Shown: positions 1 through 64,000 of the stretch, in pieces | How the letters are laid out: each line of letters opens with the position of its first letter | How positions within the stretch are numbered: position 1 is the first letter of the stretch | Sequence record: OK018184 | Strand: one strand, 5' to 3' | DNA from: Shigella phage CT01 | Length of the DNA: 64,000 bases | Made by a program: the position numbers and the translations under genes | The notes under the pieces: generated by a model | Seen by the model: the letters and a program-made list of their open reading frames with translations, nothing else | The model's database searches: none | Told to the model about the DNA's origin: nothing

Positions 1-6
1 GCGTCA

Positions 7-96
7 TCAAAAGCCTTCCGAGGTATAATTACCGCTTGAATACAATTTAACAATTTCAGCTTGTTCGTTTTTGGTCAGGCATTTAATATTGTACAT
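7..96 (-). pseudogene. rIIB: rIIB 5' end at window edge: 25 codons matching T4 rIIB N-terminus, then 4 divergent codons and tandem stops
   Basis: Reverse-strand translation MYNIKCLTKNEQAEIVKLYSSGNYT-SEGF-TGA-TGA; ATG at 94..96 follows the rIIA stop with an AAGGA SD; rest lies outside the window. Confidence 0.45.
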
Positions 97-107
97 AATT
101 TTCCTTA

Positions 108-2285
108 TTAGGCCGCAAGGGCCTTCATAGTTTTAGCGATTTGGGAAACTTCATCATCACTTAAAGAATTGCGATAACCGATGAAGTCGGAAACAATACG
201 GAATTTCTTGGTAAACTCAGCAACCATTTTATCACTGTTTTTTGAAGCATTATTTGATAATACATCAAAAAGATTAGTTACTGTCCAGATGTCATGACCG
301 ATGGTATCTTTTCCACCGTTGAAATATACACCCTGTAATGAACTAACCATATTAGCGAGTCGTGTATATTCTTCAGAAACTTCATCTACACTGAAGTACT
401 TCATCATAAAATCTAACTCAGGATACTTGATAATTTTATCAATATATCGTTTAGCTGAACTTGAATAACCTACATACTTATCATAATCTACATCATCAAA
501 AGCATCTACATATAAATCACGCAGAGTTTCAAAAATACATTGACACTGACCGAGTTCTTTTACCTTTTTCTGTAAAAGCGGACGAATAACATAAAATTCA
601 TTAATGCCAATAAGATTAGCCATACGAATCAAAATATTCGTAGATGGATGACAAAGCGATGTAGTACCATCCATAGAGAAAATATCAGAACGATGCATGT
701 ATGCTACATAACCAGTAATTTCATCTGCTTCTGACGTAAGTGTAAACAATTCCTCTTTTTCCCAGCGCCCGTCTTTAATTTCAAACTTAAATGCAGTAGC
801 AGCTTTAGGACGAGGAGCTGTACTTTTTACTGCCTTTGGAATATAACTTTTAACTAAAGCCTCAATTTCTGACAAATAATGAATGTTAACTTCATCACTT
901 TCAAACATTGTCATAATATCAGGAAGCAAATCAATCTGTGATTCTACTTCCGGATTAATAAACAAAAGGCGTTCATTGTGATGAATATTTAAGGTGTTAT
1001 TAAATTCGCTATCATCTAATGCACGTGCTAATCCACGAACAATATTAACACGATTTTTAATATTATCAATAACAATATTAATTTTTGTCGTATTAATACC
1101 AAACAGACGATAACTTGATGCAACGGCTGAAGTTTCATGACTTTGCTTAATGCGTTTTAGTCGAGGGTCAAGATTTACTTCATACACAACCCCTGCATTG
1201 CATAACTTACTGTCAGGTTCAAACATGCTCTGCATCTTTTTATATGACAGATTTTTAGTCGTGAATTTGACTGAATTGCTAATCATATAATCTCGAGCAG
1301 AATATCCCATCTTCATCAATTCACGGTATGTATGACGAGGAGATGTAGATTCTTTAAATCGTTTTACATCTTCATTAAATGCCTGCTCACTGAGCTCTTT
1401 AACACGCTCAATAATATTTTTACGAGTACGATCATCTAATGAAAGAGCCTCACGCGATGGGGCAATATCAAGTGAACCCATTGGAAACTTAATGTAATTC
1501 ACTTCATTGCGGATGCTTAACCAGTTACGGTCTCTAATAACACCATCAATAGGATAAACAATACCACCGTAGATAGCATACAATCCACCACGATCTGGCC
1601 AATATCTTTCTGGATTTACGCCGTAATAGTCATCAAAATCCGGAAAATAATCAATTTCGCGGTCAAGACCATTAATGATAGCCAAATCTTTGAATGGTCG
1701 CATAATATAAGAAACTTCATAAGCAAAGTTTCTAAAGTCTTTTTCTTCAACTGGAACTACGATTTCAATACCAGTTTTATCGTTTGGACCCATTTCTTTT
1801 ACGAATGTAGGTTTAATCTGTGGACCATCACCATCCATGTAAGCTACATAACCACGAATTTCACCTTTATGATATGAAGTAATACTAAATGTATCAGTAT
1901 AACTAAACGGAGATTTAGAACCTAAACCAAATCCGCCAATGAAATCGTTAGATTCAGCCTTAGATGAACTAAAGTATGAATTATATAACCCAGGAGAATT
2001 ATCATCACCCTGAATATCAAAATCGCTCATACCTGGACCAAAATCTCGGCAAACAAATCGCGGATCTAATCGTCCTGGAACTTGAATGATAAATTTTTCA
2101 GGATTTCCATTAAGAGCATGGGCATCAATCATGTTGGTAATCAATTCACGAACCACTGCGCGAATCTTGTTTGTATACAAATCAGATGACAGAATTTTAA
2201 ATACTTTAGGAGACGCTGTGATGCTAAATGCTTTTGATTTAGAACCATTACCAAGAATTGTTTCTTTTTCAGTGGTGATAATCAT
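108..2285 (-). CDS. rIIA: rIIA protein (N-terminal GHKL-type ATPase-like region)
   Basis: 725-aa ORF, length and sequence as recalled for T4 rIIA; motif [12 protein letters not shown]. Confidence 0.9.
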
Positions 2286-2295
2286 AATTTCCTCA

Positions 2296-2499
2296 TTAAT
2301 TCATATTGCGTTTAATAACTTCAGCAACTTCTAGTAGTTCATCTTTAGTTGCGGTGTCGGATTGAATTTTATCTCTAATATCCTTAAAGCGGTTTTTAAA
2401 CTCTTCGGCTTCTCCCATATCGAAAAAGCGTTGAATGATTCTATATTCTCGATGAACTGCTTTATCAAAAAGTTCTAAATTTACTTTATATGATTTCAT
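2296..2499 (-). CDS. rIIA.1: small early protein downstream of topoisomerase gene (rIIA.1 position)
   Basis: 67-aa ORF, 11 nt upstream of rIIA start, conserved position. Confidence 0.6.
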
Positions 2500-2519
2500 T
2501 TCAATATCCTCATTTGCCC

Positions 2520-2556
2520 AATTAATTATACCACATCCTTGTGGTAAAGTAAACTA
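2520..2556 (-). promoter_or_regulatory. T4-type early promoter (minus strand)
   Basis: Reverse strand reads GTTTAC-18 nt-TATAAT (plus-strand gtaaac 2549..2554, attata 2525..2530). Confidence 0.6.
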
Positions 2557-3135
2557 CTGGCTCATCCATTCTTTACGAAGGTCAGCATTATCTCCCATGA
2601 GCATTTCAAAAAGCTCTTTCCAGTTCTCAGGAAGTTTAACAACATCATATACTGGGTTTTGAATCATCTCACGATATTCAGATTTTTCCAAAGAGCCAAG
2701 TCCTTTAATATAACGGATGCTATGTTTAGGTAGAGCATCTTTGGCACTCTCATATTCAGCGACTGTATAAAACCATTCTTGTTTTTTACCGACCTGAGCG
2801 ATGATTACAGGAGTTTTGACAAAGCGAATTCTTCCTTGTTCAAACAGTTCTGGCCAATTACTAAAAAATCCGAGCAGAGAAGGATAAATGCTTCCTAGAC
2901 CATCATGGTCAGCATCAGTCATAATAGCAATATTATGATAATTCAAGTTTTCAGCTTTTTCACCGAGAACTAATCCAGTGATTGCGCAAATATCAAACAG
3001 TTCTTTGTTTTTAAGCATGTCAGCATATGACATGCCCCAACTGTTGAGAACTTTACCACGTAATGGATAACCACCGTGAAGTTCTTTATCACGAACATCA
3101 ATAAGATATCCGATAGCCGAATCACCCTCAGTCAA
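2554..3135 (-). CDS. 60: DNA topoisomerase II large subunit, C-terminal fragment (T4 gp60-equivalent region), separated from the N-terminal part by the insertion
   Basis: 193-aa ORF with ...IMTDADHDGLGSIYPSLLGFFSNWPELFEQGRIRFVKTPVIIAQVGKK... matching T4 gp60; DHDG codons are contiguous (no 50-nt bypass gap); begins at an internal Met inside repeat copy 1. Confidence 0.75.
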   Translation of the reverse strand: MTEGDSAIGYLIDVRDKELHGGYPLRGKVLNSWGMSYADMLKNKELFDICAITGLVLGEKAENLNYHNIAIMTDADHDGLGSIYPSLLGFFSNWPELFEQGRIRFVKTPVIIAQVGKKQEWFYTVAEYESAKDALPKHSIRYIKGLGSLEKSEYREMIQNPVYDVVKLPENWKELFEMLMGDNADLRKEWMSQ

Positions 3136-3227
3136 GAAAAGAGTAGTATCAGCATCTTTACCACAAAGATTCGCTTTAATATGTTTATGAACCTTAGCTT
3201 TAGAAGCCTTTTTAGCTGCTTTAGTTT
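2856..3227. repeat. direct repeat copy 1 (372 bp, identical to 3901..4272) within the topoisomerase large-subunit coding sequence
   Basis: Exact identity read from sequence; both copies encode TEGDSAIGYLIDVRD...SLLGFFSN. Confidence 0.9.
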
Positions 3228-3281
3228 ATGACTGCATTTTATGCCGCTAATTTATGAGCTGCAGTTGTTCGATGTGGTGGT

Positions 3282-3380
3282 TTCTTCAATCTGAAAGCCG
3301 AGGTCTGAAAGTTTTTGCTGGAAGCGAGCGATGGAATCTTCCAGAGCGGCATCTTTGCCGGGGATAAATGTTTGCGTCAT
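3282..3380 (-). pseudogene. ycaO: 5' fragment (33 codons) of a ycaO-like gene
   Basis: Encodes MTQTFIPGKDAALEDSIARFQQKLSDLGFQIEE, which I recall as the E. coli YcaO N-terminus; truncated at the PstI junction. Confidence 0.7.
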
Positions 3381-3509
3381 GAAAATCACTTTAGTCGTAC
3401 GGAAAGCGCGCAATAATACGGGTTTTATCTCAAAGGCGCTATCACCGCCGCCATGCCGATGAACTGTTGACTATGCTTTTAGCGGATAAACCACGTTAAG
3501 AGCATAAAA

Positions 3510-3786
3510 ATGAAGGCGTTCGATCTCCACCGTATGGCATTTGATAAAGTGCCTTTTGATTTCCTTGGCGAAGTTGCACTACGTAGTCTTTATACCTTTG
3601 TACTGGTTTTTTGTTCCTCAAAATGACCGGAAGACGCGGTGTGCGACAGATGTCGCTGTTTGAAGTGTTAATCATTCTCACGCTGGGTTCAGCGGCGGGA
3701 GATGTGGCGTTTTATGATGATGTGCCGATGGTGCCGGTACTTATCGTCTTTATCACTCTGGCGTTGTTATACCGCCTGGTAATATG
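3510..3786 (+). pseudogene. ycaP: 5' fragment of a ycaP-like (DUF421 membrane protein) gene, divergent from ycaO', with a frameshift
   Basis: Encodes MKAFDLHRMAFDKVPFDFLGEVALRSLYTFVLVF then, after a 1-nt frame change, MSLFEVLIILTLGSAAGDVAFYDDVPMVPVLIVFITLALLYRLV; divergent arrangement with ycaO as in E. coli (recalled). Confidence 0.55.
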
Positions 3787-3871
3787 ATGGCGAGCTGGCC
3801 TGGTCGAAACTCAATAACTCCAACATGACGGAATTTGAGTTCTTTATGGAGCTACTAGTTGAATGGACTAT

Positions 3872-5419
3872 TCAGCAATGCACATTAATTGATTTTAAAA
3901 AATTACTAAAAAATCCGAGCAGAGAAGGATAAATGCTTCCTAGACCATCATGGTCAGCATCAGTCATAATAGCAATATTATGATAATTCAAGTTTTCAGC
4001 TTTTTCACCGAGAACTAATCCAGTGATTGCGCAAATATCAAACAGTTCTTTGTTTTTAAGCATGTCAGCATATGACATGCCCCAACTGTTGAGAACTTTA
4101 CCACGTAATGGATAACCACCGTGAAGTTCTTTATCACGAACATCAATAAGATATCCGATAGCCGAATCACCCTCAGTCAAGAAAAGAGTAGTATCAGCAT
4201 CTTTACCACAAAGATTCGCTTTAATATGTTTATGAACCTTAGCTTTAGAAGCCTTTTTAGCTGCTTTAGTTTCTGCTGCTTTTTCTGCCGCTAATTTACG
4301 AGCCAAAGCAGCTTCAATAATCGGCATTAGAATTGCTTCATTATTTAGAATAGCACGTGAAATCTTTTTAGCATCAAGTTGAATATGACTACGGATTTCA
4401 CCAAATGGAGAAGTCAAACGCTCTTTAGTTTGAGAATCAAATCGCATGTTTTTCATATCACGGACAAACATAACGATAGTCAAACATTCTTTAACGCGTG
4501 CTTTAGTCACATCAATTTTGAACTTACGTTTGATTTGTGGAATAAGGTCTTCACAAATATCATCCATAACACAGTCAATGTGATGGCCACCATTCTTAGT
4601 GTGAATGTTATTCACATAAGTTAATTGACGAAAACCATCCGGTGAACGACCAACCGCAATAGAGCAATTTTCTTGTTCTTGAACGATAGCATGCTCATCA
4701 TATTGGCGTGCATATTTCTTAAAATTACCCTGAACCTTTTTACCATTAAAGGTAAATTGAATATCAGGATAAACTACTGCAAGTGTCTGGAGACGATCTA
4801 GTGTAATGTCAAGATAAACTTGAGATAGCTCATTAGTTTCAAATGACATAAAATCAGGAATGAAAGTAACGCGAGTTCCTTTCCATTTTCCAGGAATATC
4901 TTCCCATGATTTATTTTCCATGCCGTTTGAACAACGAACCACAATATTATTTTGACCGTCGCCAGTTTCACCGACAAACATCACAGAAAAAATGTTAGTT
5001 AAACTAGAACCAACACCGTTCATACCGCCAGTGACGCGTTCTTTATCATCACCAAAGTTACCACCTGCTTTTGGAATAGTCCATGCAGCAACTGGACCAG
5101 GAATTTCTTCACCAGTAGGTGTTTTAACCATCGCCTGTGGAATACCACGACCGTTATCTTCAACTGTTACTTGATTGTTTTTGATAGTAACATTAATTTT
5201 ATTTGCGAATTTAAACTTAGTACGAATACCTTCATCTACCGAGTTATCGATAATTTCATCAATAAGCTTAACAAGACCAGGTACATACTGAACACTTTCC
5301 CATTTACCAAACAGAAAGCGCTCATGCATTTCATTAGCTGAAGAGCCAATGTACATGCCGCTACGCTTTTTGATATGTTCAATATCGCTCAGAATTTTAA
5401 TTTCATTCTTAATCATCAC
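3872..5419 (-). CDS. 39: DNA topoisomerase II large subunit (gp39), N-terminal 515-aa product truncated by the insertion (ends ...SLLGFFSN-FLKSINVHC)
   Basis: GyrB-like ATPase and TOPRIM sequence; the last 8 codons are read from junction sequence. Confidence 0.85.
   Translation of the reverse strand: MMIKNEIKILSDIEHIKKRSGMYIGSSANEMHERFLFGKWESVQYVPGLVKLIDEIIDNSVDEGIRTKFKFANKINVTIKNNQVTVEDNGRGIPQAMVKTPTGEEIPGPVAAWTIPKAGGNFGDDKERVTGGMNGVGSSLTNIFSVMFVGETGDGQNNIVVRCSNGMENKSWEDIPGKWKGTRVTFIPDFMSFETNELSQVYLDITLDRLQTLAVVYPDIQFTFNGKKVQGNFKKYARQYDEHAIVQEQENCSIAVGRSPDGFRQLTYVNNIHTKNGGHHIDCVMDDICEDLIPQIKRKFKIDVTKARVKECLTIVMFVRDMKNMRFDSQTKERLTSPFGEIRSHIQLDAKKISRAILNNEAILMPIIEAALARKLAAEKAAETKAAKKASKAKVHKHIKANLCGKDADTTLFLTEGDSAIGYLIDVRDKELHGGYPLRGKVLNSWGMSYADMLKNKELFDICAITGLVLGEKAENLNYHNIAIMTDADHDGLGSIYPSLLGFFSNFLKSINVHC
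3901..4272. repeat. direct repeat copy 2 (372 bp, identical to 2856..3227)
   Basis: Exact identity read from sequence. Confidence 0.9.
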
Positions 5420-5468
5420 TTATCCTCGTTTGGTTTCGGGAATATTATACTCCGGTAATCATAAAGCT

Positions 5469-5486
5469 AAAGGCCCGAAGGCCTTT
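5469..5486 (-). terminator. UUCG-tetraloop hairpin (aaaggcccgaaggccttt)
   Basis: Perfect inverted repeat; on the minus-strand RNA the loop is UUCG, the stable hairpin type common in T4 intergenic regions. Confidence 0.4.
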
Positions 5487-5746
5487 TATTTAAAACGGAT
5501 AGTCGAATCCTTGAAGAATAGACCAGAACATACTGTTCCTTCTACTTTCTGCCCAGTAGGTCCAATAGCACGAAATCCAGTATGCTGGAAATCATTTTCA
5601 GAGCAACCGAACCAATTATATCCAGTGATTTCAATATTAGTAAAACCACTTGAAGACAAAACTTTAGTTGCATTATCAGCATCAGTACATCCTACTAAAG
5701 ACACTGCTAATACTAATGCTGCGATAGAACGATTAATATATTTCAT
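5486..5746 (-). CDS. small predicted lipoprotein
   Basis: 86 aa; signal peptide with lipobox LVGC (MKYINRSIAALVLAVSLVGC). Confidence 0.6.
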   Translation of the reverse strand: MKYINRSIAALVLAVSLVGCTDADNATKVLSSSGFTNIEITGYNWFGCSENDFQHTGFRAIGPTGQKVEGTVCSGLFFKDSTIRFK

Positions 5747-5927
5747 AATTACCCTTTAAGCAAGTCGTAAAATCCACCATTCACATGCTTAGGAGCGGAA
5801 ACTAACCGAATAGCAATCCGATGACAATCAGGACATACATCAGTATCCCTTTCAGAAATTTTCTTGATTTTTTCGTATTCTTTTGCACAGTCTTTGGATT
5901 GACATTTATAATCATAAAGAGGCATAA

Positions 5928-6347
5928 TTATTCCTTAAAGTGAGCTTTCAACATCTGATACAAGGACCATGCTTGTTCATTATTTTCAATAGTAACTTTC
6001 ATTACCGGGAATTCTGTGAAATCTTCTATTTGTTCTTGCTCTTCCTGCTCTTGTTCTTCAGCAGCCTGATATGGATTTTCAACTTCATCAAAGAACCCAG
6101 CTTCGTTAGTAGAAAGCCAGATAAAGTTTTCGCCAAGGATATCACCATATGTTGAATATCCAACTGTGCCAGTAGATGTCACAATTTTAGTAGGACGCCC
6201 GTAATAGTCAACATCTAAAATTTTAAAAGGTTCCATACCTAAACGGCGTGCATAGATTCCGTTATAAGTATGGTCTTTAATAAAAGCTTCTTGGGCTTGT
6301 TTATTTTTAAATTGATACCATTTATTAACTTCAAATTTAATAGCCAT
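5928..6347 (-). CDS. acidic early protein (possibly goF-like)
   Basis: 139-aa ORF with acidic [10 protein letters not shown] stretch; position between gene 39 and motB/dexA. Confidence 0.5.
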
Positions 6348-6562
6348 TAATAAATTTCCTTCCAGTAAGTTGTGCCGTCTTCAGTAATTTCACGAAATAC
6401 ACCGTAAATTGGCTGTTTATCACCAACCTTTTCATAAACATAAACCGAAGTCAAGTGAGTAAACTTGCTAGTATGTTCCTTTTGAACTACTACCAAATTT
6501 GGATCAAATAATACATCTTCAAATTCATCATTAGTGCAATTCTGAACAATTTTACGTTTCAT
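6347..6562 (-). CDS. hypothetical early protein (cef position)
   Basis: 71-aa ORF, stop/start overlap with upstream gene. Confidence 0.45.
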
Positions 6563-6734
6563 TACAATTTCCTCATTAATTGAACATTGGAGCGGTGCGT
6601 TTCAGAAGAGTATCAGCACCTTTAACGAATTATCCATTTTATTCTTCAAGTTGTTTTCTGTATCAGTAGTTGATATTGATATAGTACCATAATCAACTAC
6701 TGATGTATATAGTTTTATGAAAAAATTTTAAACT

Positions 6735-7226
6735 TTATGCATAGCGAGCTTTGCTGTAGTGTTTAATCCAACTTTCAGGAATGACTTTGTATGTTCCTAA
6801 AAATACCGCGTTGTATAACTTAACGCCATCTTCTACCCATTGATCAGTAATGTATGCACACATAGCGCGAGTACGCTGAGGAAGTGGTTGTCCACCTTCG
6901 GTAAATTCAAACTCATAAGGAGCAATGAACTTAATAGCCTGACCGAGTTTCCACTTAAAGTCTACACCTACATGTGAAGTATCAATCGTTTCAATTCCTT
7001 TAGCAGGAACAGCTTTCAAAAACGCAGATTCAAGAAATTTCGCACGAACATAGCCAAACTGAGGTTTAGACTTTCCATCCTTAGGAATGATACGCACTTT
7101 TACTTCAGAATCTTCATCTTTAACGCCATGTTTAAGCTGAATGCTTACAATTTCAACCAATTTTCCTGTTGCTTTAGAACGGGATTTATCAGATACACGA
7201 GCAATTTCACCAATATTAATAATCAT
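6735..7226 (-). CDS. hypothetical early protein, paralog of 7302..7841
   Basis: 163 aa; shares motif ITDQWVEDGVKLYNAV with the neighbouring ORF (VTDQWIEDGVELLNVV). Confidence 0.55.
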   Translation of the reverse strand: MIINIGEIARVSDKSRSKATGKLVEIVSIQLKHGVKDEDSEVKVRIIPKDGKSKPQFGYVRAKFLESAFLKAVPAKGIETIDTSHVGVDFKWKLGQAIKFIAPYEFEFTEGGQPLPQRTRAMCAYITDQWVEDGVKLYNAVFLGTYKVIPESWIKHYSKARYA

Positions 7227-7265
7227 AGTTATCTCTCACTTGTTAAAAAGATTTTTACTCCACGG

Positions 7266-7302
7266 GACCATTATACTCTGGTCCCAAGAGTTTGTAAACT
7301 AT
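7266..7302 (-). promoter_or_regulatory. T4-type early promoter
   Basis: Reverse strand GTTTAC ... TATAAT (gtaaac 7294..7299, attata 7270..7275). Confidence 0.55.
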
Positions 7303-7841
7303 TAATTCAAAATAGCTACCACTGCACTACGAGGTACTACGCTAAAATCACCTGCATGAACAACGTTCAGAAGTTCAACACCATCTTCAATCCATTGGTC
7401 TGTTACCCAACCACAGACCGAAATAAATGGGGTCTTGATAGCTACTGCACGAGTCAAAAGGTCAGTAGGATCGCATTCTTGAAAGAGGATAAGCTCTGCT
7501 TCAAAAACTATAGTTTTAATTACTTCATCATTATCTAAACGGTGCACTCGAATCACGTAAGCTTTATTCTTATCATGCCAATTACTTTTTGAAAAACTTT
7601 TAACCACAAACTCGCCTTCACCAAAAACACTAGTCAATGCTTTATAACCCAAACTTAGCTCAGTAGTTTTAATTTCAGTTTCAACCAGTTTGTAGGTTTT
7701 GCCGATTTCAATAGCGGTAGTCATAGTAGGTTCCTTAATTTCCAGTGGTTTAACAGGGCATACATAAGTGCTTACAACATCAAAATCAATCAATTTAGCT
7801 ACCGGATTTGGTGTGTATTCAGGATTATAATTAAATTTCAT
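7302..7841 (-). CDS. hypothetical early protein, paralog of 6735..7226
   Basis: 179-aa ORF; shared C-terminal motif. Confidence 0.55.
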   Translation of the reverse strand: MKFNYNPEYTPNPVAKLIDFDVVSTYVCPVKPLEIKEPTMTTAIEIGKTYKLVETEIKTTELSLGYKALTSVFGEGEFVVKSFSKSNWHDKNKAYVIRVHRLDNDEVIKTIVFEAELILFQECDPTDLLTRAVAIKTPFISVCGWVTDQWIEDGVELLNVVHAGDFSVVPRSAVVAILN

Positions 7842-7842
7842 A

Positions 7843-8340
7843 TTATCTCATTTCAATAAAATCTACGAGTTCAGCATGTGATTTGCGGAACATTACTTGG
7901 TGCCCGCCAATGATAACTTGGTCATCTGGCACTTCGTATACAGCAAGATAAAATCCTTTAGAAGATAATTCTTCCCGCTCTTCTCGTGTGAACCATCTCA
8001 TCATATCATATTCGCTAGCAAAAGCAAAATGATAAAGAGCTATAAACCATCCTGGAATATGATATTCTACTCCAACATAATCTTTCTTGAACTTAGTATT
8101 AATTACTATATTAGCGTTTTTAACTAATAGTTTATCTTCGTGTGGTAAAGGAATTCTTTTATTATCGCTATGATGCATAAAATTAGGTCTATCATAACCT
8201 ACGTGTAATAACCACTCTTCGCTCCATGAATCTATTATACTCCTGTACGGCGTTATTTGAACACAAAGATTTCGACGTATTGTTATAGCATCTTCATAAT
8301 CAAGAATACTAAACGATGATTCAACACGATAAATTTTCAT
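7843..8340 (-). CDS. hypothetical early protein
   Basis: ORF 7843..8379 in the track; ATG at 8338..8340 (MKIYRV) is preferred because the promoter -10 overlaps the longer start. Confidence 0.5.
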   Translation of the reverse strand: MKIYRVESSFSILDYEDAITIRRNLCVQITPYRSIIDSWSEEWLLHVGYDRPNFMHHSDNKRIPLPHEDKLLVKNANIVINTKFKKDYVGVEYHIPGWFIALYHFAFASEYDMMRWFTREEREELSSKGFYLAVYEVPDDQVIIGGHQVMFRKSHAELVDFIEMR

Positions 8341-8363
8341 TTTATTATCCTCAGTAGCTATGG

Positions 8364-8400
8364 TGTTATAATACCACAACTAACCGAGGAAGTAAACAAC
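8364..8400 (-). promoter_or_regulatory. T4-type early promoter
   Basis: Reverse strand GTTTAC ... TATTAT (gtaaac 8392..8397). Confidence 0.5.
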
Positions 8401-8403
8401 TTT

Positions 8404-9087
8404 TTATCGTTTTGTTGGAAGAGACAGAGGATCGCACTCTTCCTCTGACGGAGCATCTTCAAGACCCATAGCATATCGCAAAGCATACTTCATCATCAGA
8501 ATGTCTTTCGCACAGTCATGAATAGAATCATGTGCAACGAATCCATCTAAAGCTCCCTTTGGAAGAGGACATGTGGTCATATCACGAACAAGGAGAAGTG
8601 CTTCAATTCTGGTACGAATATCACGCTGATTCCAGAATTTACATGGTTCTAACTTAAATGTGTCAAGTTCATTCTCAGAAACGCCATTAAGACGTTGAAT
8701 ATCGCGAATGAGATCGACTAAAATTGGAAAATCAAACGACATTCCACGGCACCATCCTTGAGATTTCCAAGGATCGATGTTATGTGCATTGATGTAATCA
8801 TTAAATTTTACAATACCATCGATAGTGCTTACATCTTCATCTGATGGTGCAATATTTTTTCGAGCTTCAGGAGACTGATTTTTCCACCATTCGATAGTGC
8901 TTTTAGTAAAAAGACGATGTCCTTTTTGGCTTTTTAAATCAAATTTGATTTTAATGCCGCGCGAAACTAATTCATCAAACGTTTCAACTACTTCTGGATT
9001 AGGGTCAAAAGCAATTACAGCCAAATCAATAACAGCTGCTTTTTCACCACTTCCCATTGTTTCAAAATCTATAATAAAATCAAACAT
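8404..9087 (-). CDS. dexA: exonuclease A (DnaQ-like 3'-5' exonuclease)
   Basis: 227-aa ORF, length and sequence as T4 DexA; MFDFIIDFETMG N-terminus. Confidence 0.8.
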   Translation of the reverse strand: MFDFIIDFETMGSGEKAAVIDLAVIAFDPNPEVVETFDELVSRGIKIKFDLKSQKGHRLFTKSTIEWWKNQSPEARKNIAPSDEDVSTIDGIVKFNDYINAHNIDPWKSQGWCRGMSFDFPILVDLIRDIQRLNGVSENELDTFKLEPCKFWNQRDIRTRIEALLLVRDMTTCPLPKGALDGFVAHDSIHDCAKDILMMKYALRYAMGLEDAPSEEECDPLSLPTKR

Positions 9088-9344
9088 TAAATTTTCCTTG
9101 CTAAATCGCGAATTTGACCTACAGTATAGTCTTGAATATAAACTTTATTAATGGGCTCATCAATAAATTTTGCCACAGATTCAATGTCTTTTTGTATCTC
9201 TTCAAGACTGTATACTATCTTTGAAGCTTTTTCGCGAATAGTAATATTTTCAGGACCTGGATTTTCTTGAATGACATCTTTAACACTTGTCATAAGAGAT
9301 TTAAACTGCCACCAACTTAATTCAATCATTAATAATCGCCTCAT
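9087..9344 (-). CDS. hypothetical early protein
   Basis: 85-aa ORF, stop/start overlaps with neighbours. Confidence 0.45.
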   Translation of the reverse strand: MRRLLMIELSWWQFKSLMTSVKDVIQENPGPENITIREKASKIVYSLEEIQKDIESVAKFIDEPINKVYIQDYTVGQIRDLARKI

Positions 9345-9582
9345 AAAGATAGCTAATTTCGCCTAAAACGTAATCATTGATTGTAACAGTTTTCACTTCA
9401 CCGCAAAAGAATTCTAACGCAATTAAATCTCGTTCAATTTCTTCTAATTGAAGCATCAACTTACTAGATTCAATTTTTACAGTTTTACGATTTTTACCAT
9501 GAGCAATTTCATAAATTTCGCTTACTTTATCTTGAAGAAGATAAAACTGATCTTTAGTTATTTCCACGAATAGCTTCCTCAA
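9322..9582 (-). CDS. hypothetical early protein
   Basis: 86-aa ORF. Confidence 0.45.
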   Translation of the reverse strand: MRKLFVEITKDQFYLLQDKVSEIYEIAHGKNRKTVKIESSKLMLQLEEIERDLIALEFFCGEVKTVTINDYVLGEISYLYEAIIND

Positions 9583-9588
9583 ATTTAA

Positions 9589-10908
9589 TCATACATAAAA
9601 TACATCATAACGACCACGAGTGACACCAACATAAAGAAGCTGCTGAGCTAATTCAGCATCTGCATAATGAATACAAGGCGTATAAATGAAAGCACGGTCT
9701 ACAGACATACCCTGAGCTTTATGGAATGTTGATGCAGGAAGTGCTTTCACTTTACTGAACTGTGATTTAGCATCCCAAAAATCACTCCATGGAGCTTTTC
9801 CGCCTTTGTTCCAATTTTTATAAGTTTCTGCCGTTTTACCTAAAAATAGGTTAAACTTATATAGCTCTTCATCAGATGAAATTATTTTAATCTTTTCACG
9901 ATAATATTCATCATCGCCGTAAGTTTCTACTGTTAAATCCCAATGACGAATTAGATATTCTCCAGAAACACCACGAGCTTTAACAAACGTCGATGTATAC
10001 TCTGCTTCTATAATACGAACTAATTGTCCGTTATTAAAAATAATTTCTGACACAGGCTTTCCATCAATTTTATATGTTTTAATTAATGGTTCCTGCATTA
10101 CAATAATTTCACCGACAATAAAATCTTTATCAGTTTCAAAAATCTTTTTGCGAATAATGTTATTTAACTTATCAACAGATTTATTCGTAAATGCCATTAC
10201 ACGATTTTCAAACAAATCATCTAGTGATTTGACGATTGAAAAATAATTTACCATAAAATCGCGTAAAGCGGTATCACCAGTAAATCCACGTACTCCATGT
10301 CCGTCAACAATTTTATCATAAATCCACTTACCGTTACGAACATCAGTAGCTACATCAATAATAGGAGCATTACTGCGTTTAACTTCAGTGAGTTCACACT
10401 GATAAAAATCTTTGTGTGTAAAGAATGGACTGATATAAGCAGTATTTTCTCCTGGGTCAACAGGTCTAATTTGCTTATTATCGCCTATTCCAATTATAGT
10501 ACACCATGGCGGGATAGTTGAAAGCAGAATTTTAAATAGCTTTCTATCGTACATTGACACTTCGTCGCAGATTAATACTCTGCATTTAGCCAAATCCGGT
10601 ACTTCTTTTTGTTCAAAAAGAACGTTTTCTTCATATGTTACTGGGTTAATTTTGAGAATACTGTGAATAGTACTCGCTTCTTTCCCTGATAGTTTTGAAA
10701 GAATCTTTTTAGCTGCATGTGTAGGAGCTGCTAAAATAATGCCAGTTTCGCCCGTAGATATTAAAGCTTCAATGATGAACTTAGTAAGAGTAGTTTTACC
10801 AGTACCGGCAGGTCCATTAATAGTTACATGATGTTTCTTTTCTTTGATAGCCCTCATAACGATGTTAAAGGCATTTTTCTGACCTTCGGTCAAATCATCA
10901 AATGTCAT
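9589..10908 (-). CDS. dda: Dda DNA helicase (SF1B)
   Basis: 439 aa; Walker A GPAGTGKTT; length as T4 Dda. Confidence 0.9.
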   Translation of the reverse strand: MTFDDLTEGQKNAFNIVMRAIKEKKHHVTINGPAGTGKTTLTKFIIEALISTGETGIILAAPTHAAKKILSKLSGKEASTIHSILKINPVTYEENVLFEQKEVPDLAKCRVLICDEVSMYDRKLFKILLSTIPPWCTIIGIGDNKQIRPVDPGENTAYISPFFTHKDFYQCELTEVKRSNAPIIDVATDVRNGKWIYDKIVDGHGVRGFTGDTALRDFMVNYFSIVKSLDDLFENRVMAFTNKSVDKLNNIIRKKIFETDKDFIVGEIIVMQEPLIKTYKIDGKPVSEIIFNNGQLVRIIEAEYTSTFVKARGVSGEYLIRHWDLTVETYGDDEYYREKIKIISSDEELYKFNLFLGKTAETYKNWNKGGKAPWSDFWDAKSQFSKVKALPASTFHKAQGMSVDRAFIYTPCIHYADAELAQQLLYVGVTRGRYDVFYV

Positions 10909-11216
10909 CGTAAATTCCCTGCAATTGGTATACTAACAATACGCCCAGTATCTAAAATTCGCCTATATAATCTTTGTGTGTCTACATCAGGCTTAACATG
11001 TTTAACTTCTATTTTATTAAACCAAAACTTGCGTGGAGTCTCAACTAATCTCGGAATTCCCATACCTAAAGCTAGTCGATACTGCTCTTTAAGAGTAGTA
11101 AATACTTTATCAGCAATCTCCCTTTCAAAAAATACAGCAGGACGATGTTCATCAAGAGGAACAGGCACCGCAAATCCATCTTTATCTCTATACACTATCG
11201 CATATACATAAAACAT
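10905..11216 (-). CDS. hypothetical early protein (dda.1 position)
   Basis: 103-aa ORF with 4-nt overlap to dda. Confidence 0.5.
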   Translation of the reverse strand: MFYVYAIVYRDKDGFAVPVPLDEHRPAVFFEREIADKVFTTLKEQYRLALGMGIPRLVETPRKFWFNKIEVKHVKPDVDTQRLYRRILDTGRIVSIPIAGNLR

Positions 11217-11217
11217 A

Positions 11218-11964
11218 TTATCCTCGGATAAGTTTAAAAATTGAACAATTTAGCGGGTATCCTCTTTTCAGTTTAAGTTTATCAATAAAAGACAAGTTTT
11301 GATACCGCTCTACACCTTGAATAATTTTATCACACATATCATATTGCATTTCTGCTTCTGACAACTTTTTCACAGTTTTCCAATCCGAGCCTTTAAGAAG
11401 AACGTTCAGTTTAACAACTTCAGCGCCTTCTGCTATACGAGAACCATCAATACGAGCTTTGAGTGCTATAATCGTTAGCTTAATGTCAGATGTTTGTTTT
11501 GACTTAGAAAGCTGAGAAATGTGCTCAATTCGGTTTTCACGTTTTTTCTGTATAGCTTTAATTTGATTATAAGTCTTTTTGATTTTAGCCCATTTCTTTT
11601 CATCTAAATTTAGTTTATGAACTTTTTTCGCAGATGAACGACCAATTCGCAAAGCAAATAAATCACGCTTTTCAATCAACTCTTCTAAAGTATAATCAGA
11701 ACGAAATGTATTATACTTTTTCTTTACTGCAATAACATTCCCTTTAATGTATCCAACGTTATTATCAAAACGTTCTAATGATAATTTCTCTCCTTCAATA
11801 CGATTATCAAAAGGTTCTCCCGAGTAAGCGCAAACTTTCTGATCTAAAATGTTCTTAATGTAATTGAAGTCTAAGTTAAAATCTTTAGAACGTCTTTTGG
11901 CAGATGCCTGAGTATGCTCTAAACGACGTGTAATTTTACGAATTTGATTTTTAGACAGTTTCAT
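11218..11964 (-). CDS. srd: basic early protein, possibly Srd-like
   Basis: 248-aa lysine-rich ORF at the srd position upstream of modA/modB. Confidence 0.4.
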   Translation of the reverse strand: MKLSKNQIRKITRRLEHTQASAKRRSKDFNLDFNYIKNILDQKVCAYSGEPFDNRIEGEKLSLERFDNNVGYIKGNVIAVKKKYNTFRSDYTLEELIEKRDLFALRIGRSSAKKVHKLNLDEKKWAKIKKTYNQIKAIQKKRENRIEHISQLSKSKQTSDIKLTIIALKARIDGSRIAEGAEVVKLNVLLKGSDWKTVKKLSEAEMQYDMCDKIIQGVERYQNLSFIDKLKLKRGYPLNCSIFKLIRG

Positions 11965-11989
11965 ATTTTTCTCACGGACGGTTAACTAC

Positions 11990-12026
11990 TTATACTATAT
12001 CATTTTTACTTCAGCTTGTAAACAAC
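11990..12026 (-). promoter_or_regulatory. T4-type early promoter
   Basis: Reverse strand GTTTAC ... TATAGT (gtaaac 12018..12023). Confidence 0.5.
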
Positions 12027-12079
12027 TTTATGAAAAATGCTTTAAAACTTTCATGGTATAATGAATCTAAGTCCTTCCA

Positions 12080-12682
12080 TTATAGATTAAATCCTTCAAA
12101 ATCAAGAGTATAGATAGTGTATGTTGAATACTTTTTATATTCATATCTATCCGCAATTCTAAATACACTTCCAGCTGGTATCATTACTTCTTGTTCATCT
12201 GAAACTAATTCCATATTACGATAGCGATGGCTATCTGGAAACTTAAAACTTGGACTATATTCTTTACAACGTAGAGCTTTTATAGCATACTCCTGAAAAT
12301 TAAATACCATAGGAGCTTTGAATTCAAAAATAACTTGTGTATTGTATTCTAATCCAGAAGCAAAATGTAGAGCTATATTTTTATCATATGAAGCTGATAC
12401 TACTTTATCAAATGTAATAATATCAATTCCTTGATTTAATACCTGCTTAGTCTCAACTGGAACACCTCTCCAAAGAGGTTTATCGTTTGGAACCAAACGA
12501 GATTTGATTATTTCATTTAACCAAGAGTGGTCGTCTGGCTTATTAGTAATACAATGAATTAAAAGTTCAATTTCAGATAAATTGAATCCTTCAGAAAGTA
12601 ATTCTTCACGAATAGAAGCACGCGCTGATGCATCCATTGATTTGATTTTAAAATCTTTTAATTGCATTGCTGAATATTTCAT
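12080..12682 (-). CDS. modA: ADP-ribosyltransferase ModA
   Basis: 200-aa ORF, size and position as T4 ModA; paralog of the adjacent ORF. Confidence 0.7.
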   Translation of the reverse strand: MKYSAMQLKDFKIKSMDASARASIREELLSEGFNLSEIELLIHCITNKPDDHSWLNEIIKSRLVPNDKPLWRGVPVETKQVLNQGIDIITFDKVVSASYDKNIALHFASGLEYNTQVIFEFKAPMVFNFQEYAIKALRCKEYSPSFKFPDSHRYRNMELVSDEQEVMIPAGSVFRIADRYEYKKYSTYTIYTLDFEGFNL

Positions 12683-13302
12683 TCAACTACCTCAATATCA
12701 TACACTTTAAATGTTCCAAATGAATCGTGTAATTTTTCTTTTGAAATAGAAGTTATTTTATACTTTCCAATTGGAATCATCCATTCTTGTTCACGCACAA
12801 TCATCATTAAGTTATCAGTACGTTCTGAATCTAATCCATCAGTATCTTCATATGTATACTTAAACTCAGTATTAGGAGAAGAAAGTATAATATCGCTGAT
12901 ATGGTCAGAGTAATTAAAAGCTTTATCAGTTTTTAAGCGAAATATTATTTCAGTGAAATACTCAACATAAGAAAAACCACACGCTGTGTGCAAACTAGTA
13001 GTAAATGAATCTACCCTGTTCGTTGAAAACACTTCTCCAACTTGTAAATCTTTAATGAGTTCTTTTGTCGATTTTGATATACCACGATATAGCTGATAAG
13101 GTGATTTAGTTAAATGCTTTTTAACGATTTTATTCAATTGCCGGTGAAGAGCTTCATTCTTTTTGGCTTCCATACATTGCCAAAGAACTGACTGTTCAAA
13201 GTCAGTAAATTTTTCACAGACCTTTTTATACATATCATATTGAAAATCAACACTTTCAGCTTTTATAGATAACTGTTCAACATCTACAAGATTAATAATC
13301 AT
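12679..13302 (-). CDS. modB: ADP-ribosyltransferase ModB
   Basis: ORF 12679..13314 in the track; the internal ATG gives 207 aa as in T4 ModB. Confidence 0.65.
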   Translation of the reverse strand: MIINLVDVEQLSIKAESVDFQYDMYKKVCEKFTDFEQSVLWQCMEAKKNEALHRQLNKIVKKHLTKSPYQLYRGISKSTKELIKDLQVGEVFSTNRVDSFTTSLHTACGFSYVEYFTEIIFRLKTDKAFNYSDHISDIILSSPNTEFKYTYEDTDGLDSERTDNLMMIVREQEWMIPIGKYKITSISKEKLHDSFGTFKVYDIEVVE

Positions 13303-13326
13303 GATAGCCTCCATATACTTCAGAAG

Positions 13327-13361
13327 CTATCATATCATTGTTAGGAAGGAAAGTAAACAAC
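13327..13361 (-). promoter_or_regulatory. T4-type early promoter
   Basis: Reverse strand GTTTAC ... TATGAT (gtaaac 13353..13358). Confidence 0.45.
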
Positions 13362-13369
13362 TTTTTGAA

Positions 13370-13552
13370 TTATTTTGCCCAGGGAGCCCAGGGCGGAGGG
13401 TCAAGATGGTATGAAGCTAGTTCTTCTAGAAGAGCATCTGGGGCTTCAATTCCATAATTCTGTAATACTATACGGTACTCTTTCTTATAATCACTAGAAT
13501 CATTCTGGATATTCGTAGAATGATTATCTTCTAACATCTCAAATAAATCCAT
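13370..13552 (-). CDS. hypothetical small early protein
   Basis: 60-aa ORF. Confidence 0.4.
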   Translation of the reverse strand: MDLFEMLEDNHSTNIQNDSSDYKKEYRIVLQNYGIEAPDALLEELASYHLDPPPWAPWAK

Positions 13553-13560
13553 ATTAATTC

Positions 13561-14043
13561 CTAGCGATAAAAACCAAAATAACGATTAGCTTCAATAATT
13601 TTTCTTTCTTCTTCGGACATTCTCCAGCGTAGTCCAACATCAAAATGAGCCCAGACCATCTTAACAAATGCATTTATATCTTTAATATCTTCAATAATGA
13701 ATGTTTTACTTTTAGAAGGTTGACCTGCTAAATTAAGTGCTAATTTAACTTTATCGTCTTCAAATAGGTCAAAAAGACCATATTCATGAGCTCTTTTATA
13801 GCCTTTGATAGTTAAAGCCTCAGAAGAAGAAAATGGTGAATCAGTATGCTGCAAAATATCTTCAGTATGCTTTATAATTAGAATAACATTTTCTGGGTAT
13901 TTTCTTTCTTTTATATCTTTAATTAAAATATCCGGATTTTCTGCCAAAGGAATAATTAATGAGCACTTTTTATCAAGTGTATTTACTGATTTACCTTCTT
14001 TAGACATAAATTCTATTGAATATAGTTTTGCTACTTCAATCAT
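13561..14043 (-). CDS. hypothetical early protein (mrh region)
   Basis: 160-aa ORF. Confidence 0.5.
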
Positions 14044-14196
14044 GTAATTTCCTCTTGCCTACTAACGGGCCGTCAGGAATTTTGTTTTCCTGGATATATT
14101 TCTCATTTTCTTCCATCATTTTACTGCCAATTTTAAGAAGCAAATCCAATGCTTCATTTGCTTTAGCCTTGGCCTCTTCTAGCTTCATATCTCTGT

Positions 14197-14400
14197 TCAC
14201 GATTTATCCCCATAGATGTCTCTCATCAATTTAAGCGCTGAGCGTTCTAATTTCTTTTCTTTCTCAGCACTAATCATTGATTTCATCCATTCTTCCGATT
14301 CGTTCTGCATTTCTTTATTTGCTTGTTCAACCCAACCATCATCAATGTACATTGAGTTTGGTCTACTGAACCATTCAAACATTTTCTTCAGAACTTTCAT
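14197..14400 (-). CDS. hypothetical small early protein
   Basis: 67-aa ORF. Confidence 0.4.
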
Positions 14401-14872
14401 TTATTTTACCTAAAACAACAGTAGGAGCATCATCAAATTTATGAATTTTTAGCAAATTTGGATTTAAATTATTCCATAAAGAGGTAATAAAATATGATAG
14501 CGCATTTTCTTCCGTAATTATAAATTTATTTCCCTTATCTATTTTCCAGTCATATATTGAATCATATGAATATAATGGCAATGGTTTATTGTTATAATAT
14601 GATTCAGCAACATCAATATAGTTAGATTTAGTAAATGCTTGAATTGACATAAATGGAGAATTTCGTACAGTTTCAATAATTCCGATCTTTTTAAGTTTTA
14701 TTTCAACATCTTCTGGAACTGGCATTGAAATAAAATCTTCTACTAGATACATGTTATTATCATATCTTTTATCAATCATTACTGCTACTGTAATTGGAAT
14801 ATCTTTAGCAAACGCCATGCTATCACTGCTAATATACATTTCAAACAAAATCGCTTCCATAATTTTCCTCAA
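14375..14872 (-). CDS. hypothetical early protein
   Basis: 165-aa ORF. Confidence 0.5.
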
Positions 14873-15060
14873 TCACAAGATGTAGATGAACAACTAGAAT
14901 CGCAAGAACTTCCACACGAATCGCCCGTCCATACATGAACAGGAACATTAGTGTCATATGAATCAGAACTAGACTGTGTATTCTGCGTATTAGATGATGT
15001 AGTAGGTGTTGACCAGCGCCAAGGATTTTTATAATATTCTTGGGCTTCTTCATAAGTCAT
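14869..15060 (-). CDS. small Ser/Cys-rich protein
   Basis: 63-aa ORF ending [15 protein letters not shown]; competes with the overlapping ORF 14841..15053 in another frame. Confidence 0.35.
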
Positions 15061-15208
15061 AGTAACTGCTTCTACTGTTCCATCTCCATATAAACATATT
15101 CAACTACAGTTAAAGGAAGGTAGTCGTTTGAAATAGGAACTACACCTTCTCCAGGAGTTGTAGAGAAAAAATCTGTAAAGAAGCTTTTAAACCAATTAAA
15201 GATAAACA

Positions 15209-15415
15209 TTACAAAAAGCCTCTCTTGAATTCAACTTGCTTCTCGCCATAATCATATCGAATCTCTGCATTAAATTCGACAGAACCATCTGCGTACATCA
15301 TAAATGAATGCACAACAACTTCTGTAGACCATGGCTGCAGTTCATATTTCTTCATTACATGCCGTGAAATGATAATATCTAAATCTTCATTTGGTTTAAT
15401 CCAACGATTTAACAT
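15209..15415 (-). CDS. hypothetical small early protein
   Basis: 68-aa ORF downstream of an early promoter. Confidence 0.5.
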   Translation of the reverse strand: MLNRWIKPNEDLDIIISRHVMKKYELQPWSTEVVVHSFMMYADGSVEFNAEIRYDYGEKQVEFKRGFL

Positions 15416-15439
15416 AGTGCTCTCCTCTATAAGATAATT

Positions 15440-15475
15440 CTATTATACCATACTCATTTTGGAAAGTAAACCAGT
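15440..15475 (-). promoter_or_regulatory. T4-type early promoter
   Basis: Reverse strand GTTTAC-18 nt-TATAAT (gtaaac 15467..15472, attata 15443..15448). Confidence 0.6.
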
Positions 15476-15487
15476 AAAATGAAAAAA

Positions 15488-15507
15488 GGACTCCCGGAGG
15501 AGTCCTT
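15488..15507 (-). terminator. tetraloop hairpin downstream of soc
   Basis: aggactcc-cgga-ggagtcct inverted repeat. Confidence 0.4.
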
Positions 15508-15513
15508 GAATTA

Positions 15514-15750
15514 TTAACCACCTATTTCTGTAGGCGTAAACATTGCAGCATTCTTAGTTTTCCAAGTTGCTGCATCGGAAACTACATCAGAATAAGCTGC
15601 TTTTTCTGACGGAAAGATTTGATAATGAGAATCTGCAATACGGTGTTCATTTGAATATACATCAAATGCTACAGAAACTTCCATACCTTTAACTTCTTTG
15701 CCTTCACCTGCTGGATGAGTAAAGGTCTTGATGTTAACGAAACCACCCAT
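15514..15750 (-). CDS. soc: small outer capsid protein Soc
   Basis: 78 aa; GFVNIKTF...VSVAF...HYQIFPSEKAAYS closely resembles T4 Soc. Confidence 0.8.
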   Translation of the reverse strand: MGGFVNIKTFTHPAGEGKEVKGMEVSVAFDVYSNEHRIADSHYQIFPSEKAAYSDVVSDAATWKTKNAAMFTPTEIGG

Positions 15751-15959
15751 AATAAACTCCTTTATTGTTTAATTACAGGTGTATTTATATCAGTCTTCAA
15801 TGAAAACTTGTGCTAGGAATTCGTGTTCATCATGAATTTGTTTATATAAAGCCATTACAGCATTTATATTAGAGCTATCTACTTTAAGTTGATAGGCATA
15901 CCACTCGTGTAAATTAATTAAAGCTTTTTGTCGTCTAATAAATTCTTCTTTGGATATTT

Positions 15960-16160
15960 TCATTTTGAATGCTCTATAATTAATTTTAAGGCTTCTTTAC
16001 TGACAAAAATTTCATCAAGACCTTCTTCTACACCCCAATCAACTGCACGAAGCTGATTAGATAAGAGCTCACATACGAGCTCCTTGTCATAATTTTTAAA
16101 TAGCTGGTCAATACGTTTCTTGTGGGCTTTCTTAAGTTGGCGTTTATTTAAACGAGCCAT
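15960..16160 (-). CDS. hypothetical small basic protein
   Basis: 66-aa ORF; stop overlaps the gene 56 region. Confidence 0.4.
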   Translation of the reverse strand: MARLNKRQLKKAHKKRIDQLFKNYDKELVCELLSNQLRAVDWGVEEGLDEIFVSKEALKLIIEHSK

Positions 16161-16678
16161 TAATAACCTCGGTCTTGACGAGCGAAGTTTTCAGCATTTT
16201 TCAGATAATAAAGTTTAAAGATTTCTTCAGCCGTAAGACCGAGACCTTGGAACATGTTCAGAACGAAATGAAGAATATCAATCATTTCGAATTTAATTTC
16301 CAACTGGTCCTGTGGAGACAAATCAGTAATTAGAGTTTCACGGCGTTCACCATGCTGAGCTTTCCAAGGCTTCCATACAGCAGATGCATCTTTTTCACCA
16401 TTGCTCATACCACCAAGAGAAGTCAGAAGTTCACGGAATTCATCATCAATGTAATCTTTCTGATTACGCAGCCAATCAACAACTTCACCTGCAGTAGCCA
16501 AATCATCAGGATGACGGTTATATTCAGGTTTATCTTTAGCTAAACGAACCTGCAAAGATTTCTGCATATCAAGCATAACCTGCAGCGGGTCTTTTTCATC
16601 ACCGAGAATATCCCAGTATTCATTTTGAGCTTTATCAGCGCCTTCGATCAGTTGTGAACATTCATTAAAGTAAGCCAT
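16160..16678 (-). CDS. 56: dCTP pyrophosphatase gp56 (MazG-like)
   Basis: ORF 16160..16771 in the track; start at MAYFNECSQL gives about 172 aa as in T4 gp56. Confidence 0.8.
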   Translation of the reverse strand: MAYFNECSQLIEGADKAQNEYWDILGDEKDPLQVMLDMQKSLQVRLAKDKPEYNRHPDDLATAGEVVDWLRNQKDYIDDEFRELLTSLGGMSNGEKDASAVWKPWKAQHGERRETLITDLSPQDQLEIKFEMIDILHFVLNMFQGLGLTAEEIFKLYYLKNAENFARQDRGY

Positions 16679-16749
16679 TATTTTTCCTTTCAATTCATGA
16701 GTTAGTAGATTAATTATACAATAAATATATAAAGCAATAAGGAGGACAT

Positions 16750-16950
16750 ATGGTACAAAAATTAATGGCACTTGTTAATGCCATCAAAGGTAATAAAAAA
16801 CGTATAGCTTTTACTATTTCTGCTATGATAGGAATTTTACTTTGGAATTTTGTTTTATCGCCAGTTGCTATTGCTCATGGCGTTAGTATTCCAGTAATTA
16901 CTCTTGATACATTCGTAGATTTAGCATTTGCTTTAGTTGGGTTAATTTAA
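16750..16950 (+). CDS. plus-strand small hydrophobic protein (66 aa) in the 56-61 intergenic region
   Basis: Strong SD taaggaggacatATG; hydrophobic sequence; the only plus-strand ORF here with a credible RBS. Confidence 0.35.
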   Translation: MVQKLMALVNAIKGNKKRIAFTISAMIGILLWNFVLSPVAIAHGVSIPVITLDTFVDLAFALVGLI

Positions 16951-17975
16951 ATCTTAGCATATTTAGATAGCCGCATTTTAGCCATCAACCCCTGGGCAAT
17001 ATTATTTTTCATATATTCCATAATTTGTTCAGGGGTTGCACCTTCCTTTCTAATCATATCATTAACATCTTTTGATTTCCAGGGAGATTTGTCCCAAAAC
17101 ATAACCCTTTCTCCTGCATCAACTAATTTAGTCATTCGTTTAATAGTATCAGGGTGACGAGGTTCATTATCTAAAACCCATACACGTCTATTTTTAAATG
17201 GAACAATTTCTAGGTCTAATTGACCACCCGTAATAGCTATACCATTTTCAATAAAAAGTGAATCTATAGGTCCTTCTAGAACATATACATCACCATCTTT
17301 AACTCGTTCAACACCATAGATTTTTGTTGCCTCAGGATAAGCTTTGATGGTGATATATTTTTGAGGAGCATCTTTCTTTAATGCACGTCCTTGAAAAGAC
17401 TCAGCTTTTCCATTAGCATTATAAATTGGAATAACAAGACGAGGCTCAGGTATTTCCTTTTTGTATGTTCCTGGTGCTATGCTATTAACTAATTTAGGCC
17501 ATTCGGTTGTAAACCAAAGATATTTCCATTTATCCTTTGGAATACAGCGAGCTTTTACATATTTTATAATTGGATGGTCTTCCGCCAATTTATCTAATCT
17601 AATGCATGACGGAAGAGATTTAATTATTTTCTTCTCAGGTTGTTTAGGAAGTTCTTTAGGTTTTTCTACTGGACGACTTTTACCTTTTTCTTTTCTTATT
17701 TCAAAGATATACTCACGATATAAATCGGGTTCAAACTCCTTTAAATATATTCCGATTGGTGCATGATAGTTGCAGTTATAACAATGAATATTTCCTTCAT
17801 TATTATCGCCATAATACCATCCACGGGCTTTATTTTGGTCGGTTTTTGAATCTCCACAAACAGGGCATCTAAACCGCAATTTAAAAGTTGAACTATTATT
17901 TACTTGTGTGAATTTAGGTAAATGAGCCAATGCACGGTATGCAAACTCATTATCAATCCAAGGTATTGATGACAT
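16947..17975 (-). CDS. 61: DNA primase gp61
   Basis: 342 aa; zinc-finger CPVCGDS...CYNC; length as T4 gp61. Confidence 0.9.
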   Translation of the reverse strand: MSSIPWIDNEFAYRALAHLPKFTQVNNSSTFKLRFRCPVCGDSKTDQNKARGWYYGDNNEGNIHCYNCNYHAPIGIYLKEFEPDLYREYIFEIRKEKGKSRPVEKPKELPKQPEKKIIKSLPSCIRLDKLAEDHPIIKYVKARCIPKDKWKYLWFTTEWPKLVNSIAPGTYKKEIPEPRLVIPIYNANGKAESFQGRALKKDAPQKYITIKAYPEATKIYGVERVKDGDVYVLEGPIDSLFIENGIAITGGQLDLEIVPFKNRRVWVLDNEPRHPDTIKRMTKLVDAGERVMFWDKSPWKSKDVNDMIRKEGATPEQIMEYMKNNIAQGLMAKMRLSKYAKI

Positions 17976-17977
17976 TT

Positions 17978-18143
17978 TTACTCTTCTTTTTCTTTAGATT
18001 CCTCTTTTTTCTTTTTAGGAATCTGTTCAGGACCTTTATTTACTACAGCGCCTGATGTTGTTCCAGTGGAGATATTTTCAGGATTACCACCTGAATCTCC
18101 AGCTACCATATCTTCTTTGATAAATTCTTTATATGTTTTCATA
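17978..18143 (-). CDS. small acidic/basic protein (61.1 position)
   Basis: 54-aa ORF MKTYKEFIKEDMVAGDSGGNPEN... translated by hand; below the ORF-track size cutoff. Confidence 0.45.
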
Positions 18144-18458
18144 TTAACCTCTATTCATAAAAGCATTAAAAATTTGGTCATCAATAGACTGTTTTTCTGA
18201 TGGTAATTCATATCCACATATTACAATTTTGTGATCAATATCAAAATACACAGAAGCAATATGATTAATGATGTTTTCAGTAAAATCTAAATCAACATCA
18301 ATATCTTTTTGACCGCAACCCAAAGGATAAATAATGCGAGTAATTCGATTATCTTTAACAAAGATTCCACCGACATACTCTGTGCTGCGTTTAAAGTCTA
18401 CACGCCGACGAAATGAAAAATATTCAGGCTCTTTATGAGCTCGGCTCATAGGACACAA
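18144..18458 (-). CDS. hypothetical early protein
   Basis: 104-aa ORF. Confidence 0.5.
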   Translation of the reverse strand: MCPMSRAHKEPEYFSFRRRVDFKRSTEYVGGIFVKDNRITRIIYPLGCGQKDIDVDLDFTENIINHIASVYFDIDHKIVICGYELPSEKQSIDDQIFNAFMNRG

Positions 18459-18487
18459 CGAGTAACTAGAATAAGAGATGTCAAATC

Positions 18488-18706
18488 CTACACCAAGTCC
18501 ATTAGATTATAATATGTAAAAGGCACCGGATTAACATCATTAGTCACAAGCACGTAATTAGCAACTGCTATAATTTCGTTGTTTTTAACGAATACAAACC
18601 GCGATTGATGCGAATGACCTGGACCTGCGTTTTCGCGATTAATGATATAACACTGGGCACCTTTATATTTGTACGTGTCTTTGCACTTGTGCATTTGATA
18701 AAGCAT
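18488..18706 (-). CDS. hypothetical early protein
   Basis: 72-aa ORF. Confidence 0.45.
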   Translation of the reverse strand: MLYQMHKCKDTYKYKGAQCYIINRENAGPGHSHQSRFVFVKNNEIIAVANYVLVTNDVNPVPFTYYNLMDLV

Positions 18707-18999
18707 TATTCACCTACCACTTCAGCGATGATATTTTTATTATTGAAGTTTTTATCACAATACAGAACGTAATTATACTGCATTACACCACCAGACTTAA
18801 GCTGTTTTTGCACTTCAGCTTTCATTTCAGGACGATCACGCTCAACGATATTCATAATATCTGCTTCAATTTGAGTTTCAACTTCAGTCTGATCTGCAGT
18901 CATAGACCATTCACACAAGTCTTTATCATAACCTGCCATAGCAGGCTGAGCAGCGCAAGAAGATAAAGCAAAAATTGCAGCAAAGATAAATTTTTTCAT
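18706..18999 (-). CDS. sp: periplasmic Spackle protein
   Basis: 97 aa with signal peptide MKKFIFAAIFALSSCAAQPAMA; size and position as T4 Sp. Confidence 0.7.
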   Translation of the reverse strand: MKKFIFAAIFALSSCAAQPAMAGYDKDLCEWSMTADQTEVETQIEADIMNIVERDRPEMKAEVQKQLKSGGVMQYNYVLYCDKNFNNKNIIAEVVGE

Positions 19000-19059
19000 A
19001 ATAATCTCCTCAGTAGTTTATGTTTATATAATATCTCATTTTCCAATAAAAGTAAACAG

Positions 19060-19359
19060 TTATTTTAAAACTTCTGTATAATCACACGTTACAAACTGTT
19101 TCTCTAACTTGACGATTTTACGAAAGTATCTTTTGCATTGGCGAATCTGCCGCTTTGTAGGGCGCACAGCAAACTTAATAAATTCCACTCGACCAAATGG
19201 AGGGCTTTCTTCTGCTGGAATATCTAATACCAATTCCCACGTATCTGCGATAAGTGCTTTGAATTGAGTATTTTTCCTGACGTTATACGGAGTAGGTTTA
19301 AATAAAACAATATGCATATTATCCTCGGCAATCCACTTCGCATACTTTCTTGTCATCAA
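19060..19359 (-). CDS. hypothetical early protein (61.4 position)
   Basis: 99-aa ORF. Confidence 0.5.
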   Translation of the reverse strand: MMTRKYAKWIAEDNMHIVLFKPTPYNVRKNTQFKALIADTWELVLDIPAEESPPFGRVEFIKFAVRPTKRQIRQCKRYFRKIVKLEKQFVTCDYTEVLK

Positions 19360-19501
19360 TGAAAGCTTTAACTAGCGCTTTATTAACTTCAGCATATTGA
19401 GTAGTAGCCCATTGAACGTCATCTTTCATCATTGTGATTTCTTTAGTAAACATGCTTTCATTCTTAAACCACCCCATAAAAACTACCTTTACTAATTCCA
19501 T
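19319..19501 (-). CDS. dmd: Dmd antitoxin (inhibitor of RnlA/LsoA toxins)
   Basis: 60-aa ORF immediately upstream of 61.x and downstream of gene 41, size as T4 Dmd. Confidence 0.6.
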   Translation of the reverse strand: MELVKVVFMGWFKNESMFTKEITMMKDDVQWATTQYAEVNKALVKAFIDDKKVCEVDCRG

Positions 19502-19527
19502 AACAATCTCCTCATTTAACCAACAAG

Positions 19528-19563
19528 ACTACTATACCATAGTCTTGTCGGCTTGTAAACTAA
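19528..19563 (-). promoter_or_regulatory. T4-type early promoter
   Basis: Reverse strand GTTTAC ... TATAGT (gtaaac 19555..19560). Confidence 0.5.
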
Positions 19564-20987
19564 AATTTTAATTCGTTTGCTAAAGCATCTAACTGGGCTC
19601 GAGTAGATTCATTTCTTTGATAGCGATTCTGTTCAGCTTGTATCTGTTGTGAACCTGCTACTTCATTCACTTCAGTTGGAGTAGAATCTTGTTCAATTTC
19701 TACCCATTTTTGATTTCCTTTTTGAACACCCATCAAAAACTTATTCCATTTATTCTTATCACCATATCGTGATTTGATTTGCTTAATGAGTTGTTGTTCA
19801 GCAGCTGCTAACTCCTCAGTTTCAATGACCGCAAGCATAAAATCGGCTGTTGCTGGAAGACCGGCAGATTCTGCAATATCGCTCATGTTAACATCGGAAG
19901 AGTCCCAAGCTTGCTTACCAACCTGCGCTGCAGTCCAAAGAACAGTTTCGGTTTCAACAGCAAGAGCACGCAATTCCTCTGCAATAGCTTTAACAGTTGT
20001 GTAACTATTTTCTGAGTAAACCCTGATGCGGCAAGATTTACAAATACCTAGATAGTCGACAATAATGATTGTTGGAACAAAATTCTTCTTGAGTTTTAAT
20101 TCGTTTAAAAGCGATCGAAATGTATTAGCGTCTGCTCCACCAGTAGGATACTGTTTAACAATTAAACGGCCAAGAGTAGATTTCTCACGCCATTTTTCCA
20201 TTTTTCCTTTATACTCAGCGTAAGAAATATGCCCGTCATCAATGTCATCAAGAGAAACATCGAGCATATTAGCGTCAATACGCTTAGCACAGACTTCTTC
20301 TGCCATTTCCATGGAAATGTAAAGAACATTGTGTCCGAGCTGCAAATAATCTGCTGCCAATGAACACAATCCTAATGACTTACCAACGTTAACACCAGCC
20401 ATTAAAACGTTCAGTGTTCCAGTTTCAGCTCCGCCTTTAGTAATTTTATTTAGAATTTTGAGTTTAAATGGAACCTTACGAGCTTTATTCATATAAGATA
20501 GCCAACGTGCTTCGTAGTCATCCATCCAATCATGACCGACGTAGCTATCAAATGAAATTGACAATGCTTGGCGCATGATGTCAGGAATAGCACCTACATC
20601 TGGCATTTTCTTATTTCGTTTTTCTGGAGGAAGCTCAGCATTAGTTTGAATTTCAATTATTTTAGACGTAGCATTAAACATCGCCCTTTGCTGAACATAT
20701 TTTTCTGTTTCTTTTACTAACCAGCTGTGGTCTTCTGGAGAATCGGCTAGTTTTGAAATAAGTGTTTTTACACCAGAATATTCTGTTTCAGTAAATGAAC
20801 TATTTTCTAATGCAACATTTAACGCATTAATAGATGGAACGCTATGATACTCATTAACATGAGATTTAATTAATTTGAATGTATTTTTAGCTGGACCACT
20901 TTCAAAATATTCTGAATCCATATATGGCCAAACTTTTGAAAAATAAGCTTGATCAAATATGAGATGAGAAAGAATAATTTCTACCAC
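19560..20987 (-). CDS. 41: replicative DNA helicase gp41 (DnaB-like)
   Basis: 475 aa, length as T4 gp41; Walker A GVNVGKS. Confidence 0.9.
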   Translation of the reverse strand: MVEIILSHLIFDQAYFSKVWPYMDSEYFESGPAKNTFKLIKSHVNEYHSVPSINALNVALENSSFTETEYSGVKTLISKLADSPEDHSWLVKETEKYVQQRAMFNATSKIIEIQTNAELPPEKRNKKMPDVGAIPDIMRQALSISFDSYVGHDWMDDYEARWLSYMNKARKVPFKLKILNKITKGGAETGTLNVLMAGVNVGKSLGLCSLAADYLQLGHNVLYISMEMAEEVCAKRIDANMLDVSLDDIDDGHISYAEYKGKMEKWREKSTLGRLIVKQYPTGGADANTFRSLLNELKLKKNFVPTIIIVDYLGICKSCRIRVYSENSYTTVKAIAEELRALAVETETVLWTAAQVGKQAWDSSDVNMSDIAESAGLPATADFMLAVIETEELAAAEQQLIKQIKSRYGDKNKWNKFLMGVQKGNQKWVEIEQDSTPTEVNEVAGSQQIQAEQNRYQRNESTRAQLDALANELKF

Positions 20988-20996
20988 ACTTACTCC

Positions 20997-21359
20997 TTAA
21001 AAGAATTTAAATTTTTTCTTTGACCTTTTATTAAATGCATCTTGTAGTTGCATTGTAATACATTTTTCTACATGAGGAGCTAACTCAGCTTTTCTTTCTT
21101 GGTCAAGAACAGCAAAGTCCATTACGACTTTTCCATCAACCCAATCTAATTTTGTCACATACACAATGTGTGTAGAACCATCTTCTAGTTTAATGACAAT
21201 CTCCTGGATAACATTTTCCATGGCAGATTTAATTATCTTAAGAGATTCATTAAAAAGACGTTCTTTTCTTTCTTCTTCCCCCTCCGAAGAGGGGGATTCG
21301 TCGATAATTTCTAGATCTAAATCCAAATCATCTTTATTCATTAAATTCTTCCATATCAC
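20997..21359 (-). CDS. 40: gp40-like protein
   Basis: 120-aa ORF between gene 41 and uvsX. Confidence 0.55.
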   Translation of the reverse strand: MIWKNLMNKDDLDLDLEIIDESPSSEGEEERKERLFNESLKIIKSAMENVIQEIVIKLEDGSTHIVYVTKLDWVDGKVVMDFAVLDQERKAELAPHVEKCITMQLQDAFNKRSKKKFKFF

Positions 21360-22515
21360 TTAACTGATCTAGGTCAGTTTCTAAATCAGCTGCTGATTTA
21401 CTTTTACTTTCTGGAGATTTAAATTTTTCAACCTTTGAGTTAATCAATTCATCGACTTCAGCTTCAACAATTTCATTACTATCAATAGCACCTAACTGAT
21501 AAGCACGTTTAATAGCATCTCGGAATGGTTGATGCTTAAATAAAGGACCCCAGAATGTAGTGCAATTGGTATCTTTTGCACGCCAAGATTTTTCTTCGCG
21601 AATCATCTCACCGGTTTCTTCGTCAAGAAATTCACGAGCATACCAACCATTTTTAGGTTTTACTACAAATCCTAATTCAAGAGCCATATCTAACAATCCA
21701 GAATAAGGATCGATACCACCGTCAAATTTAACATCAATAAAGAATTTACTTTTTTCTTTAACGGTACGAGATTTTTCTACATTTAGAACAAATTGATACC
21801 CCTGAAGATCAGAACCATCTTTAATCTGGCGCTTACCGATAATGAATACAGTATCAGCCGAATACATTACGCCTGTACCACCTGTCATCACGGTTTTACT
21901 AAACATTTCAATTGTTTCAATTGTATGGTTAACCGCAACACATGGAATGTTTTTAATACTAAAATAAGGAGTAACAATACGGAATAATGACTTCAGTGAT
22001 TTAGCACGAGTCATATCTGCCACAGATTTTTCATTCAAGGCATCTTCCGTTTCTTTCTTAGAAGCCATATTACCGATTGAGTCGATGAATACAATAACCT
22101 TTTCACCGCGCTCAATAGCTTCAAGCTGATTCACCATATCAATTTTCAGCTGTTCAACTGACTGGATTGGTGTATGAATTACACGTTCCGGATCAACTCC
22201 CATGGATCGCAAATAAGCTGGAGTAATACCAAATTCGCTATCATAGAATAAACAAACCGCATCAGGATATTTGTTCAAATACGCCGCAACCATAGTCAAA
22301 GACATATTTGATTTAAAGTGTTTAGAAGGACCTGCAAAAATGGTTAAACCAGACTGCATACCGCCATCAATCGCACCGGAAATAGCGATATTAAGCATTG
22401 GGATTTTTGTACGGATTACATCCTTTTCATTAAAGAATTTAGATGTAGTCAGTTCAGCAGTCATTTTAGAAGTGGAAGCTTTAATCAAACGGGATTTTAA
22501 ATCTGCAATAGACAT
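21334..22515 (-). CDS. uvsX: UvsX recombinase (RecA-like)
   Basis: 393 aa; MSIADLKSRLIKASTSK N-terminus and RecA-fold motifs as T4 UvsX. Confidence 0.9.
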   Translation of the reverse strand: MSIADLKSRLIKASTSKMTAELTTSKFFNEKDVIRTKIPMLNIAISGAIDGGMQSGLTIFAGPSKHFKSNMSLTMVAAYLNKYPDAVCLFYDSEFGITPAYLRSMGVDPERVIHTPIQSVEQLKIDMVNQLEAIERGEKVIVFIDSIGNMASKKETEDALNEKSVADMTRAKSLKSLFRIVTPYFSIKNIPCVAVNHTIETIEMFSKTVMTGGTGVMYSADTVFIIGKRQIKDGSDLQGYQFVLNVEKSRTVKEKSKFFIDVKFDGGIDPYSGLLDMALELGFVVKPKNGWYAREFLDEETGEMIREEKSWRAKDTNCTTFWGPLFKHQPFRDAIKRAYQLGAIDSNEIVEAEVDELINSKVEKFKSPESKSKSAADLETDLDQLSDMEEFNE

Positions 22516-22592
22516 TCATTTTTTCCATAGGCATCATTATATTTTCCTCACTGGTTAAAGATAGAGTAATTATAACACAATAAATTTAGGCA

Positions 22593-23441
22593 TTAATCGA
22601 CTGCTATTGGATGAATAGCATTAAACTTATGAAACGCTTCTGATTTTTCTTTGCGCGAAACACACATGCGAAGAACCTTTAATGGCTCGTCTTCTTCACC
22701 CAACGATTTTCTCTTTTCAATATTCGATGTTTTCCAACGAGCTTGCTCTGGAAATTCTCTATTGATTTGCTCAAGCGCTCTATTATGTTTTGAATTACTA
22801 CGAATTGAACTACATCCGCCAGGAGCTTGCGCTTTTCCAGATACAACTAGATATTTGAACAAGGCCAAATGCGGATAACCTTGATTAATTAAATTGAGAA
22901 ATGCATACATATCTTCGCATAAATCAATTTTTCCATACCCAATTTGTTCTGTTGTAAGTTTTCCTAAATCATACCAGGTATTCGTGAATCCGTATGAATT
23001 TTCACGATAATTACCCCAAGATGAAGTAATTTTAAAAATAGGTAGACGAGCATGGCCGTGATAATATCCGCAATCCATGGCATCTTCCACGTATTGAATC
23101 AATTCATAGAACTGTTCACGAGTTAACTGATTAATTTTATCTACGCAGCGACGATCATCTTTCTTTCGCATTGAACTCATACGAATAGTAGTATCATCAT
23201 CAATCATCCAAATTCGCTGACCTGCATACATATCAGTAATTGCTTTACGAGTTCCAGCAATTCCATTTACATCGTCGGGAATAGTTATAATTTTAGCTCT
23301 AGACCCATAAGCGTCATAATAAGCTTTTTCTTCGTGTTTACGTACTACAATATGAGGTTCATAATCAGATGGAAACATATCAAGGGCAGAAACTGCCCCT
23401 ACGCGTTGATAACTTGGAATTACGAATTGAATCATTTCCAC
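22593..23441 (-). CDS. putative DNA glycosyltransferase in the beta-gt position, not T4 beta-gt; possibly the T2/T6-type beta-alpha-glucosyltransferase
   Basis: 282 aa with DxD-like IWMIDDDTTI; no resemblance to recalled T4 beta-gt (351 aa). Confidence 0.45.
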   Translation of the reverse strand: MEMIQFVIPSYQRVGAVSALDMFPSDYEPHIVVRKHEEKAYYDAYGSRAKIITIPDDVNGIAGTRKAITDMYAGQRIWMIDDDTTIRMSSMRKKDDRRCVDKINQLTREQFYELIQYVEDAMDCGYYHGHARLPIFKITSSWGNYRENSYGFTNTWYDLGKLTTEQIGYGKIDLCEDMYAFLNLINQGYPHLALFKYLVVSGKAQAPGGCSSIRSNSKHNRALEQINREFPEQARWKTSNIEKRKSLGEEDEPLKVLRMCVSRKEKSEAFHKFNAIHPIAVD

Positions 23442-24172
23442 TCACCGTTATAATCTTTTTTCGCAATATGAGTTTCGCCAGTTTTCCACCAATGGTCAAC
23501 CAAATAAAAATGACGAGAATACACATGAAGGCTTCCGACATTCCATATAATGGAACCTGCTTTATACTGACGAGTTGAATCACCTGCATTCAAATCAGAT
23601 ACTAATTTATCTAGTACGTATTTTTGCCATGCATAATCATTACGGAATCCGAAGACCACGTCATTTGAACGCATGCTTACTACTGCATTGACTTTCTTAT
23701 CACGAATCAGATACTGTACTGTATTCGTACACATGAAATCTGACATGCCATCTTTATTGTAGTCAAACTGCATGGATGGACGAGTATAAATCATGATACC
23801 ACGTCGAGAATCAGGATTTTGACCAAGTTCAGCTAAACACATATCATATTGGGCATAGTTATCTTCTGACCAGATGGCCCAACCATAATTCGAGTTAATT
23901 TCGCCTTTAGAAGATGCTACCTGCTGCCAAATCTTTGGTGTTTCACCTGGAATATCTTTAACAAACAAACTTTGAGACTTATACCATTCAAGTTCACGCT
24001 GAATGTATTCATCATTAAGAGCGCCAAAAATAAAAGGTTCATCTGCTACAAATGATGCACCAATAATTTCAATAGTTTTAACACCGGTTTTATCAATTAC
24101 GAAATCTTTTTCCTTTAATGCAAGACCCAAATCAAGACGGATTTCTTCAATTGTCATATAATCGTTAATCAT
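23432..24172 (-). CDS. 42: dCMP hydroxymethylase gp42
   Basis: 246 aa; thymidylate-synthase-like fold; length as T4 gp42. Confidence 0.9.
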   Translation of the reverse strand: MINDYMTIEEIRLDLGLALKEKDFVIDKTGVKTIEIIGASFVADEPFIFGALNDEYIQRELEWYKSQSLFVKDIPGETPKIWQQVASSKGEINSNYGWAIWSEDNYAQYDMCLAELGQNPDSRRGIMIYTRPSMQFDYNKDGMSDFMCTNTVQYLIRDKKVNAVVSMRSNDVVFGFRNDYAWQKYVLDKLVSDLNAGDSTRQYKAGSIIWNVGSLHVYSRHFYLVDHWWKTGETHIAKKDYNGEWK

Positions 24173-24325
24173 TTAAACCTCAATTGATGCATTCATATTT
24201 AACTTGTAACAGTAATAAACTCCACCCTATAATAAGCGTTGGAATCATACAAGGAACTGTTACGCTATAGTATATACTTATTATAATCATCAAGATTAAA
24301 AGCAATACTGCTAAAATTTTGCTTT

Positions 24326-24577
24326 TCATTCCTTCTCTCTGATGATAATTACTTGATTTTGCTGTACAGATTTTTTAGTTTCACCTGCAATTGACCAAAT
24401 AAAGGTAATAAACCAACCAATAATTGACCAGTTAAACAGTAAAGACGTGAAAAAGATTCCTACTGTCGATTTTGACCCACGCATTAAGGCGATGAACCAT
24501 GGAAGCATGTATATAATAATAGCCAACACGCCTGAAACTAAAACCATAAAAATTGAACCTGCTACTAAAGTTTCCAT
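24326..24577 (-). CDS. imm: superinfection immunity protein Imm
   Basis: 83-aa two-TM protein, size and position as T4 Imm. Confidence 0.8.
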   Translation of the reverse strand: METLVAGSIFMVLVSGVLAIIIYMLPWFIALMRGSKSTVGIFFTSLLFNWSIIGWFITFIWSIAGETKKSVQQNQVIIIREKE

Positions 24578-24584
24578 GTTTTCC

Positions 24585-24965
24585 TCACTTAGTCAAATTT
24601 TTTACACATGAATTATAAGAATTTACTACATACTCCATCGGAGCATTTTTACCGGTACGCCATTGGTAATTATTAGCCCAATTAGCCCAAAGCTCAGCGC
24701 AGTAGTTTTCAATTTTTTCTTCGCGTGTAATCACATCTGAATTGCGATATGCTTGGGCAGATTCATCTGGACGAATAGCTTCGTCAAAATTCGCCTGCAT
24801 TTGTTCTACTGTCTGTTTTGGAGCCTCTTTATAACACTTAACATTAGGATTATAAAATTTGCTTGAACAGTTTACAATTTTTCCTACATCAGACTGATTT
24901 ACTACCGGTCCTTGAGCTACACAACCAGTAAGACCCAATGCAATAACCAAAATAGCGATTTTCAT
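24585..24965 (-). CDS. predicted lipoprotein
   Basis: ATG at 24963..24965; MKIAILVIALGLTGC signal and lipobox; the track ORF 24585..25124 extends upstream through junction sequence from a GTG. Confidence 0.6.
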   Translation of the reverse strand: MKIAILVIALGLTGCVAQGPVVNQSDVGKIVNCSSKFYNPNVKCYKEAPKQTVEQMQANFDEAIRPDESAQAYRNSDVITREEKIENYCAELWANWANNYQWRTGKNAPMEYVVNSYNSCVKNLTK

Positions 24966-25019
24966 TTCATTCTCCAAATCCGCATCAGTTGATAGTTGTA
25001 TAGTACCATGGAAGAACAG
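24870..25019. repeat. direct repeat copy 1 (150 bp, identical to 25138..25287)
   Basis: Exact identity; covers the lipoprotein gene 5' end, RBS and promoter -10. Confidence 0.9.
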
Positions 25020-25137
25020 ACCTAATTGAACACCCAGCGTTCCATTAGTATTCATATGAAGATTATCATCAATTTTTATTGATACTTTACCATTCATGTG
25101 AATAACAGTATTAGATTCAATCACATCTCTGACTATC
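25020..25137. other. 118-bp segment between the direct repeats, origin unknown
   Basis: Open on the minus strand (VIESNTVIHMNGKVSIKIDDNLHMNTNGTLGVQLG), closed in all plus frames. Confidence 0.6.
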
Positions 25138-25233
25138 GTTTACAATTTTTCCTACATCAGACTGATTTACTACCGGTCCTTGAGCTACACAACCAGTAAG
25201 ACCCAATGCAATAACCAAAATAGCGATTTTCAT
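25117..25233 (-). pseudogene. truncated duplicate of the lipoprotein gene 5' end (38 codons)
   Basis: MKIAILVIALGLTGCVAQGPVVNQSDVGKIVN then DSQRCD-stop from junction sequence. Confidence 0.6.
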
Positions 25234-25287
25234 TTCATTCTCCAAATCCGCATCAGTTGATAGTTGTATAGTACCATGGAAGAACAG
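25138..25287. repeat. direct repeat copy 2 (150 bp)
   Basis: Exact identity to 24870..25019. Confidence 0.9.
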
Positions 25288-25300
25288 GGATGTAAACAGT
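25262..25300 (-). promoter_or_regulatory. T4-type early promoter (intact copy)
   Basis: Reverse strand GTTTAC (gtaaac 25292..25297) ... TACTATACA. Confidence 0.5.
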
Positions 25301-25385
25301 TTTGTGAAAAAATTTTTAATGAATTCCAGAGGTCCAGAATCATCTATTTTTCCTAAGTATAGATTTATATTACTTGTATGAAAAA

Positions 25386-25401
25386 GGGACCCGGAGGTCC
25401 C
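25386..25401 (-). terminator. tetraloop hairpin downstream of gene 43
   Basis: gggacc-cgga-ggtccc inverted repeat. Confidence 0.4.
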
Positions 25402-25414
25402 CAGATTTATTCTA

Positions 25415-28111
25415 TCAGCCAAACAGGAAGTCTAACGAAGCTTTTTCCTCATAGTCCATACCTGCCGATTCACACATACCCGCAAGCGGTTTAACAAACG
25501 ATTTTTGGAACAAAGTTGAGTAGTCAATCCAAGACAGTACATCAGAACGAATTTCTTTTGGAAGTTCCGTACCCGACGGCCAAGCAATGCACTTATCACC
25601 AAATGGATTTCCTTCACGTAATGGAAGAACCATTACCTTATTTCCATCCAAAATTGGAGCTACACCTAAACCGTTAACAGCTCGACGATAAGTTAGCACC
25701 CCACGAATATGGAACGGGCATTTAAACCCTGGCCAACCTTTATCATCATATTTCGCTATATCGTTCGCGGTTTTTACTTCAGCAATAACTTTATAGTCAA
25801 GTTGACGATATTCTTTCTCAAAGTTCTTGTAGTATTCTTGGACAGACTCTTCACCTTCCTGAAGAATACGACGAATACTTTCTTCGAGAGCTTCTTGTAC
25901 TGCTTTTGGTGTTGAACTCTGTTGAGTTTCCATACCCATGATTTTTAGATGTGGTTCAGCAAATCGCTTATCTTCCATATCATAAACGTTCAGAGCATAA
26001 CGTTTTTTCGCTTTCCAAAATCCACCAACACCCTTTGAACCGAGTGGAGGGCAAGAAATAGCTTCACGGTCCATATGCATCAGATGCTCGCGGTTATTCA
26101 TATAATCACATAACTCACGATATGCAACATCAATCATAGGTTCCATCTTTTTCTTACCAAACTGATTCATGAATTCAACTAAATCATTTTGTTCTTTAAA
26201 GCGGTCAAGACCTACTTTTTCAATTACTTTATCTACACAAACATATACCGAATCAGTATCACCTGCTGCGATGAAATCTTCACCATCAGTTCCACACACT
26301 TTATTCAGATATTCATTAATTTTACGAGCAATCCACTGAATACCAACTTGACCAAAAATTGTGATAGCAGTAGCATTTCGCAAATCATAGTAACGGAAAT
26401 GAATATTACCAAGAGCACCATAAAGACTGTTGATAAGAATTTTACGGTTCAGCTGATTTGTGTTAGCAAGTGTAGCTGCTTTTTCACATTCTTCGATCAG
26501 ACTATTAAGAACAGATTCAGTGTAATTCGATAATTCGTTTAAGAAATCATCACTGAACTTAACATATCGTTCAACTTCTGGTTTAGTTGAGCAAGACCCT
26601 GCACCTTTCATAATAATCTTTTTAATAGCTTCGGCATTCATTTCTTCAGCGAACATTTTCTTTTTCCAATCTTTACGCTGGAAAAATACTTTAGCGATTT
26701 CCTTTGGAATGATACCTTCTTGGTGCTTATCATACATCCATCCATTCGGAGAGCAAGAATATTCATCACTTGGCTTAGGAGCTGTTCCTGCGATATATTC
26801 ATGAATTGGATGAACTTTAAACTGTCCACGAATAGTCTCAGGACTAATGTTAACCTGACGAATAATGCTAGGATACAGAGATGTCAAGTCAAAACTCATA
26901 ATGTATCGACGGGCAATCGGTTTAGGTTCAAACACAAATGCGCCTGGAAAACTCTGCTTAACGTGCGAACCTTGTTGAGGAATAACCTTATGTTCACTTT
27001 TCAGTGAGTTAAAAATAATAGCATCCCAAGTTTTAATAGGACTCATTACACCAGAAAAAGGCATTTTAGCATAATAAGACATACTTAAAACTAGATCGAT
27101 AAACCCACGAATTTTATCAATTGCTTGAACTGATTCTACGTCAATAATGTTATAACTAATGTATCGTTGATGATTAGTCTCACGAAGTTTATTAATAGGA
27201 CCATCGTACGGCAATTTACCTTTTTTGGTTTCATGTTGAGCAACTGATTCCAAAGAGAATGATGGCAAATTAGTAAATGCGAATTTCTTGTACAAATCTA
27301 AATAATCAAGAATAGATACGCCATCAATAGAATAAATTTCTTTGCTACCGTACATATTTTGAATTAGTTTAGATTTTACTCGACCGATTGGAGAGAAGCG
27401 TTTCATACTACGTTCACCAAGAACCATTTTAACGCGATTCATGATATACGGAACGTCAAATCCCTCAATATTCCAACCAGTAAAAATAGCAGGTCGTTTC
27501 TGTTCCCAGAGATTAATATATTCCATGAGCATATCACGCTCATTATCAAATGGCATATAAATTACTCGGTCAAGAATTTCTTGAGGAACTTCATCACCAC
27601 CTTCACAGTCAAGTTTAGCAGCTAACTTTGCATCCCATTTTGATACTGAACCGTACATTGAATTCAACAAATCAAAGACGTAAAAACGGTCGTCAATTGA
27701 ATCATAATGAGTGATAGCATCAATTTCATATTCTGCTTTCATTGGGTCAGGAAATTTATCGCCAGTAACCTCAATGTCACAGTTAGCTACACGAACAAAT
27801 TTTCGGTCATAAACAATTTCTGAACCATATGTATCACTGATATAAGCGAGTTTAAAATCGTTCATACCAAGAGCTTCGAGACCGATGTCTTCCATTCGCT
27901 TCATCCAGTCTCGTGCATCTTTCATTGATGGAAATTTTTGAGGAGCGCAATTTTTACCGTAAATGTCTTTGTACTTTGACTCTTCCTTACAATGCCTAAA
28001 CATAGTCGGAAGATATTCTACTTCACGAGTACGTTCCTTTCCGTTTTCATCAATATAACGCTCAACAATATTATTTCCGACTGTTTCGATAGAGATATAA
28101 AATTCTTTCAT
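25415..28111 (-). CDS. 43: DNA polymerase gp43 (family B, with 3'-5' exonuclease)
   Basis: 898 aa, exact length of T4 gp43; polymerase motifs including YGDTDS. Confidence 0.95.
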   Translation of the reverse strand: MKEFYISIETVGNNIVERYIDENGKERTREVEYLPTMFRHCKEESKYKDIYGKNCAPQKFPSMKDARDWMKRMEDIGLEALGMNDFKLAYISDTYGSEIVYDRKFVRVANCDIEVTGDKFPDPMKAEYEIDAITHYDSIDDRFYVFDLLNSMYGSVSKWDAKLAAKLDCEGGDEVPQEILDRVIYMPFDNERDMLMEYINLWEQKRPAIFTGWNIEGFDVPYIMNRVKMVLGERSMKRFSPIGRVKSKLIQNMYGSKEIYSIDGVSILDYLDLYKKFAFTNLPSFSLESVAQHETKKGKLPYDGPINKLRETNHQRYISYNIIDVESVQAIDKIRGFIDLVLSMSYYAKMPFSGVMSPIKTWDAIIFNSLKSEHKVIPQQGSHVKQSFPGAFVFEPKPIARRYIMSFDLTSLYPSIIRQVNISPETIRGQFKVHPIHEYIAGTAPKPSDEYSCSPNGWMYDKHQEGIIPKEIAKVFFQRKDWKKKMFAEEMNAEAIKKIIMKGAGSCSTKPEVERYVKFSDDFLNELSNYTESVLNSLIEECEKAATLANTNQLNRKILINSLYGALGNIHFRYYDLRNATAITIFGQVGIQWIARKINEYLNKVCGTDGEDFIAAGDTDSVYVCVDKVIEKVGLDRFKEQNDLVEFMNQFGKKKMEPMIDVAYRELCDYMNNREHLMHMDREAISCPPLGSKGVGGFWKAKKRYALNVYDMEDKRFAEPHLKIMGMETQQSSTPKAVQEALEESIRRILQEGEESVQEYYKNFEKEYRQLDYKVIAEVKTANDIAKYDDKGWPGFKCPFHIRGVLTYRRAVNGLGVAPILDGNKVMVLPLREGNPFGDKCIAWPSGTELPKEIRSDVLSWIDYSTLFQKSFVKPLAGMCESAGMDYEEKASLDFLFG

Positions 28112-28150
28112 AGATATTCCTTAGTTTATAGCCCGAGTTATTAGGCTCTT
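28112..28150 (-). promoter_or_regulatory. gene 43 translational operator hairpin with SD
   Basis: Reverse strand reads GAGCCUAAUAACUCGGGCUAUAAACUAAGGAAUAUCUAUG, matching the recalled gp43 autoregulatory operator. Confidence 0.7.
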
Positions 28151-28169
28151 GATATATTATACTCCAAAT

Positions 28170-28187
28170 AAGGGGCCGAAGCCCCTT
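28170..28187 (-). terminator. UUCG-tetraloop hairpin
   Basis: aaggggccgaagcccctt. Confidence 0.4.
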
Positions 28188-28189
28188 GC

Positions 28190-28411
28190 TTAAATTAATA
28201 CCATTTGTCGGTGAAAAATTGTCAATCCATCTGCATTAATTGACTTAACCACTGCGGTAAAGTGTTTTTGTTCTGGGTGAACTAATTTTTGAAATTCTAC
28301 CTGAAATTTTAGTTGGAGATTTTCTGGTAAATCAAAAAGTGTTTCTGTTGCAGAAAGATTATATTTTTCTTTAAGAGACGCCATGTATTCTTGTGGGGTT
28401 ATAGCAGTCAT
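28190..28411 (-). CDS. hypothetical small protein between regA and gene 43
   Basis: Track ORF 28190..28453; internal ATG at 28409..28411 avoids overlap with the regA body. Confidence 0.4.
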   Translation of the reverse strand: MTAITPQEYMASLKEKYNLSATETLFDLPENLQLKFQVEFQKLVHPEQKHFTAVVKSINADGLTIFHRQMVLI

Positions 28412-28412
28412 A

Positions 28413-28781
28413 TTAATTACCAATCGTATATTTTGGAACGAGTTTCCATTCATGTTTTTGTTTAAAAGAAATAACTCGGAAGTTATTGGTTAAATCTTTC
28501 ATAAAAGTTCTTTGACCAGGAACGATTTCAATCAGTCCCCAATCTTCTAACAGCCATGCAATCGAATCACGACGAACTTCATCTTCTTCTGTCATTTCAA
28601 CCTGGCGACCATCCATACGAAGCATTTCTTTAAAATGAACGATATAGTATAGTCCTTTTTTCTGAAGAATATGACAGGACTGATACAGAACTTTATCTTT
28701 ATTATTAGCAATTCCCATGCGAGTCAAAGTTTCTTTTACTTTCAGAAAATCTTCAGGTTTTTTAAGAGTAATTTCAATCAT
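28413..28781 (-). CDS. regA: translational repressor RegA
   Basis: 122 aa, size and position as T4 RegA. Confidence 0.85.
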   Translation of the reverse strand: MIEITLKKPEDFLKVKETLTRMGIANNKDKVLYQSCHILQKKGLYYIVHFKEMLRMDGRQVEMTEEDEVRRDSIAWLLEDWGLIEIVPGQRTFMKDLTNNFRVISFKQKHEWKLVPKYTIGN

Positions 28782-28782
28782 T

Positions 28783-29346
28783 TTACCATTCCAATGCTAG
28801 TTTTTTGAGTTGTTTCTGTTCTTTTACGTTCTTAGTCACTTCTTTCAAAAAATCATCCGTGACTAAACCTTTTAGTTCTTTTAATACTAAAGGAAGTTTT
28901 CCATTTTTAGTAAGAATTGATTTATAGTTAATTGCATCATTTGTATTAACTTGATACCGCTTAGCAAGTAACTTAATAATCAATACTTCAGTAGAATCTT
29001 CGACCAGTTTTGCCCATTTACCATATCTTTTACCCCGAGGAACAGCAGCCATCAGGTAATTAAAATGGGCTTCATCGCTTAAACCTGATCCAATTAAATT
29101 CATAGCATATACAGCTGGCATGCATTCAGGAAATTGTGATAATGCATTCTCAACCATGTATTTTGAATAATCTTTTTGAGCAATAGAGCATTTAGTTTTA
29201 TTATTGATAGCCCCAATTATTTCAAAAAATTCATTTTCAGCTTTTTCCTTGAAAGAATCAGCAGCAGATTGGACAGCTGTCCAATCTTTTGAATACCAAG
29301 CAACTTGATGCTCGTTTAATTGAATATCATCTTCAAATAAGCTCAT
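28783..29346 (-). CDS. 62: clamp loader small subunit gp62
   Basis: 187 aa, size and position as T4 gp62. Confidence 0.85.
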
Positions 29347-29347
29347 A

Positions 29348-30307
29348 TCACTTCCACTGCATTTCGCATGCTAATTGAATGAAAAGATATGCTAAATGTA
29401 ATTCCGTATTAGCCGCAATTCCATGATACTGGTTATTTTCACCAACAATTTCATACATACGAATAATACTTTGCGGAGTTACACGTGTATAGATTTCTTC
29501 GGCAAGTTTACCAACGAACCACGAATAATCAGCTGCATATTTTGGTGCTAAAGCTCTGAGCTGTTTAACATCTTTATTTTTGAGAGACTCAAGAACATCA
29601 TCAATAGCACCACGATCGTTAGTAACCAGTGATAAAATACCAGCATCCAAAACACCTTTAGATGAATAACTATCGAGCTCACCAATAGTTTTACGAAAAT
29701 CAGGAAAATTCTTTTTAACCAAAGCTGCTACAACTTTCATATCAGCTATAGCAATTCCTTCATGCTTACAGATTTCAGTCAATCGACGAATCATCTGCTT
29801 CATCATTTCAATTTTATCTTCATCGGTTGGTTGACCGAACGTAATAACTCGACAGCGTGACTGAAGCGGTTTAATAATACCATCAATATTGTTAGCAGTA
29901 ATAATAATACTACAGTTTGAACTATAAGCTTCCATAAAGGAACGAAGATGTCGCTGAGACTCTGCTAACCCTGAACGGTCAAATTCATCAATAACAATTA
30001 CTTTTTGACGACCATCAAATGAAGCTGCACTAGCAAAATTAGTCAAAGGACCGCGAACGAAATCAATTTTACAATCTGACCCATTCACAAACATCATATC
30101 AGCATTTACGTCATGACACAATGCTTTTGCTACAGTTGTTTTACCTGTTCCCGGAGAAGGAGAATGAAGAATAATATGTGGAATCTTACCTTTACTTGTA
30201 ATAGATTTAAAGGTTTCTTTATCAAAGGCGGGAAGAATACATTCATCGATAGTAGATGGACGATATTTCTGTTCAAGAATGTGTTCTTTTTCATTTACAG
30301 TAATCAT
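29348..30307 (-). CDS. 44: clamp loader ATPase gp44 (AAA+)
   Basis: Walker [11 protein letters not shown]; start at [17 protein letters not shown] gives 319 aa as in T4. Confidence 0.9.
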
Positions 30308-30342
30308 AATTTCCTCATTCAAGTTTTAGTGTAAATTATAAA

Positions 30343-30354
30343 GGGCCGAAGCCC
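30343..30354 (-). terminator. UUCG-tetraloop hairpin
   Basis: gggccgaagccc. Confidence 0.35.
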
Positions 30355-30358
30355 TCTA

Positions 30359-31045
30359 TTAAAAATCGTGGGTAGAATCAGCTTCAAGAGCTACTACATA
30401 ATTCGCATGTTCACCTTCAAATTTAGCAGCGCCTTGTTTACCTTTTGCCCAGAGAAGAAGTTTATAATTTCCTGGTTGCATTTTCATATTTGCCATATTG
30501 ATAATGAAATTAAATGTATTTTCACCATCATAATCACCAAGAGTCAAAGAATATTTAACACGGGTCAAAGCAGAATCTTCTACTTTGTTAAAACCGTTAA
30601 TTACAATTTTACCTTCTTTTACTGTGATAGCAATTGTATCAATCTGCAGACCGCGAGATACACGCAACAGCTGTTGAAGGTCTTCAGCTTTAATTTCAGT
30701 AACAACAGATGCTACCGGGAATGGAATTGGTTTATTAGGAGCAACTACTGTACTCGGATCGGCTGCTGGCCAAAAAATTGTTGAACGAGCATCAGCAATT
30801 TTAATATTACCATCTTCTGACTGGGAAATTTCTGCATCATCATTAACTAGAGACAGAATACCGAGAAAACCGTTCAAATCGTAAATCGCTACATCAAAAT
30901 CAATAGTGTCAGAAATATTTGCTTCTGCATAAGTTGTACCATTAACCGCGCGAGTCATAATAAATTGACCGGATTTAAGCATAATACCGGAGTTAATAGT
31001 AGCGAAATTTTTAAGCAGAGCAGTAGTATCTTTAGACAGTTTCAT
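30359..31045 (-). CDS. 45: sliding clamp gp45
   Basis: 228 aa, size and position as T4 gp45. Confidence 0.9.
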   Translation of the reverse strand: MKLSKDTTALLKNFATINSGIMLKSGQFIMTRAVNGTTYAEANISDTIDFDVAIYDLNGFLGILSLVNDDAEISQSEDGNIKIADARSTIFWPAADPSTVVAPNKPIPFPVASVVTEIKAEDLQQLLRVSRGLQIDTIAITVKEGKIVINGFNKVEDSALTRVKYSLTLGDYDGENTFNFIINMANMKMQPGNYKLLLWAKGKQGAAKFEGEHANYVVALEADSTHDF

Positions 31046-31100
31046 GTAATTTCCTTCAATTCAAATGAGATTTAATTTTATAACTAATTTAATAAAGCAA

Positions 31101-31490
31101 TTAACGATTAAAATCAGCAGCAATTGTTTCCGCAACAATTTGAGCAGCAACAATTAGACGTTCATCTGCATTACCGCAATAATCATCTTCAAGGCGTTCA
31201 CCGCATGAAGTCATAATAAATTTAGCACCAGCATTTAGAGATTCTGTCGTATGTTTGCGCATTAGTTCAATCCATTTATCACTCACTTCACGATCGATAG
31301 CTTCATAATACGCATGACGAGCAGGTGCAGATTTAATTTTATTCTGAATAACTTCCATTGTGTTATCAGAAAGAGACAAAACCCATGCTCGACGAATTTT
31401 ATTTTGGTTTTGCGGATTTGATTCAGAACGCACGTGTTTTGGCTGAATATCTTTTACATCAACAGTATAATTCACAGTAATTTTAGTCAT
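31101..31490 (-). CDS. rpbA: RNA polymerase-binding protein RpbA
   Basis: 129 aa, size and position as T4 RpbA. Confidence 0.7.
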
Positions 31491-31499
31491 AATACACCT

Positions 31500-31688
31500 T
31501 TAGTCATAATAATCAGTAACAGTCCAAGCTTCATTCCTGTTGGACATTATTTTCGTATATTCTGATTTAAATGCATTCTTAAGCATAGATTCAGTAACTA
31601 TATGCTCTTCATTAGAAAAATTATTTCTCAGAATATATCGTTTTATTTCAGGAATAGTTAATAGATGCTGTCCAGTTGAATATTCCAT
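31500..31688 (-). CDS. hypothetical small protein
   Basis: 62-aa ORF. Confidence 0.4.
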   Translation of the reverse strand: MEYSTGQHLLTIPEIKRYILRNNFSNEEHIVTESMLKNAFKSEYTKIMSNRNEAWTVTDYYD

Positions 31689-31743
31689 GTTTTTCCTCCA
31701 TAGAGATTATACTCTAATAAATTAAAGCATAATCTCTTATAAA

Positions 31744-33426
31744 TTAAACCATTACAGTAAATCGACCAACTTTCTTCATTTGAAGATGCTGACCATATGC
31801 TTGTGGGTCATGGTCTCTATGCGAAATAACAAAAACGTTAGTATTTTTTAAACTATCTAAAATAGTTGAAATAGCTTTTACACCTTCAACATCAGTTGCT
31901 GAATCAAAAACTTCATCAAGAATTAGTGTGTTTATTTTAACACCTGAAACTTTTTCAGCAATATCACGCCAAGTAAATAAAAGAGCAATATCAATTCGTG
32001 CTTTTTCACCTTGACTAAATGAAGCATAACTAAAATCTTCACGACCACGGGATTTAATTGTTTCATTAAATTCTTCATCTAATGTAAACACATAATCCGC
32101 TTCCATTATTTTAAGATAATGGTTAATTTGCTTATTAAATAATGGAATGTACTTTTTAATAATAGCACCTTTAATACCAGAATCTTTGAGCATGTCAGTC
32201 AAAATTCCTCTGTGGTATTTTTCCATTACTAAATTAGTTTTTGTCTTAACAATTTTATCAAGTTCTTCTTGAAGCAGTGCTATTTCATCAGCATGGTCAA
32301 TAAACTCAGATGATGCTTTTTCTATAGCCGCTTTAACTTTTTTAGCTTTATCTACCGTCGTGATTAAGGATTGCTTTTTATTGCGAATATCATTTGCCAA
32401 CGTCTGCTGGGTTTTAATATTATCTCGGTATTCATCAACAAGAACTTTTAAATTATCACGATGTGTTGAAAGCTGTTCAAACGAATGCGTGCATTCAGAA
32501 ACTTTATCTTTAATTTTAGAAACAACTTTATCACCGGAACTTAATTGTGACAAACAGGTTGGACATAATCCACCTTCGTGATACATATTAATGACTTTAT
32601 TATACGAGTCAATTTTTGATTTAATTAAAAATGCTTCTTGACCGATTTTATTAAATGCATCAGTCGGGTCTTCATCCAAAACAATATTAACTAATCTTTC
32701 ATTAGCTTCTTCTATTTCCGATTTTAACGTTCTAGCTTCTTTTGCCAAATCATCATACATGTTCTGCAGACGAGTAAGGTTATCACCAGTTAATTTTTTC
32801 TGGCGTTCAACGTTATCATTATATATTTTAATTTGTTGGATAATACTATCTTTTTTAACATCAAGCACTTGGTTTTGTGAATTTAATTCACGTATTAGTG
32901 CTTTATTAAGCTTATCCATTTCAGCTAATGTTCCTACCTCGAGCAGGTCTTCCACAAGCTTTCTTCGCGCAGGGGTCGACAAACCCATGAAAGGGGTATA
33001 CCCTGCTGTACCAAGGACAACAATCTGCTTGAAACTGGCATATGACATTCCGATAAGCTGTTCAAATTCTGCTTGGAAATCTTTACTGCTGGCAGATTCA
33101 TTAAGACGTGTACCGTTAACGGTGATTTCGAAAACGTTTGGTTTTTGTCCTCTTTTGATATAGTACTTTTTCTCATCATATTCCATCCACAGTTCAACTA
33201 AAAGTTCTTTCTTATTTGTGCTGTTTATTAATTGGCCTTTCTTTACATCACGAAATGGCTTGCCAAAAAGCCCAAATGTGATGGCTTCTAACATAGTAGA
33301 CTTACCGCCGCCATTTCGCCCAGTAATAAGAGTTTTTTGAACCTTATCTAGTTGAATGTCAATAGGATTTCCACCTACTGACATTATATTTTGATACCTA
33401 ACTCGGTTTAGTTTAAAATTCTTCAC
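31744..33426 (-). CDS. 46: recombination nuclease subunit gp46 (Rad50/SbcC-like ATPase)
   Basis: 560 aa; Walker A GRNGGGKST; coiled-coil middle; zinc hook CPTC. Confidence 0.9.
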   Translation of the reverse strand: MKNFKLNRVRYQNIMSVGGNPIDIQLDKVQKTLITGRNGGGKSTMLEAITFGLFGKPFRDVKKGQLINSTNKKELLVELWMEYDEKKYYIKRGQKPNVFEITVNGTRLNESASSKDFQAEFEQLIGMSYASFKQIVVLGTAGYTPFMGLSTPARRKLVEDLLEVGTLAEMDKLNKALIRELNSQNQVLDVKKDSIIQQIKIYNDNVERQKKLTGDNLTRLQNMYDDLAKEARTLKSEIEEANERLVNIVLDEDPTDAFNKIGQEAFLIKSKIDSYNKVINMYHEGGLCPTCLSQLSSGDKVVSKIKDKVSECTHSFEQLSTHRDNLKVLVDEYRDNIKTQQTLANDIRNKKQSLITTVDKAKKVKAAIEKASSEFIDHADEIALLQEELDKIVKTKTNLVMEKYHRGILTDMLKDSGIKGAIIKKYIPLFNKQINHYLKIMEADYVFTLDEEFNETIKSRGREDFSYASFSQGEKARIDIALLFTWRDIAEKVSGVKINTLILDEVFDSATDVEGVKAISTILDSLKNTNVFVISHRDHDPQAYGQHLQMKKVGRFTVMV

Positions 33427-33686
33427 AAAAGATTCCTTTTAATGTATCTTTTAGACCATTCTATCATATCATCATAATCTAAAAAGTATTCATCAAATTC
33501 AGCCATGCAAACAACACCTTGTGCTGCTTTTGATGTGATATAAATTATTCCAACATATCTAGAATCTTCTTCGGTGTAATCAATATTTGCTATGAATTCA
33601 TCATTAATGTCAAATGTCGAAAACTTCACAGTATGCATCCTTAATACAAGATACAGCCATATCTTGTAATGATTTAGGTGTGTCAT
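33423..33686 (-). CDS. hypothetical small protein (46.x)
   Basis: 87-aa ORF; overlaps the next ORF in another frame. Confidence 0.4.
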   Translation of the reverse strand: MTHLNHYKIWLYLVLRMHTVKFSTFDINDEFIANIDYTEEDSRYVGIIYITSKAAQGVVCMAEFDEYFLDYDDMIEWSKRYIKRNLL

Positions 33687-33873
33687 TATCTAAAATGTTG
33701 AAGTTAAAAGATACAGCCCAGTCAGTGCAGACCGTGACCTTTTTAATACAATTATCTTCAACCTCTAACGGTTCAAACCAGTATTCAATAATTTCTTTAT
33801 GCCCAATATCATCTTTTACTTCGCATTCAAAATGCTGACACATCATAACATTTTTAAATTCATCAAAAGTCAT
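33610..33873 (-). CDS. hypothetical small protein (46.x)
   Basis: 87-aa ORF, 4-nt overlap with gene 47. Confidence 0.45.
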   Translation of the reverse strand: MTFDEFKNVMMCQHFECEVKDDIGHKEIIEYWFEPLEVEDNCIKKVTVCTDWAVSFNFNILDNDTPKSLQDMAVSCIKDAYCEVFDI

Positions 33874-34889
33874 TGTGTTGCCTCTACATATAACTGATTT
33901 GCATATTGAATAAGTGCTTCACGGTCAGAATCAGTGATGTCTGGAATTGCATTAATGTATTCTTCCATCAATGTCTGAAGAGATTGAACTTCAACTTCTT
34001 CACTATCATCTGACTCGACAGAGTTATCAATCTTTGACACAACTCGTAATGAATGCACAACTTTTTCTAGTTCAGATTCGAACTTCGTTAGATTTTTGTC
34101 TACCTCAGTTACTATAACACGTACTGATAGATTTGTAAAATCTTTATAGTCAATTTTTCCCTTAAATGGATATTGAATTCGACGATGCCAGGTAGTGTTG
34201 TTTGGAATAAATTCCATTCGTTCTGTTTCTGTATCAAACATCCAGAACCCGCGAGGGTCATTCTCGTCACCTGCAGTTAGTGTCCATGGTGTCCCAATAT
34301 ATCTGACGTTAGCAGCCTCAGAGATAGTATGGAAGTGACCAGACCACACTTCCTTATAAGTCTTAAGGAAATCAGGTTCAAGGCCATGAGATTTCATTCC
34401 TTTATAAAAATAAAATCCATTCAGCTCCCAGTGACCGACACAGAAGGAAGCAGATGAAGTTTTGATGTGTTCAAGAATTTCACCAGTATTTTCTTCACAC
34501 ATCCAAGGAATTAAATCAATCAAACATCCGTCAAAATCTACTGTAGTAGGCTTATCATATACTTTAACATTAGGATATTTAGCCAAAAGCTCAGTAGAAG
34601 CATTTGGAGTTAAAGTATTTTTAAAGTGCATATCATGGTTTCCTACAACAGTATGTAGGGTAATACCAGCATCATCAAGCATTTGAACTATTTCACGTGC
34701 GAACTCCATAGTTTTATGCGTGATTGCTTTTCGCACATCAAAAATATCACCGTATTGAATCCATGTAGTAATTCCATTTTTCTTAGAATATTCTATTGCT
34801 TGTTTAATTCCATCCAACTGAATGGATTGAATCCACTCATCATCGGCTTTAACACCTAAATGCCAATCACCTAAATTTAAAATTTTCAT
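33870..34889 (-). CDS. 47: recombination nuclease subunit gp47 (Mre11/SbcD-like phosphoesterase)
   Basis: 339 aa; metallophosphatase motifs GDWHLG, GNHD. Confidence 0.9.
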   Translation of the reverse strand: MKILNLGDWHLGVKADDEWIQSIQLDGIKQAIEYSKKNGITTWIQYGDIFDVRKAITHKTMEFAREIVQMLDDAGITLHTVVGNHDMHFKNTLTPNASTELLAKYPNVKVYDKPTTVDFDGCLIDLIPWMCEENTGEILEHIKTSSASFCVGHWELNGFYFYKGMKSHGLEPDFLKTYKEVWSGHFHTISEAANVRYIGTPWTLTAGDENDPRGFWMFDTETERMEFIPNNTTWHRRIQYPFKGKIDYKDFTNLSVRVIVTEVDKNLTKFESELEKVVHSLRVVSKIDNSVESDDSEEVEVQSLQTLMEEYINAIPDITDSDREALIQYANQLYVEATQ

Positions 34890-35049
34890 ATATCAAGAAC
34901 CGTCATTGAAATGCAAAATAAAATTATTGAAATAAATCCATCTGGAGTGCTAAAGAACCCAATCCAACACGCTCTAGTGAATAGATAAAACGCTAGAAAA
35001 AGTATCACATATCCAAGAAATATCATTATATCAAACTCCGTATAAAGCT

Positions 35050-35067
35050 AAAGGGCCGAAGCCCTTT
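35050..35067 (-). terminator. UUCG-tetraloop hairpin
   Basis: aaagggccgaagcccttt. Confidence 0.4.
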
Positions 35068-36268
35068 ATTTTGTAATAATGTCAAACTGTTCTTTAAAGC
35101 AGAAGCTTGAATCTTGATGCTGATACAAAAATTCATAAGCTTTTTCGCGTTCACGGTCATAAAGAGCTCGGTCAGATGACAGTTCTTTAATACGCCCAAA
35201 TGTTGATTCCATGTCATTTTCATCAAACCAAACGATACCGCTATCATGAGAAATTAACGGAGTATTATCAACACGGAATTTTAAATTTTCACCAGTAGAT
35301 TTCCAAAATACTGGAATTGTTCCGCATGCACCAAGCTCGAGATGAGTGTATTCTAAAGAACGTTGTAGATATTTTTTATCTAATTTACTCAGCTGATAAC
35401 CAAATCCGGATTTACTCATACGTTCAAGCATTTCGCTATTTACATAACGGTCGAGAATTTGCGTTGGCAAATTAGGAGCAATTTTAATTTGGTCTACCTG
35501 ATGAAGACGATAATACTCGTATGGAATTCCTTTTTCTTTAATAGGAATGAATGCTGGAGAACGTTCCAGACCTTCCATAATAGTACTTAGTCCTGCAGGT
35601 TTAAGATGTTTTTCATGAAAATCAAACATCTGATAAAAGCCTTTCCATGTAGTAGTACGACCAATCCAACGGTTGATATTCATGTTAATTTCAGAAACAT
35701 CTTTCCAGTAGGTTGATCGAACCTTCGCAATATCCATAGGAGGCTGAAAGTTGTATACGGTCGGTGCTTCTTCAATATCATCAAACAGAGAAACTGTTTC
35801 TGGATACCATTCTTTCATCAGAACTTTATTAAAGTCACCATTATCAGAATGGCTAAAAATAACATCAGCTCGACGAACAGTTTCTTCTAATCCCAAATTT
35901 CGGCGTAAAGAAAGAGAAGAATGGTCATGCTGGTAAACTACAACACGAACCGAAGGTTTAATGTTATCAATAATTTTTTTATAGTTATTAATGGTGTCTT
36001 CTTCTACTGAAGTAGCAGGAACTGAATTGATAATTAGAATATCACAATCATTTACCAGCTTAAGGGTTTTATCGTATTCTTTTGCCAATAAAACTGGAAT
36101 TGAAAATGATTTATAATCATGCGCGCAATTACGAGTAAATGATTTATCTTTAGCATAAACCAAAGTTACTTCATGACCATTTTTAATAAACCAATCACGT
36201 TGCTCAAGAGAAAATTTAGTTACGCCACAACCTTCAAGACCTCGAGCCATAAAAATGCATACTTTCAT
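35066..36268 (-). CDS. agt: DNA alpha-glucosyltransferase
   Basis: 400 aa, exact length and position of T4 alpha-gt. Confidence 0.8.
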   Translation of the reverse strand: MKVCIFMARGLEGCGVTKFSLEQRDWFIKNGHEVTLVYAKDKSFTRNCAHDYKSFSIPVLLAKEYDKTLKLVNDCDILIINSVPATSVEEDTINNYKKIIDNIKPSVRVVVYQHDHSSLSLRRNLGLEETVRRADVIFSHSDNGDFNKVLMKEWYPETVSLFDDIEEAPTVYNFQPPMDIAKVRSTYWKDVSEINMNINRWIGRTTTWKGFYQMFDFHEKHLKPAGLSTIMEGLERSPAFIPIKEKGIPYEYYRLHQVDQIKIAPNLPTQILDRYVNSEMLERMSKSGFGYQLSKLDKKYLQRSLEYTHLELGACGTIPVFWKSTGENLKFRVDNTPLISHDSGIVWFDENDMESTFGRIKELSSDRALYDREREKAYEFLYQHQDSSFCFKEQFDIITK

Positions 36269-36320
36269 TTAATATCCTCATTGTTTTGGTTTATTTTACC
36301 AAAAATTTATAAAGCAATAT

Positions 36321-36336
36321 AGGAGCCGAAGCTCCT
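36321..36336 (-). terminator. UUCG-tetraloop hairpin
   Basis: aggagccgaagctcct. Confidence 0.35.
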
Positions 36337-36683
36337 ATCCGCATAATACACCATACAGAGGCTCATTAGAGCTTCTAAATTTTATACGTTTATGTGTTAT
36401 AGTTCCTTCTGCTTTAGCTTTATCATGAGACTCTTTAAAGCGTCTCATCATTTCTACTTTAGAGGAACGAATTTTATTATAATCTATTTCACAAGTCTGG
36501 GCGTTCATCTTTCACAGTTGCCACCATTTTTTGACTTGATAAGAATCAACCCACACTTTCATATTAGGGTCTGCTCTTACAATAGGAGGATTAACTTCTT
36601 TAATTGAACTATCATGGTATTCTTTTTCAGAAATTTTCACACAAAGATGACCATTCAAAGATTCAGTAAATCCTGCATTAATT

Positions 36684-37001
36684 TTAAGACGCTTGAATTT
36701 TACGTGTGTAAGCATCAATCATATCCTCAATCTGCGATCTAGTAGTCTTCCAAAGAATACTAATGAGTTCATCGTTATATGGCTGTTTTAGAATATCCCG
36801 ACTTTTCTTGATAGCATATTCGTATTGAGCAAAATTATTGTTTTCAGCTGCAATCTGAGCGTGTTTATAAAGACGGTTCAGTTCGCGTTTATTTTTAGAC
36901 AATAACTTATTTGCTTTTCTTTCTGCTTCAAGACGGTTCTTTTCTTCAATAGAAGAAATAAGCTTTTCCACTTCATCATTAATTTCGGGTTTATCAGTCA
37001 T
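36684..37001 (-). CDS. hypothetical protein (coiled-coil)
   Basis: 105-aa ORF. Confidence 0.45.
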   Translation of the reverse strand: MTDKPEINDEVEKLISSIEEKNRLEAERKANKLLSKNKRELNRLYKHAQIAAENNNFAQYEYAIKKSRDILKQPYNDELISILWKTTRSQIEDMIDAYTRKIQAS

Positions 37002-37002
37002 A

Positions 37003-37221
37003 TTATTTCTCTAATATAAAATAAAAATCATCATCTGTTAAATGATACCGATAGTTTAATTCTACACCATTAGATTTAAAAGCGGTATCATACGGATTTT
37101 CTGGATCAATATCAATGTCAAGAGCTAAAACTTCCCTGAGATACATTTTAAGTAAATAGGGAATAGCTTCAACTTCAGGTATTTCTTCCAAGAATCCGGA
37201 GAGGTTAATCGTTAGCCTCAT
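37003..37221 (-). CDS. hypothetical small protein
   Basis: 72-aa ORF. Confidence 0.45.
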
Positions 37222-37768
37222 ATAAAAAATCCAAACTAGGAGAATCGTCTACAACACTTTTCTTTTCAGCCCCCGGTGTTCTATAGGTTGATTCTTCGTA
37301 ATGCGTCATTTTATCGTAGATGTCTTGAATAAAAGTTTCATCTACTAACGCAACCATATCGTCGTCACGACTGTCATAGACATTGTGAACGAAGTAACTA
37401 TATTTCTTTGCAACTTCCTTACGTTCTTTTTTAATACGTTGGACGAATGCATTAAAACAAGCTTGAGTTATATATGCATGCGGGTTTTTATATTTCGTTT
37501 CATCAAAATTATGAAGCCCCTTAATAGAAGCTTCTATACCATCTGCAATCATTTCTTGTTTCCAAGATTGGGTGTATCCTGAAAAGTTGAAACGTTTAGA
37601 TAAGCCTTCTGCAATAAGCATAATGGCTAATCCGATAGTATCATTCTGACGAACTACTTTATTTGGGTCTTTATTATTTGCTAATTCTGTTTTCCAATCA
37701 ATAATAGCTTGTAAAAGCTCTTTATTGTTTACGTAATTATATTTAGGCTTAGTTTCTGACATTTTCAC
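37205..37768 (-). CDS. 55: late-transcription sigma factor gp55
   Basis: 187 aa, size and position as T4 gp55. Confidence 0.8.
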
Positions 37769-37840
37769 CTCTTAGCTCAATTCATAGATCTATTATATCA
37801 TAATATTTGAAGATCTATCTTAAAGCATAGAGGATATCAG

Positions 37841-38110
37841 TTATCTAAGTAAGCAGTATGCTTGGAATACTTTCTCCATCATCTTTTTAAATTCATGAAT
37901 ATCTATGTAATGACTAGTTAAATCAGCATGATATAAAAAGTCTAAAAACTTTTCATGTGTGCTAACATATTCGCTTTCATTTAATTCAGAAACATGGCTT
38001 TCCCAATATCCAACACCAGTCTTATTTGGGAAAAATGAAATTTTCATGTATTGGTCAACATAGAAAATTCCATAATTTTCAATAGTAATAGAAATATTAA
38101 TAAATTTCAT
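37841..38110 (-). CDS. hypothetical protein
   Basis: 89-aa ORF. Confidence 0.45.
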   Translation of the reverse strand: MKFINISITIENYGIFYVDQYMKISFFPNKTGVGYWESHVSELNESEYVSTHEKFLDFLYHADLTSHYIDIHEFKKMMEKVFQAYCLLR

Positions 38111-38328
38111 GCATTCATCAACTTAGCCGCTTCAAGAGCTGCATCTAGTGAATCAAATTGATCGACATATTCAATCAGTTTGCCGTAATTAGCGTATAAC
38201 CACCATTGGCTAAATTCATACTCAAGGATGAATCCATTTCCTTCAATTTGAGTTAAACCAATGCCATTTGTATTTACTTCATATCCGGCAAGACGTAAAT
38301 CGTTAATAAGAGCTTCGTTCATATTCAT
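38107..38328 (-). CDS. hypothetical protein
   Basis: 73-aa ORF, overlapping stop/start. Confidence 0.45.
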   Translation of the reverse strand: MNMNEALINDLRLAGYEVNTNGIGLTQIEGNGFILEYEFSQWWLYANYGKLIEYVDQFDSLDAALEAAKLMNA

Positions 38329-38651
38329 ACCTTAGCAATTTTCAGGTCAGCAAATTTTTTCTTGCGTTGATTTTTCATACGACGAATAGTTTTATCGGAA
38401 ATTTCATGTTTTTGATAAGCTTTAGATTCTACACCAAAAGCTTTAACATCAAATTCTGACAAGATATATTGAACCAACAATTCACGGACAGTATTTCGTC
38501 CAATCTTCTGATCATTCTGTTTCATCATCTGATGAAGCTCTTTTTCCCATTTATCCAAAATTTGAGGAGTTACAATATCGCCTTTTTCTAGCAAAGAAAC
38601 TACTTTATCATATGCGTAAGAATTGATGGCGTTTTTAATTTGAATAGTCAT
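38325..38651 (-). CDS. hypothetical protein
   Basis: 108-aa ORF. Confidence 0.45.
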   Translation of the reverse strand: MTIQIKNAINSYAYDKVVSLLEKGDIVTPQILDKWEKELHQMMKQNDQKIGRNTVRELLVQYILSEFDVKAFGVESKAYQKHEISDKTIRRMKNQRKKKFADLKIAKV

Positions 38652-38690
38652 ACATTATCCTCAATTACATTAAAATTTTATTATCCAAAA

Positions 38691-38706
38691 AGGGCCGAAG
38701 CCCTTA
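38691..38706 (-). terminator. UUCG-tetraloop hairpin
   Basis: aagggccgaagccctt. Confidence 0.35.
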
Positions 38707-38904
38707 GCTAAACTTTTTGGCACCCTTCCAGCCTTCGTACATCATTGCGGCTGATATTAATATTGCCCCTGAACAGCTTGAATATTTGTGATTCCAAAAC
38801 CAGTTCAGAAAAACTTCGTCATCAATACCTTGAGCTATCATATTTTCAAAGAACTGGCGACGAGCTTCAGCAATTCGTTGCGATAATTTAGATTCAGGAT
38901 TCAT
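38704..38904 (-). CDS. hypothetical protein
   Basis: 66-aa ORF. Confidence 0.4.
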   Translation of the reverse strand: MNPESKLSQRIAEARRQFFENMIAQGIDDEVFLNWFWNHKYSSCSGAILISAAMMYEGWKGAKKFS

Positions 38905-39120
38905 TTAAATTTTCCAGTTACCGTTTTCATCAATGAATTTAATCCAGTCATTTACTGACCACTTGGTCGTATCGCCTTTTGGAGCAACATTTAAAGTGTA
39001 TAATCCTTGTTTAAAAAGCATGCGTTTGATATTCATATTTTCCTCAGCTGTAACGATAGCACTCGTTTGATTTACGCTTAGCAACTCGTTGAGAAGTATT
39101 ATAATCAAAATCATCGTCAA
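38905..39120 (-). CDS. hypothetical protein with N-terminal signal/TM
   Basis: 71-aa ORF. Confidence 0.4.
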   Translation of the reverse strand: MTMILIIILLNELLSVNQTSAIVTAEENMNIKRMLFKQGLYTLNVAPKGDTTKWSVNDWIKFIDENGNWKI

Positions 39121-39337
39121 TGTAAACTGATTTTTTCAACTTTCTTACTTCACTACGCAATTGACGATTTAGCTCATCTTTAACTTCTGAATCAATGCCT
39201 TTCATTCTACGCCATTTATCAGAGCGAAAAATGTTTTCAACCATATCTTTATGACTTACACCATCAGGAGCTTTACGCTTTCCGAAATAGTCATAATCAC
39301 GTACTTTTAAATCTTTACGACGATACGTTTTACCCAT
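39044..39337 (-). CDS. hypothetical basic protein
   Basis: Track ORF 39044..39382; ATG at 39335..39337 (MGKTYRRKDLKV) overlaps the stop of the upstream small ORF. Confidence 0.4.
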   Translation of the reverse strand: MGKTYRRKDLKVRDYDYFGKRKAPDGVSHKDMVENIFRSDKWRRMKGIDSEVKDELNRQLRSEVRKLKKSVYIDDDFDYNTSQRVAKRKSNECYRYS

Positions 39338-39506
39338 GGAGTTTAATTTCCTTAGCAACTGAACTAAATACAGCACGGTCACAAATCATGTGTTTGTTCC
39401 ATTTAAGTACAGTATAATGAACATCTAGATCATCTACTGCTGTAACAATAACAATATGTCCGTTAACACGATAATACTGATCCCTTTTAATCTCTTTATC
39501 AACCAT
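39330..39506 (-). CDS. hypothetical small protein (58 aa)
   Basis: Hand-translated MVDKEIKRDQYYRVNGHIVIVTAVDDLDVHYTVLKWNKHMICDRAVFSSVAKEIKLHG; below the track cutoff. Confidence 0.4.
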   Translation of the reverse strand: MVDKEIKRDQYYRVNGHIVIVTAVDDLDVHYTVLKWNKHMICDRAVFSSVAKEIKLHG

Positions 39507-39533
39507 ATCAAATCCTCAAAGGCAATTCATATG

Positions 39534-39569
39534 TTAATAATACCACAGTTTGAACTTCTTGTAAACAAC
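39534..39569 (-). promoter_or_regulatory. T4-type early promoter
   Basis: Reverse strand GTTTAC-18 nt-TATTAT (gtaaac 39561..39566). Confidence 0.5.
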
Positions 39570-39647
39570 TTTGTGAAAATTATTTTAGGGAATGATAAGA
39601 AGCGAATGATAGTTAGAATGGTAATATACAGAATGTGAGAAAGAAAG

Positions 39648-39660
39648 GCCCAGAGGGCCC
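39648..39660 (-). terminator. hairpin ggcccagagggcc
   Basis: Inverted repeat immediately downstream of nrdH. Confidence 0.35.
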
Positions 39661-39663
39661 GTC

Positions 39664-39987
39664 TTAGTCTTCTATGATATCTCTATCATATCCAAGTGAA
39701 ATGAGAGTTTCTTTGAAGTGTTTAATGTTCTTTTGTCTAGAATCATTGATGAAAATGACTGGATAACGAATGTTAAGAGATGTAAATCCAGCGCGTTTAG
39801 CAAGAGATACAATCAGTGGACGATCATACTCAATCTTACCATTATTTGTAAGAACTTTATAGAAAGTAAAAGGAGCATTGAGCTCCTTTAGAAGTTTTGT
39901 AACTGATTGACATCCAGGACAACGACCTACTTCTTCGGGGATGCCATAGATTTCAATCTTATTCTTTAAGTTCGAGTTTTGTTCCAC
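39664..39987 (-). CDS. nrdH: glutaredoxin-like NrdH
   Basis: 107 aa with CPGC redox motif. Confidence 0.7.
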   Translation of the reverse strand: MEQNSNLKNKIEIYGIPEEVGRCPGCQSVTKLLKELNAPFTFYKVLTNNGKIEYDRPLIVSLAKRAGFTSLNIRYPVIFINDSRQKNIKHFKETLISLGYDRDIIED

Positions 39988-40246
39988 GAGAAATAATTCC
40001 TTGATAAGCCCAGTATGGCGGGTTAACAGAATTCAGTTTGTTAGTAATTTTATCCAGACGCTCATTGAATTCGCTAGAAGATAAGCCTTTTTCTGGAGAA
40101 ATTAAGCTAATCACGAAAAATATAGCAATAAAAGGAATAAGGAAAATAGCTCCAACTGCCATAAACAAAAAGAACGTTACAGTTGTAAGAAAATCAGCTA
40201 AACCTTTACGAAATTTATACATATTTACCCTTAATTGATTAACCAA
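39959..40246 (-). CDS. hypothetical membrane protein
   Basis: 95-aa ORF with a hydrophobic helix. Confidence 0.4.
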   Translation of the reverse strand: MVNQLRVNMYKFRKGLADFLTTVTFFLFMAVGAIFLIPFIAIFFVISLISPEKGLSSSEFNERLDKITNKLNSVNPPYWAYQGIISRGTKLELKE

Positions 40247-40336
40247 GCATTGATAAGTACTAAACTATACTGCGAATAAAATTCTGGACCAAAATGAAAA
40301 ATCATATCATTTATAGTATCAATAATATAATTCAAT

Positions 40337-40807
40337 TTAATCATGTTTCCACACCCCATCGGTATTTGACCAAAGTCGCTGATTATCTGAACCTCGCCAC
40401 AGCTTTTTGGTCGGAAGATTTTTCTCATACTTCCCATCAATAATAACATCAACATATTTAAGCATTTCTAGTTGTTTAATATCTTCAAACTTGTATCCTG
40501 TCCACAACCAAATGCTTTTATTGGGATAAAGATTTTTTACTGTTTGAACGATGCAATGAATAACATCTCGGTTATCAGGATAGAGAGGGTCTCCTCCAGT
40601 TATAGTTAATCCTTCTATATAATCATTATTCAAACATTCAATTAATTGCTCTAGTGTTTCACCGGTGAATGGAACGCCATTTCTAGCATTCCATGTTGAT
40701 TTATTATAACATCCTTCACATTTATGCAAACACCCCGTAACGAAAAGAACGACCCTGCATCCAGGGCCATTCACAAAATCACAGGGATAAAATCTATCGT
40801 AATTCAT
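40337..40807 (-). CDS. nrdG: anaerobic ribonucleotide reductase activase NrdG (radical SAM)
   Basis: 156 aa; cysteine cluster CLHKCEGC. Confidence 0.85.
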   Translation of the reverse strand: MNYDRFYPCDFVNGPGCRVVLFVTGCLHKCEGCYNKSTWNARNGVPFTGETLEQLIECLNNDYIEGLTITGGDPLYPDNRDVIHCIVQTVKNLYPNKSIWLWTGYKFEDIKQLEMLKYVDVIIDGKYEKNLPTKKLWRGSDNQRLWSNTDGVWKHD

Positions 40808-42621
40808 TGGTGTTTAACCCTATGCATGATTTCTTTATTTTTGCCGAGATTAAATCCGCGTTCATTCGGATTTCCCAAATAACCACAAGTTCTTCTTATT
40901 GTGTTCATCTTTTTAGGATCAGTTTCTCCACAAATAGAACAAACAAATCCGTTTTCAGTAGGAGTCATTTCATGGGTACTTCCACACGTAAAACATTTAT
41001 CTACTGGCATGTTAACACCAAAATAATCTAAATGTTGTGCAGCATAATCCCATACAGCCTCAAGACCTTTTAGGTTATTTTTCATATCAGGAAGTTCAAC
41101 ATAAGAAATGTGACCGCCTGTCGCAATGAAATGATATGGGGCTTCGCGAGAAATCTTTTCAAACGGAGTAATATTTTCTTCTACTGAAACGTGGAAACTG
41201 TTAGTGTACCAGCCTTTATCAGTAACATCCTTTACACTTCCATATTTTTCGGTATCGAGTTTACAGAAGCGATAACACAGGTTTTCAGCAGGTGTAGAAT
41301 ACAAGCTAAAAGCAAAACCAGTTCTTTCAGTCCACTGCTTAAGATGTGCATTCATTTTAGTTAAAATTTCCTGTCCAATATCACGACCGACAAGAATATT
41401 CAATTCGTGAATACCAATGTATCCTAGGGATACTGAACTTCTACCGTTTTTAAATAACTCAATTATATCATCATCGGGTTTAAGACGAACCCCGAATGCA
41501 CCTTCTTGGTAAAGAATAGGAGCAACAGTAGCTTTAACTCCTTTTAATGAACTAATTCTACACATCAATGCTTCAAAACACAAATCCATTCGTTCATTGA
41601 ACAATTCGGCAAATTTCTGTTCATTGAACTGTGTTCCAATATAAGAATCTAATGCAATACGAGGAAGATTCAGTGTTACAACGCCAAGATTATTACGTCC
41701 ATCAAGAATTTCATTACCAGTCGAATCTTTCCATACACTTAAGAAACTGCGGCAACCCATTGGAGAAACAGGAACAGATGAACCGGTGATAGCTTTATTG
41801 TTCTTAGCCGAAATGATGTCAGGATACATTCTTTTACTTGCACACTCTAGAGCAAGCTGCTTAATATCATAGTTCGGATCGTCTTTATAAAGATTAACAC
41901 CTTCTTCAACGAACATAACAAGTTTAGGAAAAATAGGAGTTATCCCATCGCGGCCAAGACCTTTAATGCGATTTTTCAGAATTGCTTTCTGAATCATTCG
42001 TTCAGTCCAGTCAGTTCCCGTACCAAATGTAATTGTTACAAAAGGAGTTTGTCCGTTTGAACTAAAGAGAGTATTTACTTCATATTCATAAGCTTGGAAT
42101 GCATCGTATACGTCTTTTTCTGTTTTAGATTGGGCATAATTCAACGCGTCAGCGATTTGCCATTTTTCTGCGTCCTCAATATGTTTTGCATAGGTGCGTT
42201 TAACATAAGGAGAAAGTACTTTATCTACATTCGCAAAAGTCGTTCCGCCATATTGATGAGAAGCAACCTGCGCAGTAATTTGTGCCATAATTGCAGTAGC
42301 AACACCGATTGATTTAGGAGTTTCAATCTGTGCATTACCGAGCTTAAATCCATTCTCAAGCATTCCTTTTAAATCTACTAAACAGCAATTAGTAAATGGA
42401 AGAGCAGGGGAATAATCAATATCATGGAAATGGATAATTCCGCTTTCATGCGCTTTCATAATAAAAGACGGGACCATATTTTTGGCAATGTGTTTAGACA
42501 CAATACCAGCCATAAGGTCCCGTTGAGTTGGAAAAACACGAGAATCTTTATTAGCATTCTCGTTTAAAAGGTCTTTATTAGTTTTATGAATTAATCCTTC
42601 AATTTCTTTTTCAATCGTCAT
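40804..42621 (-). CDS. nrdD: anaerobic ribonucleotide reductase NrdD, uninterrupted (no intron)
   Basis: 605-aa continuous ORF; C-terminal glycyl-radical and CxxC zinc ribbon (CFTCGSTHEM...CSICG). Confidence 0.9.
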   Translation of the reverse strand: MTIEKEIEGLIHKTNKDLLNENANKDSRVFPTQRDLMAGIVSKHIAKNMVPSFIMKAHESGIIHFHDIDYSPALPFTNCCLVDLKGMLENGFKLGNAQIETPKSIGVATAIMAQITAQVASHQYGGTTFANVDKVLSPYVKRTYAKHIEDAEKWQIADALNYAQSKTEKDVYDAFQAYEYEVNTLFSSNGQTPFVTITFGTGTDWTERMIQKAILKNRIKGLGRDGITPIFPKLVMFVEEGVNLYKDDPNYDIKQLALECASKRMYPDIISAKNNKAITGSSVPVSPMGCRSFLSVWKDSTGNEILDGRNNLGVVTLNLPRIALDSYIGTQFNEQKFAELFNERMDLCFEALMCRISSLKGVKATVAPILYQEGAFGVRLKPDDDIIELFKNGRSSVSLGYIGIHELNILVGRDIGQEILTKMNAHLKQWTERTGFAFSLYSTPAENLCYRFCKLDTEKYGSVKDVTDKGWYTNSFHVSVEENITPFEKISREAPYHFIATGGHISYVELPDMKNNLKGLEAVWDYAAQHLDYFGVNMPVDKCFTCGSTHEMTPTENGFVCSICGETDPKKMNTIRRTCGYLGNPNERGFNLGKNKEIMHRVKHQ

Positions 42622-43091
42622 TTTAAACTCTTTCTAAGCTGCTTCTTAAATGAAGCTATTAATTGTGTTTTAGTGTCAGATTCATTATATTCAAATCCTC
42701 TTTGAAGCATCTCAGCCATCATTTCCTCTTTTCCTAAACGAGAAAATTCCTTTGATTTATCTCCAACGAAGTTAGGGTGAATATTATTTTGGGTGTAATC
42801 GGATTTTAAATAAGTAAGTAAATTTTCTAACCATTCAAGATAATCAACACCTTGTCCCTTTAAGCCAGAACGATTAAATTTATGTTTCATTTGACCTTCT
42901 GCAGCATTGCAGAGATTACATAGCAACCCACGTACCTTTCCTGCTTTTGGTCCATTTAATTCATGGTCATGGTCAAGGTGATTAGCTTGAACATCAGGAT
43001 TTAGTTCTCGTTGGCAAATTAAGCATTTACCGTTTTGTGCATTATAAAATTTTTGTTTTTCTTCTTTGTACAATTTGCCAGTCAATAACAT
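42618..43091 (-). CDS. 49: endonuclease VII gp49 (Holliday junction resolvase)
   Basis: 157 aa; zinc motif CLICQ...HLDHDH...CNLCN; length as T4 EndoVII. Confidence 0.9.
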   Translation of the reverse strand: MLLTGKLYKEEKQKFYNAQNGKCLICQRELNPDVQANHLDHDHELNGPKAGKVRGLLCNLCNAAEGQMKHKFNRSGLKGQGVDYLEWLENLLTYLKSDYTQNNIHPNFVGDKSKEFSRLGKEEMMAEMLQRGFEYNESDTKTQLIASFKKQLRKSLK

Positions 43092-43356
43092 AATAAACCC
43101 TTACCTTAAATAGATAAGGGTATTTATTATTTTCAAGTATTAAAATGCTCGTTCAGAAAAAGAAATTTGAGTTTCAAGAAGTTCTCGTTGGCAAATTAAG
43201 CATTTACCGTTTTGTGCATTATAAAATTTTTGTTTTTCTTCTTTGTACAATTTGCCAGTCAATAACATAATAAACCCTTACCTTAAATAGATAAGGGTAT
43301 TTATTATTTTCAAGTATTAAAATGCTCGTTCAGAAAAAGAAATTTGAGTTTCAAGC
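43003..43356. repeat. tandem duplication, 2 x 177 bp, spanning the gene 49 start and upstream hairpin
   Basis: 43003..43179 and 43180..43356 identical except for the last base. Confidence 0.9.
43140..43268 (-). pseudogene. duplicated gene 49 5' end (30 codons) fused in frame to the last 12 codons of the upstream gene
   Basis: MLLTGKLYKEEKQKFYNAQNGKCLICQREL-LETQISFSERAF. Confidence 0.6.
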
Positions 43357-43781
43357 CATTCAATATATTCTGCTGCAGCTTGCATCAAATTTCCTTCATA
43401 GCCATCGTTATTTTCTTGTGCAGCTAATTTAGCTAATGCATATGAAATACGTTCACCCTGAAAAGCGGCTTTAGGTTTATGAATAGCTTGATCAACTCGT
43501 TCTACAACTTCTTCAATTTCGCCATTTTCTACTGATTCAGTATTCCACAAGCACCAATACGTAATTGGCTTATCATAGATGTTAATAACCTTTCCGTCAG
43601 AAAGTTCAATTTCAATAATTCCAGTATCAGGTTCTATATCATCTTCACATTCTTTTGCAAGTTCACGAACTTTAAAGACAGTACCTGCACTAAGTTCCGG
43701 CCAGTAATTACACAACCCTTTATCAGCACGATTAATTCTAAACCACTTATCTACTGTAATCATGTCCCATCTCCATATCAA
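43317..43781 (-). CDS. hypothetical protein
   Basis: 154-aa ORF upstream of gene 49. Confidence 0.5.
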   Translation of the reverse strand: MIWRWDMITVDKWFRINRADKGLCNYWPELSAGTVFKVRELAKECEDDIEPDTGIIEIELSDGKVINIYDKPITYWCLWNTESVENGEIEEVVERVDQAIHKPKAAFQGERISYALAKLAAQENNDGYEGNLMQAAAEYIEWLETQISFSERAF

Positions 43782-43886
43782 TTATGTCATTTATTGTAGG
43801 TTCATTATATACTGTTTCTTCATCAGTGTAAACCGGTTCTTCCGGCTCTGGCTCTACTGTTTCCCATCTAGCCGCCCACCAAGGTT

Positions 43887-44207
43887 TTATAGCGTAATCC
43901 ATTCTCGTATTGTCTGAGTTACTACACGTTCACGGGGCTCGACTAGTTCAACAGTCGGAACTGCATAATACCAGTCAGAATGGTAAGAACCTGAGCGAGA
44001 TTCATTTACAGACACATGTACATTATGTTTTGGACTAAAATAAACACACTGACGATATTGACATTTGCCATCTTGCACCCAGTCTTCTATTTCGACAGGT
44101 TTAAGATAATCCGAAAAATCGAAATCATAGTTTTCTGAAAATGCATCATGGTCTTCGATGATTTCGCTCAGAACTGCATCAACATCTAATTTATTTTCAA
44201 TAGTCAT
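43887..44207 (-). CDS. hypothetical protein
   Basis: 106-aa ORF. Confidence 0.45.
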   Translation of the reverse strand: MTIENKLDVDAVLSEIIEDHDAFSENYDFDFSDYLKPVEIEDWVQDGKCQYRQCVYFSPKHNVHVSVNESRSGSYHSDWYYAVPTVELVEPRERVVTQTIREWITL

Positions 44208-44217
44208 TTGTCACCAC

Positions 44218-44427
44218 TTAATTTCGCAATTTATTAAGTTCTTCATAATCAATCCAGGATTCTAATCCTGATGGCAAATCAGATTCAATTTCCCAAAGAA
44301 GCTCTTCAATTTTCTGAAGACGATCTAATTCTTCAGCTGGAATAGTAACCATTGACGGAGTTCTTGATACACTAATATCGTAAATCATATTTACCCCAGT
44401 TTGACCATACAATCGCCGTATTTCCAT
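44218..44427 (-). CDS. hypothetical protein
   Basis: 69-aa ORF. Confidence 0.4.
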   Translation of the reverse strand: MEIRRLYGQTGVNMIYDISVSRTPSMVTIPAEELDRLQKIEELLWEIESDLPSGLESWIDYEELNKLRN

Positions 44428-44606
44428 TTAGAAATAGACTTTTCACCATTAGAATAATAAACTTCTAGTTTAGCGCGGCCATTTTTAATTTGAATAACCT
44501 TTGCTGTCATTAAAGTTCCATACCCATAATAAACTGCAACCTCATCCCCCACATATACCGCGCTTCCGCGGTAGTCATGGATATAATCAGTTCCTTCAAG
44601 CATCAT
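44391..44606 (-). CDS. hypothetical protein
   Basis: 71-aa ORF. Confidence 0.4.
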   Translation of the reverse strand: MMLEGTDYIHDYRGSAVYVGDEVAVYYGYGTLMTAKVIQIKNGRAKLEVYYSNGEKSISKWKYGDCMVKLG

Positions 44607-44866
44607 TTAAAGTATTCCCGCAATTGGTCAAATCCACCAATATGACTTCCATCAGGAGCAAATACCTGAGGCATCGTCAATCCGATTTGAGTATCACGAC
44701 CTAGTTTAGTCAGAAGCTCAGCAATTTTCTCATCATCAAAAACACCTTTTTCCGGCATAATATTGATAAATTCAAACGGCTGTTTCTTCACAGTCAAAAG
44801 ACGTTTTGCATTATCGCAATACACACATTTATGGATGTTGCTATCATAACCATATACTTTAAACAT
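44603..44866 (-). CDS. nrdC: thioredoxin/glutaredoxin NrdC
   Basis: 87 aa with CVYC active site. Confidence 0.85.
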   Translation of the reverse strand: MFKVYGYDSNIHKCVYCDNAKRLLTVKKQPFEFINIMPEKGVFDDEKIAELLTKLGRDTQIGLTMPQVFAPDGSHIGGFDQLREYFK

Positions 44867-44867
44867 A

Positions 44868-45110
44868 TTATTCCTTAATTCCTAGTACTTGTTTAAAAGT
44901 CTCGTCGTAATCAAGACTTTGACCTGTTTGTTCTTTATGTTTGTATATAATATCACTTACTTCTGATAGCATATTTTTATATGAACGAGTTAAAGCAGAT
45001 TTAAGCACACTATATCTATCAGGAAATTTACCATGTTCATTATAATAAGCTATTGCTAATTCACGGACTGCCTTTTCAGCAGTCTCCATATATTCTTTAC
45101 GCTTTGTCAT
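44868..45110 (-). CDS. hypothetical protein
   Basis: 80-aa ORF. Confidence 0.45.
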
Positions 45111-45414
45111 TTTCTTCTCGGTTAAATCGGTGTTTACAATGACGACATTTATAACGAAGAATACTAGTTTGCCAATGAATCAATTGAACCTGTTCAGTAC
45201 CACATTTTGGGCAGTTCGGAACATTCTTAGAAGCCCTTTCGCGGCGTTCAACCATAACCATAATGGCATCCCAAGCAGGAGGTTTAAAGTCTAGATCGTC
45301 ATCGCCATGAATCTTTCCACGCATTTCTAGATCGTCTTCTTCACCAGCCATAATAATTTTAATTAGACTGGAATTACTTGAAGCTGCAATATCTTCTAAT
45401 AAGCGCTTTTTCAT
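45097..45414 (-). CDS. zinc-ribbon protein
   Basis: 105 aa with CPKCG...CRHCKH. Confidence 0.5.
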
Positions 45415-46340
45415 TTCAGTACCTCAATAGCATCACGTAAACCATTTGCTTTTGCATTAAGAGCTTTTAACAATTTGGTATGTTCGGCAATCTGAGCTTC
45501 AACTTCAATCAAACGAGCATTGAGATATTCACGTTCTTCGCTCAGGTTATCAACCTTTTCTACTTTAGATTCTTTTACAACTGGCTTATATGTATTAGGG
45601 TTCTTCAGTTTAATTAGAATGCGTGAACTGTATAACATTGAACCATTATCTTCGGTTTCATCATACATTTCCACTACGTCCATCATCTCCACCATCGTGC
45701 AGAGTTTATAAGACAGCGAACGAATAGTTTTGTTATGCTTATTAATTTCTCTAGCTGTCATGGTGCCGAGATTACGTGAGTAATAATAAGGAACCTGGAT
45801 ATTAATTAATACTGATGAACCACCTGGCTTGTGTGTTACTTCATCAGCAATAACCCAATCCTTAACATGAACTGTATTTGTACGGTCATCGCCTGCGGTA
45901 AATAGTTTGCGAGCATGCTTAAAAAGCATATTCACTTGGTCATTGAATTGACAAGCAAATTTATCAGCAAATTTAGTTTCAGGAATGGTAGATAACCAAT
46001 CAGCCAAATGGGTCTTTTTAACATCGTTAACAATAGTAAATTCAACCAAATCAGTTATAGATGTCTCAGATTTAATAAAGCTCGGCTTCATAAAGTTTTT
46101 AATGTTATCACGAGCTATCACAGAAGATAGTAATCGGGAACGTTTGAACCACTCTAGCAAAGAACCAAGAGAATGTGAATACGCATTTTGTGTATCTTTA
46201 CAAATATGGTTTTCCCATCCAATATAGTCTAAAAAATCACGAAGAATATTATTGATTACTGCTCTATGTCCTATCTGATAATTACGATGTTTAGTAATAA
46301 GACTATCAAAATAATCAATATAATGTTTACGAGTTTTCAT
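45411..46340 (-). CDS. hypothetical protein with C-terminal coiled coil
   Basis: 309-aa ORF. Confidence 0.55.
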   Translation of the reverse strand: MKTRKHYIDYFDSLITKHRNYQIGHRAVINNILRDFLDYIGWENHICKDTQNAYSHSLGSLLEWFKRSRLLSSVIARDNIKNFMKPSFIKSETSITDLVEFTIVNDVKKTHLADWLSTIPETKFADKFACQFNDQVNMLFKHARKLFTAGDDRTNTVHVKDWVIADEVTHKPGGSSVLINIQVPYYYSRNLGTMTAREINKHNKTIRSLSYKLCTMVEMMDVVEMYDETEDNGSMLYSSRILIKLKNPNTYKPVVKESKVEKVDNLSEEREYLNARLIEVEAQIAEHTKLLKALNAKANGLRDAIEVLK

Positions 46341-46392
46341 GTTCTTCTCACTTGGTTAATGATTTATACTCCGAGCCATCCTTGGCTTTAAA

Positions 46393-47394
46393 TTACTTAA
46401 TTAACTGTAAAGCTTGTTCAAGACGATCCAGACGATTAACAGATTCTTCCCAAATCCTTTTAGCCTGCTCATATTCTTTCTGCGCTTTATTAGAAATTTC
46501 TAGAACTTCTTTATAAGCCTTTTCTAGTGCAATAACTTCTGGACGAATTTCTACAGGTTCAGGCGAATCATCAAGATTATCCATTAGTTCCTCAAGTGTA
46601 ATTTCTTCTTTAGGAGTATTCACAATTTCATCACATTTTTGTTGGTAAATTTCTTTATCAGTCGGTGAGTACGCACATTTCACTTCACGAAGACTAACTA
46701 CAATTTTATATCCTTCCCAACCGCATATATTCTTAAAAGGATACGTATGAATATTTTCTACTGTTTCCATACAAAGTAATGCGGTTTCTAATTGACGAGT
46801 TATAGTGCTAGCAATTGAGAAAAATTTATTAATATTCCTTTGGTTAGTTTCTGGTGTAAAAAATCCATAATTCACAAAAATAGATACTTTATTTTTATCA
46901 AGTTCATATTCTTTTATGATAATCATATCAGAAGCCAAAGGATGAATTTGACGATAATCGCCATAACATAATTTAGAAGCTGATTTTAGAATCTGTCCTT
47001 TGAAAAGCCTGAAATTACTAATCCAACGACGAGTAAAAATATTCTCAGGGTCTTCTTTATTATTAAGATGATAAGAATTAACATCACCGAACCAATTATA
47101 TCCTACTACATCTTTGGTTCGTTTAATTTCTTTCCCAAAATTACCAAGAATATCCCGATTAACCAAATATGAAAGAAGACGAGACTCTTTAAAGGTTTTC
47201 TTGATAACATCTTTATCTACACGACTAGAAATTTTACGAATTTCATGAATAAATTTAGTAGAAGAAACAATACCTGCATCAACACTATTGAGCCATTGAT
47301 TGATAATAGAAATAACGCTATTTTGACCAAACATCGGTATAGCTTTATCATCAATAACACTATTGAATGATTTGATATATTCGTTACGAGTCAT
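46393..47394 (-). CDS. hypothetical protein with C-terminal coiled coil
   Basis: Track ORF 46393..47445; start at MTRNEY downstream of the promoter. Confidence 0.55.
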   Translation of the reverse strand: MTRNEYIKSFNSVIDDKAIPMFGQNSVISIINQWLNSVDAGIVSSTKFIHEIRKISSRVDKDVIKKTFKESRLLSYLVNRDILGNFGKEIKRTKDVVGYNWFGDVNSYHLNNKEDPENIFTRRWISNFRLFKGQILKSASKLCYGDYRQIHPLASDMIIIKEYELDKNKVSIFVNYGFFTPETNQRNINKFFSIASTITRQLETALLCMETVENIHTYPFKNICGWEGYKIVVSLREVKCAYSPTDKEIYQQKCDEIVNTPKEEITLEELMDNLDDSPEPVEIRPEVIALEKAYKEVLEISNKAQKEYEQAKRIWEESVNRLDRLEQALQLIK

Positions 47395-47419
47395 ATTAAT
47401 CTCCTCAGTAGAAAGTAAG

Positions 47420-47455
47420 AACATTATACCACATCCTTGTGGCAAAGTAAACTAG
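47420..47455 (-). promoter_or_regulatory. T4-type early promoter
   Basis: Reverse strand GTTTAC-18 nt-TATAAT (gtaaac 47447..47452, attata 47423..47428). Confidence 0.6.
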
Positions 47456-48480
47456 TTCAGTGCATTTAGTGCATTGTTCAGTTTAGAACGTTGCTTTGTC
47501 AGATTTTGAACCCTTGACTGAGCTTGTTCTAACACCTTTTCAGCTTCTAGCACTTCATTGGTCGCTTTAACGAGTTCATCATCTACTGCCTTAAGAGACT
47601 TCTCAATCGCGTCAGCGTGCCATTTTTCTACAGGTTTAAAATTTGAATTTTCAGTAGGAAGAAAACTCACTTTATTAAGTTTACATGCATCTATATTGCT
47701 TGAGCTATACATCCAAAATTTAGGATCGTTTGATGAGTAATTGGATAAATTTAAATTTAAGTTATCTTGCACTTCTTGCTTTTTCTCTTGCGGGACTTCG
47801 TCCTTTCTCAAAAAATCGTATTTAAATGAAACGATCATATCAAGTTCATACGTTGTTGTGTCTAATTTAAATCGTTCAAAACGAGGTAAAATCTTAGATT
47901 GAACAGCAGCAACAACATCCATATACTTAAATGCTTCTGTCAACTGCGATTTAAGGCATTCGCAAATTGAAAGAGAATTTTTTGTATTAGGTTTAAAGCT
48001 AATTCGTGCAGTTCTGTTATTTTCTTTTAATGGTCTTACTTCCATCTGAAGAGTATAACCATCAAATTTCAGGTTCTTTAAGTTAATATCAGAACCTTTC
48101 AATCGACTCGCAGTTGATAAAATTTGCTTTAATTGTCTACGGAACAGAGCAATAAATCTCCATTCAATACGATAATGATTTGGATTGAAAAATCCAGATG
48201 ATAAATCGACCTTACTTTGACCAACGCCTTGAACAAATAGAGGATTTTTATAATCAATAGTTTTACAGAAATCGGTGAGTTGCTCACGAGCAGTCATTTG
48301 TGTAATATACCCCGCTTTACTAAAATTACGCATCCATTCACTGCTATTCGTATACTTAAAGTGATGAATAACACGATTAACTTTATCAGGGTCTAAATTA
48401 TTTTCACACAAAAATGTCATAACATCACGAGTATAGCTGGCATTACGAACCATATCTTCAATTTGAGAACGAGTTTTCAT
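47452..48480 (-). CDS. hypothetical protein with C-terminal coiled coil
   Basis: 342-aa ORF. Confidence 0.55.
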   Translation of the reverse strand: MKTRSQIEDMVRNASYTRDVMTFLCENNLDPDKVNRVIHHFKYTNSSEWMRNFSKAGYITQMTAREQLTDFCKTIDYKNPLFVQGVGQSKVDLSSGFFNPNHYRIEWRFIALFRRQLKQILSTASRLKGSDINLKNLKFDGYTLQMEVRPLKENNRTARISFKPNTKNSLSICECLKSQLTEAFKYMDVVAAVQSKILPRFERFKLDTTTYELDMIVSFKYDFLRKDEVPQEKKQEVQDNLNLNLSNYSSNDPKFWMYSSSNIDACKLNKVSFLPTENSNFKPVEKWHADAIEKSLKAVDDELVKATNEVLEAEKVLEQAQSRVQNLTKQRSKLNNALNALN

Positions 48481-48488
48481 GGTGTTCC

Positions 48489-49415
48489 TTAAGATTTAAG
48501 TAAATCAACAATTTTAATTAACTTTTCACGCTCAGATTTAGCTTTACTACTCAATCCAGATAGTCTAAAAATTTCATCATCATATTGTTGAATAGAAATA
48601 TTCAGCTCTTCAATCTGCTTATTAAAATAATCAATTTGTTCAGAATGTTTTTCGTTACTACGAACTGGTACAGGTTTTGTAGGCAATGTAGTTGAACTGG
48701 ATTCATCCGGGCGATAAATTAAAATACAACTTGAACCAATAGGGCATTTTGCACCAGATGAATATTCTAATGTTCCAGCTTCTTTTAAAACTTCAAAAGC
48801 TAAACAGAGATGATGTCCCATATTAACATAATCTGTAGAGTGAGCTCTGATGTAATAATCATCTCCACGAATACTAAATTTAAAGCATTTAAGGTCTTCT
48901 GTATTATTGGTCTTAAAAATCATTTGTTTATCTAGACCTTTAGCTAATCGAGCGCCCAATGCTAATAATCGTCGTTGATTTTCCCACAAATCCGCAATCA
49001 TTTGATCGAATGATAATTTCGGCATTAGTCGACCATAAAGGTCATATCCTTTATTATAATTACGAAGAATTTCACTCGCATTAATACGAGACAACGCTCC
49101 AATTTTATTAAGGGCTTTCATAATGCGATTAGATAAACTCATTCCAGACCCATTTGTTCGCTGTAAATGTTTTTCTAATCCAAAGCCAATATCAACTTTA
49201 AACTTATCTAAAATTTCGGCATGAACATCTCTGTCAATAACATTCAAATCCAAAGTTGGGTTAAATCTATGAAAAAATTTATCTGGCTCTCCACGACGAA
49301 ATACAGTCCATTCATTCATCATTTTTTTATTAACTAAAGATTTAATTACTGCATTGACATTATTAATTACCACTGACATATTTTCCTCACTCAATTTCAA
49401 TTTTACTAAATACAC
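48489..49415 (-). CDS. hypothetical protein with C-terminal coiled coil
   Basis: 308-aa ORF. Confidence 0.55.
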   Translation of the reverse strand: MYLVKLKLSEENMSVVINNVNAVIKSLVNKKMMNEWTVFRRGEPDKFFHRFNPTLDLNVIDRDVHAEILDKFKVDIGFGLEKHLQRTNGSGMSLSNRIMKALNKIGALSRINASEILRNYNKGYDLYGRLMPKLSFDQMIADLWENQRRLLALGARLAKGLDKQMIFKTNNTEDLKCFKFSIRGDDYYIRAHSTDYVNMGHHLCLAFEVLKEAGTLEYSSGAKCPIGSSCILIYRPDESSSTTLPTKPVPVRSNEKHSEQIDYFNKQIEELNISIQQYDDEIFRLSGLSSKAKSEREKLIKIVDLLKS

Positions 49416-49794
49416 AGAATATGATTGAACAGACTACATAAGCACCACACACAGATTGAACTAATACCATCCCAAAGAACCAAACAATATTATCAAACAG
49501 TGTCTGTTTTACGTCGAAAGGACGTAAACTTACAGTAATATTATCACCTTTTTCTATTGAAGAATACATCTCTGGGGAAATATATTCACTAAATCTATAA
49601 CCGTCTTTGAGTTCATATACGGCAATAAACGATAAACTAGACCCTTTTCCTTGTGTTCCTGTAATGGTATTAACTACAGTAACATCATAATCTTTATAAT
49701 GCATATAATCATTAATTGCATAATAACCATATGCAACTACTACACATAAACAACATATCAATAAATTCAATCTTTTAATTATCAACTGTTTCAT
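49387..49794 (-). CDS. hypothetical membrane protein
   Basis: 135 aa with N- and C-terminal hydrophobic helices. Confidence 0.5.
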   Translation of the reverse strand: MKQLIIKRLNLLICCLCVVVAYGYYAINDYMHYKDYDVTVVNTITGTQGKGSSLSFIAVYELKDGYRFSEYISPEMYSSIEKGDNITVSLRPFDVKQTLFDNIVWFFGMVLVQSVCGAYVVCSIIFCVFSKIEIE

Positions 49795-49849
49795 AATAAT
49801 CTCAATTAAAAGGGCTTAGAACCATTATACCATCCTTGGTATAAAGCGG

Positions 49850-50377
49850 TTATGCGAGTACCGTCTTTAACCGTTCTTCAAACTTCCGAAGAGTATTTTG
49901 GCGTTCAGCTCTTTGCTTTTTGTAAGTTTCAATACGCTCTGAAATGAGAGTGTATCGTTCATTTACTGATTCTTTCATAAAATCAGGAATTTCACGAGAA
50001 GCTTTAATCTCGTCAAATTTATCAATAACAGCTTGCTCTTCAGCAATTAAGTTATCATACATTAAAATATCTTTCTTGATAAACTCAATATCTTCTTGAG
50101 TTACACGAGATAACTTAGATGCTTTATCCTTTTTGTACTGTTCATTAGTATCACGAGACCAGTGTAATGTACGATTTTTATTCGTATTCTTGTAAATTTC
50201 TACAATACCAATCTCATCGATAATAACGATCCAATTCCAACGGGATTTGTAAATTTGTCCTCCATCAACTGTGATTTCACCTCCGATTGAGATGTCGTTA
50301 AAGAACTTGCTTTGTGCTTCAGATTTAAATTTACCATCGTTGTAATTTACCAAGTTGAAAATATCTTTAGCGTTCAT
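49850..50377 (-). CDS. hypothetical protein
   Basis: 175-aa ORF downstream of an early promoter. Confidence 0.5.
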   Translation of the reverse strand: MNAKDIFNLVNYNDGKFKSEAQSKFFNDISIGGEITVDGGQIYKSRWNWIVIIDEIGIVEIYKNTNKNRTLHWSRDTNEQYKKDKASKLSRVTQEDIEFIKKDILMYDNLIAEEQAVIDKFDEIKASREIPDFMKESVNERYTLISERIETYKKQRAERQNTLRKFEERLKTVLA

Positions 50378-50401
50378 TTTCTGTTCCTCCGTAGTTGATA
50401 G

Positions 50402-50438
50402 TTGTATAGTACCATAGAGGAACAGTCTTGTAAACCAC
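50402..50438 (-). promoter_or_regulatory. T4-type early promoter
   Basis: Reverse strand GTTTAC (gtaaac 50430..50435) ... TACTATACA. Confidence 0.5.
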
Positions 50439-50752
50439 TAAAAGAAACTTCTTTCACAATTTTTTCCACTGAACCATGCGCTCACTGCTTTCTTAGTCTC
50501 AGGAGCAGTGTTATCCATAAACCATTCAAAGGCAGCCTTTTTATGATTCTGGAGGGCTTCTCGGGCTTTAATCTGCTCACGGTCTATTAACACTAACATA
50601 TGAGCCTTTCTTGTCACCATGGGCTTCTTATGATTTTTTGAATACTCCCAGTCATTTGTCCATCGCATTGTCGTTGCGAACTTAAATACTGCTTCTTTAA
50701 TTTTAGTTTCGTAAATTTCACGAGCCTTTGAGTATAACATCATTACCTCCAT
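50438..50752 (-). CDS. hypothetical protein
   Basis: 104-aa ORF. Confidence 0.45.
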   Translation of the reverse strand: MEVMMLYSKAREIYETKIKEAVFKFATTMRWTNDWEYSKNHKKPMVTRKAHMLVLIDREQIKAREALQNHKKAAFEWFMDNTAPETKKAVSAWFSGKNCERSFF

Positions 50753-50841
50753 TCACCAGTTTAATTCTAGTTATCTTTTTAATGGCAGTCCATATAATCT
50801 ATTTCTGAACTGCCTTTTTGTCATAGAAGTCCTCTTATGAA

Positions 50842-51822
50842 TTATTTCAGAAGAGTAACCTCAGCAATTTCTTCCCAACCGTTTTTGTCGGTCATAATAA
50901 AGTCAGCAAGATAAAGAGCAGTACGCAGTGAAACATTGCGTAAACGATTAACATTAACTTTCATCCATGATAATGCTTTATAAGTTTCTTCATCAGAAAG
51001 ACCGCGCTTTTGCATCATGTCAGTTGAAAGAATAACATCTTCAACCCTGACCATAATTTCTTCATTAGTGTGAACACCCAAATCCAAATAAACCGAGCGG
51101 GACACTAATGCTTGTAAATGTGGAGCAAGTTTAGTACCACGGTCTAATTCGCGGTCAATGTCAACGTTTGTGATAAAAACAATCGTTCCTTTAAATTCAA
51201 ACTCACGCTCAATGCCTTTTTCTTCTAAGTAAGAAGATGCGGTGCTCCAGCAGACTTTACGGGTCTCTCCAGTGTCCAGAGCAGCTTTCAGAAGATTAAG
51301 AATGTCCATATCAGAGAAAACATCCACATCATCAATCAAAAGGACAGAATTCTCTTCACGATTATTCCAAAGCTGTTCATAAAGACCGATACCAGAGATT
51401 TTACCATTAATGCTTTTATATTCAATGTATCCATTATCATTTGCTTTATTCAAAGCTTTATCTAAAGAATACGTTTTACCAATACCCGCCGCACCAGAGA
51501 TAATTAATGAACGAATATTTCCGTTAATAATACCATTCGTCATCATTCCCATAACATTAAATCTTTTATTAATGCGGGTTTTCATATCTTCATATGATTC
51601 TTTAACTTCTTCAACTTTTACACCATCATATGAAATGTCTGATTTGTAAACCCAAACACCGCGACGCTTACCGTCAATTTCAACAAAAACTTTACCATCT
51701 CCTTGTGCATCTACCGGAGCATTATCTGGGAACCATTCACCTAAGAGCTCAAAAGTTCCAGAGATTTCTTTACCGAAGTAGATACCCTTATTGATAGTTA
51801 CAGTTTTCATTTTATTCTCCAA
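50842..51822 (-). CDS. P-loop ATPase
   Basis: 326 aa with Walker A GAAGIGKTYS and Walker B-like LLIDDVD. Confidence 0.6.
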   Translation of the reverse strand: MENKMKTVTINKGIYFGKEISGTFELLGEWFPDNAPVDAQGDGKVFVEIDGKRRGVWVYKSDISYDGVKVEEVKESYEDMKTRINKRFNVMGMMTNGIINGNIRSLIISGAAGIGKTYSLDKALNKANDNGYIEYKSINGKISGIGLYEQLWNNREENSVLLIDDVDVFSDMDILNLLKAALDTGETRKVCWSTASSYLEEKGIEREFEFKGTIVFITNVDIDRELDRGTKLAPHLQALVSRSVYLDLGVHTNEEIMVRVEDVILSTDMMQKRGLSDEETYKALSWMKVNVNRLRNVSLRTALYLADFIMTDKNGWEEIAEVTLLK

Positions 51823-51842
51823 TTTTACATTTGTTTTGATAG

Positions 51843-51879
51843 GGTAATAGTATCACACTACTACCCTGCTGTAAACAAT
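51843..51879 (-). promoter_or_regulatory. T4-type early promoter
   Basis: Reverse strand GTTTAC (gtaaac 51871..51876) ... TACTAT. Confidence 0.5.
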
Positions 51880-52143
51880 TTATTTTAATGTTTGCCAAAT
51901 TTTTACTGCTTCGCGACGAGATACTTCTACGGCGCCAAGTTCTATAGCTTTTTGGCGTCGCCGAGCGTGTAAGTCATAATGTTTAATGCGTTTATCTTGA
52001 AACCAAGAACGTTTCATTCCTATTGCTTCTGCCATTTCATGAAGCTCTTCAATATCTCCATCAGTGAACATATGACAATTTTTAGTTGGATGACCGCGAA
52101 GTTTCCATCCATGATTCATTAAAACATCTACGTAAACTGTCAT
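51880..52143 (-). CDS. hypothetical protein (intact copy)
   Basis: 87-aa ORF MTVYVDVLMNHGWKLRGHPTKN... Confidence 0.55.
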   Translation of the reverse strand: MTVYVDVLMNHGWKLRGHPTKNCHMFTDGDIEELHEMAEAIGMKRSWFQDKRIKHYDLHARRRQKAIELGAVEVSRREAVKIWQTLK

Positions 52144-52306
52144 TGATTCTTCTCCAAATACATTCCTATTGCTTCTGCCATTTCATGAAGCTCTTCAATA
52201 TCTCCATCAGTGAACATATGACAATTTTTAGTTGGATGACCGCGAAGTTTCCATCCATGATTCATTAAAACATCTACGTAAACTGTCATTGATTCTTCTC
52301 CAAATA
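52015..52306. repeat. perfect tandem duplication, 2 x 146 bp, spanning the 5' end of gene 51880..52143
   Basis: 52015..52160 identical to 52161..52306. Confidence 0.9.
52140..52289 (-). pseudogene. duplicated 5' fragment (43 codons) of gene 51880..52143 ending in YLEKNQ-stop
   Basis: Second ATG at 52287..52289 inside repeat copy 2. Confidence 0.55.
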
Positions 52307-52435
52307 AGTTTCGATAATTTTCTGAGCGAGATAAACTGCATTATCTTCAGTTGCATCTTCTAAGAAACTTTCAAAACACTCTGAAATTTCTTCTGTGTCA
52401 ATCAACTTTTTTACTTCAATTGGTGTAATTTTCAT
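52286..52435 (-). CDS. hypothetical small protein
   Basis: Track ORF 52286..52504; start at MKITPIEVKK downstream of the promoter; stop overlaps the next start (ATGA). Confidence 0.45.
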   Translation of the reverse strand: MKITPIEVKKLIDTEEISECFESFLEDATEDNAVYLAQKIIETYLEKNQ

Positions 52436-52467
52436 TTTGTTTTTCCGTTTAAGTGTTTGTTTTGATA

Positions 52468-52505
52468 GTTGTATAGTACCATAAAGCTTTATGCTTGTAA
52501 ACAAT
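52468..52505 (-). promoter_or_regulatory. T4-type early promoter with A-rich upstream element
   Basis: Reverse strand aaaaatttttcacaaaattGTTTAC (gtaaac 52497..52502) ... TACTATACA. Confidence 0.55.
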
Positions 52506-52532
52506 TTTGTGAAAAATTTTTGAAATAAAAAA

Positions 52533-52550
52533 GGGAGCCCGAAGGCTCCC
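52533..52550 (-). terminator. UUCG-tetraloop hairpin
   Basis: gggagcccgaaggctccc. Confidence 0.45.
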
Positions 52551-52552
52551 TA

Positions 52553-53566
52553 TCATTTATAATAACTTCGGTGGTTTTCAAGATAAACCCTCTCAAGGAA
52601 GTCATCCCAAAAACCCATGTCTACTTTTTGCTGCATACCGTTCTTAGAAGCTTCAGTAGATGCTGCTTCTACTTGATCGACCACATCTTCCAAAAACTCT
52701 TGAACCGTTTTAAATGGATGTTTACCCAACTTCACGTCGAGAATAAATGGAGCATCTTGGAGTGGATAAACCAAGTCACCAGTTTTGTAAATTTCCAATA
52801 GTTGGAGTCCACCACGGCAAGCATGACTCAGAGCTTTCCAGTCAATACCTTCATTGGCTTCGGCCTTACGAGCACGTTCACCGTATTCAGCATCTAATTT
52901 GTTCAGTGACTGCTTAAGCTCAATAAGAGAAAGCGTTGTCTGATATTTACGACCCAACACTGTGTAGAACGTCTGTGGGCCTGTTTTCTCATGATTATGG
53001 AATACCCATTCGCAGAATTCGTTCTCTGGAAGACGATGCTTAATATCTTCAACTTTAGTACGACGTTGTCCTTGTGTTCCATCTTCTCGGTAATCAACCC
53101 ACTGATCGGGGATTTGATTAACTACTTTCAATACATCACGTAATGCAGCCAAACGAGAACCCTTAACACCATATTTAGAAGCTTGCTTGCGGACATATCC
53201 TAAATAGGATTTCATGTTAGTCGTATAAAAACGAGAACGATTGTCTTGAATAAACTTCCATACATCAGGCAAATCAGATTTAACCACTAGCTCAGGTGGA
53301 GTGTGAAGCATATCCAATGCTACAGTTTCACCATCTGCTGCTAATTTAAAGAAATACTTAAGACTGTATAGTTCATGGTCAATATCATCTTTAGTGTTTT
53401 TAGATGATGTGTTGTTAGTGTTTTTACTCATATGCTCTTTAACATTTCCGATAAGAATATCACGAGCAGGAGGAACAAAGATTTCTTTAAAATCTACATC
53501 AGATTCTGGAGTAGAAGTTCCATAAAGATGACTACCGAAATAGCTTTTCATTACTGTTTTCATCAT
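52553..53566 (-). CDS. hypothetical protein (conserved large ORF)
   Basis: 337-aa ORF. Confidence 0.55.
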   Translation of the reverse strand: MMKTVMKSYFGSHLYGTSTPESDVDFKEIFVPPARDILIGNVKEHMSKNTNNTSSKNTKDDIDHELYSLKYFFKLAADGETVALDMLHTPPELVVKSDLPDVWKFIQDNRSRFYTTNMKSYLGYVRKQASKYGVKGSRLAALRDVLKVVNQIPDQWVDYREDGTQGQRRTKVEDIKHRLPENEFCEWVFHNHEKTGPQTFYTVLGRKYQTTLSLIELKQSLNKLDAEYGERARKAEANEGIDWKALSHACRGGLQLLEIYKTGDLVYPLQDAPFILDVKLGKHPFKTVQEFLEDVVDQVEAASTEASKNGMQQKVDMGFWDDFLERVYLENHRSYYK

Positions 53567-54024
53567 TCAGCCTTATATTCAATAACAGGACATACTTTAG
53601 CTTTACGCGTTTTTAAAAATTCGACGATAATAGATTTCTTGGGTTGAATAGGAGGTAAACCTTTATACGCCCTATCAATATTTTCTACATGTAAAGCATA
53701 ATCCTTTTTCCATTTATAATCTTTATATTTTTCATGTAGTTGTGCAGGAATAACAAATGAACCGATAATAAGTAAAACAAGAAAAATGGCAAGTATAAAT
53801 GCTGATGGAATAAGAGTCCATAAACTACCAAAAATAAGCCATTTCTGCATGATTTCTGCGCAGATGATAGTTAGACCTGCGAGTATAGTACATCCGAAAA
53901 AAGAAACGAAAAATGTAGGAATAACAATAGACCAAAAATACGCGCACAGTGTCTTAGGTCGTTTCCATTCATCATTAAACATTTTGAATAATTTATAGTG
54001 CCAAGAGCTTTCATTAATAATCAT
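53563..54024 (-). CDS. membrane protein
   Basis: 153 aa with three predicted TM helices. Confidence 0.5.
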   Translation of the reverse strand: MIINESSWHYKLFKMFNDEWKRPKTLCAYFWSIVIPTFFVSFFGCTILAGLTIICAEIMQKWLIFGSLWTLIPSAFILAIFLVLLIIGSFVIPAQLHEKYKDYKWKKDYALHVENIDRAYKGLPPIQPKKSIIVEFLKTRKAKVCPVIEYKAE

Positions 54025-54026
54025 AA

Positions 54027-54548
54027 TTATCCTTTCATTGAAGGTGTAACAGTTGTTAAATACTTAATCATAGCCTCAGCTTCTGATTTTGATAATGAAA
54101 TTTCTCCATTGTTTTGACGAATAGAAATAAAATCAGGATGACGGTCACCACCAGCTTTTAAAACACACATATAAGTATCAGTTTCATCTTCAATATTTGA
54201 AATGATTGAAGCAGTTCCACATGAATGTGGTTTTTGATAAATCAATGCAGCTTTTCTTCCACCGTTTGACTGTTCATAAACTTTTAACACATCAAACAAA
54301 TCACTTCTTTTATCAATAGCTAAGATGTTATTTTCATCTTCAATGTTAAATCCTTCGGATACTTCATAAAGTGTCACCCATAAATCACCGATGTCAATAA
54401 CAGCATTTACTTTTCCATGACTTTCAAGAGCACGGCAAATTTTCTTGATTTCGTCATAACTCATTTTAATAATATCATCTCCTTGAATAAGGAAGATGTC
54501 ATTTTTAAATTCAACACGAATTAAACCACTTTCACTTGAAATAAACAT
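54027..54548 (-). CDS. hypothetical protein, paralog of 54555..55121
   Basis: 173 aa; C-terminal motif EAEAMIKYLTTVTPSM similar to DEAIALKTYLDSVIPTM in the neighbour. Confidence 0.5.
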   Translation of the reverse strand: MFISSESGLIRVEFKNDIFLIQGDDIIKMSYDEIKKICRALESHGKVNAVIDIGDLWVTLYEVSEGFNIEDENNILAIDKRSDLFDVLKVYEQSNGGRKAALIYQKPHSCGTASIISNIEDETDTYMCVLKAGGDRHPDFISIRQNNGEISLSKSEAEAMIKYLTTVTPSMKG

Positions 54549-54554
54549 ATTTCC

Positions 54555-55121
54555 TCACTTTGAAATCATAGTTGGAATGACAGAATCAAGATAAGTCTTT
54601 AGCGCAATAGCTTCGTCTTTGGTAAATGTGACAATATGTGATCGAAAATCATCAATTTGACGAATAGTTAAGACATCTCCCTCTTCATAACATTTTGATA
54701 CATTTAAAAGAGTTTCATCATTCTGATCGCACTGATCGCAATCGTTAGTAATAATAGCATTGCAATTTTTGAGCCATTTTAAACTATGTTTTCTTTCATT
54801 AGAATAATAAAAATATTTAATCTTAGCTATAAAACTATCCCAATGAATAACTGATAAACACATTGACTCACTTTTAATATTAAATCCTGGGCATGAAGAA
54901 TAAAAATGAATTTTGTGCTCATCATTGATGCTTACTATTTTATCAGTATAAGGATATTCAATTTGGGTTAAATGAATGATTTCACTAGGCGTAAAATACA
55001 GCATATCGTCTTCTTGCGTCAAACGATACATGTTATTTACTTTTTCTATAGCCAATTCACCAAAAAGCGGACTAACTTCTAATACTAATCGTTTCATATT
55101 GATTCTCTTCGACTCACTCAC
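54555..55121 (-). CDS. hypothetical protein, paralog of 54027..54548
   Basis: 188-aa ORF. Confidence 0.5.
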   Translation of the reverse strand: MSESKRINMKRLVLEVSPLFGELAIEKVNNMYRLTQEDDMLYFTPSEIIHLTQIEYPYTDKIVSINDEHKIHFYSSCPGFNIKSESMCLSVIHWDSFIAKIKYFYYSNERKHSLKWLKNCNAIITNDCDQCDQNDETLLNVSKCYEEGDVLTIRQIDDFRSHIVTFTKDEAIALKTYLDSVIPTMISK

Positions 55122-55451
55122 AATTACATACTCCTTTGAATAATATCAATAATGTTGTTCACTAGATTATAAGTAAACATTGGGTAATTATATTGAATCA
55201 TCACATACACAACAAACAAAACTTTCATTCTCTTCTCCTTGGCAGTTGACAAGATTACTATATCATAACCTTGCCAACTTGTAAACCATTAAATGACGTT
55301 TTCAATAAAATTCTGAAGCTTTGTGTGAGCATCAACCATGATTTTCATTTCTTCCTTTGCGAAAGCTGTACCTCTTTCTCGAGCAGAATACTCATAGTCA
55401 GAAACTGCATTAGCATATTCTTCAATTAGCTTCATTAAAAACATCTGCTTT

Positions 55452-55646
55452 TCAGTTTTCATTATTCCACCTAATCATTTCAAGATATTGAACTAACTTA
55501 GCTTTGGATTTATCCAAATCCTTTTTAGCTGCTTCTATACCATCGTATGAATATCCTTCACAGTGCTCAACTGCTAATTGATATGAATCTATTTCAACAT
55601 CACGTGCTAATTTAATGATTTTTTCAAACTGTTCGTGTGTCAGCAT
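55452..55646 (-). CDS. hypothetical small protein
   Basis: 64-aa ORF. Confidence 0.4.
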   Translation of the reverse strand: MLTHEQFEKIIKLARDVEIDSYQLAVEHCEGYSYDGIEAAKKDLDKSKAKLVQYLEMIRWNNEN

Positions 55647-55648
55647 AC

Positions 55649-55852
55649 TTAAACTCTCGTATTATGATCGATAATTTCATCAAGAAACATATCTAAAGCT
55701 TCTACAGCATTATCAACTTTAGCTTCAAGTTCTTCAGCGCCTTTATTTGCAATGCCTGCCGAAAACCAAGCAAAGTCACTAAGTTCCTCGTCTGCTTTGC
55801 GAATTAAAGCTACCAATTCTTTAATTTTATCTGCTTGTTCGATACTAATCAT
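55649..55852 (-). CDS. hypothetical small protein
   Basis: 67-aa ORF. Confidence 0.4.
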   Translation of the reverse strand: MISIEQADKIKELVALIRKADEELSDFAWFSAGIANKGAEELEAKVDNAVEALDMFLDEIIDHNTRV

Positions 55853-56040
55853 TATTCAACCACATATGAAAGAGAGAATATTGCACACGCCATATGAGTT
55901 GCAGCTTCATCACACATATCATAACGTTTCTTAAGAAGTTCTTCAAGTTCTTCACTAGTAACATCATCCATGTTGACGAAAAAATCACCATTAATGATGA
56001 CGTAGATATTTCCTTCTTGATTAAGTGCTTCAATTTTCAT
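55852..56040 (-). CDS. hypothetical small protein
   Basis: Track ORF 55852..56187; start at [10 protein letters not shown] downstream of the promoter. Confidence 0.45.
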
Positions 56041-56065
56041 GATGTTCTCCTCTTTATCCGATGGT

Positions 56066-56101
56066 TGTATAGTATCACAGCTCAAATGGAAAGTAAACCA
56101 G
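56066..56101 (-). promoter_or_regulatory. T4-type early promoter
   Basis: Reverse strand GTTTAC (gtaaac 56093..56098) ... TACTATACA. Confidence 0.5.
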
Positions 56102-56112
56102 TAAAATGAAAA

Positions 56113-56130
56113 AGTCTCCCGAAGGAGACT
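56113..56130 (-). terminator. UUCG-tetraloop hairpin
   Basis: agtctcccgaaggagact. Confidence 0.45.
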
Positions 56131-56134
56131 AATG

Positions 56135-56521
56135 TTATTCGAGGGAAAGAAGATACTTACTCTGGTAAAACATTCCAGTAATATCATCTATCGTGCTTTG
56201 AATGGCTGGAGGCATTTCTTTGTAAATGCTGTTAGATTGGTCTAGTATACGATCAATCATTTTAATTGTGTCGGTAGGAAGTTTACTAGCATCTGGAATT
56301 GAAGGTGTGTATTTTCTACCAGAATACCCCAAATATTGCTCGCCAAATTTATCAATCAAATCTGGCAACTCGGAAAAAATAAAATCGTATGCTTTGTGTC
56401 TAGCATAACTTTTAGTTTCAAAATGCGCAGAATGAAAATAAGCTTGTGCAGCCATTAATAAACCTAAGTATTCATCTGCCTTTGAAGGTTTTCCACTTTG
56501 TGAAAAGTCGCTGAATTTCAT
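56135..56521 (-). CDS. hypothetical protein
   Basis: 128-aa ORF. Confidence 0.5.
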
Positions 56522-56811
56522 TCAGTCTCCAATTTAATGTTCATAATTCTAGCGTATGATTGTGCCATCTCCGCGCCTCGCTCTATACATTCAAAATCAG
56601 AAGAGCACGGGTCATTTTTATAGGTCGTTCTCATAAAACTATAGAATTGTTCAGACGATTCTACGCTTTTATTTTCAAAAAGTGTATAAACGTGCCTAAT
56701 ACCAGATTCCATAAATTTATCAAAATGAGGATCGACATTCGCTTCAATCGGCGGAGATAAAACAAACGCTAATCCTAGCATGGCGAATAGTGCCGTTGCT
56801 TTTAAGGCCAT
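56518..56811 (-). CDS. rI: lysis inhibition regulator RI (antiholin)
   Basis: 97 aa, MALKATALFAMLGLAFVLSPPIEANVDPHFDKFMESGIRHVY..., near-identical to recalled T4 RI. Confidence 0.9.
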   Translation of the reverse strand: MALKATALFAMLGLAFVLSPPIEANVDPHFDKFMESGIRHVYTLFENKSVESSEQFYSFMRTTYKNDPCSSDFECIERGAEMAQSYARIMNIKLETE

Positions 56812-56823
56812 AAAGGCCTCCTA

Positions 56824-57036
56824 TCATTTTTGTCCTGTATTTACTTTATGCCGGTGCACGGCCTTAACTTTATCAAGGTATTTTTCAAAATTTCGCAATC
56901 TAGTATAGTCTGCCGGAGATTGGTTGAGCGATACTTCTCGACGCAAAGCTGAAATGATATTTCCAACTTCCCTACGAATTTCATCTAATTGAAGCACAGT
57001 AAGATTGCGAAGTTGCTTTTCAGTTAATTGTAGCAT
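56824..57036 (-). CDS. hypothetical small protein (rI.1 position)
   Basis: 70-aa ORF. Confidence 0.45.
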
Positions 57037-57078
57037 ATATACCCCTTTAGTTAGATAAACCTATTTATAACTTTTGCA

Positions 57079-57660
57079 CTAACCGAGCTTTTTAGTTAAT
57101 TCATTCCAATGTTTTCTACACAAAGAAACGTAAATTTCATCACCAATACAGATTTGATTACCTTCTTTAACTGGTGTTCCATCTTCCATTAATCGAGCTG
57201 TCATAATCGCTTTTTTACCGCAATGACAAACTGCTTTTAGTTCAATAAGTTTATCTGCAATCGCCAAAAGTTCTTTAGAACCTTCAAATAATTTTCCAGC
57301 GAAATCAGTCCTTAGTCCATAAGCCATAACAGGAACATTATATGTATCAACAATTCGGCTTAATTGATGTACCTGTTCAGTTTTTAAAAACTGTGCTTCA
57401 TCTACAAATACGCAATGAATATCTTTTTGTGCTTCAGCCCATTTATAGAACTCAAAAATATCCATATCATCCGTAATAATATTCGCTTCCTGCTTAATTC
57501 CAATGCGAGAAACGACTTCACAGACAGAATCGCGAGTATCAATAGCAGGTTTAAGAACTAATACACCCATTCCGCGTTCTTTATAATTATGCGCAGCAGT
57601 CAAAAGAGAAGCAGATTTTCCAGCATTCATTGCTGCATAAGTAAAAATTAAACTCGCCAT
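57079..57660 (-). CDS. tk: thymidine kinase
   Basis: 193 aa; P-loop AAMNAGKS; zinc-binding CHCG...C; size as T4 Tk. Confidence 0.9.
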   Translation of the reverse strand: MASLIFTYAAMNAGKSASLLTAAHNYKERGMGVLVLKPAIDTRDSVCEVVSRIGIKQEANIITDDMDIFEFYKWAEAQKDIHCVFVDEAQFLKTEQVHQLSRIVDTYNVPVMAYGLRTDFAGKLFEGSKELLAIADKLIELKAVCHCGKKAIMTARLMEDGTPVKEGNQICIGDEIYVSLCRKHWNELTKKLG

Positions 57661-57669
57661 ATCACCTTC

Positions 57670-57855
57670 TTAAAGCGTATTCACATAAGCTATTAATTCG
57701 TTTTCTTTCTTATCAAACCGATCAGCAAATTCTTCCTGCTGTTCGGGAGATAGCGGGCCGTATTCATCATAAAAGGTGTTTGCTTCTGTATGCTCATCTA
57801 GAAGTTCATGGATAAGCTCAAACAATTTATCTTTTTGTTCTTTGCTCAGACTCAT
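57670..57855 (-). CDS. hypothetical small acidic protein
   Basis: 61-aa ORF. Confidence 0.4.
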   Translation of the reverse strand: MSLSKEQKDKLFELIHELLDEHTEANTFYDEYGPLSPEQQEEFADRFDKKENELIAYVNTL

Positions 57856-58021
57856 ATATTAATTTCCAGAAGTTTTAAAATAATTCGCTTTTGCTTAAAT
57901 ATTTCCATAGTTAAATGATCAGTATCTTTTTGACCAATTCCAATGGCAAAACCTTTATTAACAGCGAGTTCAATTAAATTATCAAGTTCACGTAACACTT
58001 CATATTGTAACTCAAAACTAT

Positions 58022-58249
58022 TCATTTTGGTTTACCTTCTTTAACGAAATCAGGATAAGCAAAAATTCCTGAATAAAATCCTTCGCCTTTATGATTGATG
58101 CATCCTTTATTAGAGCAATAGCACCAATAATCGAAATCACAAGCCATTTCATCATTGCATAAAGCAAAAACAACTGGCCATTTACACTTTTCACAATGGG
58201 CATTTTTAAGAATACTAGTTTGGCTCATAACCATGTAACCTTTAAGCAA
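58022..58249 (-). CDS. Cys-rich small protein
   Basis: 75 aa with multiple Cys/His (CEKCKW...CNDEMACDFDYWCYCSNKGCINH); preferred over the overlapping ORF 58018..58203. Confidence 0.4.
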   Translation of the reverse strand: MLKGYMVMSQTSILKNAHCEKCKWPVVFALCNDEMACDFDYWCYCSNKGCINHKGEGFYSGIFAYPDFVKEGKPK

Positions 58250-58437
58250 TATTCTTCTACATGTTGTTTACGACCTTTCTTATCAATAAAGGTATATTCA
58301 ACGAATGTTCCAATATAGTCTTTATCTACATCATGTGGACTATTAATTGGGCATTTAGTACGGCAAATGCGTTCCCATTGACGAATAATTTCCGCTTTAT
58401 TTTTAGGGTCAAACGGATGCGGGTAATGTGCTTTCAT
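58225..58437 (-). CDS. hypothetical small protein
   Basis: 70-aa ORF. Confidence 0.4.
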   Translation of the reverse strand: MKAHYPHPFDPKNKAEIIRQWERICRTKCPINSPHDVDKDYIGTFVEYTFIDKKGRKQHVEEYCLKVTWL

Positions 58438-58888
58438 AATCCACCACTATTAAATCAATATCAGGAGTAAACATGTCGATTAATTTAGAAACCTTATCCC
58501 AATCGCCTCCAGCAATACCGCAACCTATGCGTGGAATATAAATTACTGGTTTAAACAAAAGGGTCTCTGCCTGTAGATTTAATTCTATCATGCAGTTTAC
58601 TAAAGCACCATAATCAAGATTAGGACCCGGTTCGTATTGTGTATACAGGTTATAGCATATACCAAATCCTGTAGGATTATGTTTAAAAACAATAGACATA
58701 TCGCCTAATTTATCACGAGAACCGTACTCGGTAGTGGTTTTATCTATTTCTAAAATTTTGGGATAGGCTCTTGCTAATTGACCCGCTACACCAGAGCCCA
58801 TTGTGTGGAAGCAGTTGCATCCGTGCGCAATAATATTACCTTGAAGAAATAGGGCGACAATATCGCCCTTGATATATTTTACAATCAT
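58409..58888 (-). CDS. macro-domain-like protein (putative ADP-ribose binding or processing)
   Basis: 159 aa; motifs GDIV...IAHGCNCFHTMGSGVAGQLA and IGCGIAGGDW resemble macro-domain signatures. Confidence 0.5.
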   Translation of the reverse strand: MIVKYIKGDIVALFLQGNIIAHGCNCFHTMGSGVAGQLARAYPKILEIDKTTTEYGSRDKLGDMSIVFKHNPTGFGICYNLYTQYEPGPNLDYGALVNCMIELNLQAETLLFKPVIYIPRIGCGIAGGDWDKVSKLIDMFTPDIDLIVVDYESTLPASV

Positions 58889-59226
58889 CTAGTACTCAAT
58901 CCTCGATTATAAGAATCTACCAAACGGTCAACCATTGAATGACAAGCGGCTTTATCTTTCTCCTCCGCAACTGAACATTCTAAGGTATTCCACTTTTTAG
59001 CATATCGTTTTAATAAAGTATCATTTTTGTATCTGCTTGATTTATCTCTTTCTCCGTCTTTATATGCATATATTAATTTCTGCGCAAATTCAGCTTGGCA
59101 TGCTTTATTTTTCCCACAATAATCCGCGGCAGTACGGTTTACATACTCTCTAATTTCAGTGTATGATGTATTTGCTAACGCAGAAAATGAAATTAATCCT
59201 ACACATAAAACCAAAATTTTAGTCAT
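58885..59226 (-). CDS. secreted small protein (vs region)
   Basis: 113 aa with signal peptide MTKILVLCVGLISFSALA. Confidence 0.45.
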   Translation of the reverse strand: MTKILVLCVGLISFSALANTSYTEIREYVNRTAADYCGKNKACQAEFAQKLIYAYKDGERDKSSRYKNDTLLKRYAKKWNTLECSVAEEKDKAACHSMVDRLVDSYNRGLSTR

Positions 59227-59764
59227 TTACTATTTCCAGTAGTTTATTATTTTTAAGGTAGTTAGCCTTTTCTAGGACTTCAGAAGCATATTTAGAACCT
59301 GCTTTAACATTCCATCCCGAATTATAAGAGGATATTGCCTTTCTTATATCGCCCTTATGTATATTTAACCAATAAGAAAGTTCAATGTACGCCCAGGAAG
59401 CTGAATTGGACCGTTTATTCAACATTCTTTTTATTTCGGCATCGGTCATATTATAACCAAGTTCCTTAACTCTTGCTCGCATGGTCGGCAAATAATTTTG
59501 GAACATTCCATAGGCATGATGCTTTGGTTTAGATTTTAAATTAACTCCGGCAGAGCTTTCTTGCCATAAAATAGCAGCCATTATATGACCTAATCCACTC
59601 TTGTGGATATTTTTGTGTGTTTTATATTTTCCATCCTTAGAAAATTGTTCCCCGAATTGATATGCGTAACGCATGTTATCGAGTTGGACATTACTGAAAG
59701 TATGCTCGGAGCTATGTGCCATCATTGAAATGGCCAATAGACCAGCGAGTAGTGCTTTTCTCAT
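59219..59764 (-). CDS. secreted lytic transglycosylase-like protein
   Basis: 181 aa; signal peptide; WQESSAG motif typical of the SLT domain. Confidence 0.55.
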   Translation of the reverse strand: MRKALLAGLLAISMMAHSSEHTFSNVQLDNMRYAYQFGEQFSKDGKYKTHKNIHKSGLGHIMAAILWQESSAGVNLKSKPKHHAYGMFQNYLPTMRARVKELGYNMTDAEIKRMLNKRSNSASWAYIELSYWLNIHKGDIRKAISSYNSGWNVKAGSKYASEVLEKANYLKNNKLLEIVND

Positions 59765-59771
59765 GCTTACC

Positions 59772-60233
59772 TCATTGAGTTTTAATTACTGCTTTAGAAG
59801 CCTTTCCTGGTAAACGACGACTGTTAATAATTGCCATCCTGCACTGAAGCGACGGGTCTTTGAACTTCGCATTAGGTTTACAAACTGTAAATCCAAGCCA
59901 AAGATTTCCATCTGTGATTTCTAAACGCCCAGGACGATATTCAACCCCATCAATAAAATCCTCGTCAATGTCAGGACGCGGAGGCATACTCAGGAATTCA
60001 TTAACTTCTAAAACATGGTCTTTTATTTTATGGAATAATTCAAAAACATATGTCTCATCAATCTCCCGTTGAATTGCACGATCAAGAAGATGCTGAGAAT
60101 ATTTTAGATGAAACGATGAGACCCCTGCTGCTTTTGATGCCTCACGAATCTCATTGTTAATTTGACGAAACTCCGACTCAAAGTGACGACGGAGTTTATT
60201 TCGACGGATAAAAACTTCTGTGTTGATAGTCAT
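59772..60233 (-). CDS. regB: endoribonuclease RegB
   Basis: 153 aa, size and position as T4 RegB, preceded by an early promoter. Confidence 0.8.
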   Translation of the reverse strand: MTINTEVFIRRNKLRRHFESEFRQINNEIREASKAAGVSSFHLKYSQHLLDRAIQREIDETYVFELFHKIKDHVLEVNEFLSMPPRPDIDEDFIDGVEYRPGRLEITDGNLWLGFTVCKPNAKFKDPSLQCRMAIINSRRLPGKASKAVIKTQ

Positions 60234-60257
60234 GTTATTCTCCTCTTAACTGATAGA

Positions 60258-60293
60258 AAAATTATACCACAGTCAAGAGGAAAAGTAAACAGT
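60258..60293 (-). promoter_or_regulatory. T4-type early promoter
   Basis: Reverse strand GTTTAC-18 nt-TATAAT (gtaaac 60285..60290, attata 60261..60266). Confidence 0.6.
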
Positions 60294-60613
60294 TATTCTT
60301 TAAATCTAATCAATTTATTCATAGACTTTGTAACTTCTGCACGAACCTCATGTAAGTTTTTAAGCTGTTCAAGACGCTGCTCATAGTAAGCAATTTCATC
60401 TTCTTCGAGACAGTCCTGTGAATCTTCTTTAAGATAACGTGCATAGTCCTGGAAAGCTTTACGGACTACTTCCTGGAAGTCATCAAGACTTTGAATTTTC
60501 TTAGGAGCAACAGATACACGACGAGGGGCAGTATAATACTCATAACCAAACCCTGCGCTTAATTGAGCCATTAATATTTTTCCTCTGGTTGAAACACAGC
60601 ACGACAAGCCCAC
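60293..60613 (-). CDS. hypothetical protein
   Basis: 106-aa ORF. Confidence 0.45.
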
Positions 60614-60837
60614 ATACTAGCTTCTTTGAGTTTCGTTTTAGCAATAGTTAACTGATCGATGCTTTCAGCATAATTCTTCGCGAATTCATAGTCTTCACAA
60701 TTATTTAGCACTTCCCAGAATTCGTCGTATAAAGCATCAAAGATAAGTCCTAAACGAACTTCAGCATCTTTGATAGCATTCACTTTACCGATTTTCTCTT
60801 CAGTATGTGGCTTATAACCCTTAATATCTTCAATCAT
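60571..60837 (-). CDS. hypothetical protein
   Basis: 88-aa ORF. Confidence 0.45.
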
Positions 60838-61051
60838 ATTTTACTTCCTCACCAGTACCTAAATCATATTCAACTAAACGAATAGGCTCATGAATGCCAT
60901 ATCCTTGAACAGAAATTTCTGTCGTAGGATAAATTCCATTAATATCACCCATGTTCCACGCTTCATTAAATTGCCGTTCGCCTGAATTACTAAACCACTC
61001 GGCGAAAGCATTTAGCACATCTTCAGAACCTTCAATAATTATCTTTGCCAT
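60830..61051 (-). CDS. hypothetical protein
   Basis: 73-aa ORF. Confidence 0.45.
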   Translation of the reverse strand: MAKIIIEGSEDVLNAFAEWFSNSGERQFNEAWNMGDINGIYPTTEISVQGYGIHEPIRLVEYDLGTGEEVKYD

Positions 61052-61413
61052 TACAAACTCTCAGTAAAGGTACGAGCGATAACGTCGCGCTGCTGTTCCG
61101 GAGTCAGAGAGTTAAAACGAACTGCATAACCGGATACACGGATGGTCAACTGCGGATATTTTTCCGGATGCTTAACTGCATCTTCCAGAGTTTCACGACG
61201 CAGAACGTTAACGTTCAGGTGTTGACCACCCTCGATTTTAACTGTAGGTTGTGTTTCAATTTCAATTTCACGGGCATGCAAACCATAGAAAATTTCTGGG
61301 TCTACAAAAGAGTCCTCTTTAAAAGTTTTAGAGACAATAATTCGTGCTTGAATACCATCTTCAAAATAAATAGTACCTTTATGCGTGCCTTCAAGAATTT
61401 GATATGCTTTCAT
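61051..61413 (-). CDS. autonomous glycyl-radical cofactor (GrcA/YfiD-like)
   Basis: C-terminus [63 protein letters not shown] with glycyl-radical motif RVSGY; 3' half is GC-rich and host-like. Confidence 0.8.
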
Positions 61414-61421
61414 ATAACCTC

Positions 61422-61751
61422 TCAATTAGAAAATAAATTTATCCAAGATTGCTCTTTAATTAAAAATGGCTCAGAATCATATGCCATTAAACTTTGGGTG
61501 ATTAGTCCTTTAAAAGGTCCATCAATAAATTCCATGGCAAAATATGGAATTTTATTCATTAATCTTGCATTAGGAGCAGTGCACAAAACTCTGCATCCTT
61601 TGAATACGCCTTTTTGTAATTTGTATTGCTTAGGATAAAATTCGCTCAAGACGTTGTTATTTGCCAAAATTTCAAAATGATTCACCAATTTATTTTTAAT
61701 AGTTTTTGGCGAAAAATAAAGATATTCGAAAAGTTGCGTGTCTGTCATCAT
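61422..61751 (-). CDS. hypothetical protein
   Basis: Track ORF 61422..61802; start chosen at the ATGA overlap with the upstream gene. Confidence 0.4.
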
Positions 61752-62287
61752 TGCATTCCGATTATGAAAAACTGTGGACGAGTAATACCACCAATGCAGC
61801 ATTTACTATTGCAACAGTGGTGCACAGTTTCAATATGAATATCGTAAATTTTATCCATATCAGGAGATTTAACAGGCTCATCGATTATATACAAAATCCG
61901 CGAAAGCGATAAACCTCTGAACTTGCTTCCTTTATTACCGATAAAACTACGGACAGAATCGGTAAATAAGCGGAATCGAATATCATCGCTAGAATAACGA
62001 GAAAACTCTTTTTTAATGTGGCCCGCAGAAATTTTAGCGTAAGCTGAAGTATTAGAAAGAACAATAACTGTTCCACCATCATACAGCCAATTAGCGGCAA
62101 AATTAGTTACTGCAGTTGATTTACCAGATTGACGTCCACCATCTAGTCGAAGTGTGCAATACTGTTTGAGTAAGTCTTCAAATGGTGGGATATAATCGTT
62201 TTTACAAATTTCTTCTACTCTAGCATCAGAATGGTGTGTAAAAGCATTCATCAGGGATAGATAAGGTCCAGTTAAAAATGTTCTCAT
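61748..62287 (-). CDS. P-loop NTPase
   Basis: Walker A GGRQSGKST; track ORF 61748..62335 trimmed to the first ATG (MRTFLTG). Confidence 0.5.
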   Translation of the reverse strand: MRTFLTGPYLSLMNAFTHHSDARVEEICKNDYIPPFEDLLKQYCTLRLDGGRQSGKSTAVTNFAANWLYDGGTVIVLSNTSAYAKISAGHIKKEFSRYSSDDIRFRLFTDSVRSFIGNKGSKFRGLSLSRILYIIDEPVKSPDMDKIYDIHIETVHHCCNSKCCIGGITRPQFFIIGMQ

Positions 62288-62464
62288 TTTATTCTCTCTA
62301 AATTTGGGCCATTCCATGGCGCATGAATTGTCCATTTCTGTATTTACCCATTACCGCACTTGGGCTCGACCTTATTACAGGTTGGCGGGAATCCCTCACA
62401 GAATCATGAGGTCCAGCTTGTTCCCATGTTATTTGAATGTAAATAGGCCTAAGTATAGGCCTTA

Positions 62465-63046
62465 TTAATTACCACGGGCTGCATTAGCAACGGCATAAGC
62501 GTACTGAACATTAGCGTCCTTAAACGTACCTTTAGAGGTATCTATTTCTGCCTTAAAGCCGCCTTTAGCCATAACATCGGCAAATTCTTTACGGAAAGCC
62601 ATTGCATCAAGACCTTTCCATGATGATTTGTGCTTGGCGAATTCAAGACCAGCGTAGTTGACAGCCTTAGCTAATTTATTATCAATGACCCATTTACCGG
62701 CTTTAGGCACAAACTTCGGGCCTTTTTGTTTAGAGAACAGTTTTAAATTCCAGCGACGAAGATCACTGTCGGCTTTAACAAAAGCTGCATCTAAGTTACT
62801 AGCAACAACATCTTCAATATGAGCAAATTTAAGTCCATCAACTTCAATATTTAGATCGTTACGCCAGCGAAGTCCTTCCCAAGCGAAGGCTTTAAAATCA
62901 GAAGCTTTTGTGGCTAGATATCGTTCAAGTGGAGCAGTTTTAGGGTCAAAACCGTTTCCGCCACGATAAGTCCACTCATCTTTATTAATGCCTTTGGCCT
63001 TTACTACAGAAGCTTCAGCAATAAATTCTTGATACGTTTTGAACAT
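62465..63046 (-). CDS. internal head protein (IPIII-like, capsid-targeting N-terminus)
   Basis: 193 aa starting [12 protein letters not shown], resembling the T4 internal-protein targeting sequence [11 protein letters not shown]; the ATG is created at the denV junction. Confidence 0.6.
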
Positions 63047-63146
63047 GTTTACGGACTGCACCAAATACGCGTGGTAATTCACGATACTCTGCCATAAGAT
63101 GTTGGTCGGTCAGTTCAGAAACAAGTGTTAAATTGATACGAGTCAT
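63015..63146 (-). pseudogene. denV: denV (endonuclease V) 5' remnant: 35 codons, then frameshifted into the IP gene
   Basis: [35 protein letters not shown] matches the recalled T4 EndoV N-terminus; followed by QNVSRIYC-stop. Confidence 0.65.
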
Positions 63147-63169
63147 AATTTCCTCCAAGTAGTTGATGA

Positions 63170-63204
63170 ATGTATAGTATCAAAGTCCTTGGAGGAAGTA
63201 AACA

Positions 63205-63206
<2 letters not shown>
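63170..63206 (-). promoter_or_regulatory. T4-type early promoter upstream of the denV remnant
   Basis: Reverse strand GTTTAC (gtaaac 63198..63203) ... TACTATACA. Confidence 0.5.
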
Positions 63207-63998
<792 letters not shown>

Positions 63999-64000
63999 AT

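Follow-up and report, generated by a model that had tools for sequence, protein, structure and literature searches.

How did bacterial chromosomal DNA come to stand in the topoisomerase gene of the deposited genome of the T4-like Shigella phage CT01? In the window, by which we mean the whole analysed stretch of 64,000 nucleotides from sequence record OK018184, a 673-bp GC-rich block at 3228-3900, flanked by 372-bp direct repeats, splits a fused T2-type gene for the large subunit of topoisomerase II. With a GC content of 0.44-0.50 against a window mean of 0.35 this block deviates in GC more strongly than any other part of the 64 kb. The first repeat copy (2856-3227) is internal sequence of gene 39 and recurs without any change at 3901-4272 (372/372), so that the exact repetition already reported in the initial annotation of this DNA is confirmed. 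The 1,045-bp unit consists of a degenerate tract, a short filler, a host core, a modA-like tract and the second repeat copy. A transposable element insertion was ruled out, as the insert contains neither a transposase ORF nor terminal inverted repeats and as its flanking repeat of 372–403 bp is not a short target-site duplication.

The whole of 3228-3900 had been proposed to be enterobacterial. This holds for the high GC content and for the presence of a chromosomal match, but the match is limited to 3283-3855. These 573 bp are identical and gap-free (573/573) to the chromosome in five Shigella flexneri assemblies, including CP026871.1 and LR213452.1, and are made up of the first 33 codons of ycaO on the minus strand (ycaO', 3283-3380), the divergent ycaO/ycaP intergenic region (3381-3509) and the 5' part of a ycaP pseudogene on the plus strand (3510-3855), which carries a T-run frameshift and a 67-bp deletion. 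The minus strand of the block encodes MTQTFIPGKDAALEDSIARFQQKLSDLGFQIEE and the plus strand MKAFDLHRMAFDKVPFDFLGEVALRSLYTFVLVF; the ORFs of the insert are ycaO' and fragments of the ycaP pseudogene, and about 1000 S. flexneri contigs carry annotations of the 38-aa and 54-aa ORFs of the core. The divergent 5' ends of ycaO and ycaP had been recognised correctly, whereas their assignment to E. coli did not stand: the suggested comparison with K-12 does return the ycaO-ycaP match, but with 6 mismatches and additional indels, and the B strain likewise differs at 6 positions, which rules out both as the source of this DNA. The ycaP frameshift noticed on the plus strand is present as well, but together with the 67-bp deletion, which had escaped the initial annotation, it represents the pseudogene allele of S. 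flexneri itself. Engineering scars, PCR errors or sequencing errors were accordingly ruled out as an origin of the 1-nt and 67-bp lesions. Judging from the name of the phage, S. flexneri is the presumed propagation host. A moron, that is a host-derived accessory gene, was rejected too, since only 33 ycaO codons and a pseudogene fragment are present and neither 50,697 phage records nor IMG/VR contain the insert.

The consequence for the topoisomerase gene is a split into a 515-aa N-terminal and a 193-aa C-terminal part, as described before. The C-terminal fragment (2554-3135, minus strand), which begins with TTG and corresponds to the C-terminal part of the TOPRIM region, is exactly UDY80396.1 ('hypothetical protein [Shigella phage CT01]'), and Pfam TOPRIM_C matches a product identical to it. 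The truncated N-terminal ORF (3872-5416/5419, minus strand, 514/515 aa in the ORF list) equals, in its 514-aa form, UDY80397.1 ('DNA topoisomerase subunit [Shigella phage CT01]'). Its last 9 residues (FLKSINVHC) are foreign and are read from the modA-like tract, and an exact-protein look-up found the product in the NCBI record only. With both fragment proteins being part of the GenBank record, an edit made after the deposit was ruled out as the cause of the split. In-silico removal of 3228-4272 results in a 605-aa protein that is identical to that of RB33 and others and occurs on 290 contigs.

The repeats and the 573-bp core are free of errors, whereas each junction tract shows a single-base indel outside a homopolymer. 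On one side, 3228-3259 (minus strand) is a degenerate copy of the continuation of gene 39 at 4273-4303 (minus strand), the latter being the wild-type counterpart that agrees with a relative (L014). In the alignment 27 of 32 columns are identical, and the five changes counted in the initial annotation turned out to be four substitutions and one inserted base, which shift the reading frame and create an in-frame TAA. This variant is absent from the phage records, where the closest match reaches 91.7% over 60 nt. The adjacent 23 nt (3260-3282) have no verbatim source in the rest of the window, in 5,426 E. coli genomes, in plasmids or in 100,044 species genomes. They resemble weakly a part of S. 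flexneri ycaO located about 1.2 kb deeper in the gene (L018:1456-1485), with 22 of 31 columns in agreement, a borderline likeness as 4 of 300 shuffles score as well. On the other side, 3856-3900 (plus strand) is a degenerate inverted copy of the modB-stop/modA-start region of the phage itself, agreeing in 40 of 45 columns with the reverse complement of 12646-12689 (minus strand). This native source is intact, as are the modA and modB ORFs, which match UDY80411/UDY80412. The copy differs from it by four substitutions, all of them at A, and one inserted C, and its best match in any phage record is 91%. Adenine-specific mutagenesis similar to that of DGRs fits the modA tract, where 4/4 substitutions affect an A, and was rejected because the gene 39 tract does not follow this pattern.

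Restriction sites and stop codons at these junctions had led to the suggestion of deliberate engineering. The phage would then be an insertion-duplication knockout, made with a PstI-tailed stop/frameshift primer on a gene 39 fragment, a stuffer joined through PstI/SpeI and a mutagenic modA primer sequence, followed by a single crossover, and we regard such a construction as improbable. Both hexamers are found where they had been located (CTGCAG at 3259-3264 and ACTAGT at 3854-3859) and coincide exactly with the outer limits of the two degenerate tracts. Each junction can be read as a tailed primer. From the frequency of common cloning hexamers in the window (0.7% of positions) we estimate a chance of about 3% that two of them fall at five junctions. 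Moreover, each tract has gained one nucleotide as well as stop codons: in the gene 39 tract two in-frame GAA have become TAA, leaving three TAA 13 nt apart with one per frame, and the changes in the modA tract create TAATTGA. However, the hexamers consist partly of native bases, the C of CTGCAG belonging to gene 39 and the TAGT of ACTAGT to the sequence upstream of modA, with AC coming from the host. Stops in all three frames do exist, but the five changes had to supply only the in-frame one and not all three as had been assumed, because the two other frames are already closed by stops in the wild-type tract. The record describes a plain isolate, 'Shigella phage CT01', with no sign of manipulation in the protein names, and between the repeats we found no vector, marker or origin; a plasmid search matched only the ycaO-ycaP core, in mislabelled chromosomal records. 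What would be the stuffer is wild S. flexneri chromosome and not K-12 or B, native modA was left untouched, and the modA tract ends 10 nt past its last change and directly adjoins gene 39, which no simple cloning scheme predicts. Because of the nature of the record, the host DNA, the absent vector, the part-native hexamers and the single new stop, the engineering suggestion is not supported.

Work by Selick, Kreuzer and Alberts from 1988 is said to describe a T4 insertion/substitution (I/S) vector from which a cloned target fragment integrates by one crossover, leaving direct repeats around the insert. Integrants of this kind resemble the CT01 locus in the direct repeats of the target that flank the inserted DNA and in the reversion by recombination between them. 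They differ in that CT01 has neither plasmid backbone nor supF or another marker, that its insert is wild S. flexneri chromosome and that recombination of its repeats only restores the wild type and leaves no substitution behind. No parental lab phage was detected among the phage genomes searched, the closest relatives being about 97% identical, and a literature search on ycaO/ycaP together with phage, on insertional gene 39 knockouts and on CT01 gave nothing relevant; an article dealing with intercalating drugs and Tevenvirinae proved to have no bearing on the matter.

We also looked at the remainder of the assembly. It contains a 146-nt perfect tandem (52015-52306), which is single-copy in 148 of 148 matching phage records, and a 176-nt perfect tandem with one filler base (43003-43355); these two are pure tandem duplications without microhomology. 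Furthermore, a 150-nt pair at 24870-25287 surrounds 118 nt of a gene that CT01 otherwise lacks at that site. This filler (25020-25137) is a fragment of RB18 ORF048 and shows an extra base and a substitution close to the junction. Being built like the gene 39 locus with no conceivable design behind it, the 150-nt duplication also speaks against engineering. None of the 146-nt, 176-nt and 150-nt perfect duplications is shared by any relative, and a length error in a C-run at about 15087 disrupts the frame of an ORF which three relatives have in intact form. The rest of the assembly is clean: near-identical relatives differ from it by no indel in 22-2556 and by a single in-frame indel in 6976-14181. 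The insertion junctions of CT01 are absent from all phage records searched and from IMG/VR contigs, and the insert itself was not found in a T-even context in 50,697 phage records and IMG/VR.

The host block in the topoisomerase gene most likely reflects a chimera of the assembly or else a rare variant that is unstable, and not engineering or a new biological system. The two alternatives named last in the initial annotation, host-DNA capture and chimeric assembly, are those favoured by the evidence over engineering. With modest confidence we think that the 1,045-bp unit is probably a chimeric, poorly supported stretch of the deposited assembly that the bulk of the CT01 virions do not carry. 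The foreign segment is that of the presumed propagation host over 573 of 573 positions including its private ycaP lesions, quality drops at the junctions only, and the same assembly has other structural errors. Restoration of the conserved 605-aa protein by deletion of 3228-4272, the unique perfect duplications and the C-run frameshift elsewhere, and the missing junctions in phage records and IMG/VR all count in the same direction. At the junctions of a fixed insertion with good coverage, the copies of gene 39 and modA sequence would be exact. T4 gene 39 mutants are DNA-delay mutants with a growth disadvantage and direct repeats of 372 bp readily recombine out; therefore, a reverting insertion is not expected to be fixed in a plaque-purified stock.

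For such a chimera the following history at the read level can be envisaged, which also presumes a particular kind of sequencing technology. DNA of the S. flexneri propagation host may have contaminated the phage DNA preparation, and one or a few error-prone reads, derived from chimeric molecules or rare aberrant genomes, would have joined host DNA to gene 39 and been kept in the draft. Abundant reads could then have polished the alignable pieces, namely the two gene 39 copies and the 573-bp host core, and the short junction tracts would have retained raw-read errors because no reads covered them. Chimeras with host contaminants and duplications from untrimmed overlaps in phage assemblies show the same features: the foreign DNA is that of the propagation host, the perfect duplications are unique to one record, low quality is confined to the junctions and removal of the block restores a conserved gene. 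The CT01 block differs from them as it is internal instead of at a contig end and consists of several short pieces, and it is recognised here from the assembled sequence.

Several points count against a chimera. Weak read support is inferred, and the assembly is clean outside these spots. A read with pieces of 26 nt, 573 bp and 45 nt between phage segments that overlap by 403 bp would be an odd library artefact, and four such structures in 64 kb are many. The two in-frame GAA to TAA changes with one added base in the gene 39 tract resemble design. Moreover, a duplication flanking an insert is the exact product of the integration of a small circle by single crossover or of aberrant double-strand-break repair in vivo, and the distal junction lies 34–97 bp from the site of the T4 mobA/gene-60 cassette, a plausible natural break site.

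These last points lead to a recent and genuine capture of host DNA by phage growing on S. flexneri, which we consider possible but doubtful. In one route a small circle of a 403-bp gene 39 fragment, host DNA and a modA fragment would integrate by one homologous crossover. In another, gene 39 would be broken, perhaps by a MobA-type endonuclease of a co-infecting T4-type phage, extended on both sides from a sister genome and end-joined with filler. With either route the filler would come to lie between duplicated sequences and interrupt the topoisomerase gene in a way that recombination of the repeats could undo. The order of repeat, insert and repeat is the signature of Campbell-type integration or aborted synthesis-dependent repair, and DNA like that of the filler would be available during infection of S. 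flexneri. Projected onto CT01, the T4 mobA/gene-60 cassette falls at 2890-2953 and so within the repeat, the RB18 ORF048 fragment at 25020-25137 is a hint that another T-even phage was encountered, and the deposited record retains the structure with both halves annotated; if it was assembled from accurate short reads, the junction sequences must be real molecules. On the other hand, the T4 polymerase is accurate and the degenerate tracts therefore have no known in vivo source, while the 573-bp core that this event copied as well contains no errors. Microhomology is absent from both pure tandem duplications, an unselected insertion that reverts and impairs growth would not be expected to reach fixation in a purified stock, and the structure is missing from all other phage records and viral contigs searched.

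The capture can be formulated more specifically as a break at a MobA-type target in the fused gene 39 during co-infection with a T4-type phage, repaired in an end-joining-like manner with a 403-bp duplication and imperfectly templated filler of host and phage origin. In this detailed form we rate it as unlikely. If true, it would be a snapshot of gene splitting in T-even phages and of host-DNA uptake, as well as evidence that infected cells possess an error-prone and as yet undescribed joining pathway, which could have produced the other duplications of CT01. Bonocora and colleagues reportedly demonstrated in 2011 the mobility of the mobA homing-endonuclease cassette of T4. In T4 (NC_000866.4) the same gene is broken no more than about 100 bp away from the CT01 position, which likewise yields an N-terminal part of about 515 aa next to a short C-terminal one, but CT01 has no endonuclease gene, none being among the ORFs of its insert, and no counterpart of the 50-nt bypass element, and its insert is host DNA. 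The T4 cassette replaces CT01 2890-2953, whereas the CT01 junctions at 2855/2856 and 3259/3260 are near but not the same. Repair by aborted synthesis-dependent strand annealing and end joining with templated filler is best known from Drosophila and polymerase theta. It likewise yields a duplicated interval, filler copied in either orientation from templates that lie nearby or are unrelated, with imperfect copies at the joints, but the likeness to CT01 is one of outcome only, and we know of no templated-filler polymerase or pathway in T-even phages or Shigella.

A further idea is that of a real, selected split into two overlapping, cooperating polypeptides like T4 gp39/gp60, with host promoter DNA driving the downstream half. 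The break no more than about 100 bp from the point at which 39 and 60 are naturally separated in T4, the ycaO promoter region oriented as gene 39 and the 193-aa ORF covering the gp60-equivalent region would fit this. We nevertheless find it highly improbable, as that ORF begins with TTG and no ribosome-binding sequence was seen upstream on reading, a promoter scan of the insert on the gene 39 strand revealed no strong promoter, the same structure was found nowhere else and every objection to a real, fixed insertion applies here too. In contrast to the T4 proteins, the CT01 halves share an overlap of 134 aa, which results from the duplication.

If the structure is an artefact, as we favour, the topoisomerase gene is falsely split in the public CT01 record, which also contains host DNA and several spurious duplications. 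Annotation, comparative studies and claims of host-gene transfer can be misled by them. If it is real, it would join a very short list of documented cases in which a T-even phage captured chromosomal DNA of its host, would lie beside the split site of T4 itself, and would bear on the origin of gene splits and gene uptake, a claim that the present evidence does not justify. For the 150-nt duplication at 24870-25287 a natural shuffle of a promoter cassette is possible, but against it stands that the filler is degenerate near the junction like the other tracts.

The genome under study is of the T-even type (Tequatrovirus), with no phage of the BLAST collection exceeding ~97% identity to the window. 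On its minus strand rIIA (108–2285; UDY80394.1 by exact-protein look-up) is followed by rIIA.1 and by a fused, T2-type gene for the topoisomerase II large subunit (gene 39). As the initial annotation had described, this gene contains an exact direct repeat (2856–3227 and 3901–4272, 372/372 identical) whose two copies are separated by a 673-bp block at 3228–3900, which stands out in GC more than any other part of the 64 kb, and it is split into a 514/515-aa N-terminal and a 193-aa C-terminal ORF. Both halves are annotated in the CT01 record of 168,362 bp (UDY80397.1, 'DNA topoisomerase subunit', 514 aa; UDY80396.1, 'hypothetical protein', 193 aa), showing that the insertion is part of the public deposit, and its presence in the CT01 sequence is confirmed. 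With 3228–4272 removed, the gene again encodes a 605-aa protein that RB33 and others share without difference, on 290 contigs, a point in favour of an assembly chimera. The 514-aa product occurs in the NCBI record only, among all sources searched. A selected, functional gene split as in T4 appears to us extremely improbable.

The insertion is made up of five parts. Its first part (3228–3259) extends the gene 39 homology as a degenerate copy of 4273–4303, identical in 27 of 32 aligned columns; four substitutions and a single added base make up the five changes noticed before. A separate T-even contig (Logan ERR4622922_1895) carries at its positions 1300–1320 an A5-to-A4 frameshift within this same tract, giving a 193-aa C-terminal ORF identical to that of CT01, probably by coincidence or assembly error. 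The following 23 nt (3260–3282) have no verbatim source in the window, E. coli genomes, plasmids or 100,044 species genomes; they resemble only Shigella flexneri ycaO ~1.2 kb deeper in the gene (22/31 columns), which is borderline as an equal score was reached in 4 of 300 shuffles. Next comes the core (3283–3855), an enterobacterial ycaO'-intergenic-ycaP' segment, and then an inverted degenerate copy of CT01's own modB-stop/modA-start (3856–3900; 40/45 columns, the differences being four substitutions, at A, and an extra C), directly abutted by the second repeat copy (3901–4272). The native modB-stop/modA-start at 12646–12689 is intact, the genes being UDY80411 (modA) and UDY80412 (modB) by exact-protein look-up. 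The modB ORF (12679–13314) encodes 211 aa in CT01, compared to 207 aa in most members of its 90% cluster.

The assignment of the insert to ycaO and ycaP was correct but its attribution to E. coli was not. Compared to E. coli the core lacks 1 nt of a T-run and a further 67 bp, with six mismatches each to K-12 and B, and only phylogroup-B1-like strains come close, whereas it matches five S. flexneri assemblies without gaps over all 573 bases (100.000%). The two small ORFs arising from the core lesions are found, exact and adjacent, on ~1000 S. flexneri-annotated contigs; thus the supposed frameshift is the host species' own ycaP pseudogene. Judged by this identity, the core is DNA of the presumed propagation host of CT01 and not of a cloning strain.

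Deliberate engineering, which had been the preferred explanation, is not supported and we regard it as very improbable: no sequence like that of a vector, marker or origin lies between the repeats, and native modA was left untouched. The sites CTGCAG (3259–3264) and ACTAGT (3854–3859) are indeed present, and two cloning hexamers at five junctions are notable, with an estimated chance of ~3% (30 common cloning hexamers take up 0.7% of the window positions), but this test was chosen post hoc. CTGCAG takes its C from the end of the gene 39 sequence, and in ACTAGT the TAGT is native sequence upstream of modA and the AC is host sequence. Of the stops proposed for all three frames only the in-frame one is new, as the wild-type tract is already stopped in both off-frames. 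In the gene 39 tract, the change of two in-frame GAA codons to TAA together with one added base might be taken for design, yet the two changes share the heptamer context GCAGAAA, like a context-dependent sequencing error.

A chimeric stretch in the assembly is, on balance, the explanation we consider probable. Decisive for us is the contrast in quality between the long pieces, which are perfect (repeats 372/372, core 573/573), and the short junction tracts, each of which departs from its source by 11–29% and contains single-base indels that lie outside homopolymers. An insertion fixed in the stock, with coverage like that of the rest of the genome, would show exact gene 39, modA and ycaO sequence in these tracts. 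Partial polishing of a draft assembled from one or a few noisy chimeric reads would leave just this picture, with degeneracy only in stretches to which normal reads from phage or host could not be aligned. Gene 39 mutants of T4 are DNA-delay mutants and 372-bp repeats readily recombine out, so that an insertion both costly and reverting should not remain fixed after plaque purification.

A genuine capture of host DNA, recent and unstable, we consider less likely. The repeat-insert-repeat layout is the hallmark of a small circle integrating by a single crossover, and also of a break whose ends are extended from a sister genome before filler joins them. The T4 mobA/gene-60 cassette replaces CT01 2890–2953, inside the repeat and 34–97 bp from the distal junction (2855/2856), and this proximity makes a homing-endonuclease break a plausible trigger. 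The assembly is also clean away from the oddities, and four read-level chimeras per 64 kb would be many. The remaining probability belongs to explanations not yet thought of.

Further marks of the kind expected from a chimeric assembly are two duplications and a C-run frameshift. A perfect 146-nt tandem duplication without microhomology (52015–52160 and 52161–52306) spans the ribosome-binding site of a DUF4031 gene together with its first 43 codons; the relative SF2-1 and 148/148 matching phage records have this unit only once. A perfect 176-nt tandem duplication (43003–43178 and 43180–43355, with one extra filler base 'a' between) covers the ends of two genes with an intergenic hairpin, and its unit occurs only once in SF2-1. 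At ~15087 a C-run is shortened from CCC to CC, frameshifting a 113-aa ORF intact in the relatives L014, SF2-1 and teqdroes, perhaps through an error in sequencing the homopolymer.

At 24870–25287 a perfect 150-nt duplication (5' end of imm.1 and early promoter) surrounds 118 nt of ORF048 from the T-even phage RB18, a gene otherwise absent from this CT01 site; the last ~16 nt of this filler, near the junction, show an extra base and a substitution compared to RB18. This structure is built like the gene 39 insertion and no design is conceivable for it, which speaks further against engineering. The stretch of ORF048 may point to another T-even phage having been present in the sample, in favour of a genuine event.

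A 208-aa ORF of SF2-1 is frameshifted in CT01 at ~18485–18494, where 38 nt are deleted between two imperfectly matching direct repeats of 11 nt (AATCCTACACC / AATCGTACGCC). Six plus-strand repeats of ~60 nt (6670–6729, 25257–25316, 39526–39585, 50395–50454, 52462–52521 and 56058–56117) form a family that would match, read on the minus strand, the T4 early-promoter consensus (GTTTAC...TATAGTACCA); these putative promoters are ordinary for T-even genomes.

Follow-up and report, generated by a model that had tools for sequence, protein, structure and literature searches.

The 64,000-nucleotide stretch of the Shigella phage CT01 record (OK018184) that was analysed, here called the window, contains four direct repeats, A-D, whose copies lie a short distance apart and are 100% identical in every pair (Table 1). 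Most likely, these duplications do not belong to the phage genome. On balance, we favor the reading that they are overlaps left unmerged on the joining of 3-21 kb pieces, with chimeric junk at the piece ends.

Repeats, junctions and near-identical relatives

The window covers the early-gene region of a T4-like phage, from rIIA to about vs/regB, with its genes on the minus strand. The duplications of 372, 150, 177 and 146 bp reported in the original prediction are all present, the 177 bp of site C being a 176-bp repeat plus 1 nt. When extended maximally, the identity equals the period at D (146) and falls one base below it at C (176/177). We found no direct repeats of at least 80 bp in 138 kb of syntenic T4 and SF2-1 DNA, and the repeats are therefore far beyond chance. 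The sites lie 3-21 kb apart, the extra DNA summed over the four events is 1,636 bp, and collapsing the duplications restores the normal gene order. Homology at the joint is 0 nt at D; at C the copies are separated by one untemplated base, and at A and B they are joined via a spacer.

Table 1. Repeats, spacers and joints in the window (strand in column three; a dot marks no strand)
Feature	Position	Strand	Content
Repeat A	2856-3227 = 3901-4272		372 bp, 673-bp spacer
Repeat B	24870-25019 = 25138-25287		150 bp, 118-bp spacer
Repeat C	43003-43178 = 43180-43355		176 bp + extra base 43179, period 177
Repeat D	52015-52160 = 52161-52306		146 bp, exact tandem, no spacer
Window start	1..21	.	foreign to relatives; abuts rIIB codon 25
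A copy 1	2856..3227	-	internal gene 39 segment, about codons 383-506
A spacer part 1	3228..3259	-	error-laden continuation of the window's own gene 39
A spacer part 2	3260..3283	.	24 nt, matched by neither relatives nor E. coli
A spacer part 3	3284..3855	.	E. coli chromosomal DNA, ycaO-ycaP, 572 bp
A spacer part 4	3856..3900	+	inverted error-laden copy of the window's modB end/modA start, 12646-12689
A copy 2	3901..4272	-	runs on into the N-terminal part of gene 39
B copy 1	24870..25019	-	early-promoter -10 without -35, 5' UTR, imm.1 codons 1-32
B spacer	25020..25137	-	internal 118-bp fragment of an RB18 ORF048-type gene
B copy 2	25138..25287	-	after intact promoter, -35 at 25296-25291, -10 at 25273-25268
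C copy 1	43003..43178	-	last 12 codons of pin, terminator-like intergenic hairpin, first 30 codons of gene 49
C joint base	43179	.	single A (+ strand), templated by neither flank
C copy 2	43180..43355	-	creates 42-aa junction ORF
D copy 1	52015..52160	-	last 6 codons of a 49-aa gene + first 43 of the 87-aa DUF4031 gene
D copy 2	52161..52306	-	blunt joint, 0 nt homology; creates 49-aa junction ORF

Junction probes were run against the INPHARED phage records (n = 50,697), IMG/VR, JGI metagenomes and GTDB genomes, the collections probed differing by junction. All six junctions are absent from the 50,697 phage records, those of C and D are absent from IMG/VR, and that of D is absent from the JGI metagenomes and GTDB genomes as well; a control probe for the natural D boundary was found in IMG/VR. 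The junction ORFs and the shortened gp39 have no match in the gene-position collection, and no T4-like DNA was found in complete E. coli genomes.

Outside the seams the window is clean, with very high base-level quality, and relatives cover everything except 1-21, 3260-3855 and 43179. Wild metagenomic contigs are near-identical to the backbone, which is a natural mosaic, and these relatives carry single copies at the repeat sites. For instance, contig L013 differs from window 24446-28681 at 2 positions and is single-copy at site B, contig L027 differs from 50415-58289 at 1 position and is single-copy at D, and contig L031 is 99.9% identical to 39406-47765 and single-copy at C. SF2-1 has 1 difference from window 22-3018 and lacks the insertion. 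Near-identity to L013, L027 and SF2-1 appears to switch at B, D and A, respectively, suggesting seams between different parental genomes. This candidate was ruled out by base-level profiles, which place the switches 424 bp from B and 1.6 kb from D, and at A within the repeat unit.

The original prediction held that each duplication covers a gene 5' end. This is true of B (imm.1), C (gene 49) and D (the DUF4031 gene), but A lies wholly within gene 39. Three of four units spanning a gene start is not significant (P = 0.13 by chance); for B, C and D alone, all three spanning a gene start has P = 0.025, and each leaves every gene intact. Three of the four units also overlap zones that are indel-polymorphic (P = 0.016). 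The gene 5' ends were also considered as products of RNA or reverse transcription; this was rejected, because a single transcript cannot explain a B unit that begins upstream of the -10 box or an E. coli fragment that covers two divergent genes. The in-frame junction ORFs that were also predicted do exist (515, 38/179, 42 and 49 aa), but they are uninformative since any junction would read through to the next stop.

Spacers and joints at the individual sites

Site A interrupts gene 39, which in this phage is of the fused 39+60 type and encodes the topoisomerase II large subunit. The ORF at 3872-5419 (515 aa) consists of 506 aa of gp39 and a 9-aa junk tail, the C-terminal part of the gene downstream of the event has no credible start codon, and deletion of 3228-4272 yields an uninterrupted 605-aa gene 39 ORF. 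The spacer is a patchwork of four parts. In the first, 25 of 28 bases are identical to 4276-4303, with four substitutions and one insertion, and no exact natural allele was found in IMG/VR. The second shows no likeness to sequencing adapters. The third contains the 5' end of ycaO (minus strand, start codon 3378-3380) and the 5' part of ycaP (ATG at 3510), with the intergenic region between them; it is 99.7% identical to E. coli and was found in all of the 5,426 genomes searched (5,426/5,426), and in no T4-like phage. This part has lost one T from the T run at 3607-3612 and carries a 65-bp internal deletion with an imprecise joint at about 3785/3786. The deletion is absent among the best-matching E. 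coli genomes listed, as the match is split into two pieces in each. A horizontally acquired host gene was considered and rejected: only 5' parts of ycaO and ycaP are present, with a frameshift and the 65-bp deletion. In the fourth part, 40 of 45 bases are identical to 12646-12689; the best natural allele among the 50,697 phage records is 91% identical, and IMG/VR holds no exact match. The two self-copies (gene 39 and modB/modA) are about 89% identical to the phage's own sequence. The idea that the spacers are natural alleles of another phage was rejected on the 91% best match for modB/modA and on three degenerate stretches without an exact IMG/VR match.

No more than about 100 bp separates event A from the point at which the mobA cassette splits T4 gene 39/60, with T4 homology breaking at window 2889-2954, and the N-terminal 515-aa ORF that the event leaves is close in size to T4 gp39. 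Unlike the T4 split, event A has no mobA, gene 60 leader or bypass element, and its insert is E. coli DNA.

The spacer of site B holds the sole spacer fragment that is a real allele of other phages. It is 97.5% identical to RB18 25117-25233, and two of its three differences fall within 12 nt beside the joint. In other T4-like phages the ORF048-type gene occupies the same locus, the gene 43 to imm.1 interval, in the same orientation; among close relatives it is present in some and absent in others. Copy 1 runs on into full-length imm.1, and the edge of copy 2 (25287) falls in the promoter spacer.

At site C, copy 1 runs on into full-length gene 49 (endonuclease VII), and the junction ORF joins gp49 residues 1-30 to the last 12 residues of Pin. 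Copy 1 of site D runs on into the complete DUF4031 gene. Neither the 42-aa ORF of C nor the 49-aa ORF of D has a record elsewhere.

At the window start, relatives align from position 22 only; they continue rIIB, and the window reads into stop codons. Judged from these alignments, 21/22 inside rIIB is a fifth breakpoint, and window 1-21 may be the end of another spacer. This segment has no exact match in GTDB, and its phage matches are only chance 16-17-mers. The foreign or patchwork spacers of A and B and the fifth breakpoint had been missed in the original prediction.

Origin of the duplications

We propose that neighboring pieces of some 3-21 kb, whether contigs, long reads or amplicons, went into the deposited sequence. 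Overlapping piece ends of 146-372 bp would have been set end to end, unmerged, a joining step that we infer, and a low-quality or chimeric piece end would leave junk between the overlap copies. The sample probably also contained host DNA and a second T4-like phage with the ORF048 allele. Such a mixed sample would explain why the pieces break at T4-like indel sites; indel-polymorphic zones are where breaks would be expected in assemblies of mixed T4-like populations. A systematic process is suggested by the fifth breakpoint and by the regularity of the 3-21 kb intervals, and the common cause that was predicted is supported by events that are all direct, identical, joined without homology, absent from near-identical genomes and regularly placed. 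Among the three causes that the original prediction offered (population heterogeneity, laboratory construction and systematic assembly artefacts), an artefact of sequence construction is favored, with a mixed sample of host DNA and a second T4-like phage as a probable contributor. The theme of gene 5' ends finds no statistical support. As expected of an artefact, the copies are identical, independent near-identical assemblies lack them, and collapse restores the gene order. Moreover, homologous recombination in T4 is efficient at 50-150 nt of identity or more, so that four to five unselected perfect repeats would be quickly lost from a real stock.

The duplications may be of the kind that arises at contig joins and closed gaps when overlapping ends fail to collapse. 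Such false duplications are likewise perfect direct repeats with the approximate length of a read or fragment, placed at regular intervals, with a homology-free joint, sometimes with junk between the copies, and absent from near-identical genomes; spacer A is unusually complex by comparison. No adapter, vector or primer remnants were found in the junk, where adapter similarity is no higher than in shuffled controls; such remnants are not obligatory for an artefact. Several findings count against an artefact, however. The overlap lengths (146, 150, 176 and 372) match no common assembler k-mer size, and the joints are not simple de Bruijn graph walks because no k-mer is shared at them. For contig-end junk, spacer A is elaborate: it has four parts, with accurate host DNA making up 572 bp. 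The intact genes at B, C and D are also expected from selection on real events. The very high base-level quality outside the seams and the lack of adapter or vector sequence in the junk likewise speak against an artefact.

It is rather unlikely, in our judgment, that the duplications are instead real and very recent, having arisen in the isolate by homology-free joining. Opposite-strand nicks 146-372 nt apart could have been followed by fill-in of the recessed ends and blunt ligation, the joint optionally capturing free fragments such as host breakdown DNA or DNA of a co-infecting T4-like phage; replicative template switching is another route. The breaks would be concentrated at module boundaries, the sites of homing-endonuclease action and recombination. 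Fill-in and blunt ligation predict the anatomy exactly, namely a direct duplication, a homology-free joint and optional filler, and three of the four units do sit on indel-polymorphic sites. At B, the filler derives from the locus's own alternative allele, with a 7/11 base match at one joint, and all genes are intact at B, C and D. Event A lies in gene 39, a DNA-delay gene that is non-essential in T4, and the extra 1,636 bp fits the terminal redundancy of T4, about 3% of the genome. However, the known break-repair and duplication pathways of T4 use homologies of 2-13 nt, none of which is seen here, and an error level of roughly 10% in the filler fragments finds no explanation with an accurate phage polymerase. 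It is also improbable that four to five unselected, recombination-prone perfect repeats were fixed in one genome. Near-identical wild relatives have none of them, and the junctions and junction ORFs are never found elsewhere. The specific proposal of staggered-break repair in a T4-like phage, in which ends at module boundaries were filled in and ligated independently of homology, sometimes with capture of filler, is in our view slightly more doubtful still. To our knowledge, an end-joining-like pathway with filler capture is undescribed for T4, in which known repair needs 3-13 nt homologies and UvsX. Were the events real, they would point to homology-independent joining with filler-DNA capture in T4-type phages and to an entry route for host DNA.

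A deliberate construct or an in-silico product, such as a design file of overlapping fragments for genome assembly or small homologous-DNA integrants in an engineered phage, with the repeats as homology arms, seems quite improbable. Single-crossover integration of a circle with a homologous segment, as with the T4 insertion/substitution vectors, gives a copy, foreign DNA and a second copy, an arrangement that A and B share and that Selick, Kreuzer and Alberts reportedly obtained in T4 integrants in 1988. The overlap and piece sizes (146-372 bp and 3-21 kb) are those that tiled fragments typically show, and stop codons follow the interruptions of both rIIB and gene 39. Against this, the spacers consist of E. 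coli chromosome, phage fragments and short unplaced DNA, and C and D have no insert. A screen of phage and E. coli collections and of adapters revealed no plasmid or supF sequence and no vector, marker, adapter or primer site in the spacers, the backbone is natural, and the spacers have random-looking errors and no evident design. PstI and SpeI sites in spacer A were rejected as a cloning sign; they would be chance-level for about 100 nt. More improbable by far are classical T4 tandem duplications at short homologies (rII, Hp17 mutants, dmd-tifA) or the integration of PeSL mini-circles. T4-type phages do make tandem duplications and small circles, the former and segmental amplifications being described, it is said, in Kumagai 1993 and Wu 1991, and repeat B begins within an early promoter. 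The duplications here share with the T4 cases (rII diploids, Hp17, dmd-tifA) direct head-to-tail repeats in a T4-type genome, where extra DNA is tolerated because of headful packaging. They differ in being 146-372 bp long, in lacking homology and evident selection, and in having foreign spacers, which the classical model does not expect. In documented T4 duplications and deletions, the joints lie at homologies of 2-13 nt of which one copy is kept (PMC9391042; PMC8262927), and we found no such flanking micro-homology with one copy at the joint at any of A-D. The T4 cases, dmd-tifA among them (PMC9391042, Srikant 2022), are selected, span kilobases and leave one copy of 2-10 bp micro-homologies; the units here hold only gene fragments and no complete gene. 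Minihomology end joining after double-strand breaks depends on UvsX and gives deletions flanked by 3-13 nt repeats (PMC8262927, Wu 2021); it shares rearranged break sites in non-essential early regions, but here we see duplications and blunt joints. PeSL circles, which form when two flanking PeSL motifs cross over, contain entire ORFs of about 400-1400 bp (PMC2839356, Arbiol 2010). They resemble our sites as small units beside early promoters and terminators at phage-variable sites, and a tandem repeat would result if a circle integrated. However, no PeSL motif pair bounds the units, which end arbitrarily inside genes or promoter spacers (C and D in coding sequence, A inside gene 39, B running from the promoter spacer to imm.1 codon 32), and 146-177 bp is too short for ready circularisation. 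As read from the junctions, the short-homology/PeSL model is already contradicted.

If the duplications are unmerged overlaps, as we favor, the record would misreport genes: the topoisomerase gene would seem interrupted and rIIB truncated, small ORFs would be spurious, and a lytic phage would seem to contain host DNA. Comparative studies or safety analyses for phage therapy could take such errors for gene transfer or pseudogenes. At the observed density, roughly a dozen seams would be expected over 168 kb.

The duplications and the backbone that carries them

All four direct repeats named in the original prediction are present in the window, with copies that are 100% identical (for C, 177 bp is the period and the unit is 176 bp). 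In line with the claim that such structures are rare in T-even genomes, the syntenic DNA of T4 (72 kb) and of Shigella phage SF2-1 (66 kb) has no direct repeat of at least 80 bp, and the four repeats are therefore not a general property of such genomes.

Coordinates of the duplications (A-D), the parts of spacer A, and the window tracts matched by independent contigs (L numbers)
Feature	Window position	Size or identity	Remarks
A	copy 1 2856-3227; copy 2 3901-4272	unit 372 bp	673 bp between copies; covers site of T4 mobA/gene 60 insertion
B	copy 1 24870-25019; copy 2 25138-25287	unit 150 bp	118 bp between copies
C	copy 1 43003-43178; copy 2 43180-43355	unit 176 bp (period 177)	1 base (43179) between copies; covers presence/absence site of a 58-aa ORF between pin and gene 49
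D	copy 1 52015-52160; copy 2 52161-52306	unit 146 bp	nothing between copies; inside 640-bp segment missing from T4
Spacer A, part 1	3228-3259	4 substitutions and 1 insertion in 32 nt	continuation of the window's own gene 39
Spacer A, part 2	3260-3283	24 nt	covered by no relative and not by E. coli
Spacer A, part 3	3284-3855	99.7% identity	E. coli chromosome, divergent ycaO/ycaP starts
Spacer A, part 4	3856-3900	5 differences in 45 nt	inverted copy of the window's modB end/modA start (12646-12689)
L008 tract	22-2556	at least 99.9% identity
L013 tract	24446-28681	at least 99.9% identity
L031 tract	39406-47765	about 99.9% identity
L027 tract	50415-58289	at least 99.9% identity

The prediction placed every duplication at a gene 5' end, which is correct for B, C and D and wrong for A, which lies entirely inside gene 39 (minus strand). 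Gene starts occur about every 520 bp; at this density, at least three such units of four would arise by chance with P = 0.13. All are read here on the minus strand. Unit B has its edge in the spacer of an early promoter, between the -35 (25296-25291) and -10 (25273-25268) boxes, and takes in the -10 box, the 5' UTR and imm.1 as far as codon 32. Unit C holds the final 12 codons of pin, a terminator-like hairpin and codons 1-30 of gene 49, and unit D the final 6 codons of a 49-aa gene and codons 1-43 of a DUF4031 gene. The in-frame junction ORFs do exist and are uninformative. Duplication A leaves a 515-aa ORF, in which 506 aa of gp39 are followed by a 9-aa tail, and a C-terminal part that lacks a credible start; removal of 3228-4272 restores an uninterrupted 605-aa gene 39 ORF. 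Once collapsed, this gene (2554-5419) encodes a fused 39+60 type topoisomerase II large subunit and has no mobA, gene 60 leader or translational bypass element; T4 homology is interrupted at 2889-2954, the site of T4's mobA/gene 60 insertion. The DUF4031 gene and adjoining 49-aa gene (51823-52461) are missing from T4 itself and present in many T4-like phages, some of which carry an extra Mod-like ADP-ribosyltransferase gene immediately upstream.

The window corresponds to the early region of a T4-like phage (Tequatrovirus), with nearly all genes on the minus strand in the order rIIB (first 25 codons), rIIA, 39, dda, modA/B, 41, uvsX, 42, imm, 43, 45, 46/47, 55, nrdD, 49 and the nrdC cluster, ending at about tk/vs. 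SF2-1 is the best complete relative (97% identity across 25 kb). The sequence is a natural mosaic, in which single tracts are at least 99.9% identical to independent metagenomic or run-level contigs, with about 97% outside them. Identity drops abruptly from at least 99.9% to about 97% near 3019 (against SF2-1), 24446 (against L013) and 50415 (against L027); these positions are natural mosaic boundaries of T4-like genomes, and none coincides with a duplication. Relatives cover every window base except 1-21, 3260-3855 and 43179. A C run of the window is longer by two residues (44546-44547) than in L031, through a real indel or through a mistake in the window or in L031. In one metagenomic relative (L009, 8090-10458), uvsX is apparently split by an inserted NUMOD3 (homing-endonuclease-like) gene that the window lacks.

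Three of the four units overlap insertion/deletion differences between the window and T4 or SF2-1 (P = 0.016 for at least three), and B lies at a presence/absence site of ORF048, an RB18 gene that is the alternative allele at this locus. This pattern supports the predicted common cause. At such polymorphic sites, an assembly made from mixed T4-like populations would be expected to break, but real recombination and breaks by homing endonucleases are also concentrated there; the pattern therefore does not discriminate between artefact and biology. The 58-aa ORF (DUF7279) varies among close relatives in the pin/gene 49 interval (L015, L016, L018 and L021 versus L017, L019 and L031) and is absent from the window, where the corresponding site is 43141-43330.

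Spacers, junctions and the window edge

The DNA between the copies is the most informative part of the duplications. Spacer A is a patchwork in which the E. coli stretch has a T7 run short by one T and has lost 65 bp internally, the joint of this deletion being imprecise. None of the best-matching E. coli genomes listed has this deletion, and the match is in two pieces in each. The altered gene 39 and modB/modA stretches correspond to no natural allele among 50,697 phage records (best 91% identity) and have no exact match in IMG/VR. Spacer B is a 118-bp internal fragment of an ORF048-type gene, with three differences from RB18, two of them within the 12 nt adjoining the joint. Some close relatives carry this gene in the same locus and orientation, between gene 43 and imm.1; others lack it, among them the near-identical L013. 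Its presence varies there even among phages with identical DNA polymerase protein, and the N-terminus of the product (76-78 aa; L007, L011, L014) is signal-peptide-like. Joint C has one untemplated base and joint D none.

We searched for the six junctions with 54-nt probes centred on each, so that no 28-mer was one-sided. None of the probes matched meaningfully in 50,697 phage records. IMG/VR lacks junctions C and D and does contain the natural D boundary, which served as control; JGI metagenomes and GTDB genomes lack junction D as well. Neither the junction ORFs nor the truncated gp39 are on record among 153 billion gene positions. Most tellingly, L013 across B, L031 across C and L027 across D have essentially the window sequence with a single unit and without a spacer. 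SF2-1, essentially identical to the window up to about 3018, lacks event A.

All relatives begin to align at position 22. In place of the rIIB sequence with which relatives continue, positions 1-21 hold unrelated bases and put stop codons after rIIB codon 25; the 21 bases have no exact match in GTDB genomes and only chance-level matches in phages. Since relatives align only from 22, the window probably opens within the end of a fifth such event, most of which would lie outside it. Successive breakpoints are then spaced 3.2, 21.1, 18.0, 9.0 and more than 11.8 kb apart.

Origin of the repeats

Genuine T4 duplications and amplifications, at rII, Hp17 and dmd-tifA, form at 2-10 bp homologies (PMC9391042), and UvsX-dependent minihomology joining in break repair yields deletions at 3-13 nt homologies (PMC8262927), with one copy kept at the joint in both. 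In contrast, identity of the copies ends at exactly one period in D and one base short of it in C, which leaves no homology at the joints, and filler separates the copies in A and B. PeSL mini-circles, which carry whole ORFs, arise when two promoter/stem-loop cassettes cross over (PMC2839356), whereas units A-D end at arbitrary points within genes and within a promoter spacer. Neither of these families fits, and classical homology-based mechanisms seem very improbable indeed. The repeats are also not seams between different parental genomes, as the identity switches lie hundreds of bases from B and D.

We propose that the duplications are overlapping ends of adjacent pieces left unmerged in the deposited sequence, which is the simplest account of all features together and a probable, if far from certain, one. 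The sequence would have been put together from pieces with overlapping ends; overlaps that were not merged would appear as direct duplications, and low-quality or chimeric ends kept between the copies as spacers. Unmerged pieces would explain the perfect identity, direct orientation and regular spacing of the repeats, joints without homology and the stray base at C, absence from near-identical genomes, the otherwise excellent base quality and the further breakpoint at the window edge; retained junk ends would explain why the spacers combine host DNA, DNA of another T4-like allele and faulty copies of phage sequence. The joints share no k-mer and are therefore not simple graph-walk errors of a de Bruijn assembler. 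The main rival, which we regard as unlikely while taking it seriously, holds the events to be real and recent: staggered breaks would have been filled in and their blunt ends ligated, with free DNA captured on the way. This model predicts the same anatomy, and such joining would be new for T4-type phages. It leaves unexplained both the filler errors and how four or five unstable repeats became fixed without selection. Homologous recombination in T4 requires 50-150 nt (PMC8262927). The perfect repeats, at 146-372 bp, surpass this length. As for T4 duplications and insertion/substitution integrants, such repeats should vanish quickly unless selected, and no selection is apparent for any of the four. 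Deliberate or in-silico construction of the sequence is quite improbable; no adapter or vector remnants were detectable in an adapter screen against shuffled controls or in phage and E. coli collections.

Separately, the window holds a family of 60-nt repeats (60-73% identical) at 6670-6729, 25257-25316, 39526-39585, 50395-50454, 52462-52521 and 56058-56117. On the minus strand, these read as T4-type early promoters (GTTTAC -35, extended TGGTACTAT -10), often directly downstream of a GC-rich terminator hairpin, a PeSL-like promoter/terminator cassette arrangement.

Follow-up and report, generated by a model that had tools for sequence, protein, structure and literature searches.

The 150-nt direct repeat between imm and gene 43 is most probably not a real feature of the phage genome. 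It is likely to be a false duplication that arose in template- or scaffold-guided assembly, rather than a structure of the phage DNA. The reasons begin with the repeat itself: its unit is the junction of a haplotype that lacks an optional small gene, the sequence between its two copies is the middle of that gene, and the two fit together in the exact register of the haplotype that carries it. Taken at face value, the record suggests that promoter and leader are duplicated, that a truncated paralogue of the lipoprotein gene exists, that the topoisomerase gene is split and contains host DNA, and that there are two further chimeric ORFs, all of which is probably false.

The window, by which we mean the whole 64-kb stretch of DNA analyzed here, covers the leftmost 64 kb of a T4-like genome (Tequatrovirus), and its genes lie on the minus strand. 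The local order is gene 43 (DNA polymerase, 28111-25415), the repeat locus, imm (24577-24326), a 49-aa ORF, gene 42 and a glucosyltransferase gene. As the initial annotation had described, positions 24870-25019 and 25138-25287 are 100% identical over 150 nt, with 118 nt (25020-25137) between them. Read on the minus strand, the repeat unit comprises 54 nt with the promoter -10, the 5'UTR and the Shine-Dalgarno sequence, followed by the ATG and 31 more codons (MKIAILVIALGLTGC...) of a lipoprotein gene; the -10, the ribosome-binding site and the first 32 lipoprotein codons that had been ascribed to it are thus all present in the sequence.

The intact lipoprotein gene lies at 24585..24965 on the minus strand. 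It encodes 126 aa with the lipobox LTGC, holds the Imm.1 position adjoining imm, and belongs to Pfam DUF5481 (phrog_1754), matching PF17578 at 239 bits against a cutoff of 27; a DUF5481 gene is found between gene 43 and imm in all relatives compared. At the other end of the locus, a terminator scan found an intrinsic terminator hairpin on the minus strand just downstream of gene 43 (25385..25402). The hairpin is conserved in the alignment with HY01, G8, and SH_GT, and a terminator is annotated here in G8. It is followed by a T4-early-type promoter, (G)TTTACA-17-TACTAT with an upstream TG, identified by a promoter scan and in the sequence (25268..25296, minus strand).

The promoter is complete only with the gene-43-proximal copy of the repeat (25138..25287, minus strand; copy 2 of the initial annotation), which carries the 54 nt of -10, 5'UTR and Shine-Dalgarno sequence and the 32 lipoprotein codons. 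A 38-codon chimeric ORF on the minus strand (25117..25233; MKIAILVIALGLTGCVAQGPVVNQSDVGKIVNDSQRCD followed by a stop) opens in this copy and consists of the 32 lipoprotein codons, then six codons and a stop in the fragment between the copies, which it enters in a shifted frame; this is the truncated ORF reported earlier at 25233-25117. The distal copy (24870..25019, minus strand; the earlier copy 1) is joined to the intact lipoprotein gene. Its -35 had been described as lost, and the end of the intervening fragment indeed occupies that position; the promoter scan called no promoter for this copy. We also recovered the reported minus-strand open frame of the 118-nt segment, which runs in frame into the lipoprotein ORF of the distal copy as a mechanical ORF of 179 aa (25124-24585). 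The novel parts of the locus are its two junctions, ...AAATTGTAAAC/GATAGTCAGAG... and ...CAATTAGGT/CTGTTCTTCC..., or, given in another extent, ...GGAAAAATTGTAAAC/GATAGTCAGAGATG... and ...GTTCAATTAGGT/CTGTTCTTCCATGG....

Alignment with relatives identified the 118 nt (25020..25137, minus strand) as codons 33-71 of an optional small gene, here called gene A (phrog_4189; 77-85 aa, no Pfam family), in its usual site and orientation. Gene A sits between gene 43 and the DUF5481/Imm.1-like lipoprotein gene, directly behind the terminator and the early promoter. In HY01, G8, SH_GT, and many others it separates the lipoprotein gene from the promoter; Nami, T4, and others have no gene A, and their lipoprotein gene comes straight after the promoter. 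The segment is found in 322 of the 532 phage records that have the locus, and about 60% of Tequatroviruses carry gene A. All 322 matches lie at the homologous site, with a best identity of 97.5%, which rules out the 118 nt as foreign DNA. The initial annotation was right about the anatomy of the locus, but its implication that a segment had been inserted from elsewhere is not supported, the 118 nt being the middle of the gene that normally occupies this site in sister phages. The segment differs from its best database matches by a 1-nt insertion (CAGAGATG versus CAGA-ATG) and two substitutions, and two of these three differences fall within its first 11 nt. The variant with the additional nucleotide is absent from IMG/VR.

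The same alignment showed the 150-nt unit to be precisely the empty-site junction of the haplotype without gene A. Gene A and the lipoprotein gene both start with ATGAAAAT, and the order in the window is promoter, UTR, ATG and lipoprotein 5' end, then the middle of gene A, then UTR, ATG and the lipoprotein gene. Judged by these alignments, what looks like an "insert" is sequence resident in the sister haplotype and not foreign DNA. The real biology beneath is an ordinary presence/absence polymorphism, of a known kind, of a small ORF next to an Imm.1-like lipoprotein gene. It is modest, and T4 itself, with no gene A in its imm-43 region, is an empty-site haplotype.

Relatives also bear on whether the locus could hold a conserved, ancient pair of paralogous lipoprotein genes that share a promoter-leader module. 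Many relatives do align without a break over the whole 1.4 kb and have two small genes there, both of which start with ATGAAAAT and encode hydrophobic N-termini. In these relatives, however, the 5' sequence of the upstream gene (phrog_4189) is its own and contains no copy of the lipoprotein leader, a short spacer without a promoter copy comes after the gene's 3' end, and the 150-nt repeat occurs in none of them. The alignment refutes a conserved two-paralogue arrangement, and we give this explanation practically no credence.

The closest match to the locus is a Logan contig (DRR827156, our L009), found by an exact-product look-up of gp43. It lacks gene A and is 100% identical to the window over 28393-25138 and 25019-24447, so that the sole difference is the extra 268 nt in the window. 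The proximal copy (25138..25287) is identical to the empty-site junction of phages without gene A, and the identity to this contig runs at 100% through the whole copy. The two junctions were found together in one piece in none of 50,697 phage records, and neither was present in IMG/VR; searches of the JGI metagenome and the GTDB genome collections, with one junction each, gave no match. Conserved gene order in related phages, which had been named beforehand as the observation that would speak against the initial reading, was accordingly not seen among these phage records. The products of the 38-aa ORF and of the 515-aa chimeric topoisomerase described below are not on record in the gene index. 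A contig identical here but for the extra 268 nt, together with junctions and chimeric ORFs found nowhere else, argues for an assembly artefact.

The locus is also in exact register with the gene-A haplotype. In relatives with an 85-aa gene A (L001, L012, L019, and L020), 96 nt lie between the UTR and the part of gene A that corresponds to the fragment, and 268 nt between the end of the UTR and the lipoprotein ATG. The window has the same two spacings, 96 and 268 nt. In place, 96 nt of the lipoprotein gene stand over 96 nt of gene A, and 54 nt of UTR stand over its last ~55 nt. The span of the whole locus is 1401 nt in HY01 and 1401 nt in the window.

The repeat is one of four in the window. 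The initial annotation had drawn a parallel to an event in the topoisomerase gene, with repeat, insert and repeat in the same order, and the parallel holds, although the repeat there is 372 nt long, not 300. This event (2856..4272, minus strand) sits within the gene for the topoisomerase large subunit and consists of a perfect 372-nt repeat (2856-3227 and 3901-4272) around a filler of 673 nt (3228-3900). The filler is a patchwork of 32 nt of degenerate topoisomerase sequence, 23 unassigned nt, E. coli ycaO/ycaP DNA, and a 45-nt inverted piece resembling modA/B. The E. coli part (3283-3783 and 3786-3855, about 570 nt at 99.8-100% identity) holds the 5' end of ycaO, the intergenic region and ycaP, with an internal deletion of 67 nt relative to the E. 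coli C2 reference; all six top genomes listed align to it in two pieces. The last piece (3856-3900) is an inverted copy, at 88.9%, of the modA/modB junction region of the window itself (12646-12689). The first piece (3228-3259) has seven differences in its 32 nt. With two of three differences in the first 11 nt at imm-43 and seven in 32 nt here, substitutions and indels cluster beside the junctions. The topoisomerase gene is split into pieces of 515 and 193 aa; the gene-39 homologue of HY01 has 516 aa.

The other two events are tandem or nearly so. At gene 49 (43003..43355, minus strand), a perfect 176-nt repeat (43003-43178 and 43180-43355) has a single nucleotide between its copies. The unit runs from the 3' end of pin through the intergenic region to codon 30 of gene 49, and it is the empty-site junction for a 166-nt 49.1-like gene that is present in HY01 and Nami; the product is a 42-aa gene-49/pin fusion ORF. 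The event at 52 kb (52015..52306, minus strand) is a perfect 146-nt tandem duplication (52015-52160 and 52161-52306). Its unit comprises the end of a 49-aa gene and the first 43 codons of a DUF4031-like gene, and it yields a 49-aa DUF4031-like fusion ORF. Phage P922 is without the 146-nt duplication and otherwise 100.0% identical over 1.5 kb. All three sister repeats thus lie across either a gene boundary or an empty insertion site, and each yields a truncated chimeric ORF. There is zero microhomology at the 146- and 176-nt tandem junctions, which, together with the E. coli DNA and scrambled pieces of the topoisomerase filler, again argues for an artefact.

We then took a census of exact repeats of at least 30 nt in the window (64 kb) and in parts of HY01 (56 kb), Nami (50 kb), T4 (60 kb), and PBM-1 (50 kb). 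The window contains exactly four, of 372, 150, 176, and 146 nt, and none was found in the 50-60 kb of any of the four relatives. Four against none is far beyond chance, and it too supports the artefact reading.

The sizes of the four events follow the layout of another genome. We removed one copy and the filler at each event and aligned the de-duplicated window to HY01. There are six breaks of colinearity in 56 kb, and HY01 is longer at exactly four of them, which are the four repeat sites. The excess of HY01 is 1042 nt at the topoisomerase event, where the repeat period is 1045 nt; it is ~268-270 nt at imm-43 (period 268 nt), 166-169 nt at gene 49 (period 177 nt) and 142 nt at 52 kb (period 146 nt). 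The offset between the window and HY01 shifts by only +3, 0, +8, and +4 nt across the topoisomerase, imm-43, gene 49, and 52 kb events. The filler corresponds to the excess minus the repeat, with 118 nt expected and 118 observed at imm-43 and 670 expected and 673 observed at the topoisomerase event; at gene 49 and at 52 kb the repeat is longer than the HY01 excess, and just 1 or 0 nt of filler is present. No duplication accompanies the segments (376, 300, 266, 879, and 995 nt, and others) that are specific to Nami, T4, or PBM-1 and have no counterpart in the window. The duplications occur only at extra segments of the HY01 type and are therefore associated with one layout, not with polymorphic sites in general. 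At 18189-18704 (+193 nt) and 39961-40026 (+35 nt) the window is longer than HY01; modules are replaced there, with no duplication.

Because all four repeats restore HY01-like spacing, and recombination cannot know the spacing of another genome, the match in spacing is read as a property of the coordinate system, that is, of a template or a gap size. The following course of events would account for it. The phage that was sequenced would be of the T4/Nami type, with no gene A and with the DUF5481 gene directly behind the early promoter 3' of gene 43. The record would have been built on the coordinates of a genome or haplotype with the 268-nt gene-A segment, which could have been a reference used for scaffolding or consensus, the draft of another, co-occurring haplotype, or a gap in the scaffold whose size was taken from the template. 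The bridging sequence of the true empty-site junction would then have been laid down from both sides. On the promoter side, 96 nt of the lipoprotein gene would have been written over the 5' part of gene A; on the lipoprotein side, 54 nt of promoter and UTR would have been written over its 3' end. The middle 118 nt would be left over as gene-A sequence, giving junction, remnant and junction over the same total length as in the gene-A haplotype. The 150-nt unit would fit one bridging read that served to extend both sides. Elsewhere, the remaining space would keep the template sequence or take whatever reads were at hand, host reads included.

We infer both the pipeline and the identity of the template. 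HY01 itself may have served: on sequence comparison its layout fits, and its gene-A fragment is not identical to that of the window. T4 was rejected as a template; it has an empty site at imm-43 and differs in length at many other places where the window has no anomaly. PBM-1, whose coordinates nearly coincide with those of the window, was rejected as well, as its start lies at rIIB, its topoisomerase gene is uninterrupted and a 49.1-like gene is missing. Two specific assembly errors were also discarded. A mis-walk through shared k-mers in a de Bruijn graph does not suit junctions that share at most a few bases, and extension by a fixed length on each side does not suit the observed values of 338/98, 54/88, 37/136, and 338/336 nt, which follow no consistent rule.

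Several observations count against an artefact. No database phage matched as the template: the gene-A fragment of HY01 differs by five substitutions and one indel, and even the best database match to the 118 nt reaches only 97.5%. Gaps filled from a reference would have given a mobA-type cassette in the topoisomerase gene, not E. coli DNA, so at least two filling behaviors are needed. The HY01 length matches are close but inexact at three sites (+3, +8, and +4 nt), and the window exceeds HY01 in length at two sites that show no anomaly. In addition, each event keeps one intact copy of every affected gene, the topoisomerase gene excepted, and a real phage with such structures would thus probably be viable.

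The main rival explanation is a genuine and very recent insertion-duplication. During a mixed infection by a phage without gene A and a phage with it, two template switches in aberrant recombination-dependent replication would have doubled the 150-nt segment of promoter and 5' gene end and taken up 118 nt of gene A as templated filler; tandem duplication by the same process would account for the other three events, with fillers of 673, 1, and 0 nt. Perfect copies within flanks identical to those of natural relatives fit a recent event. Junction 1 lies at an imperfect microhomology at equal offset in both genes (ATTGTAAAC versus ATTGAAAAT), and the patchwork fillers, including the inverted 45-nt phage piece, resemble the products of multiple template switches. 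An intact gene copy is kept in every event except the topoisomerase event, and there the split mimics the natural 39/60 split, at 515 aa against the 516 aa of the HY01 gene-39 homologue. However, this process leaves unexplained why four independent events should restore HY01-like spacing to within 0-8 nt and why the register at imm-43 is exact. It would also have to place E. coli ycaO/ycaP DNA inside a topoisomerase gene and produce junctions matched in no other record or contig searched. We therefore regard it as unlikely.

What is known of duplications in T4 points in the same direction. Direct repeats flank the inserted DNA in the classic tandem duplications of the T4 rII region and in the insertion-duplications that single-crossover integration leaves in the T4 insertion/substitution vector system. 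Such structures are expected to be unstable, homologous recombination reducing them to one copy, and from T4 genetics repeats of the present size are expected to be unstable. Against this background, a genuine insertion-duplication would require four direct repeats of 146-372 nt in 64 kb of a highly recombinogenic phage, with none in four relatives. The known T4 duplications are single, were selected or designed, and have sizes independent of any layout; the four in the window, in contrast, match the spacing of another genome. Illegitimate recombination would be expected to leave short homologies at the junctions and events whose size and position are independent of layout. At imm-43, junction 1 has an imperfect 7/9 match and junction 2 none, the 146- and 176-nt tandem junctions lack microhomology as well, and the events track HY01-type extra segments. 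A mobile element fits no better: the 118 nt contain no transposase or endonuclease ORF, and the only inverted repeats near the boundaries of the locus are weak (79-86%) and unrelated to those boundaries. A target duplication of 150 nt is far outside the usual range of mobile elements.

The genetic setting of the locus resembles that of PeSL exchanges. In T4-type phages, PeSL modular shuffling is associated with the presence or absence of small ORFs next to promoter-terminator cassettes (Arbiol et al. 2010, PMC2839356; Comeau et al. 2014, PMC4122927), and the existence of mini-circles a few hundred bp in size has been shown in RB49/phi1 (PMC2839356). Gene A is likewise optional and lies behind a terminator stem-loop and an early promoter, which are PeSL-like; its two haplotypes join at the shared SD/ATGAAAAT region, and its presence or absence is the type of polymorphism attributed to PeSL exchanges. 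A 268-nt circle of the junction segment and part of gene A (unit plus fragment), integrated into a genome without gene A in the manner of Campbell and leaving direct repeats, would give the exact structure in the window. Yet no parental structure yields the required circle: if gene A were excised between the ATGAAAAT/SD regions shared there, the resulting circle would consist of gene-A sequence alone, and its re-integration would restore the ordinary gene-A haplotype. A PeSL exchange leaves a site filled or empty, unlike the present locus, where the empty-site junction is doubled around an internal gene fragment. A cassette would consist of a complete ORF with a promoter and stem-loop on both sides; the insert is an internal 39-codon fragment, and the distal copy has neither a -35 nor a stem-loop. 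The length matches at the other three sites would also go unexplained, and we hold an origin by PeSL-type shuffling or a mini-circle to be very improbable.

A false duplication in assembly has closer precedents. False duplications appear as two copies on a single scaffold with a gap, or a wrongly filled one, in between, and often at places where two haplotypes differ (Ko et al. 2022, PMC9516828; VGP 2021, PMC8081667). The imm-43 locus likewise has two identical copies close together with filler between them, and the fillers of its sister events are 673, 1, and 0 nt. In all four cases the event lies where haplotypes differ in structure, and its length follows the alternative haplotype; false extra or truncated gene models are produced. 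The events are absent from the L009 contig (268 nt) and from P922 (146 nt), which are otherwise 100% identical. The published cases come from large diploid eukaryote assemblies, where read-depth and read-pair signals are diagnostic, and ours from a 170-kb phage; the likeness is one of structure. The exact register and the preserved length point more specifically to joining constrained by a template or by gap size.

These would be false gene gains, and one of them a false transfer from host to phage, liable to spread into annotation and pangenome analyses, and flagging the probable false duplications protects such downstream work. The comparison of repeat periods with the indel sizes of relatives, followed by that of the register of the filler, is a diagnostic that can be reused for other phage assemblies. 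If all four structures were real, they would be snapshots of aberrant recombination-dependent replication in a mixed infection, with empty-site junctions duplicated and filler taken from a co-infecting phage (118 nt) and from the host (about 570 nt), and would give a direct view of T-even phages splitting genes and acquiring foreign DNA; we consider this quite unlikely.

The comparisons with close relatives yielded some further observations. Identity to the L009 contig falls abruptly inside imm, at 24447/24446, from 100% to about 97% beyond. The breakpoint lies some 420 nt away from the repeat and is a mosaic boundary such as is usual in Tequatroviruses. Exact look-ups of gp43, the DUF5481 protein and the 282-aa glucosyltransferase, made to find another parent for the right-hand side, retrieved only contigs that are 97-98% identical there. 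P922 is 100% identical to the window at 51400-52900 and only 97.5-98% identical at 16.8-33 kb. In a related metagenome contig (L026, positions 7900-8622; ENA ERZ13405067 NODE_21), uvsX is split by a 240-aa ORF with a NUMOD3 domain, likely a homing endonuclease; the uvsX region of the window aligns without this ORF. Finally, the early promoter at 25268..25296 belongs to a family of six early-promoter-like repeats of about 60 nt in the window (TTGATAGTTGTATAGTACCAT...GTAAAC on the plus strand), located at 6670-6729, 25257-25316, 39526-39585, 50395-50454, 52462-52521, and 56058-56117. These are natural dispersed regulatory repeats that stand outside the artefact, and the imm-43 promoter is one of them.

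Follow-up and report, generated by a model that had tools for sequence, protein, structure and literature searches.

A 177-bp tandem duplication at the pin/gene 49 junction of Shigella phage CT01 is one of four exact duplications in a 64-kb window and probably an assembly-joining artefact

Introduction

Spontaneous tandem duplications are classically known in T4. Those of the rII region are kilobases long and were recovered under selection. Head-to-tail repeats of this kind are expected to be unstable, as T4-type phages possess a very efficient homologous recombination, by which direct repeats of 146-372 nt should be collapsed. Duplications accompanied by short inserts copied from elsewhere are the mark of template switching of the FoSTeS/MMBIR type, a mechanism which, to our knowledge, has not been described for T4-type phages.

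Repeats can also enter a sequence record when contigs are joined, and some scaffolders may mark an unresolved overlap with a single 'n'. Among the documented scaffolding artefacts are overlapping contigs which are left unmerged, the so-called "negative gaps" (PMC7736779). Contig ends overlap at variable sites, and in simple de Bruijn assemblies this overlap has a length of exactly maxK (PMC10914622).

For the class of T4 late genes to which gene 49 belongs, regulation by sequestration of the ribosome binding site (RBS) in an RNA structure has been reviewed (PMC2988022), and the 1988 study of T4 gene 49 by Barth et al. (Genetics 120:329, as cited in PMC2988022) is among the references given there. 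The review lists "soc, e, 39, 25 and 26" as genes with a sequestered RBS, and the reference cited for "39" is the gene 49 paper, so that "39" is probably a misprint for 49.

In this study, a 177-bp repeat at the start of gene 49 in Shigella phage CT01 (sequence record OK018184) is compared with these systems. The window, i.e., the whole stretch of DNA that was analyzed, comprises 64,000 nucleotides.

Results

Organization of the pin/gene 49 region

The window covers the stretch from rIIB to e in a T4-like phage of the genus Tequatrovirus, with nearly all genes located on the minus strand. Apart from the duplications described below the sequence is clean, as it contains no ambiguous bases and 120 ORFs, and 94% of it is coding. 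Around the repeat, the genes follow each other on the minus strand in the order pin, gene 49 and nrdD. The features of the region are as follows:

40804-42621, minus strand: nrdD, 605 aa, intact (ORF)
42618-43091, minus strand: gene 49, recombination endonuclease VII, 157 aa, intact (PF02945, 8e-22; PF09124, 1.5e-33; annotated as endonuclease VII in relatives)
43003-43178: copy 1 of the repeat, adjoining the intact gene 49 (exact 176-nt match to 43180-43355)
43097-43121, minus strand: hairpin copy 1, 10-bp stem and 5-nt loop (RNA fold -18.5 kcal/mol, z -3.3; match in a scan for terminator-like structures)
43098-43105, minus strand: Shine-Dalgarno sequence of gene 49, GGTAAGGG, in the 3' arm of the hairpin, 6 nt before the ATG (fold)
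43121-43128 and, as second copy, 43298-43305, minus strand: late-promoter-like box AATAAATA (read from the sequence)
43140-43268, minus strand: fusion ORF, 42 aa, gp49 residues 1-30 followed by the last 12 residues of pin (MLLTGKLYKEEKQKFYNAQNGKCLICQREL + LETQISFSERAF)
43179: junction base 'a', a non-templated filler (differs from both flanks and from all 13 relatives)
43180-43355: copy 2 of the repeat, adjoining pin and transcribed before copy 1 (exact 176-nt match)
43274-43298, minus strand: hairpin copy 2, ahead of the 42-aa fusion ORF (terminator-like scan and fold)
43317-43763, minus strand: pin, encoding the PinA inhibitor of the host Lon protease, 148 aa from the ATG, intact (PF10465, 1.6e-48; annotated as pin in relatives)

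Each unit contains, in minus-strand order, the last 12 codons and the stop codon of pin, the late-promoter-like box, the hairpin, the Shine-Dalgarno sequence and the start of gene 49, of which codons 1-29 and two nucleotides of codon 30 lie in each 176-nt copy. The AATAAATA box agrees in seven of eight positions with the T4 late-promoter consensus TATAAATA and would thus represent a putative late promoter. It abuts the 5' arm of hairpin copy 1, a placement by which late transcripts might start without this arm, and is kept in T4 and five relatives. The hairpin, the Shine-Dalgarno sequence and the gene 49 start are identical to T4 base for base, and in the annotation of SA21RB a terminator is placed at the position of the hairpin. 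When a segment of 311 nt was folded, both hairpins formed independently.

The unit therefore carries the same module as the T4 gene 49 control system, including the placement of the Shine-Dalgarno sequence within the 10-bp stem, on its 3' side. This likeness explains what the unit contains, but not why it is duplicated. The 42-aa product of the fusion ORF scores 20.2 bits against the Endonuclease_7 profile, which is below the cut-off of 23.6, and possesses only two of the zinc-site cysteines, C23 and C26.

The surroundings of gene 49 vary among relatives. Some of them (L001, L002, L004 and L007, about 2782-2958) carry an extra gene of 58 aa (PF23945, DUF7279) between pin and gene 49. Its insertion point is the pin stop codon, which corresponds to about 43139-43141 of the window, and at its 3' end it is similar to the pin tail of T4 and of Escherichia phage ECO07P2, in which this tail is longer. 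The pin/gene 49 junction is thus marked as a natural site of modular exchange. In L002 and L009 (about 3471-6333), nrdD is interrupted by a 256-aa ORF for a GIY-YIG (SegE-like) homing endonuclease, and in L006 a 276-aa NUMOD3 ORF follows nrdD (5281-6111). Furthermore, two contigs with a T4-type gene 49, namely L007 (ERZ724095 NODE_1, 353,259 bp) and L009 (GCA_025336695.1 JAODFN010000001.1, 489,447 bp), have two to three times the length of a T4-type genome and may be concatemeric or chimeric assemblies.

Extent and junction of the repeat

Tandem Repeats Finder (TRF) reported a single array at 43003-43355 with a period of 177, 2.0 copies, 100% matches and a score of 706. In agreement with this, a scan for exact matches found 43003-43178 to be identical to 43180-43355 over 176 nt at a spacing of 177, an exact repeat of a length which cannot arise by chance. 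The original prediction had described 43003-43179 and 43180-43356 as identical except for the last base, and this was borne out, as position 43179 is 'a' and position 43356 is 'c'. Its reading of the content of the unit, i.e., the first 30 codons of gene 49, the RBS, a hairpin and the last 12 codons of the upstream gene, likewise held against sequence, ORFs, fold and Pfam matches. The same is true for the 42-codon in-frame fusion ORF attributed to the upstream copy, which was recovered at 43140-43268, and for gene 49, which retains its own start and all of its 157 codons at 42618-43091.

The base at 43179 does not match either flank, as 43002 is 't' and 43356 is 'c'. Among the 13 relatives compared, gene 49 has CTA as codon 30 (in SA21RB, TTA), and wherever the pin context was found, its codons were TGG-CTT, so that no allele would provide a template for the 'a'. 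An origin of this base from the allele of another strain is thereby ruled out, since all 13 relatives agree with the flanks. With no template in flanks or relatives, the insertion consists of 176 duplicated nucleotides plus one filler base. The junction, which reads TTTCAAG-A-AGTTCTCG, shows zero microhomology and a single non-templated base, and the sequence TTTCAAGAAGTTCTCG is diagnostic of the duplicated form. No mobile element or homing endonuclease was found in the inserted 177 nt, which are a local copy plus 1 nt, and the 42-aa fusion is the only new ORF.

Distribution in relatives and public collections

Over 30-50 kb, ECO07P2 is the most similar public genome with 98.2% identity; no identical record was found. 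A total of 683 phage records match the region 42600-43800. Among the best 60 of these 683, all have a single copy, as the matches span 1024 bp, corresponding to 1201-177. Using a 101-nt query across the junction, none of the 447 matching phage records was found to span it. Two matches with "98% covered" belong to single-copy genomes, which were matched in permuted order over 176 bp. The exact junction gave no match in IMG/VR, in metagenome contigs or in 185,579 GTDB genomes. Additionally, an exact look-up of the 42-aa fusion product in a protein/contig collection retrieved no record, and the exact-protein look-ups of three chimeric ORFs from the window were all negative. The gp49 protein itself occurs in 738 blocks, too many to tell strains apart. 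The 177-bp duplication is thus private to this sequence record. The original prediction had implicitly taken the repeat as real, i.e., as part of the structure of the phage genome, and this part is left unsupported, as the repeat occurs in no relative listed and no public contig. Further evidence against it is provided by three more exact duplications in the window, which had not been mentioned and of which one encloses E. coli DNA together with degraded patches.

Four exact duplications in the window

A scan of the whole 64-kb window for exact repeats identified four direct duplications and no inverted ones:

Event (a): 2856-3227 identical to 3901-4272, 372 nt exact, spacing 1045
Event (b): 24870-25019 identical to 25138-25287, 150 nt exact, spacing 268
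Event (c), the gene 49 repeat: 43003-43178 identical to 43180-43355, 176 nt exact, spacing 177
Event (d): 52015-52160 identical to 52161-52306, 146 nt exact, spacing 146

All four have the common form A-B-A, with B being 673, 118, 1 or 0 nt long. As a control, the colinear 68 kb of phage ime09 were scanned in the same way, and no exact repeat longer than 25 nt was found. Events (a)-(c) are single-copy in ime09. Event (d) is single-copy in P922, which is otherwise 100% identical, in fPS-90 and in the other 13 records listed (535 bp, corresponding to 681-146).

Event (d) is a perfect tandem of 146 bp, which is not a multiple of 3. Its unit takes in the end of a 72-aa ORF together with 43 codons from the start of a DUF4031 gene, and a truncated DUF4031 copy of 49 aa results. 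The junctions of both (c) and (d) show zero microhomology, with the 1-nt filler in (c).

The units of (a), (b) and (c) each span the site of an optional insert in some relatives, these being mobA/60.1 of T4 for (a), ORF048 of RB18 for (b) and the 58-aa DUF7279 gene at the pin stop codon for (c). An extension of this rule to all four duplications proved wrong for (d), as its two genes adjoin each other in 154/154 records with the cassette. A gene boundary lies within each of the three simple duplications, and every gene is thereby spared. The chance probability of this is P about 0.05, a value too weak to separate an artefact from a real event, and both models explain the result.

The repeated unit of event (b) includes an early promoter and an RBS together with 32 codons from the start of the imm.1/DUF5481 gene. 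Its B segment is a 118-nt internal fragment of the optional gene RB18 ORF048, which is otherwise absent from this phage and is found at the same map position in RB18, DalCa, G8 and others. The sequences to which the fragment is joined adjoin it in no relative, and the positions at which it differs from RB18 are clustered in the last 12 nt. A 101-aa ORF with an Imm.1 fragment results at 25117-25422. In addition, a six-copy family of early-promoter-like sequences of about 60 nt (TTGATAGTTGTATAGTACCAT...) was observed at 6670, 25257, 39526, 50395, 52462 and 56058, upstream of small gene cassettes; one of its copies forms the end of unit (b).

E. coli DNA inside the topoisomerase gene

Event (a) is located inside the gene of the topoisomerase II large subunit, which is of the unsplit type and encodes 605 aa in ime09. 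The event cuts this gene into ORFs of 514/515 aa and 193 aa, and these fragments overlap the position at which the gene is naturally split in T4. The natural 39/mobA/60 split of T4 itself is ruled out as an explanation, as the window gene is unsplit by type and the insert is E. coli DNA. The B segment is composed as follows, from left to right:

Part 1: 32 nt continuing the topoisomerase gene, about 84% identity, with one indel and in-frame stops
Part 2: 23 nt of intervening sequence
Part 3: 504 nt of the E. coli ycaO 5' end and intergenic DNA, 99.6% identity
Part 4: a 64-nt deletion between GATGGCG repeats
Part 5: 70 nt of ycaP, 100% identity
Part 6: 45 nt, an inverted imperfect copy of the phage modA/modB junction (12646-12689)

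In total, E. coli ycaO-ycaP DNA accounts for 573 nt of the 673-nt insert, and this segment is present in 5426/5426 E. coli genomes. The inverted modA/modB patch has an identity of at most 91% to any of 183 phages, by which an exact copying of the degraded patches from another strain in a mixed sample is ruled out. At the edge of (a), a PstI site (CTGCAG) and new stop codons are present, of which two of three frames are also stopped in the native sequence.

The two kinds of DNA in this insert differ in accuracy, as the phage-derived patches reach 82-91% identity and the host-derived DNA 99.6-100%. For accurate host DNA beside inaccurate phage DNA there is no biological rationale. Phage DNA with sugar-modified cytosine is known to be basecalled poorly (PMC12838424). 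The insert would fit an unpolished chimeric long read, in which the glucosyl-HMC phage DNA was badly called and the unmodified host DNA was called well.

Discussion

The gene 49 repeat is private and exact and is one of four such duplications, whose junctions lack microhomology and in some cases contain foreign or degraded filler. It probably represents unmerged or chimeric contig ends which were joined in assembly, and the repeat is then most likely absent from the phage DNA. Three observations favor this reading: no relative listed and no public contig has the repeat, three similar duplications lie in the same window, and one of these contains E. coli DNA and degraded patches. Moreover, zero microhomology together with a filler base is the pattern of blunt concatenation and is not usual for slippage or recombination; we know of no end joining in this host-phage system. 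The case is built from the finished sequence rather than from reads, and is therefore indirect throughout.

Two overlapping contig or read ends would both have crossed the pin/gene 49 junction. In an assembly or scaffolding step these ends may have been abutted instead of merged, leaving the 176-nt overlap and one placeholder or erroneous terminal base. The same abutting would have taken place at a minimum of three further sites of the genome, and at two of these the unmerged ends may have had chimeric or low-quality tails. Sites of optional inserts are places where a reference-guided ordering would miss the overlap of contigs, which would also explain the bias towards gene boundaries.

With described negative-gap artefacts, the duplications share exact head-to-tail copies, which are private to one record, occur several times per assembly and lack microhomology at their junctions. 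A placeholder base or junk may also lie between the copies in such artefacts, comparable to the filler base and the foreign segments seen here. In contrast to simple de Bruijn contig ends, the overlaps vary (146, 150, 176 and 372 nt) and do not reveal a fixed k, and event (a) additionally needs a chimeric host/phage end. A more idiosyncratic pipeline would thus be required, and only the simplest version of the artefact is ruled out. The clean rest of the window speaks against an artefact. So do the sparing of genes and the overlap of the topoisomerase fragments with the split position of T4, which would both be expected under selection for viability, but the optional-insert sites account for these two as well. 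Another version, in which the record was rotated to the T4 origin and the repeat marks the old contig ends, is weakened, as the window starts about 100 nt inside rIIB and not at the T4 origin convention.

A genuine, very recent and near-neutral tandem duplication in the phage stock, formed by illegitimate, homology-independent joining or by a replicative template switch, appears doubtful. The sequence is of high quality, exact copies fit a recent event, tandem duplications are classical in T4, both hairpins fold independently, and pin and gene 49 are both spared, as are the genes at all three simple duplications (3/3). Such a repeat, however, would need to exist alongside three further private duplications, one of them with host DNA in the topoisomerase gene, while being found in none of the 60 relatives listed out of 683 and in no public contig. 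Its junction has a filler base and no microhomology, and direct repeats of 146-372 nt should quickly be lost by T4-type recombination unless they are selected. With the classical rII duplications it shares the head-to-tail direct repeat in a T4-type genome. It differs from them by its size class of 146-372 nt, by the lack of an evident selection, by the occurrence of four events at once and by the lack of homology at the junction. That all four events are real, in which case the lineage would have gained duplications of a template-switch type independently of homology, three of the four at optional-gene sites and one capturing E. coli DNA, is improbable. Events (a) and (b) do resemble FoSTeS/MMBIR products in their short inserts copied from elsewhere and in the microhomology at some junctions, TAT(G/T)GAG and TATC(G/A)TTT(A/T)CAAT. 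Unlike in such products, however, phage patches of 82-91% identity lie beside a host segment of 99.6-100%, which a single polymerase would not generate, and event (c) lacks a templated insert.

An adaptive duplication, which would act on the dosage or timing of gene 49 by an extra late promoter and hairpin or by a functional 42-aa peptide with half of a zinc site, is hardly credible. It could draw on the whole conserved regulatory module in the unit, which is identical to that of T4, and on the repression by RBS sequestration reported for this late-gene class (PMC2988022). The duplication did not recur among the matches listed (60 of 683 relatives), though, the peptide is only a sub-threshold Endonuclease_7 fragment, the unchanged proximal module should leave late gp49 expression as it is, and similar duplications at unrelated genes in the window argue against a benefit specific to this locus. 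It is also very improbable that the four rearrangements are deliberate or made in silico, i.e., an engineered construct or simulated structural variants. Four clean direct duplications in one window and a PstI site with new stops at the edge of (a) could be read this way, but no design is suggested by edges which are fuzzy and degraded, by the 64-nt deletion or by the inverted patch with its imperfect match, no vector or marker sequence is present, and the stops in two frames are already native.

If the repeat were real, its functional effect should be small, since both full-length genes and the proximal promoter, hairpin and Shine-Dalgarno sequence of gene 49 are intact. The pin gene would end normally, and the distal module could express the 42-aa peptide. 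Read-through transcripts from upstream would carry two complete hairpins instead of one, and with two terminator-like hairpins early read-through into gene 49 might fall slightly. Late synthesis of gp49 should be normal, as the proximal AATAAATA box, the hairpin, the Shine-Dalgarno sequence and the ATG are unchanged.

Under the preferred reading, that of joined contig ends, the record behind the window probably contains at least four joining errors, by which about 1.6 kb of the 64 kb would be spurious. The artefacts would include host DNA in the topoisomerase gene and spurious small ORFs, namely the 42-aa gp49'-pin' fusion, the 49-aa DUF4031 fragment and the 101-aa ORF. Annotation pipelines and comparative studies would misread such artefacts as novel genes, gene splits or horizontal transfer, and the main value of the finding therefore lies in quality control. 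If, on the other hand, all four events were real, the set would be more worth studying than the gene 49 repeat alone. It would offer a rare direct view of illegitimate recombination and of the capture of host DNA at modular T-even sites, with a single-gene topoisomerase turned into two overlapping fragments near the genes 39/60 split of T4, and would provide a snapshot of how T-even genomes come to gain, lose and split genes in a modular way.

Follow-up and report, generated by a model that had tools for sequence, protein, structure and literature searches.

A perfect 146-bp tandem duplication in the early-gene region of Shigella phage CT01: a unique structure with three sibling events

The early-gene region of Shigella phage CT01 (sequence record OK018184) contains a perfect 146-bp tandem duplication at the start of a small gene of the DUF4031 family, together with three further perfect local duplications, all within the 64,000-nt stretch of DNA that was analysed here as a whole (the window). 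To judge from its sequence and its surroundings, the 146-bp duplication is a genuine part of the sequence record that most probably does not belong to the phage lineage, and which we consider, on balance, to be a product of sequencing, assembly or finishing. Its uniqueness and the existence of the three sibling events were both absent from the first-pass annotation of this DNA, and they change how the duplication should be read. In what follows, the four duplications are numbered R1 to R4 in order of position, the 146-bp repeat being R4.

The window is the early-gene region of a Tequatrovirus (T4-like phage), running from rIIA to about ipIII/e, with almost all of its genes carried by the minus strand. 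Its identity to hundreds of T4-like phages of Escherichia, Shigella and Yersinia is 95-100%, in a mosaic pattern. Its first base is an arbitrary slice point inside rIIB, so that no contig rotation can be inferred from the position at which it starts.

The duplicated unit and the small operon around it

The first-pass annotation had described positions 52015..52160 as equal to 52161..52306, a perfect tandem repeat of 146 bp, and this was borne out both by TRF (period 146, 2.0 copies, 100% matches, 0 indels, score 584) and by direct string comparison. The run over which each base matches the base 146 nt further on (w[p] = w[p+146]) is exactly 146 nt long, with 0 nt of further match at either end, which means that the junction contains no microhomology and no filler. 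R4 is thus a head-to-tail repeat of one contiguous genome segment, whose junction between 52160 and 52161 reads ...TTCTCCAAATA followed directly by CATTCCTATTG...

Several simple origins could be set aside at this point. The parental boundaries (ACGTTT/CATTCC and CAAATA/AGTTTC) share nothing in register, which rules out replication slippage or a microhomology-guided event, and a mobile-element target-site duplication was rejected because there are 0 nt between the copies and no inserted element. A chance origin was likewise rejected for an exact repeat of 146 nt in 64 kb that has only three similar events beside it; exact repeats of at least 30 nt in the 64-kb window comprise the four local duplications and none besides.

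The features of the duplicated site are as follows, in the direction of transcription.

52532..52551, minus strand: terminator-like hairpin with T-run (intrinsic type), which ends the upstream nucleotidyltransferase (RlaP-family) gene
52473..52501, minus strand: T4 early-type promoter-like site (-35 at 52501, -10 ending at 52473), a member of the D2 family of dispersed sequences, which drives the two-gene unit
52286..52435, minus strand: intact 49-aa gene upstream (phrog_6888, of unknown function), whose stop overlaps the fusion-ORF start as ATGA
52161..52306: R4 copy 2; junction between 52160 and 52161, with 0 nt of microhomology and 0 nt of filler
52140..52289, minus strand: extra 49-codon fusion ORF, made up of DUF4031 residues 1-43 and YLEKNQ, with its own GGAG Shine-Dalgarno site
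52015..52160: R4 copy 1, promoter-distal, which supplies the start of the intact DUF4031 gene
51880..52143, minus strand: intact DUF4031 gene, 87 aa (phrog_4887), which keeps its native Shine-Dalgarno site and ATGA coupling
51847..51875, minus strand: next early promoter-like site, which marks the end of the small transcription unit

Read on the minus strand, the unit starts with a TAT (Tyr) codon, six codons ahead of the stop of the 49-aa gene (a gene for which the P922 annotation BD_179 was part of the basis), and ends directly after codon 43 (Met) of the DUF4031 gene, including on its way the GGAG Shine-Dalgarno site and the ATGA stop/start overlap. Coordinates and translation therefore agree with the earlier description of a unit that spans the upstream stop, the ATGA overlap, the start and the first 43 codons of the downstream gene. 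The gene coordinates and the stop/start overlap given there are correct, both overlaps being ATGA, and the extra truncated ORF of 49 codons does lie at 52140..52289, upstream of the intact gene. In this fusion ORF the terminal YLEKNQ is the tail of the upstream 49-aa gene, read in frame, and the stop that follows overlaps the start of the intact DUF4031 gene. The gene at 51880..52143 is a bona fide DUF4031 member, matching PF13223 with 76.8 bits (cut-off 25.6) over profile positions 7-73 of 76, and the fusion ORF matches the same profile with 26.5 bits over positions 1-36.

Taken at face value, and judged from the sequence, the duplication has a mild effect: three native genes would stay intact and translationally coupled, and one ORF of 49 codons would be added. 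Transcription that starts at the early promoter would pass in turn through the 49-aa gene, the fusion ORF and the intact DUF4031 gene, with coupled translation. The fusion peptide would cover only the first 36 of the 76 profile positions, and it is therefore unlikely to fold as a domain. By itself, R4 leaves every intact gene unchanged, and no functional consequence is evident.

The promoter-like site upstream of the operon belongs to a family of dispersed ~60-nt sequences (D2), which share 60-73% identity, lie at window positions 6670, 25257, 39526, 50395, 52462 and 56058, and resemble T4 early promoters (GTTTACA ... TACTATAC, minus strand). One member drives the small DUF4031 operon and another is cut by event R2. 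The two-gene cassette formed by the 49-aa gene and the DUF4031 gene (51821..52431) varies in its presence among T4-like phages: MW286157 has a different gene, of 66 aa, at this position, and the alignments of several relatives end at 51822, at the edge of the cassette.

Distribution of the duplication among relatives

A 2.6-kb query around R4 matched 757 phage records. All 40 of the 40 matches listed align in two or three pieces, and among them the record spans 145-147 bp less than the query, save for the two ACG-C40 records, which carry an extra insertion. A 100-nt query centred on the junction matched 136 phage records, as against 757 for the surrounding 2.6 kb, and in every listed record its two halves align with opposite ends of one unit. 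When megablast was forced to cross the junction, by means of a 28-nt word and a strict 44-nt query, no match was found in 50,697 phage records. A 34-nt junction sequence was, in addition, not found in IMG/VR viral contigs, JGI metagenome contigs or GTDB genome contigs, the 49-aa fusion product has no record among 153 billion gene positions, and the locus of the 146-bp duplication was not found in 5,426 E. coli genomes. We could thus reject the idea of R4 as a conserved feature of this phage group, as its junction is present in no phage record or contig collection that was searched.

Phage P922 provides a single-copy counterpart: between 50416 and 53763, over more than 1.4 kb on each side of R4, it matches the window with 100% identity, except that it possesses the unit only once. 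Since the junction is unique and the flanks of P922 are 100% identical, R4 must be either extremely young or not made by the phage.

Three sibling duplications in the same window

The window holds four perfect local duplications in all, of 372, 150, 176 and 146 bp (R1 to R4), whose copies are separated by fillers of 673, 118, 1 and 0 nt, respectively. The first three are these.

2856..4272: R1, a 372-nt repeat (2856..3227 = 3901..4272) around a composite filler of 673 nt
24870..25287: R2, a 150-nt repeat (24870..25019 = 25138..25287) around a filler of 118 nt
43003..43355: R3, 176 + 1 (A) + 176 nt (43003..43178 = 43180..43355)

For each of the four events, both copies map to one locus in relatives. 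Across 407 kb of homologous regions from 24 relatives, there were no exact local repeats of at least 40 nt, the longest being 38 nt. Each event also has a single-copy relative that is 100% identical on both sides over stretches of hundreds to thousands of bases: SF2-1 for R1, Logan DRR827156 for R2, Logan SRR12802600 for R3 and P922 for R4. No junction-specific ORF product of the sibling events is on record. Searches with proteins from the junctions and their neighbours, and with a 47-mer specific to the window, led only to relatives that lack the duplications.

R1 is located within the topoisomerase II large-subunit gene, which is here of the unsplit (T2/SF2-1) type. Its filler consists of 32 nt of mutated local sequence (7 differences, containing CTGCAG), ~23 nt with no assigned source, two pieces of E. 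coli ycaO/ycaP DNA (504 and 70 nt, with 99.6% and 100% identity) and 45 nt, inverted, that resemble the modA/modB junction of other T4-like phages (best 91%). The ycaO/ycaP segment, which is present in 5,426 of 5,426 E. coli genomes, contains a messy internal deletion of 64 bp. R1 leaves an N-terminal ORF of 514 aa that ends in ...GFFSNFLKSINVHC and a stop, together with a C-terminal fragment that has no obvious start. It would represent either a chimeric misassembly or a very recent capture of host DNA. The natural split of T4 genes 39 and 60 was rejected as an explanation of R1, because T4's mobA cassette is not this insertion and sits at another point, and the phage analysed here is of the unsplit type.

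Two further observations were made inside the R1 unit. Positions 2889..2954 correspond to the site at which T4's own ~1.1-kb mobA/60.1 cassette, missing in this phage, splits gene 39 from gene 60. From 3019 onwards, identity to SF2-1 falls from 1 mismatch in 3 kb to ~97%, and five mismatches to SF2-1 are identical in the two R1 copies (3019..3148 and 4064..4193); the drop at 3019 is a natural mosaic boundary older than the R1 duplication.

The R2 unit covers the start of imm.1, a lipoprotein gene, and the -10 part of its early promoter. Its filler comprises 118 nt from the middle of an RB18-type ORF048, a gene that in RB18-type phages lies at exactly the R2 locus, the window otherwise carrying the SF2-type allele without ORF048. 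No record has a structure of this kind.

R3 reaches from the 3' end of pin across an intergenic hairpin into gene 49 (endonuclease VII), of which it takes in the first 30 codons, and it gives rise to a 42-codon fusion ORF that is brought into frame with the pin tail by the single filler base. The duplication is not seen in the best 15 of 751 matching phage records, in which the span at this locus is 176-178 bp shorter, save in three with extra insertions. Nor is it present in any of the 13 of 13 relatives that cover the locus, including Logan SRR12802600, which is 100% identical. The R3 junction was not found in viral contigs.

As the fillers derive from host DNA and from the allele of another phage, both the host's DNA and a second T4-like genotype must have served as templates when these structures were formed.

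Origin of the duplication and known systems

Several lines of evidence lead us to favour a technical origin for R4. The R4 junction and its fusion product are unique to this sequence, the copies are identical, and P922 has mutation-free flanks with one copy. There are four perfect duplications in 64 kb, compared with none in 407 kb of relatives, and the R4 joint has 0 nt of microhomology, compared with the 2-10 nt of documented T4 duplications. Furthermore, the misplaced fillers consist of host ycaO/ycaP DNA, another strain's ORF048 allele and error-rich patches at the joints, and R1 would disrupt the large subunit of topoisomerase II. A duplication of this type could be formed if overlapping contig ends, or both ends of an over-extended, circularly permuted contig, were joined unmerged; a chimeric template may be an alternative route. 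On this view, both E. coli host DNA and a second T4-like genotype would have been present in the sample, and the same process would have made R1 to R3 as well, in which identical stretches of 150-372 nt flank 1, 118 or 673 nt of sequence that is out of place. Contamination of phage preparations by host DNA and by mixtures of phages is recognised, as is the problem of duplicated contig regions in assemblies (PMC8785237), and false recent duplications are known from polymorphic samples (PMC2864568).

A technical origin nevertheless has to contend with a number of observations. De Bruijn graph assemblers normally merge repeats and do not generate them, and no standard k-mer overlap has a length of 146 nt. 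Although the loci are polymorphic, the unit boundaries differ from the structural-polymorphism breakpoints of relatives. The nearest relative is also unchanged across every junction, and mismatches begin hundreds of bases away or within the units; a join of contigs from different strains is therefore not supported. Finally, three of the four events (R4 included) leave every gene intact, and the R4 fusion is in frame and keeps the native stop/start coupling, as survival of a viable phage would select. Such gene-sparing placement is, however, too weak to serve as proof of selection for viability, given that a random 146-nt unit would spare genes by chance with P = 0.34 (0.34-0.40 per event) and that R1 lies inside a gene.

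If the technical origin is correct, there are at least four structural errors in 64 kb of this sequence, one of which would wrongly suggest the capture of a host gene and a split topoisomerase gene, and three of which add spurious small fusion ORFs that would contaminate protein databases.

The main rival, which we regard as possible if less probable, is that R4 is a real and very recent tandem duplication, near-neutral and unstable, whose join required no homology. It could have come from aberrant double-strand-break repair or from a template switch in recombination-dependent replication, possibly in a mixed infection during enrichment. Consistent with this, three of the four duplications lie across a gene start and leave no gene damaged; the R3 and R4 fusion ORFs end in frame where the upstream gene does; the source of the R2 filler is the allelic locus in another type of T4-like phage, which is what recombination during co-infection predicts; and junction k-mers are rarely invented by assemblers. 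The four events together would add 1,636 bp in the window, ~1% of a ~167-kb genome, an argument that draws on established knowledge of T4 headful packaging. T4 headful packaging is also described in PMC9391042, and T4 readily makes tandem duplications and amplifications by recombination (PMC9391042). What tells against a real duplication is the zero microhomology, where known T4 events have 2-10 nt, and the extraordinary rate that would be implied by four independent illegitimate events with identical copies and mutation-free flanks, none being seen in 407 kb of relatives. In addition, R1 would break the topoisomerase large subunit with host DNA, and no junction is common to any independent assembly or record. 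The T4 recombination rate is high, and two direct repeats of 146 bp should revert to one copy at an appreciable frequency; a real but unselected duplication should thus be transient. Were R4 real, it would be a rare instance of a T4-like phage caught just after a homology-independent duplication, and were all of R1 to R4 real, they would hint at a route to the creation of small ORFs and the acquisition of host DNA that is distinct from the T4 microhomology route.

A broader proposal, which we hold to be doubtful, is that all of R1 to R4 were made in vivo, in a mixed infection, by a break-repair or template-switch pathway that needs no homology. Such a pathway would duplicate 146-372 nt at the site and fill the joint with 0-673 nt, for which the host chromosome or a co-infecting phage would serve as template. 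In that case the window would show T4-like phages in the act of capturing host and foreign-phage DNA and of gaining new small ORFs at gene starts.

It is far less likely that a real duplication was kept by selection, either for an N-terminal DUF4031 fragment or for altered translation of the small operon (through dosage, a decoy peptide or counter-defence). The in-frame fusion has its own ribosome-binding site, so that the peptide could be made, the cassette lies in the hyperplastic early region where several relatives lack or replace it, and selected tandem amplifications are documented in T4 (PMC9391042). Against this, the duplication takes in half of the 76-position domain and gains no whole gene or promoter, it consists of exactly two copies instead of an amplified array, and it occurs in no other phage; the sibling events, moreover, hit unrelated genes, which points to a common generating process rather than to locus-specific selection.

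That the duplications entered the record once assembly was complete, whether through manual editing, through the joining of overlapping pieces or through deliberate or synthetic manipulation, we judge to be equally improbable: the R4 join is clean and cut-and-paste-like, without homology, and none of the R1 to R4 structures was found elsewhere, but the junctions (3901, 25138, 43180 and 52161) are irregularly spaced, which rules out a regular tiling of stitched pieces, and the fillers of R1 and R2 fit a biological context (host DNA, an allelic ORF048, noisy patches) that simple editing would not yield. A common breakpoint motif (AGTT, CATTC), as a site-specific enzyme might leave, was not significant, with P = 0.03 on one strand post hoc and 0.21 on both strands.

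Three known systems offer a comparison. Replicative template switching of the FoSTeS/MMBIR type leaves scars in which a duplication is accompanied by a templated insertion, typically with microhomology at the switches. To our knowledge, scars of this type have not been described in T4-like phages, and a search of the literature for them in these phages found none. R1 to R4, taken together, resemble them in combining local duplication with short fillers from other templates, one inverted piece and base errors clustered at the junctions; R4 by itself differs, having neither filler nor microhomology.

Microhomology-mediated tandem amplification is known in T4 from dmd-tifA (Srikant et al. 2022), with earlier cases in rII and genes 16-18 cited there (PMC9391042). 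R4 is like these events in being head-to-tail, in lying in the early region of a T4-type genome, in being confined to one lineage and in having copies that are initially identical. The T4 amplifications, however, have microhomology of 2-10 nt (typically 6-10) at their boundaries, and they involve whole genes with their promoter, reaching about tenfold copies under selection with deletions that compensate (PMC9391042). R4 has 0 nt of boundary homology on both sides, and where the T4 events take in a complete gene, often in more than two copies, it duplicates 43 of 87 codons plus 6 codons of the upstream gene, without a promoter and in two copies.

False recent duplication during assembly, through unmerged overlaps, over-extended contigs of circularly permuted phage genomes or polymorphic samples, is the third system (PMC2864568; PMC8785237). 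R4 differs from it in having a unit length that is no standard k-mer overlap, and an over-extended, re-opened contig would account for one duplication per contig, not four. The likeness lies in copies that are 100% identical, in their presence in one sequence only and in their position in a polymorphic cassette region, and the siblings carry host DNA and another strain's allele. As expected of an assembly misjoin, R4 has identical copies and a single-copy relative with identical flanks, it is absent from independent sequences, and it is accompanied by the further misjoin signatures of R1 to R3 in the same window, with none in 407 kb of relatives.
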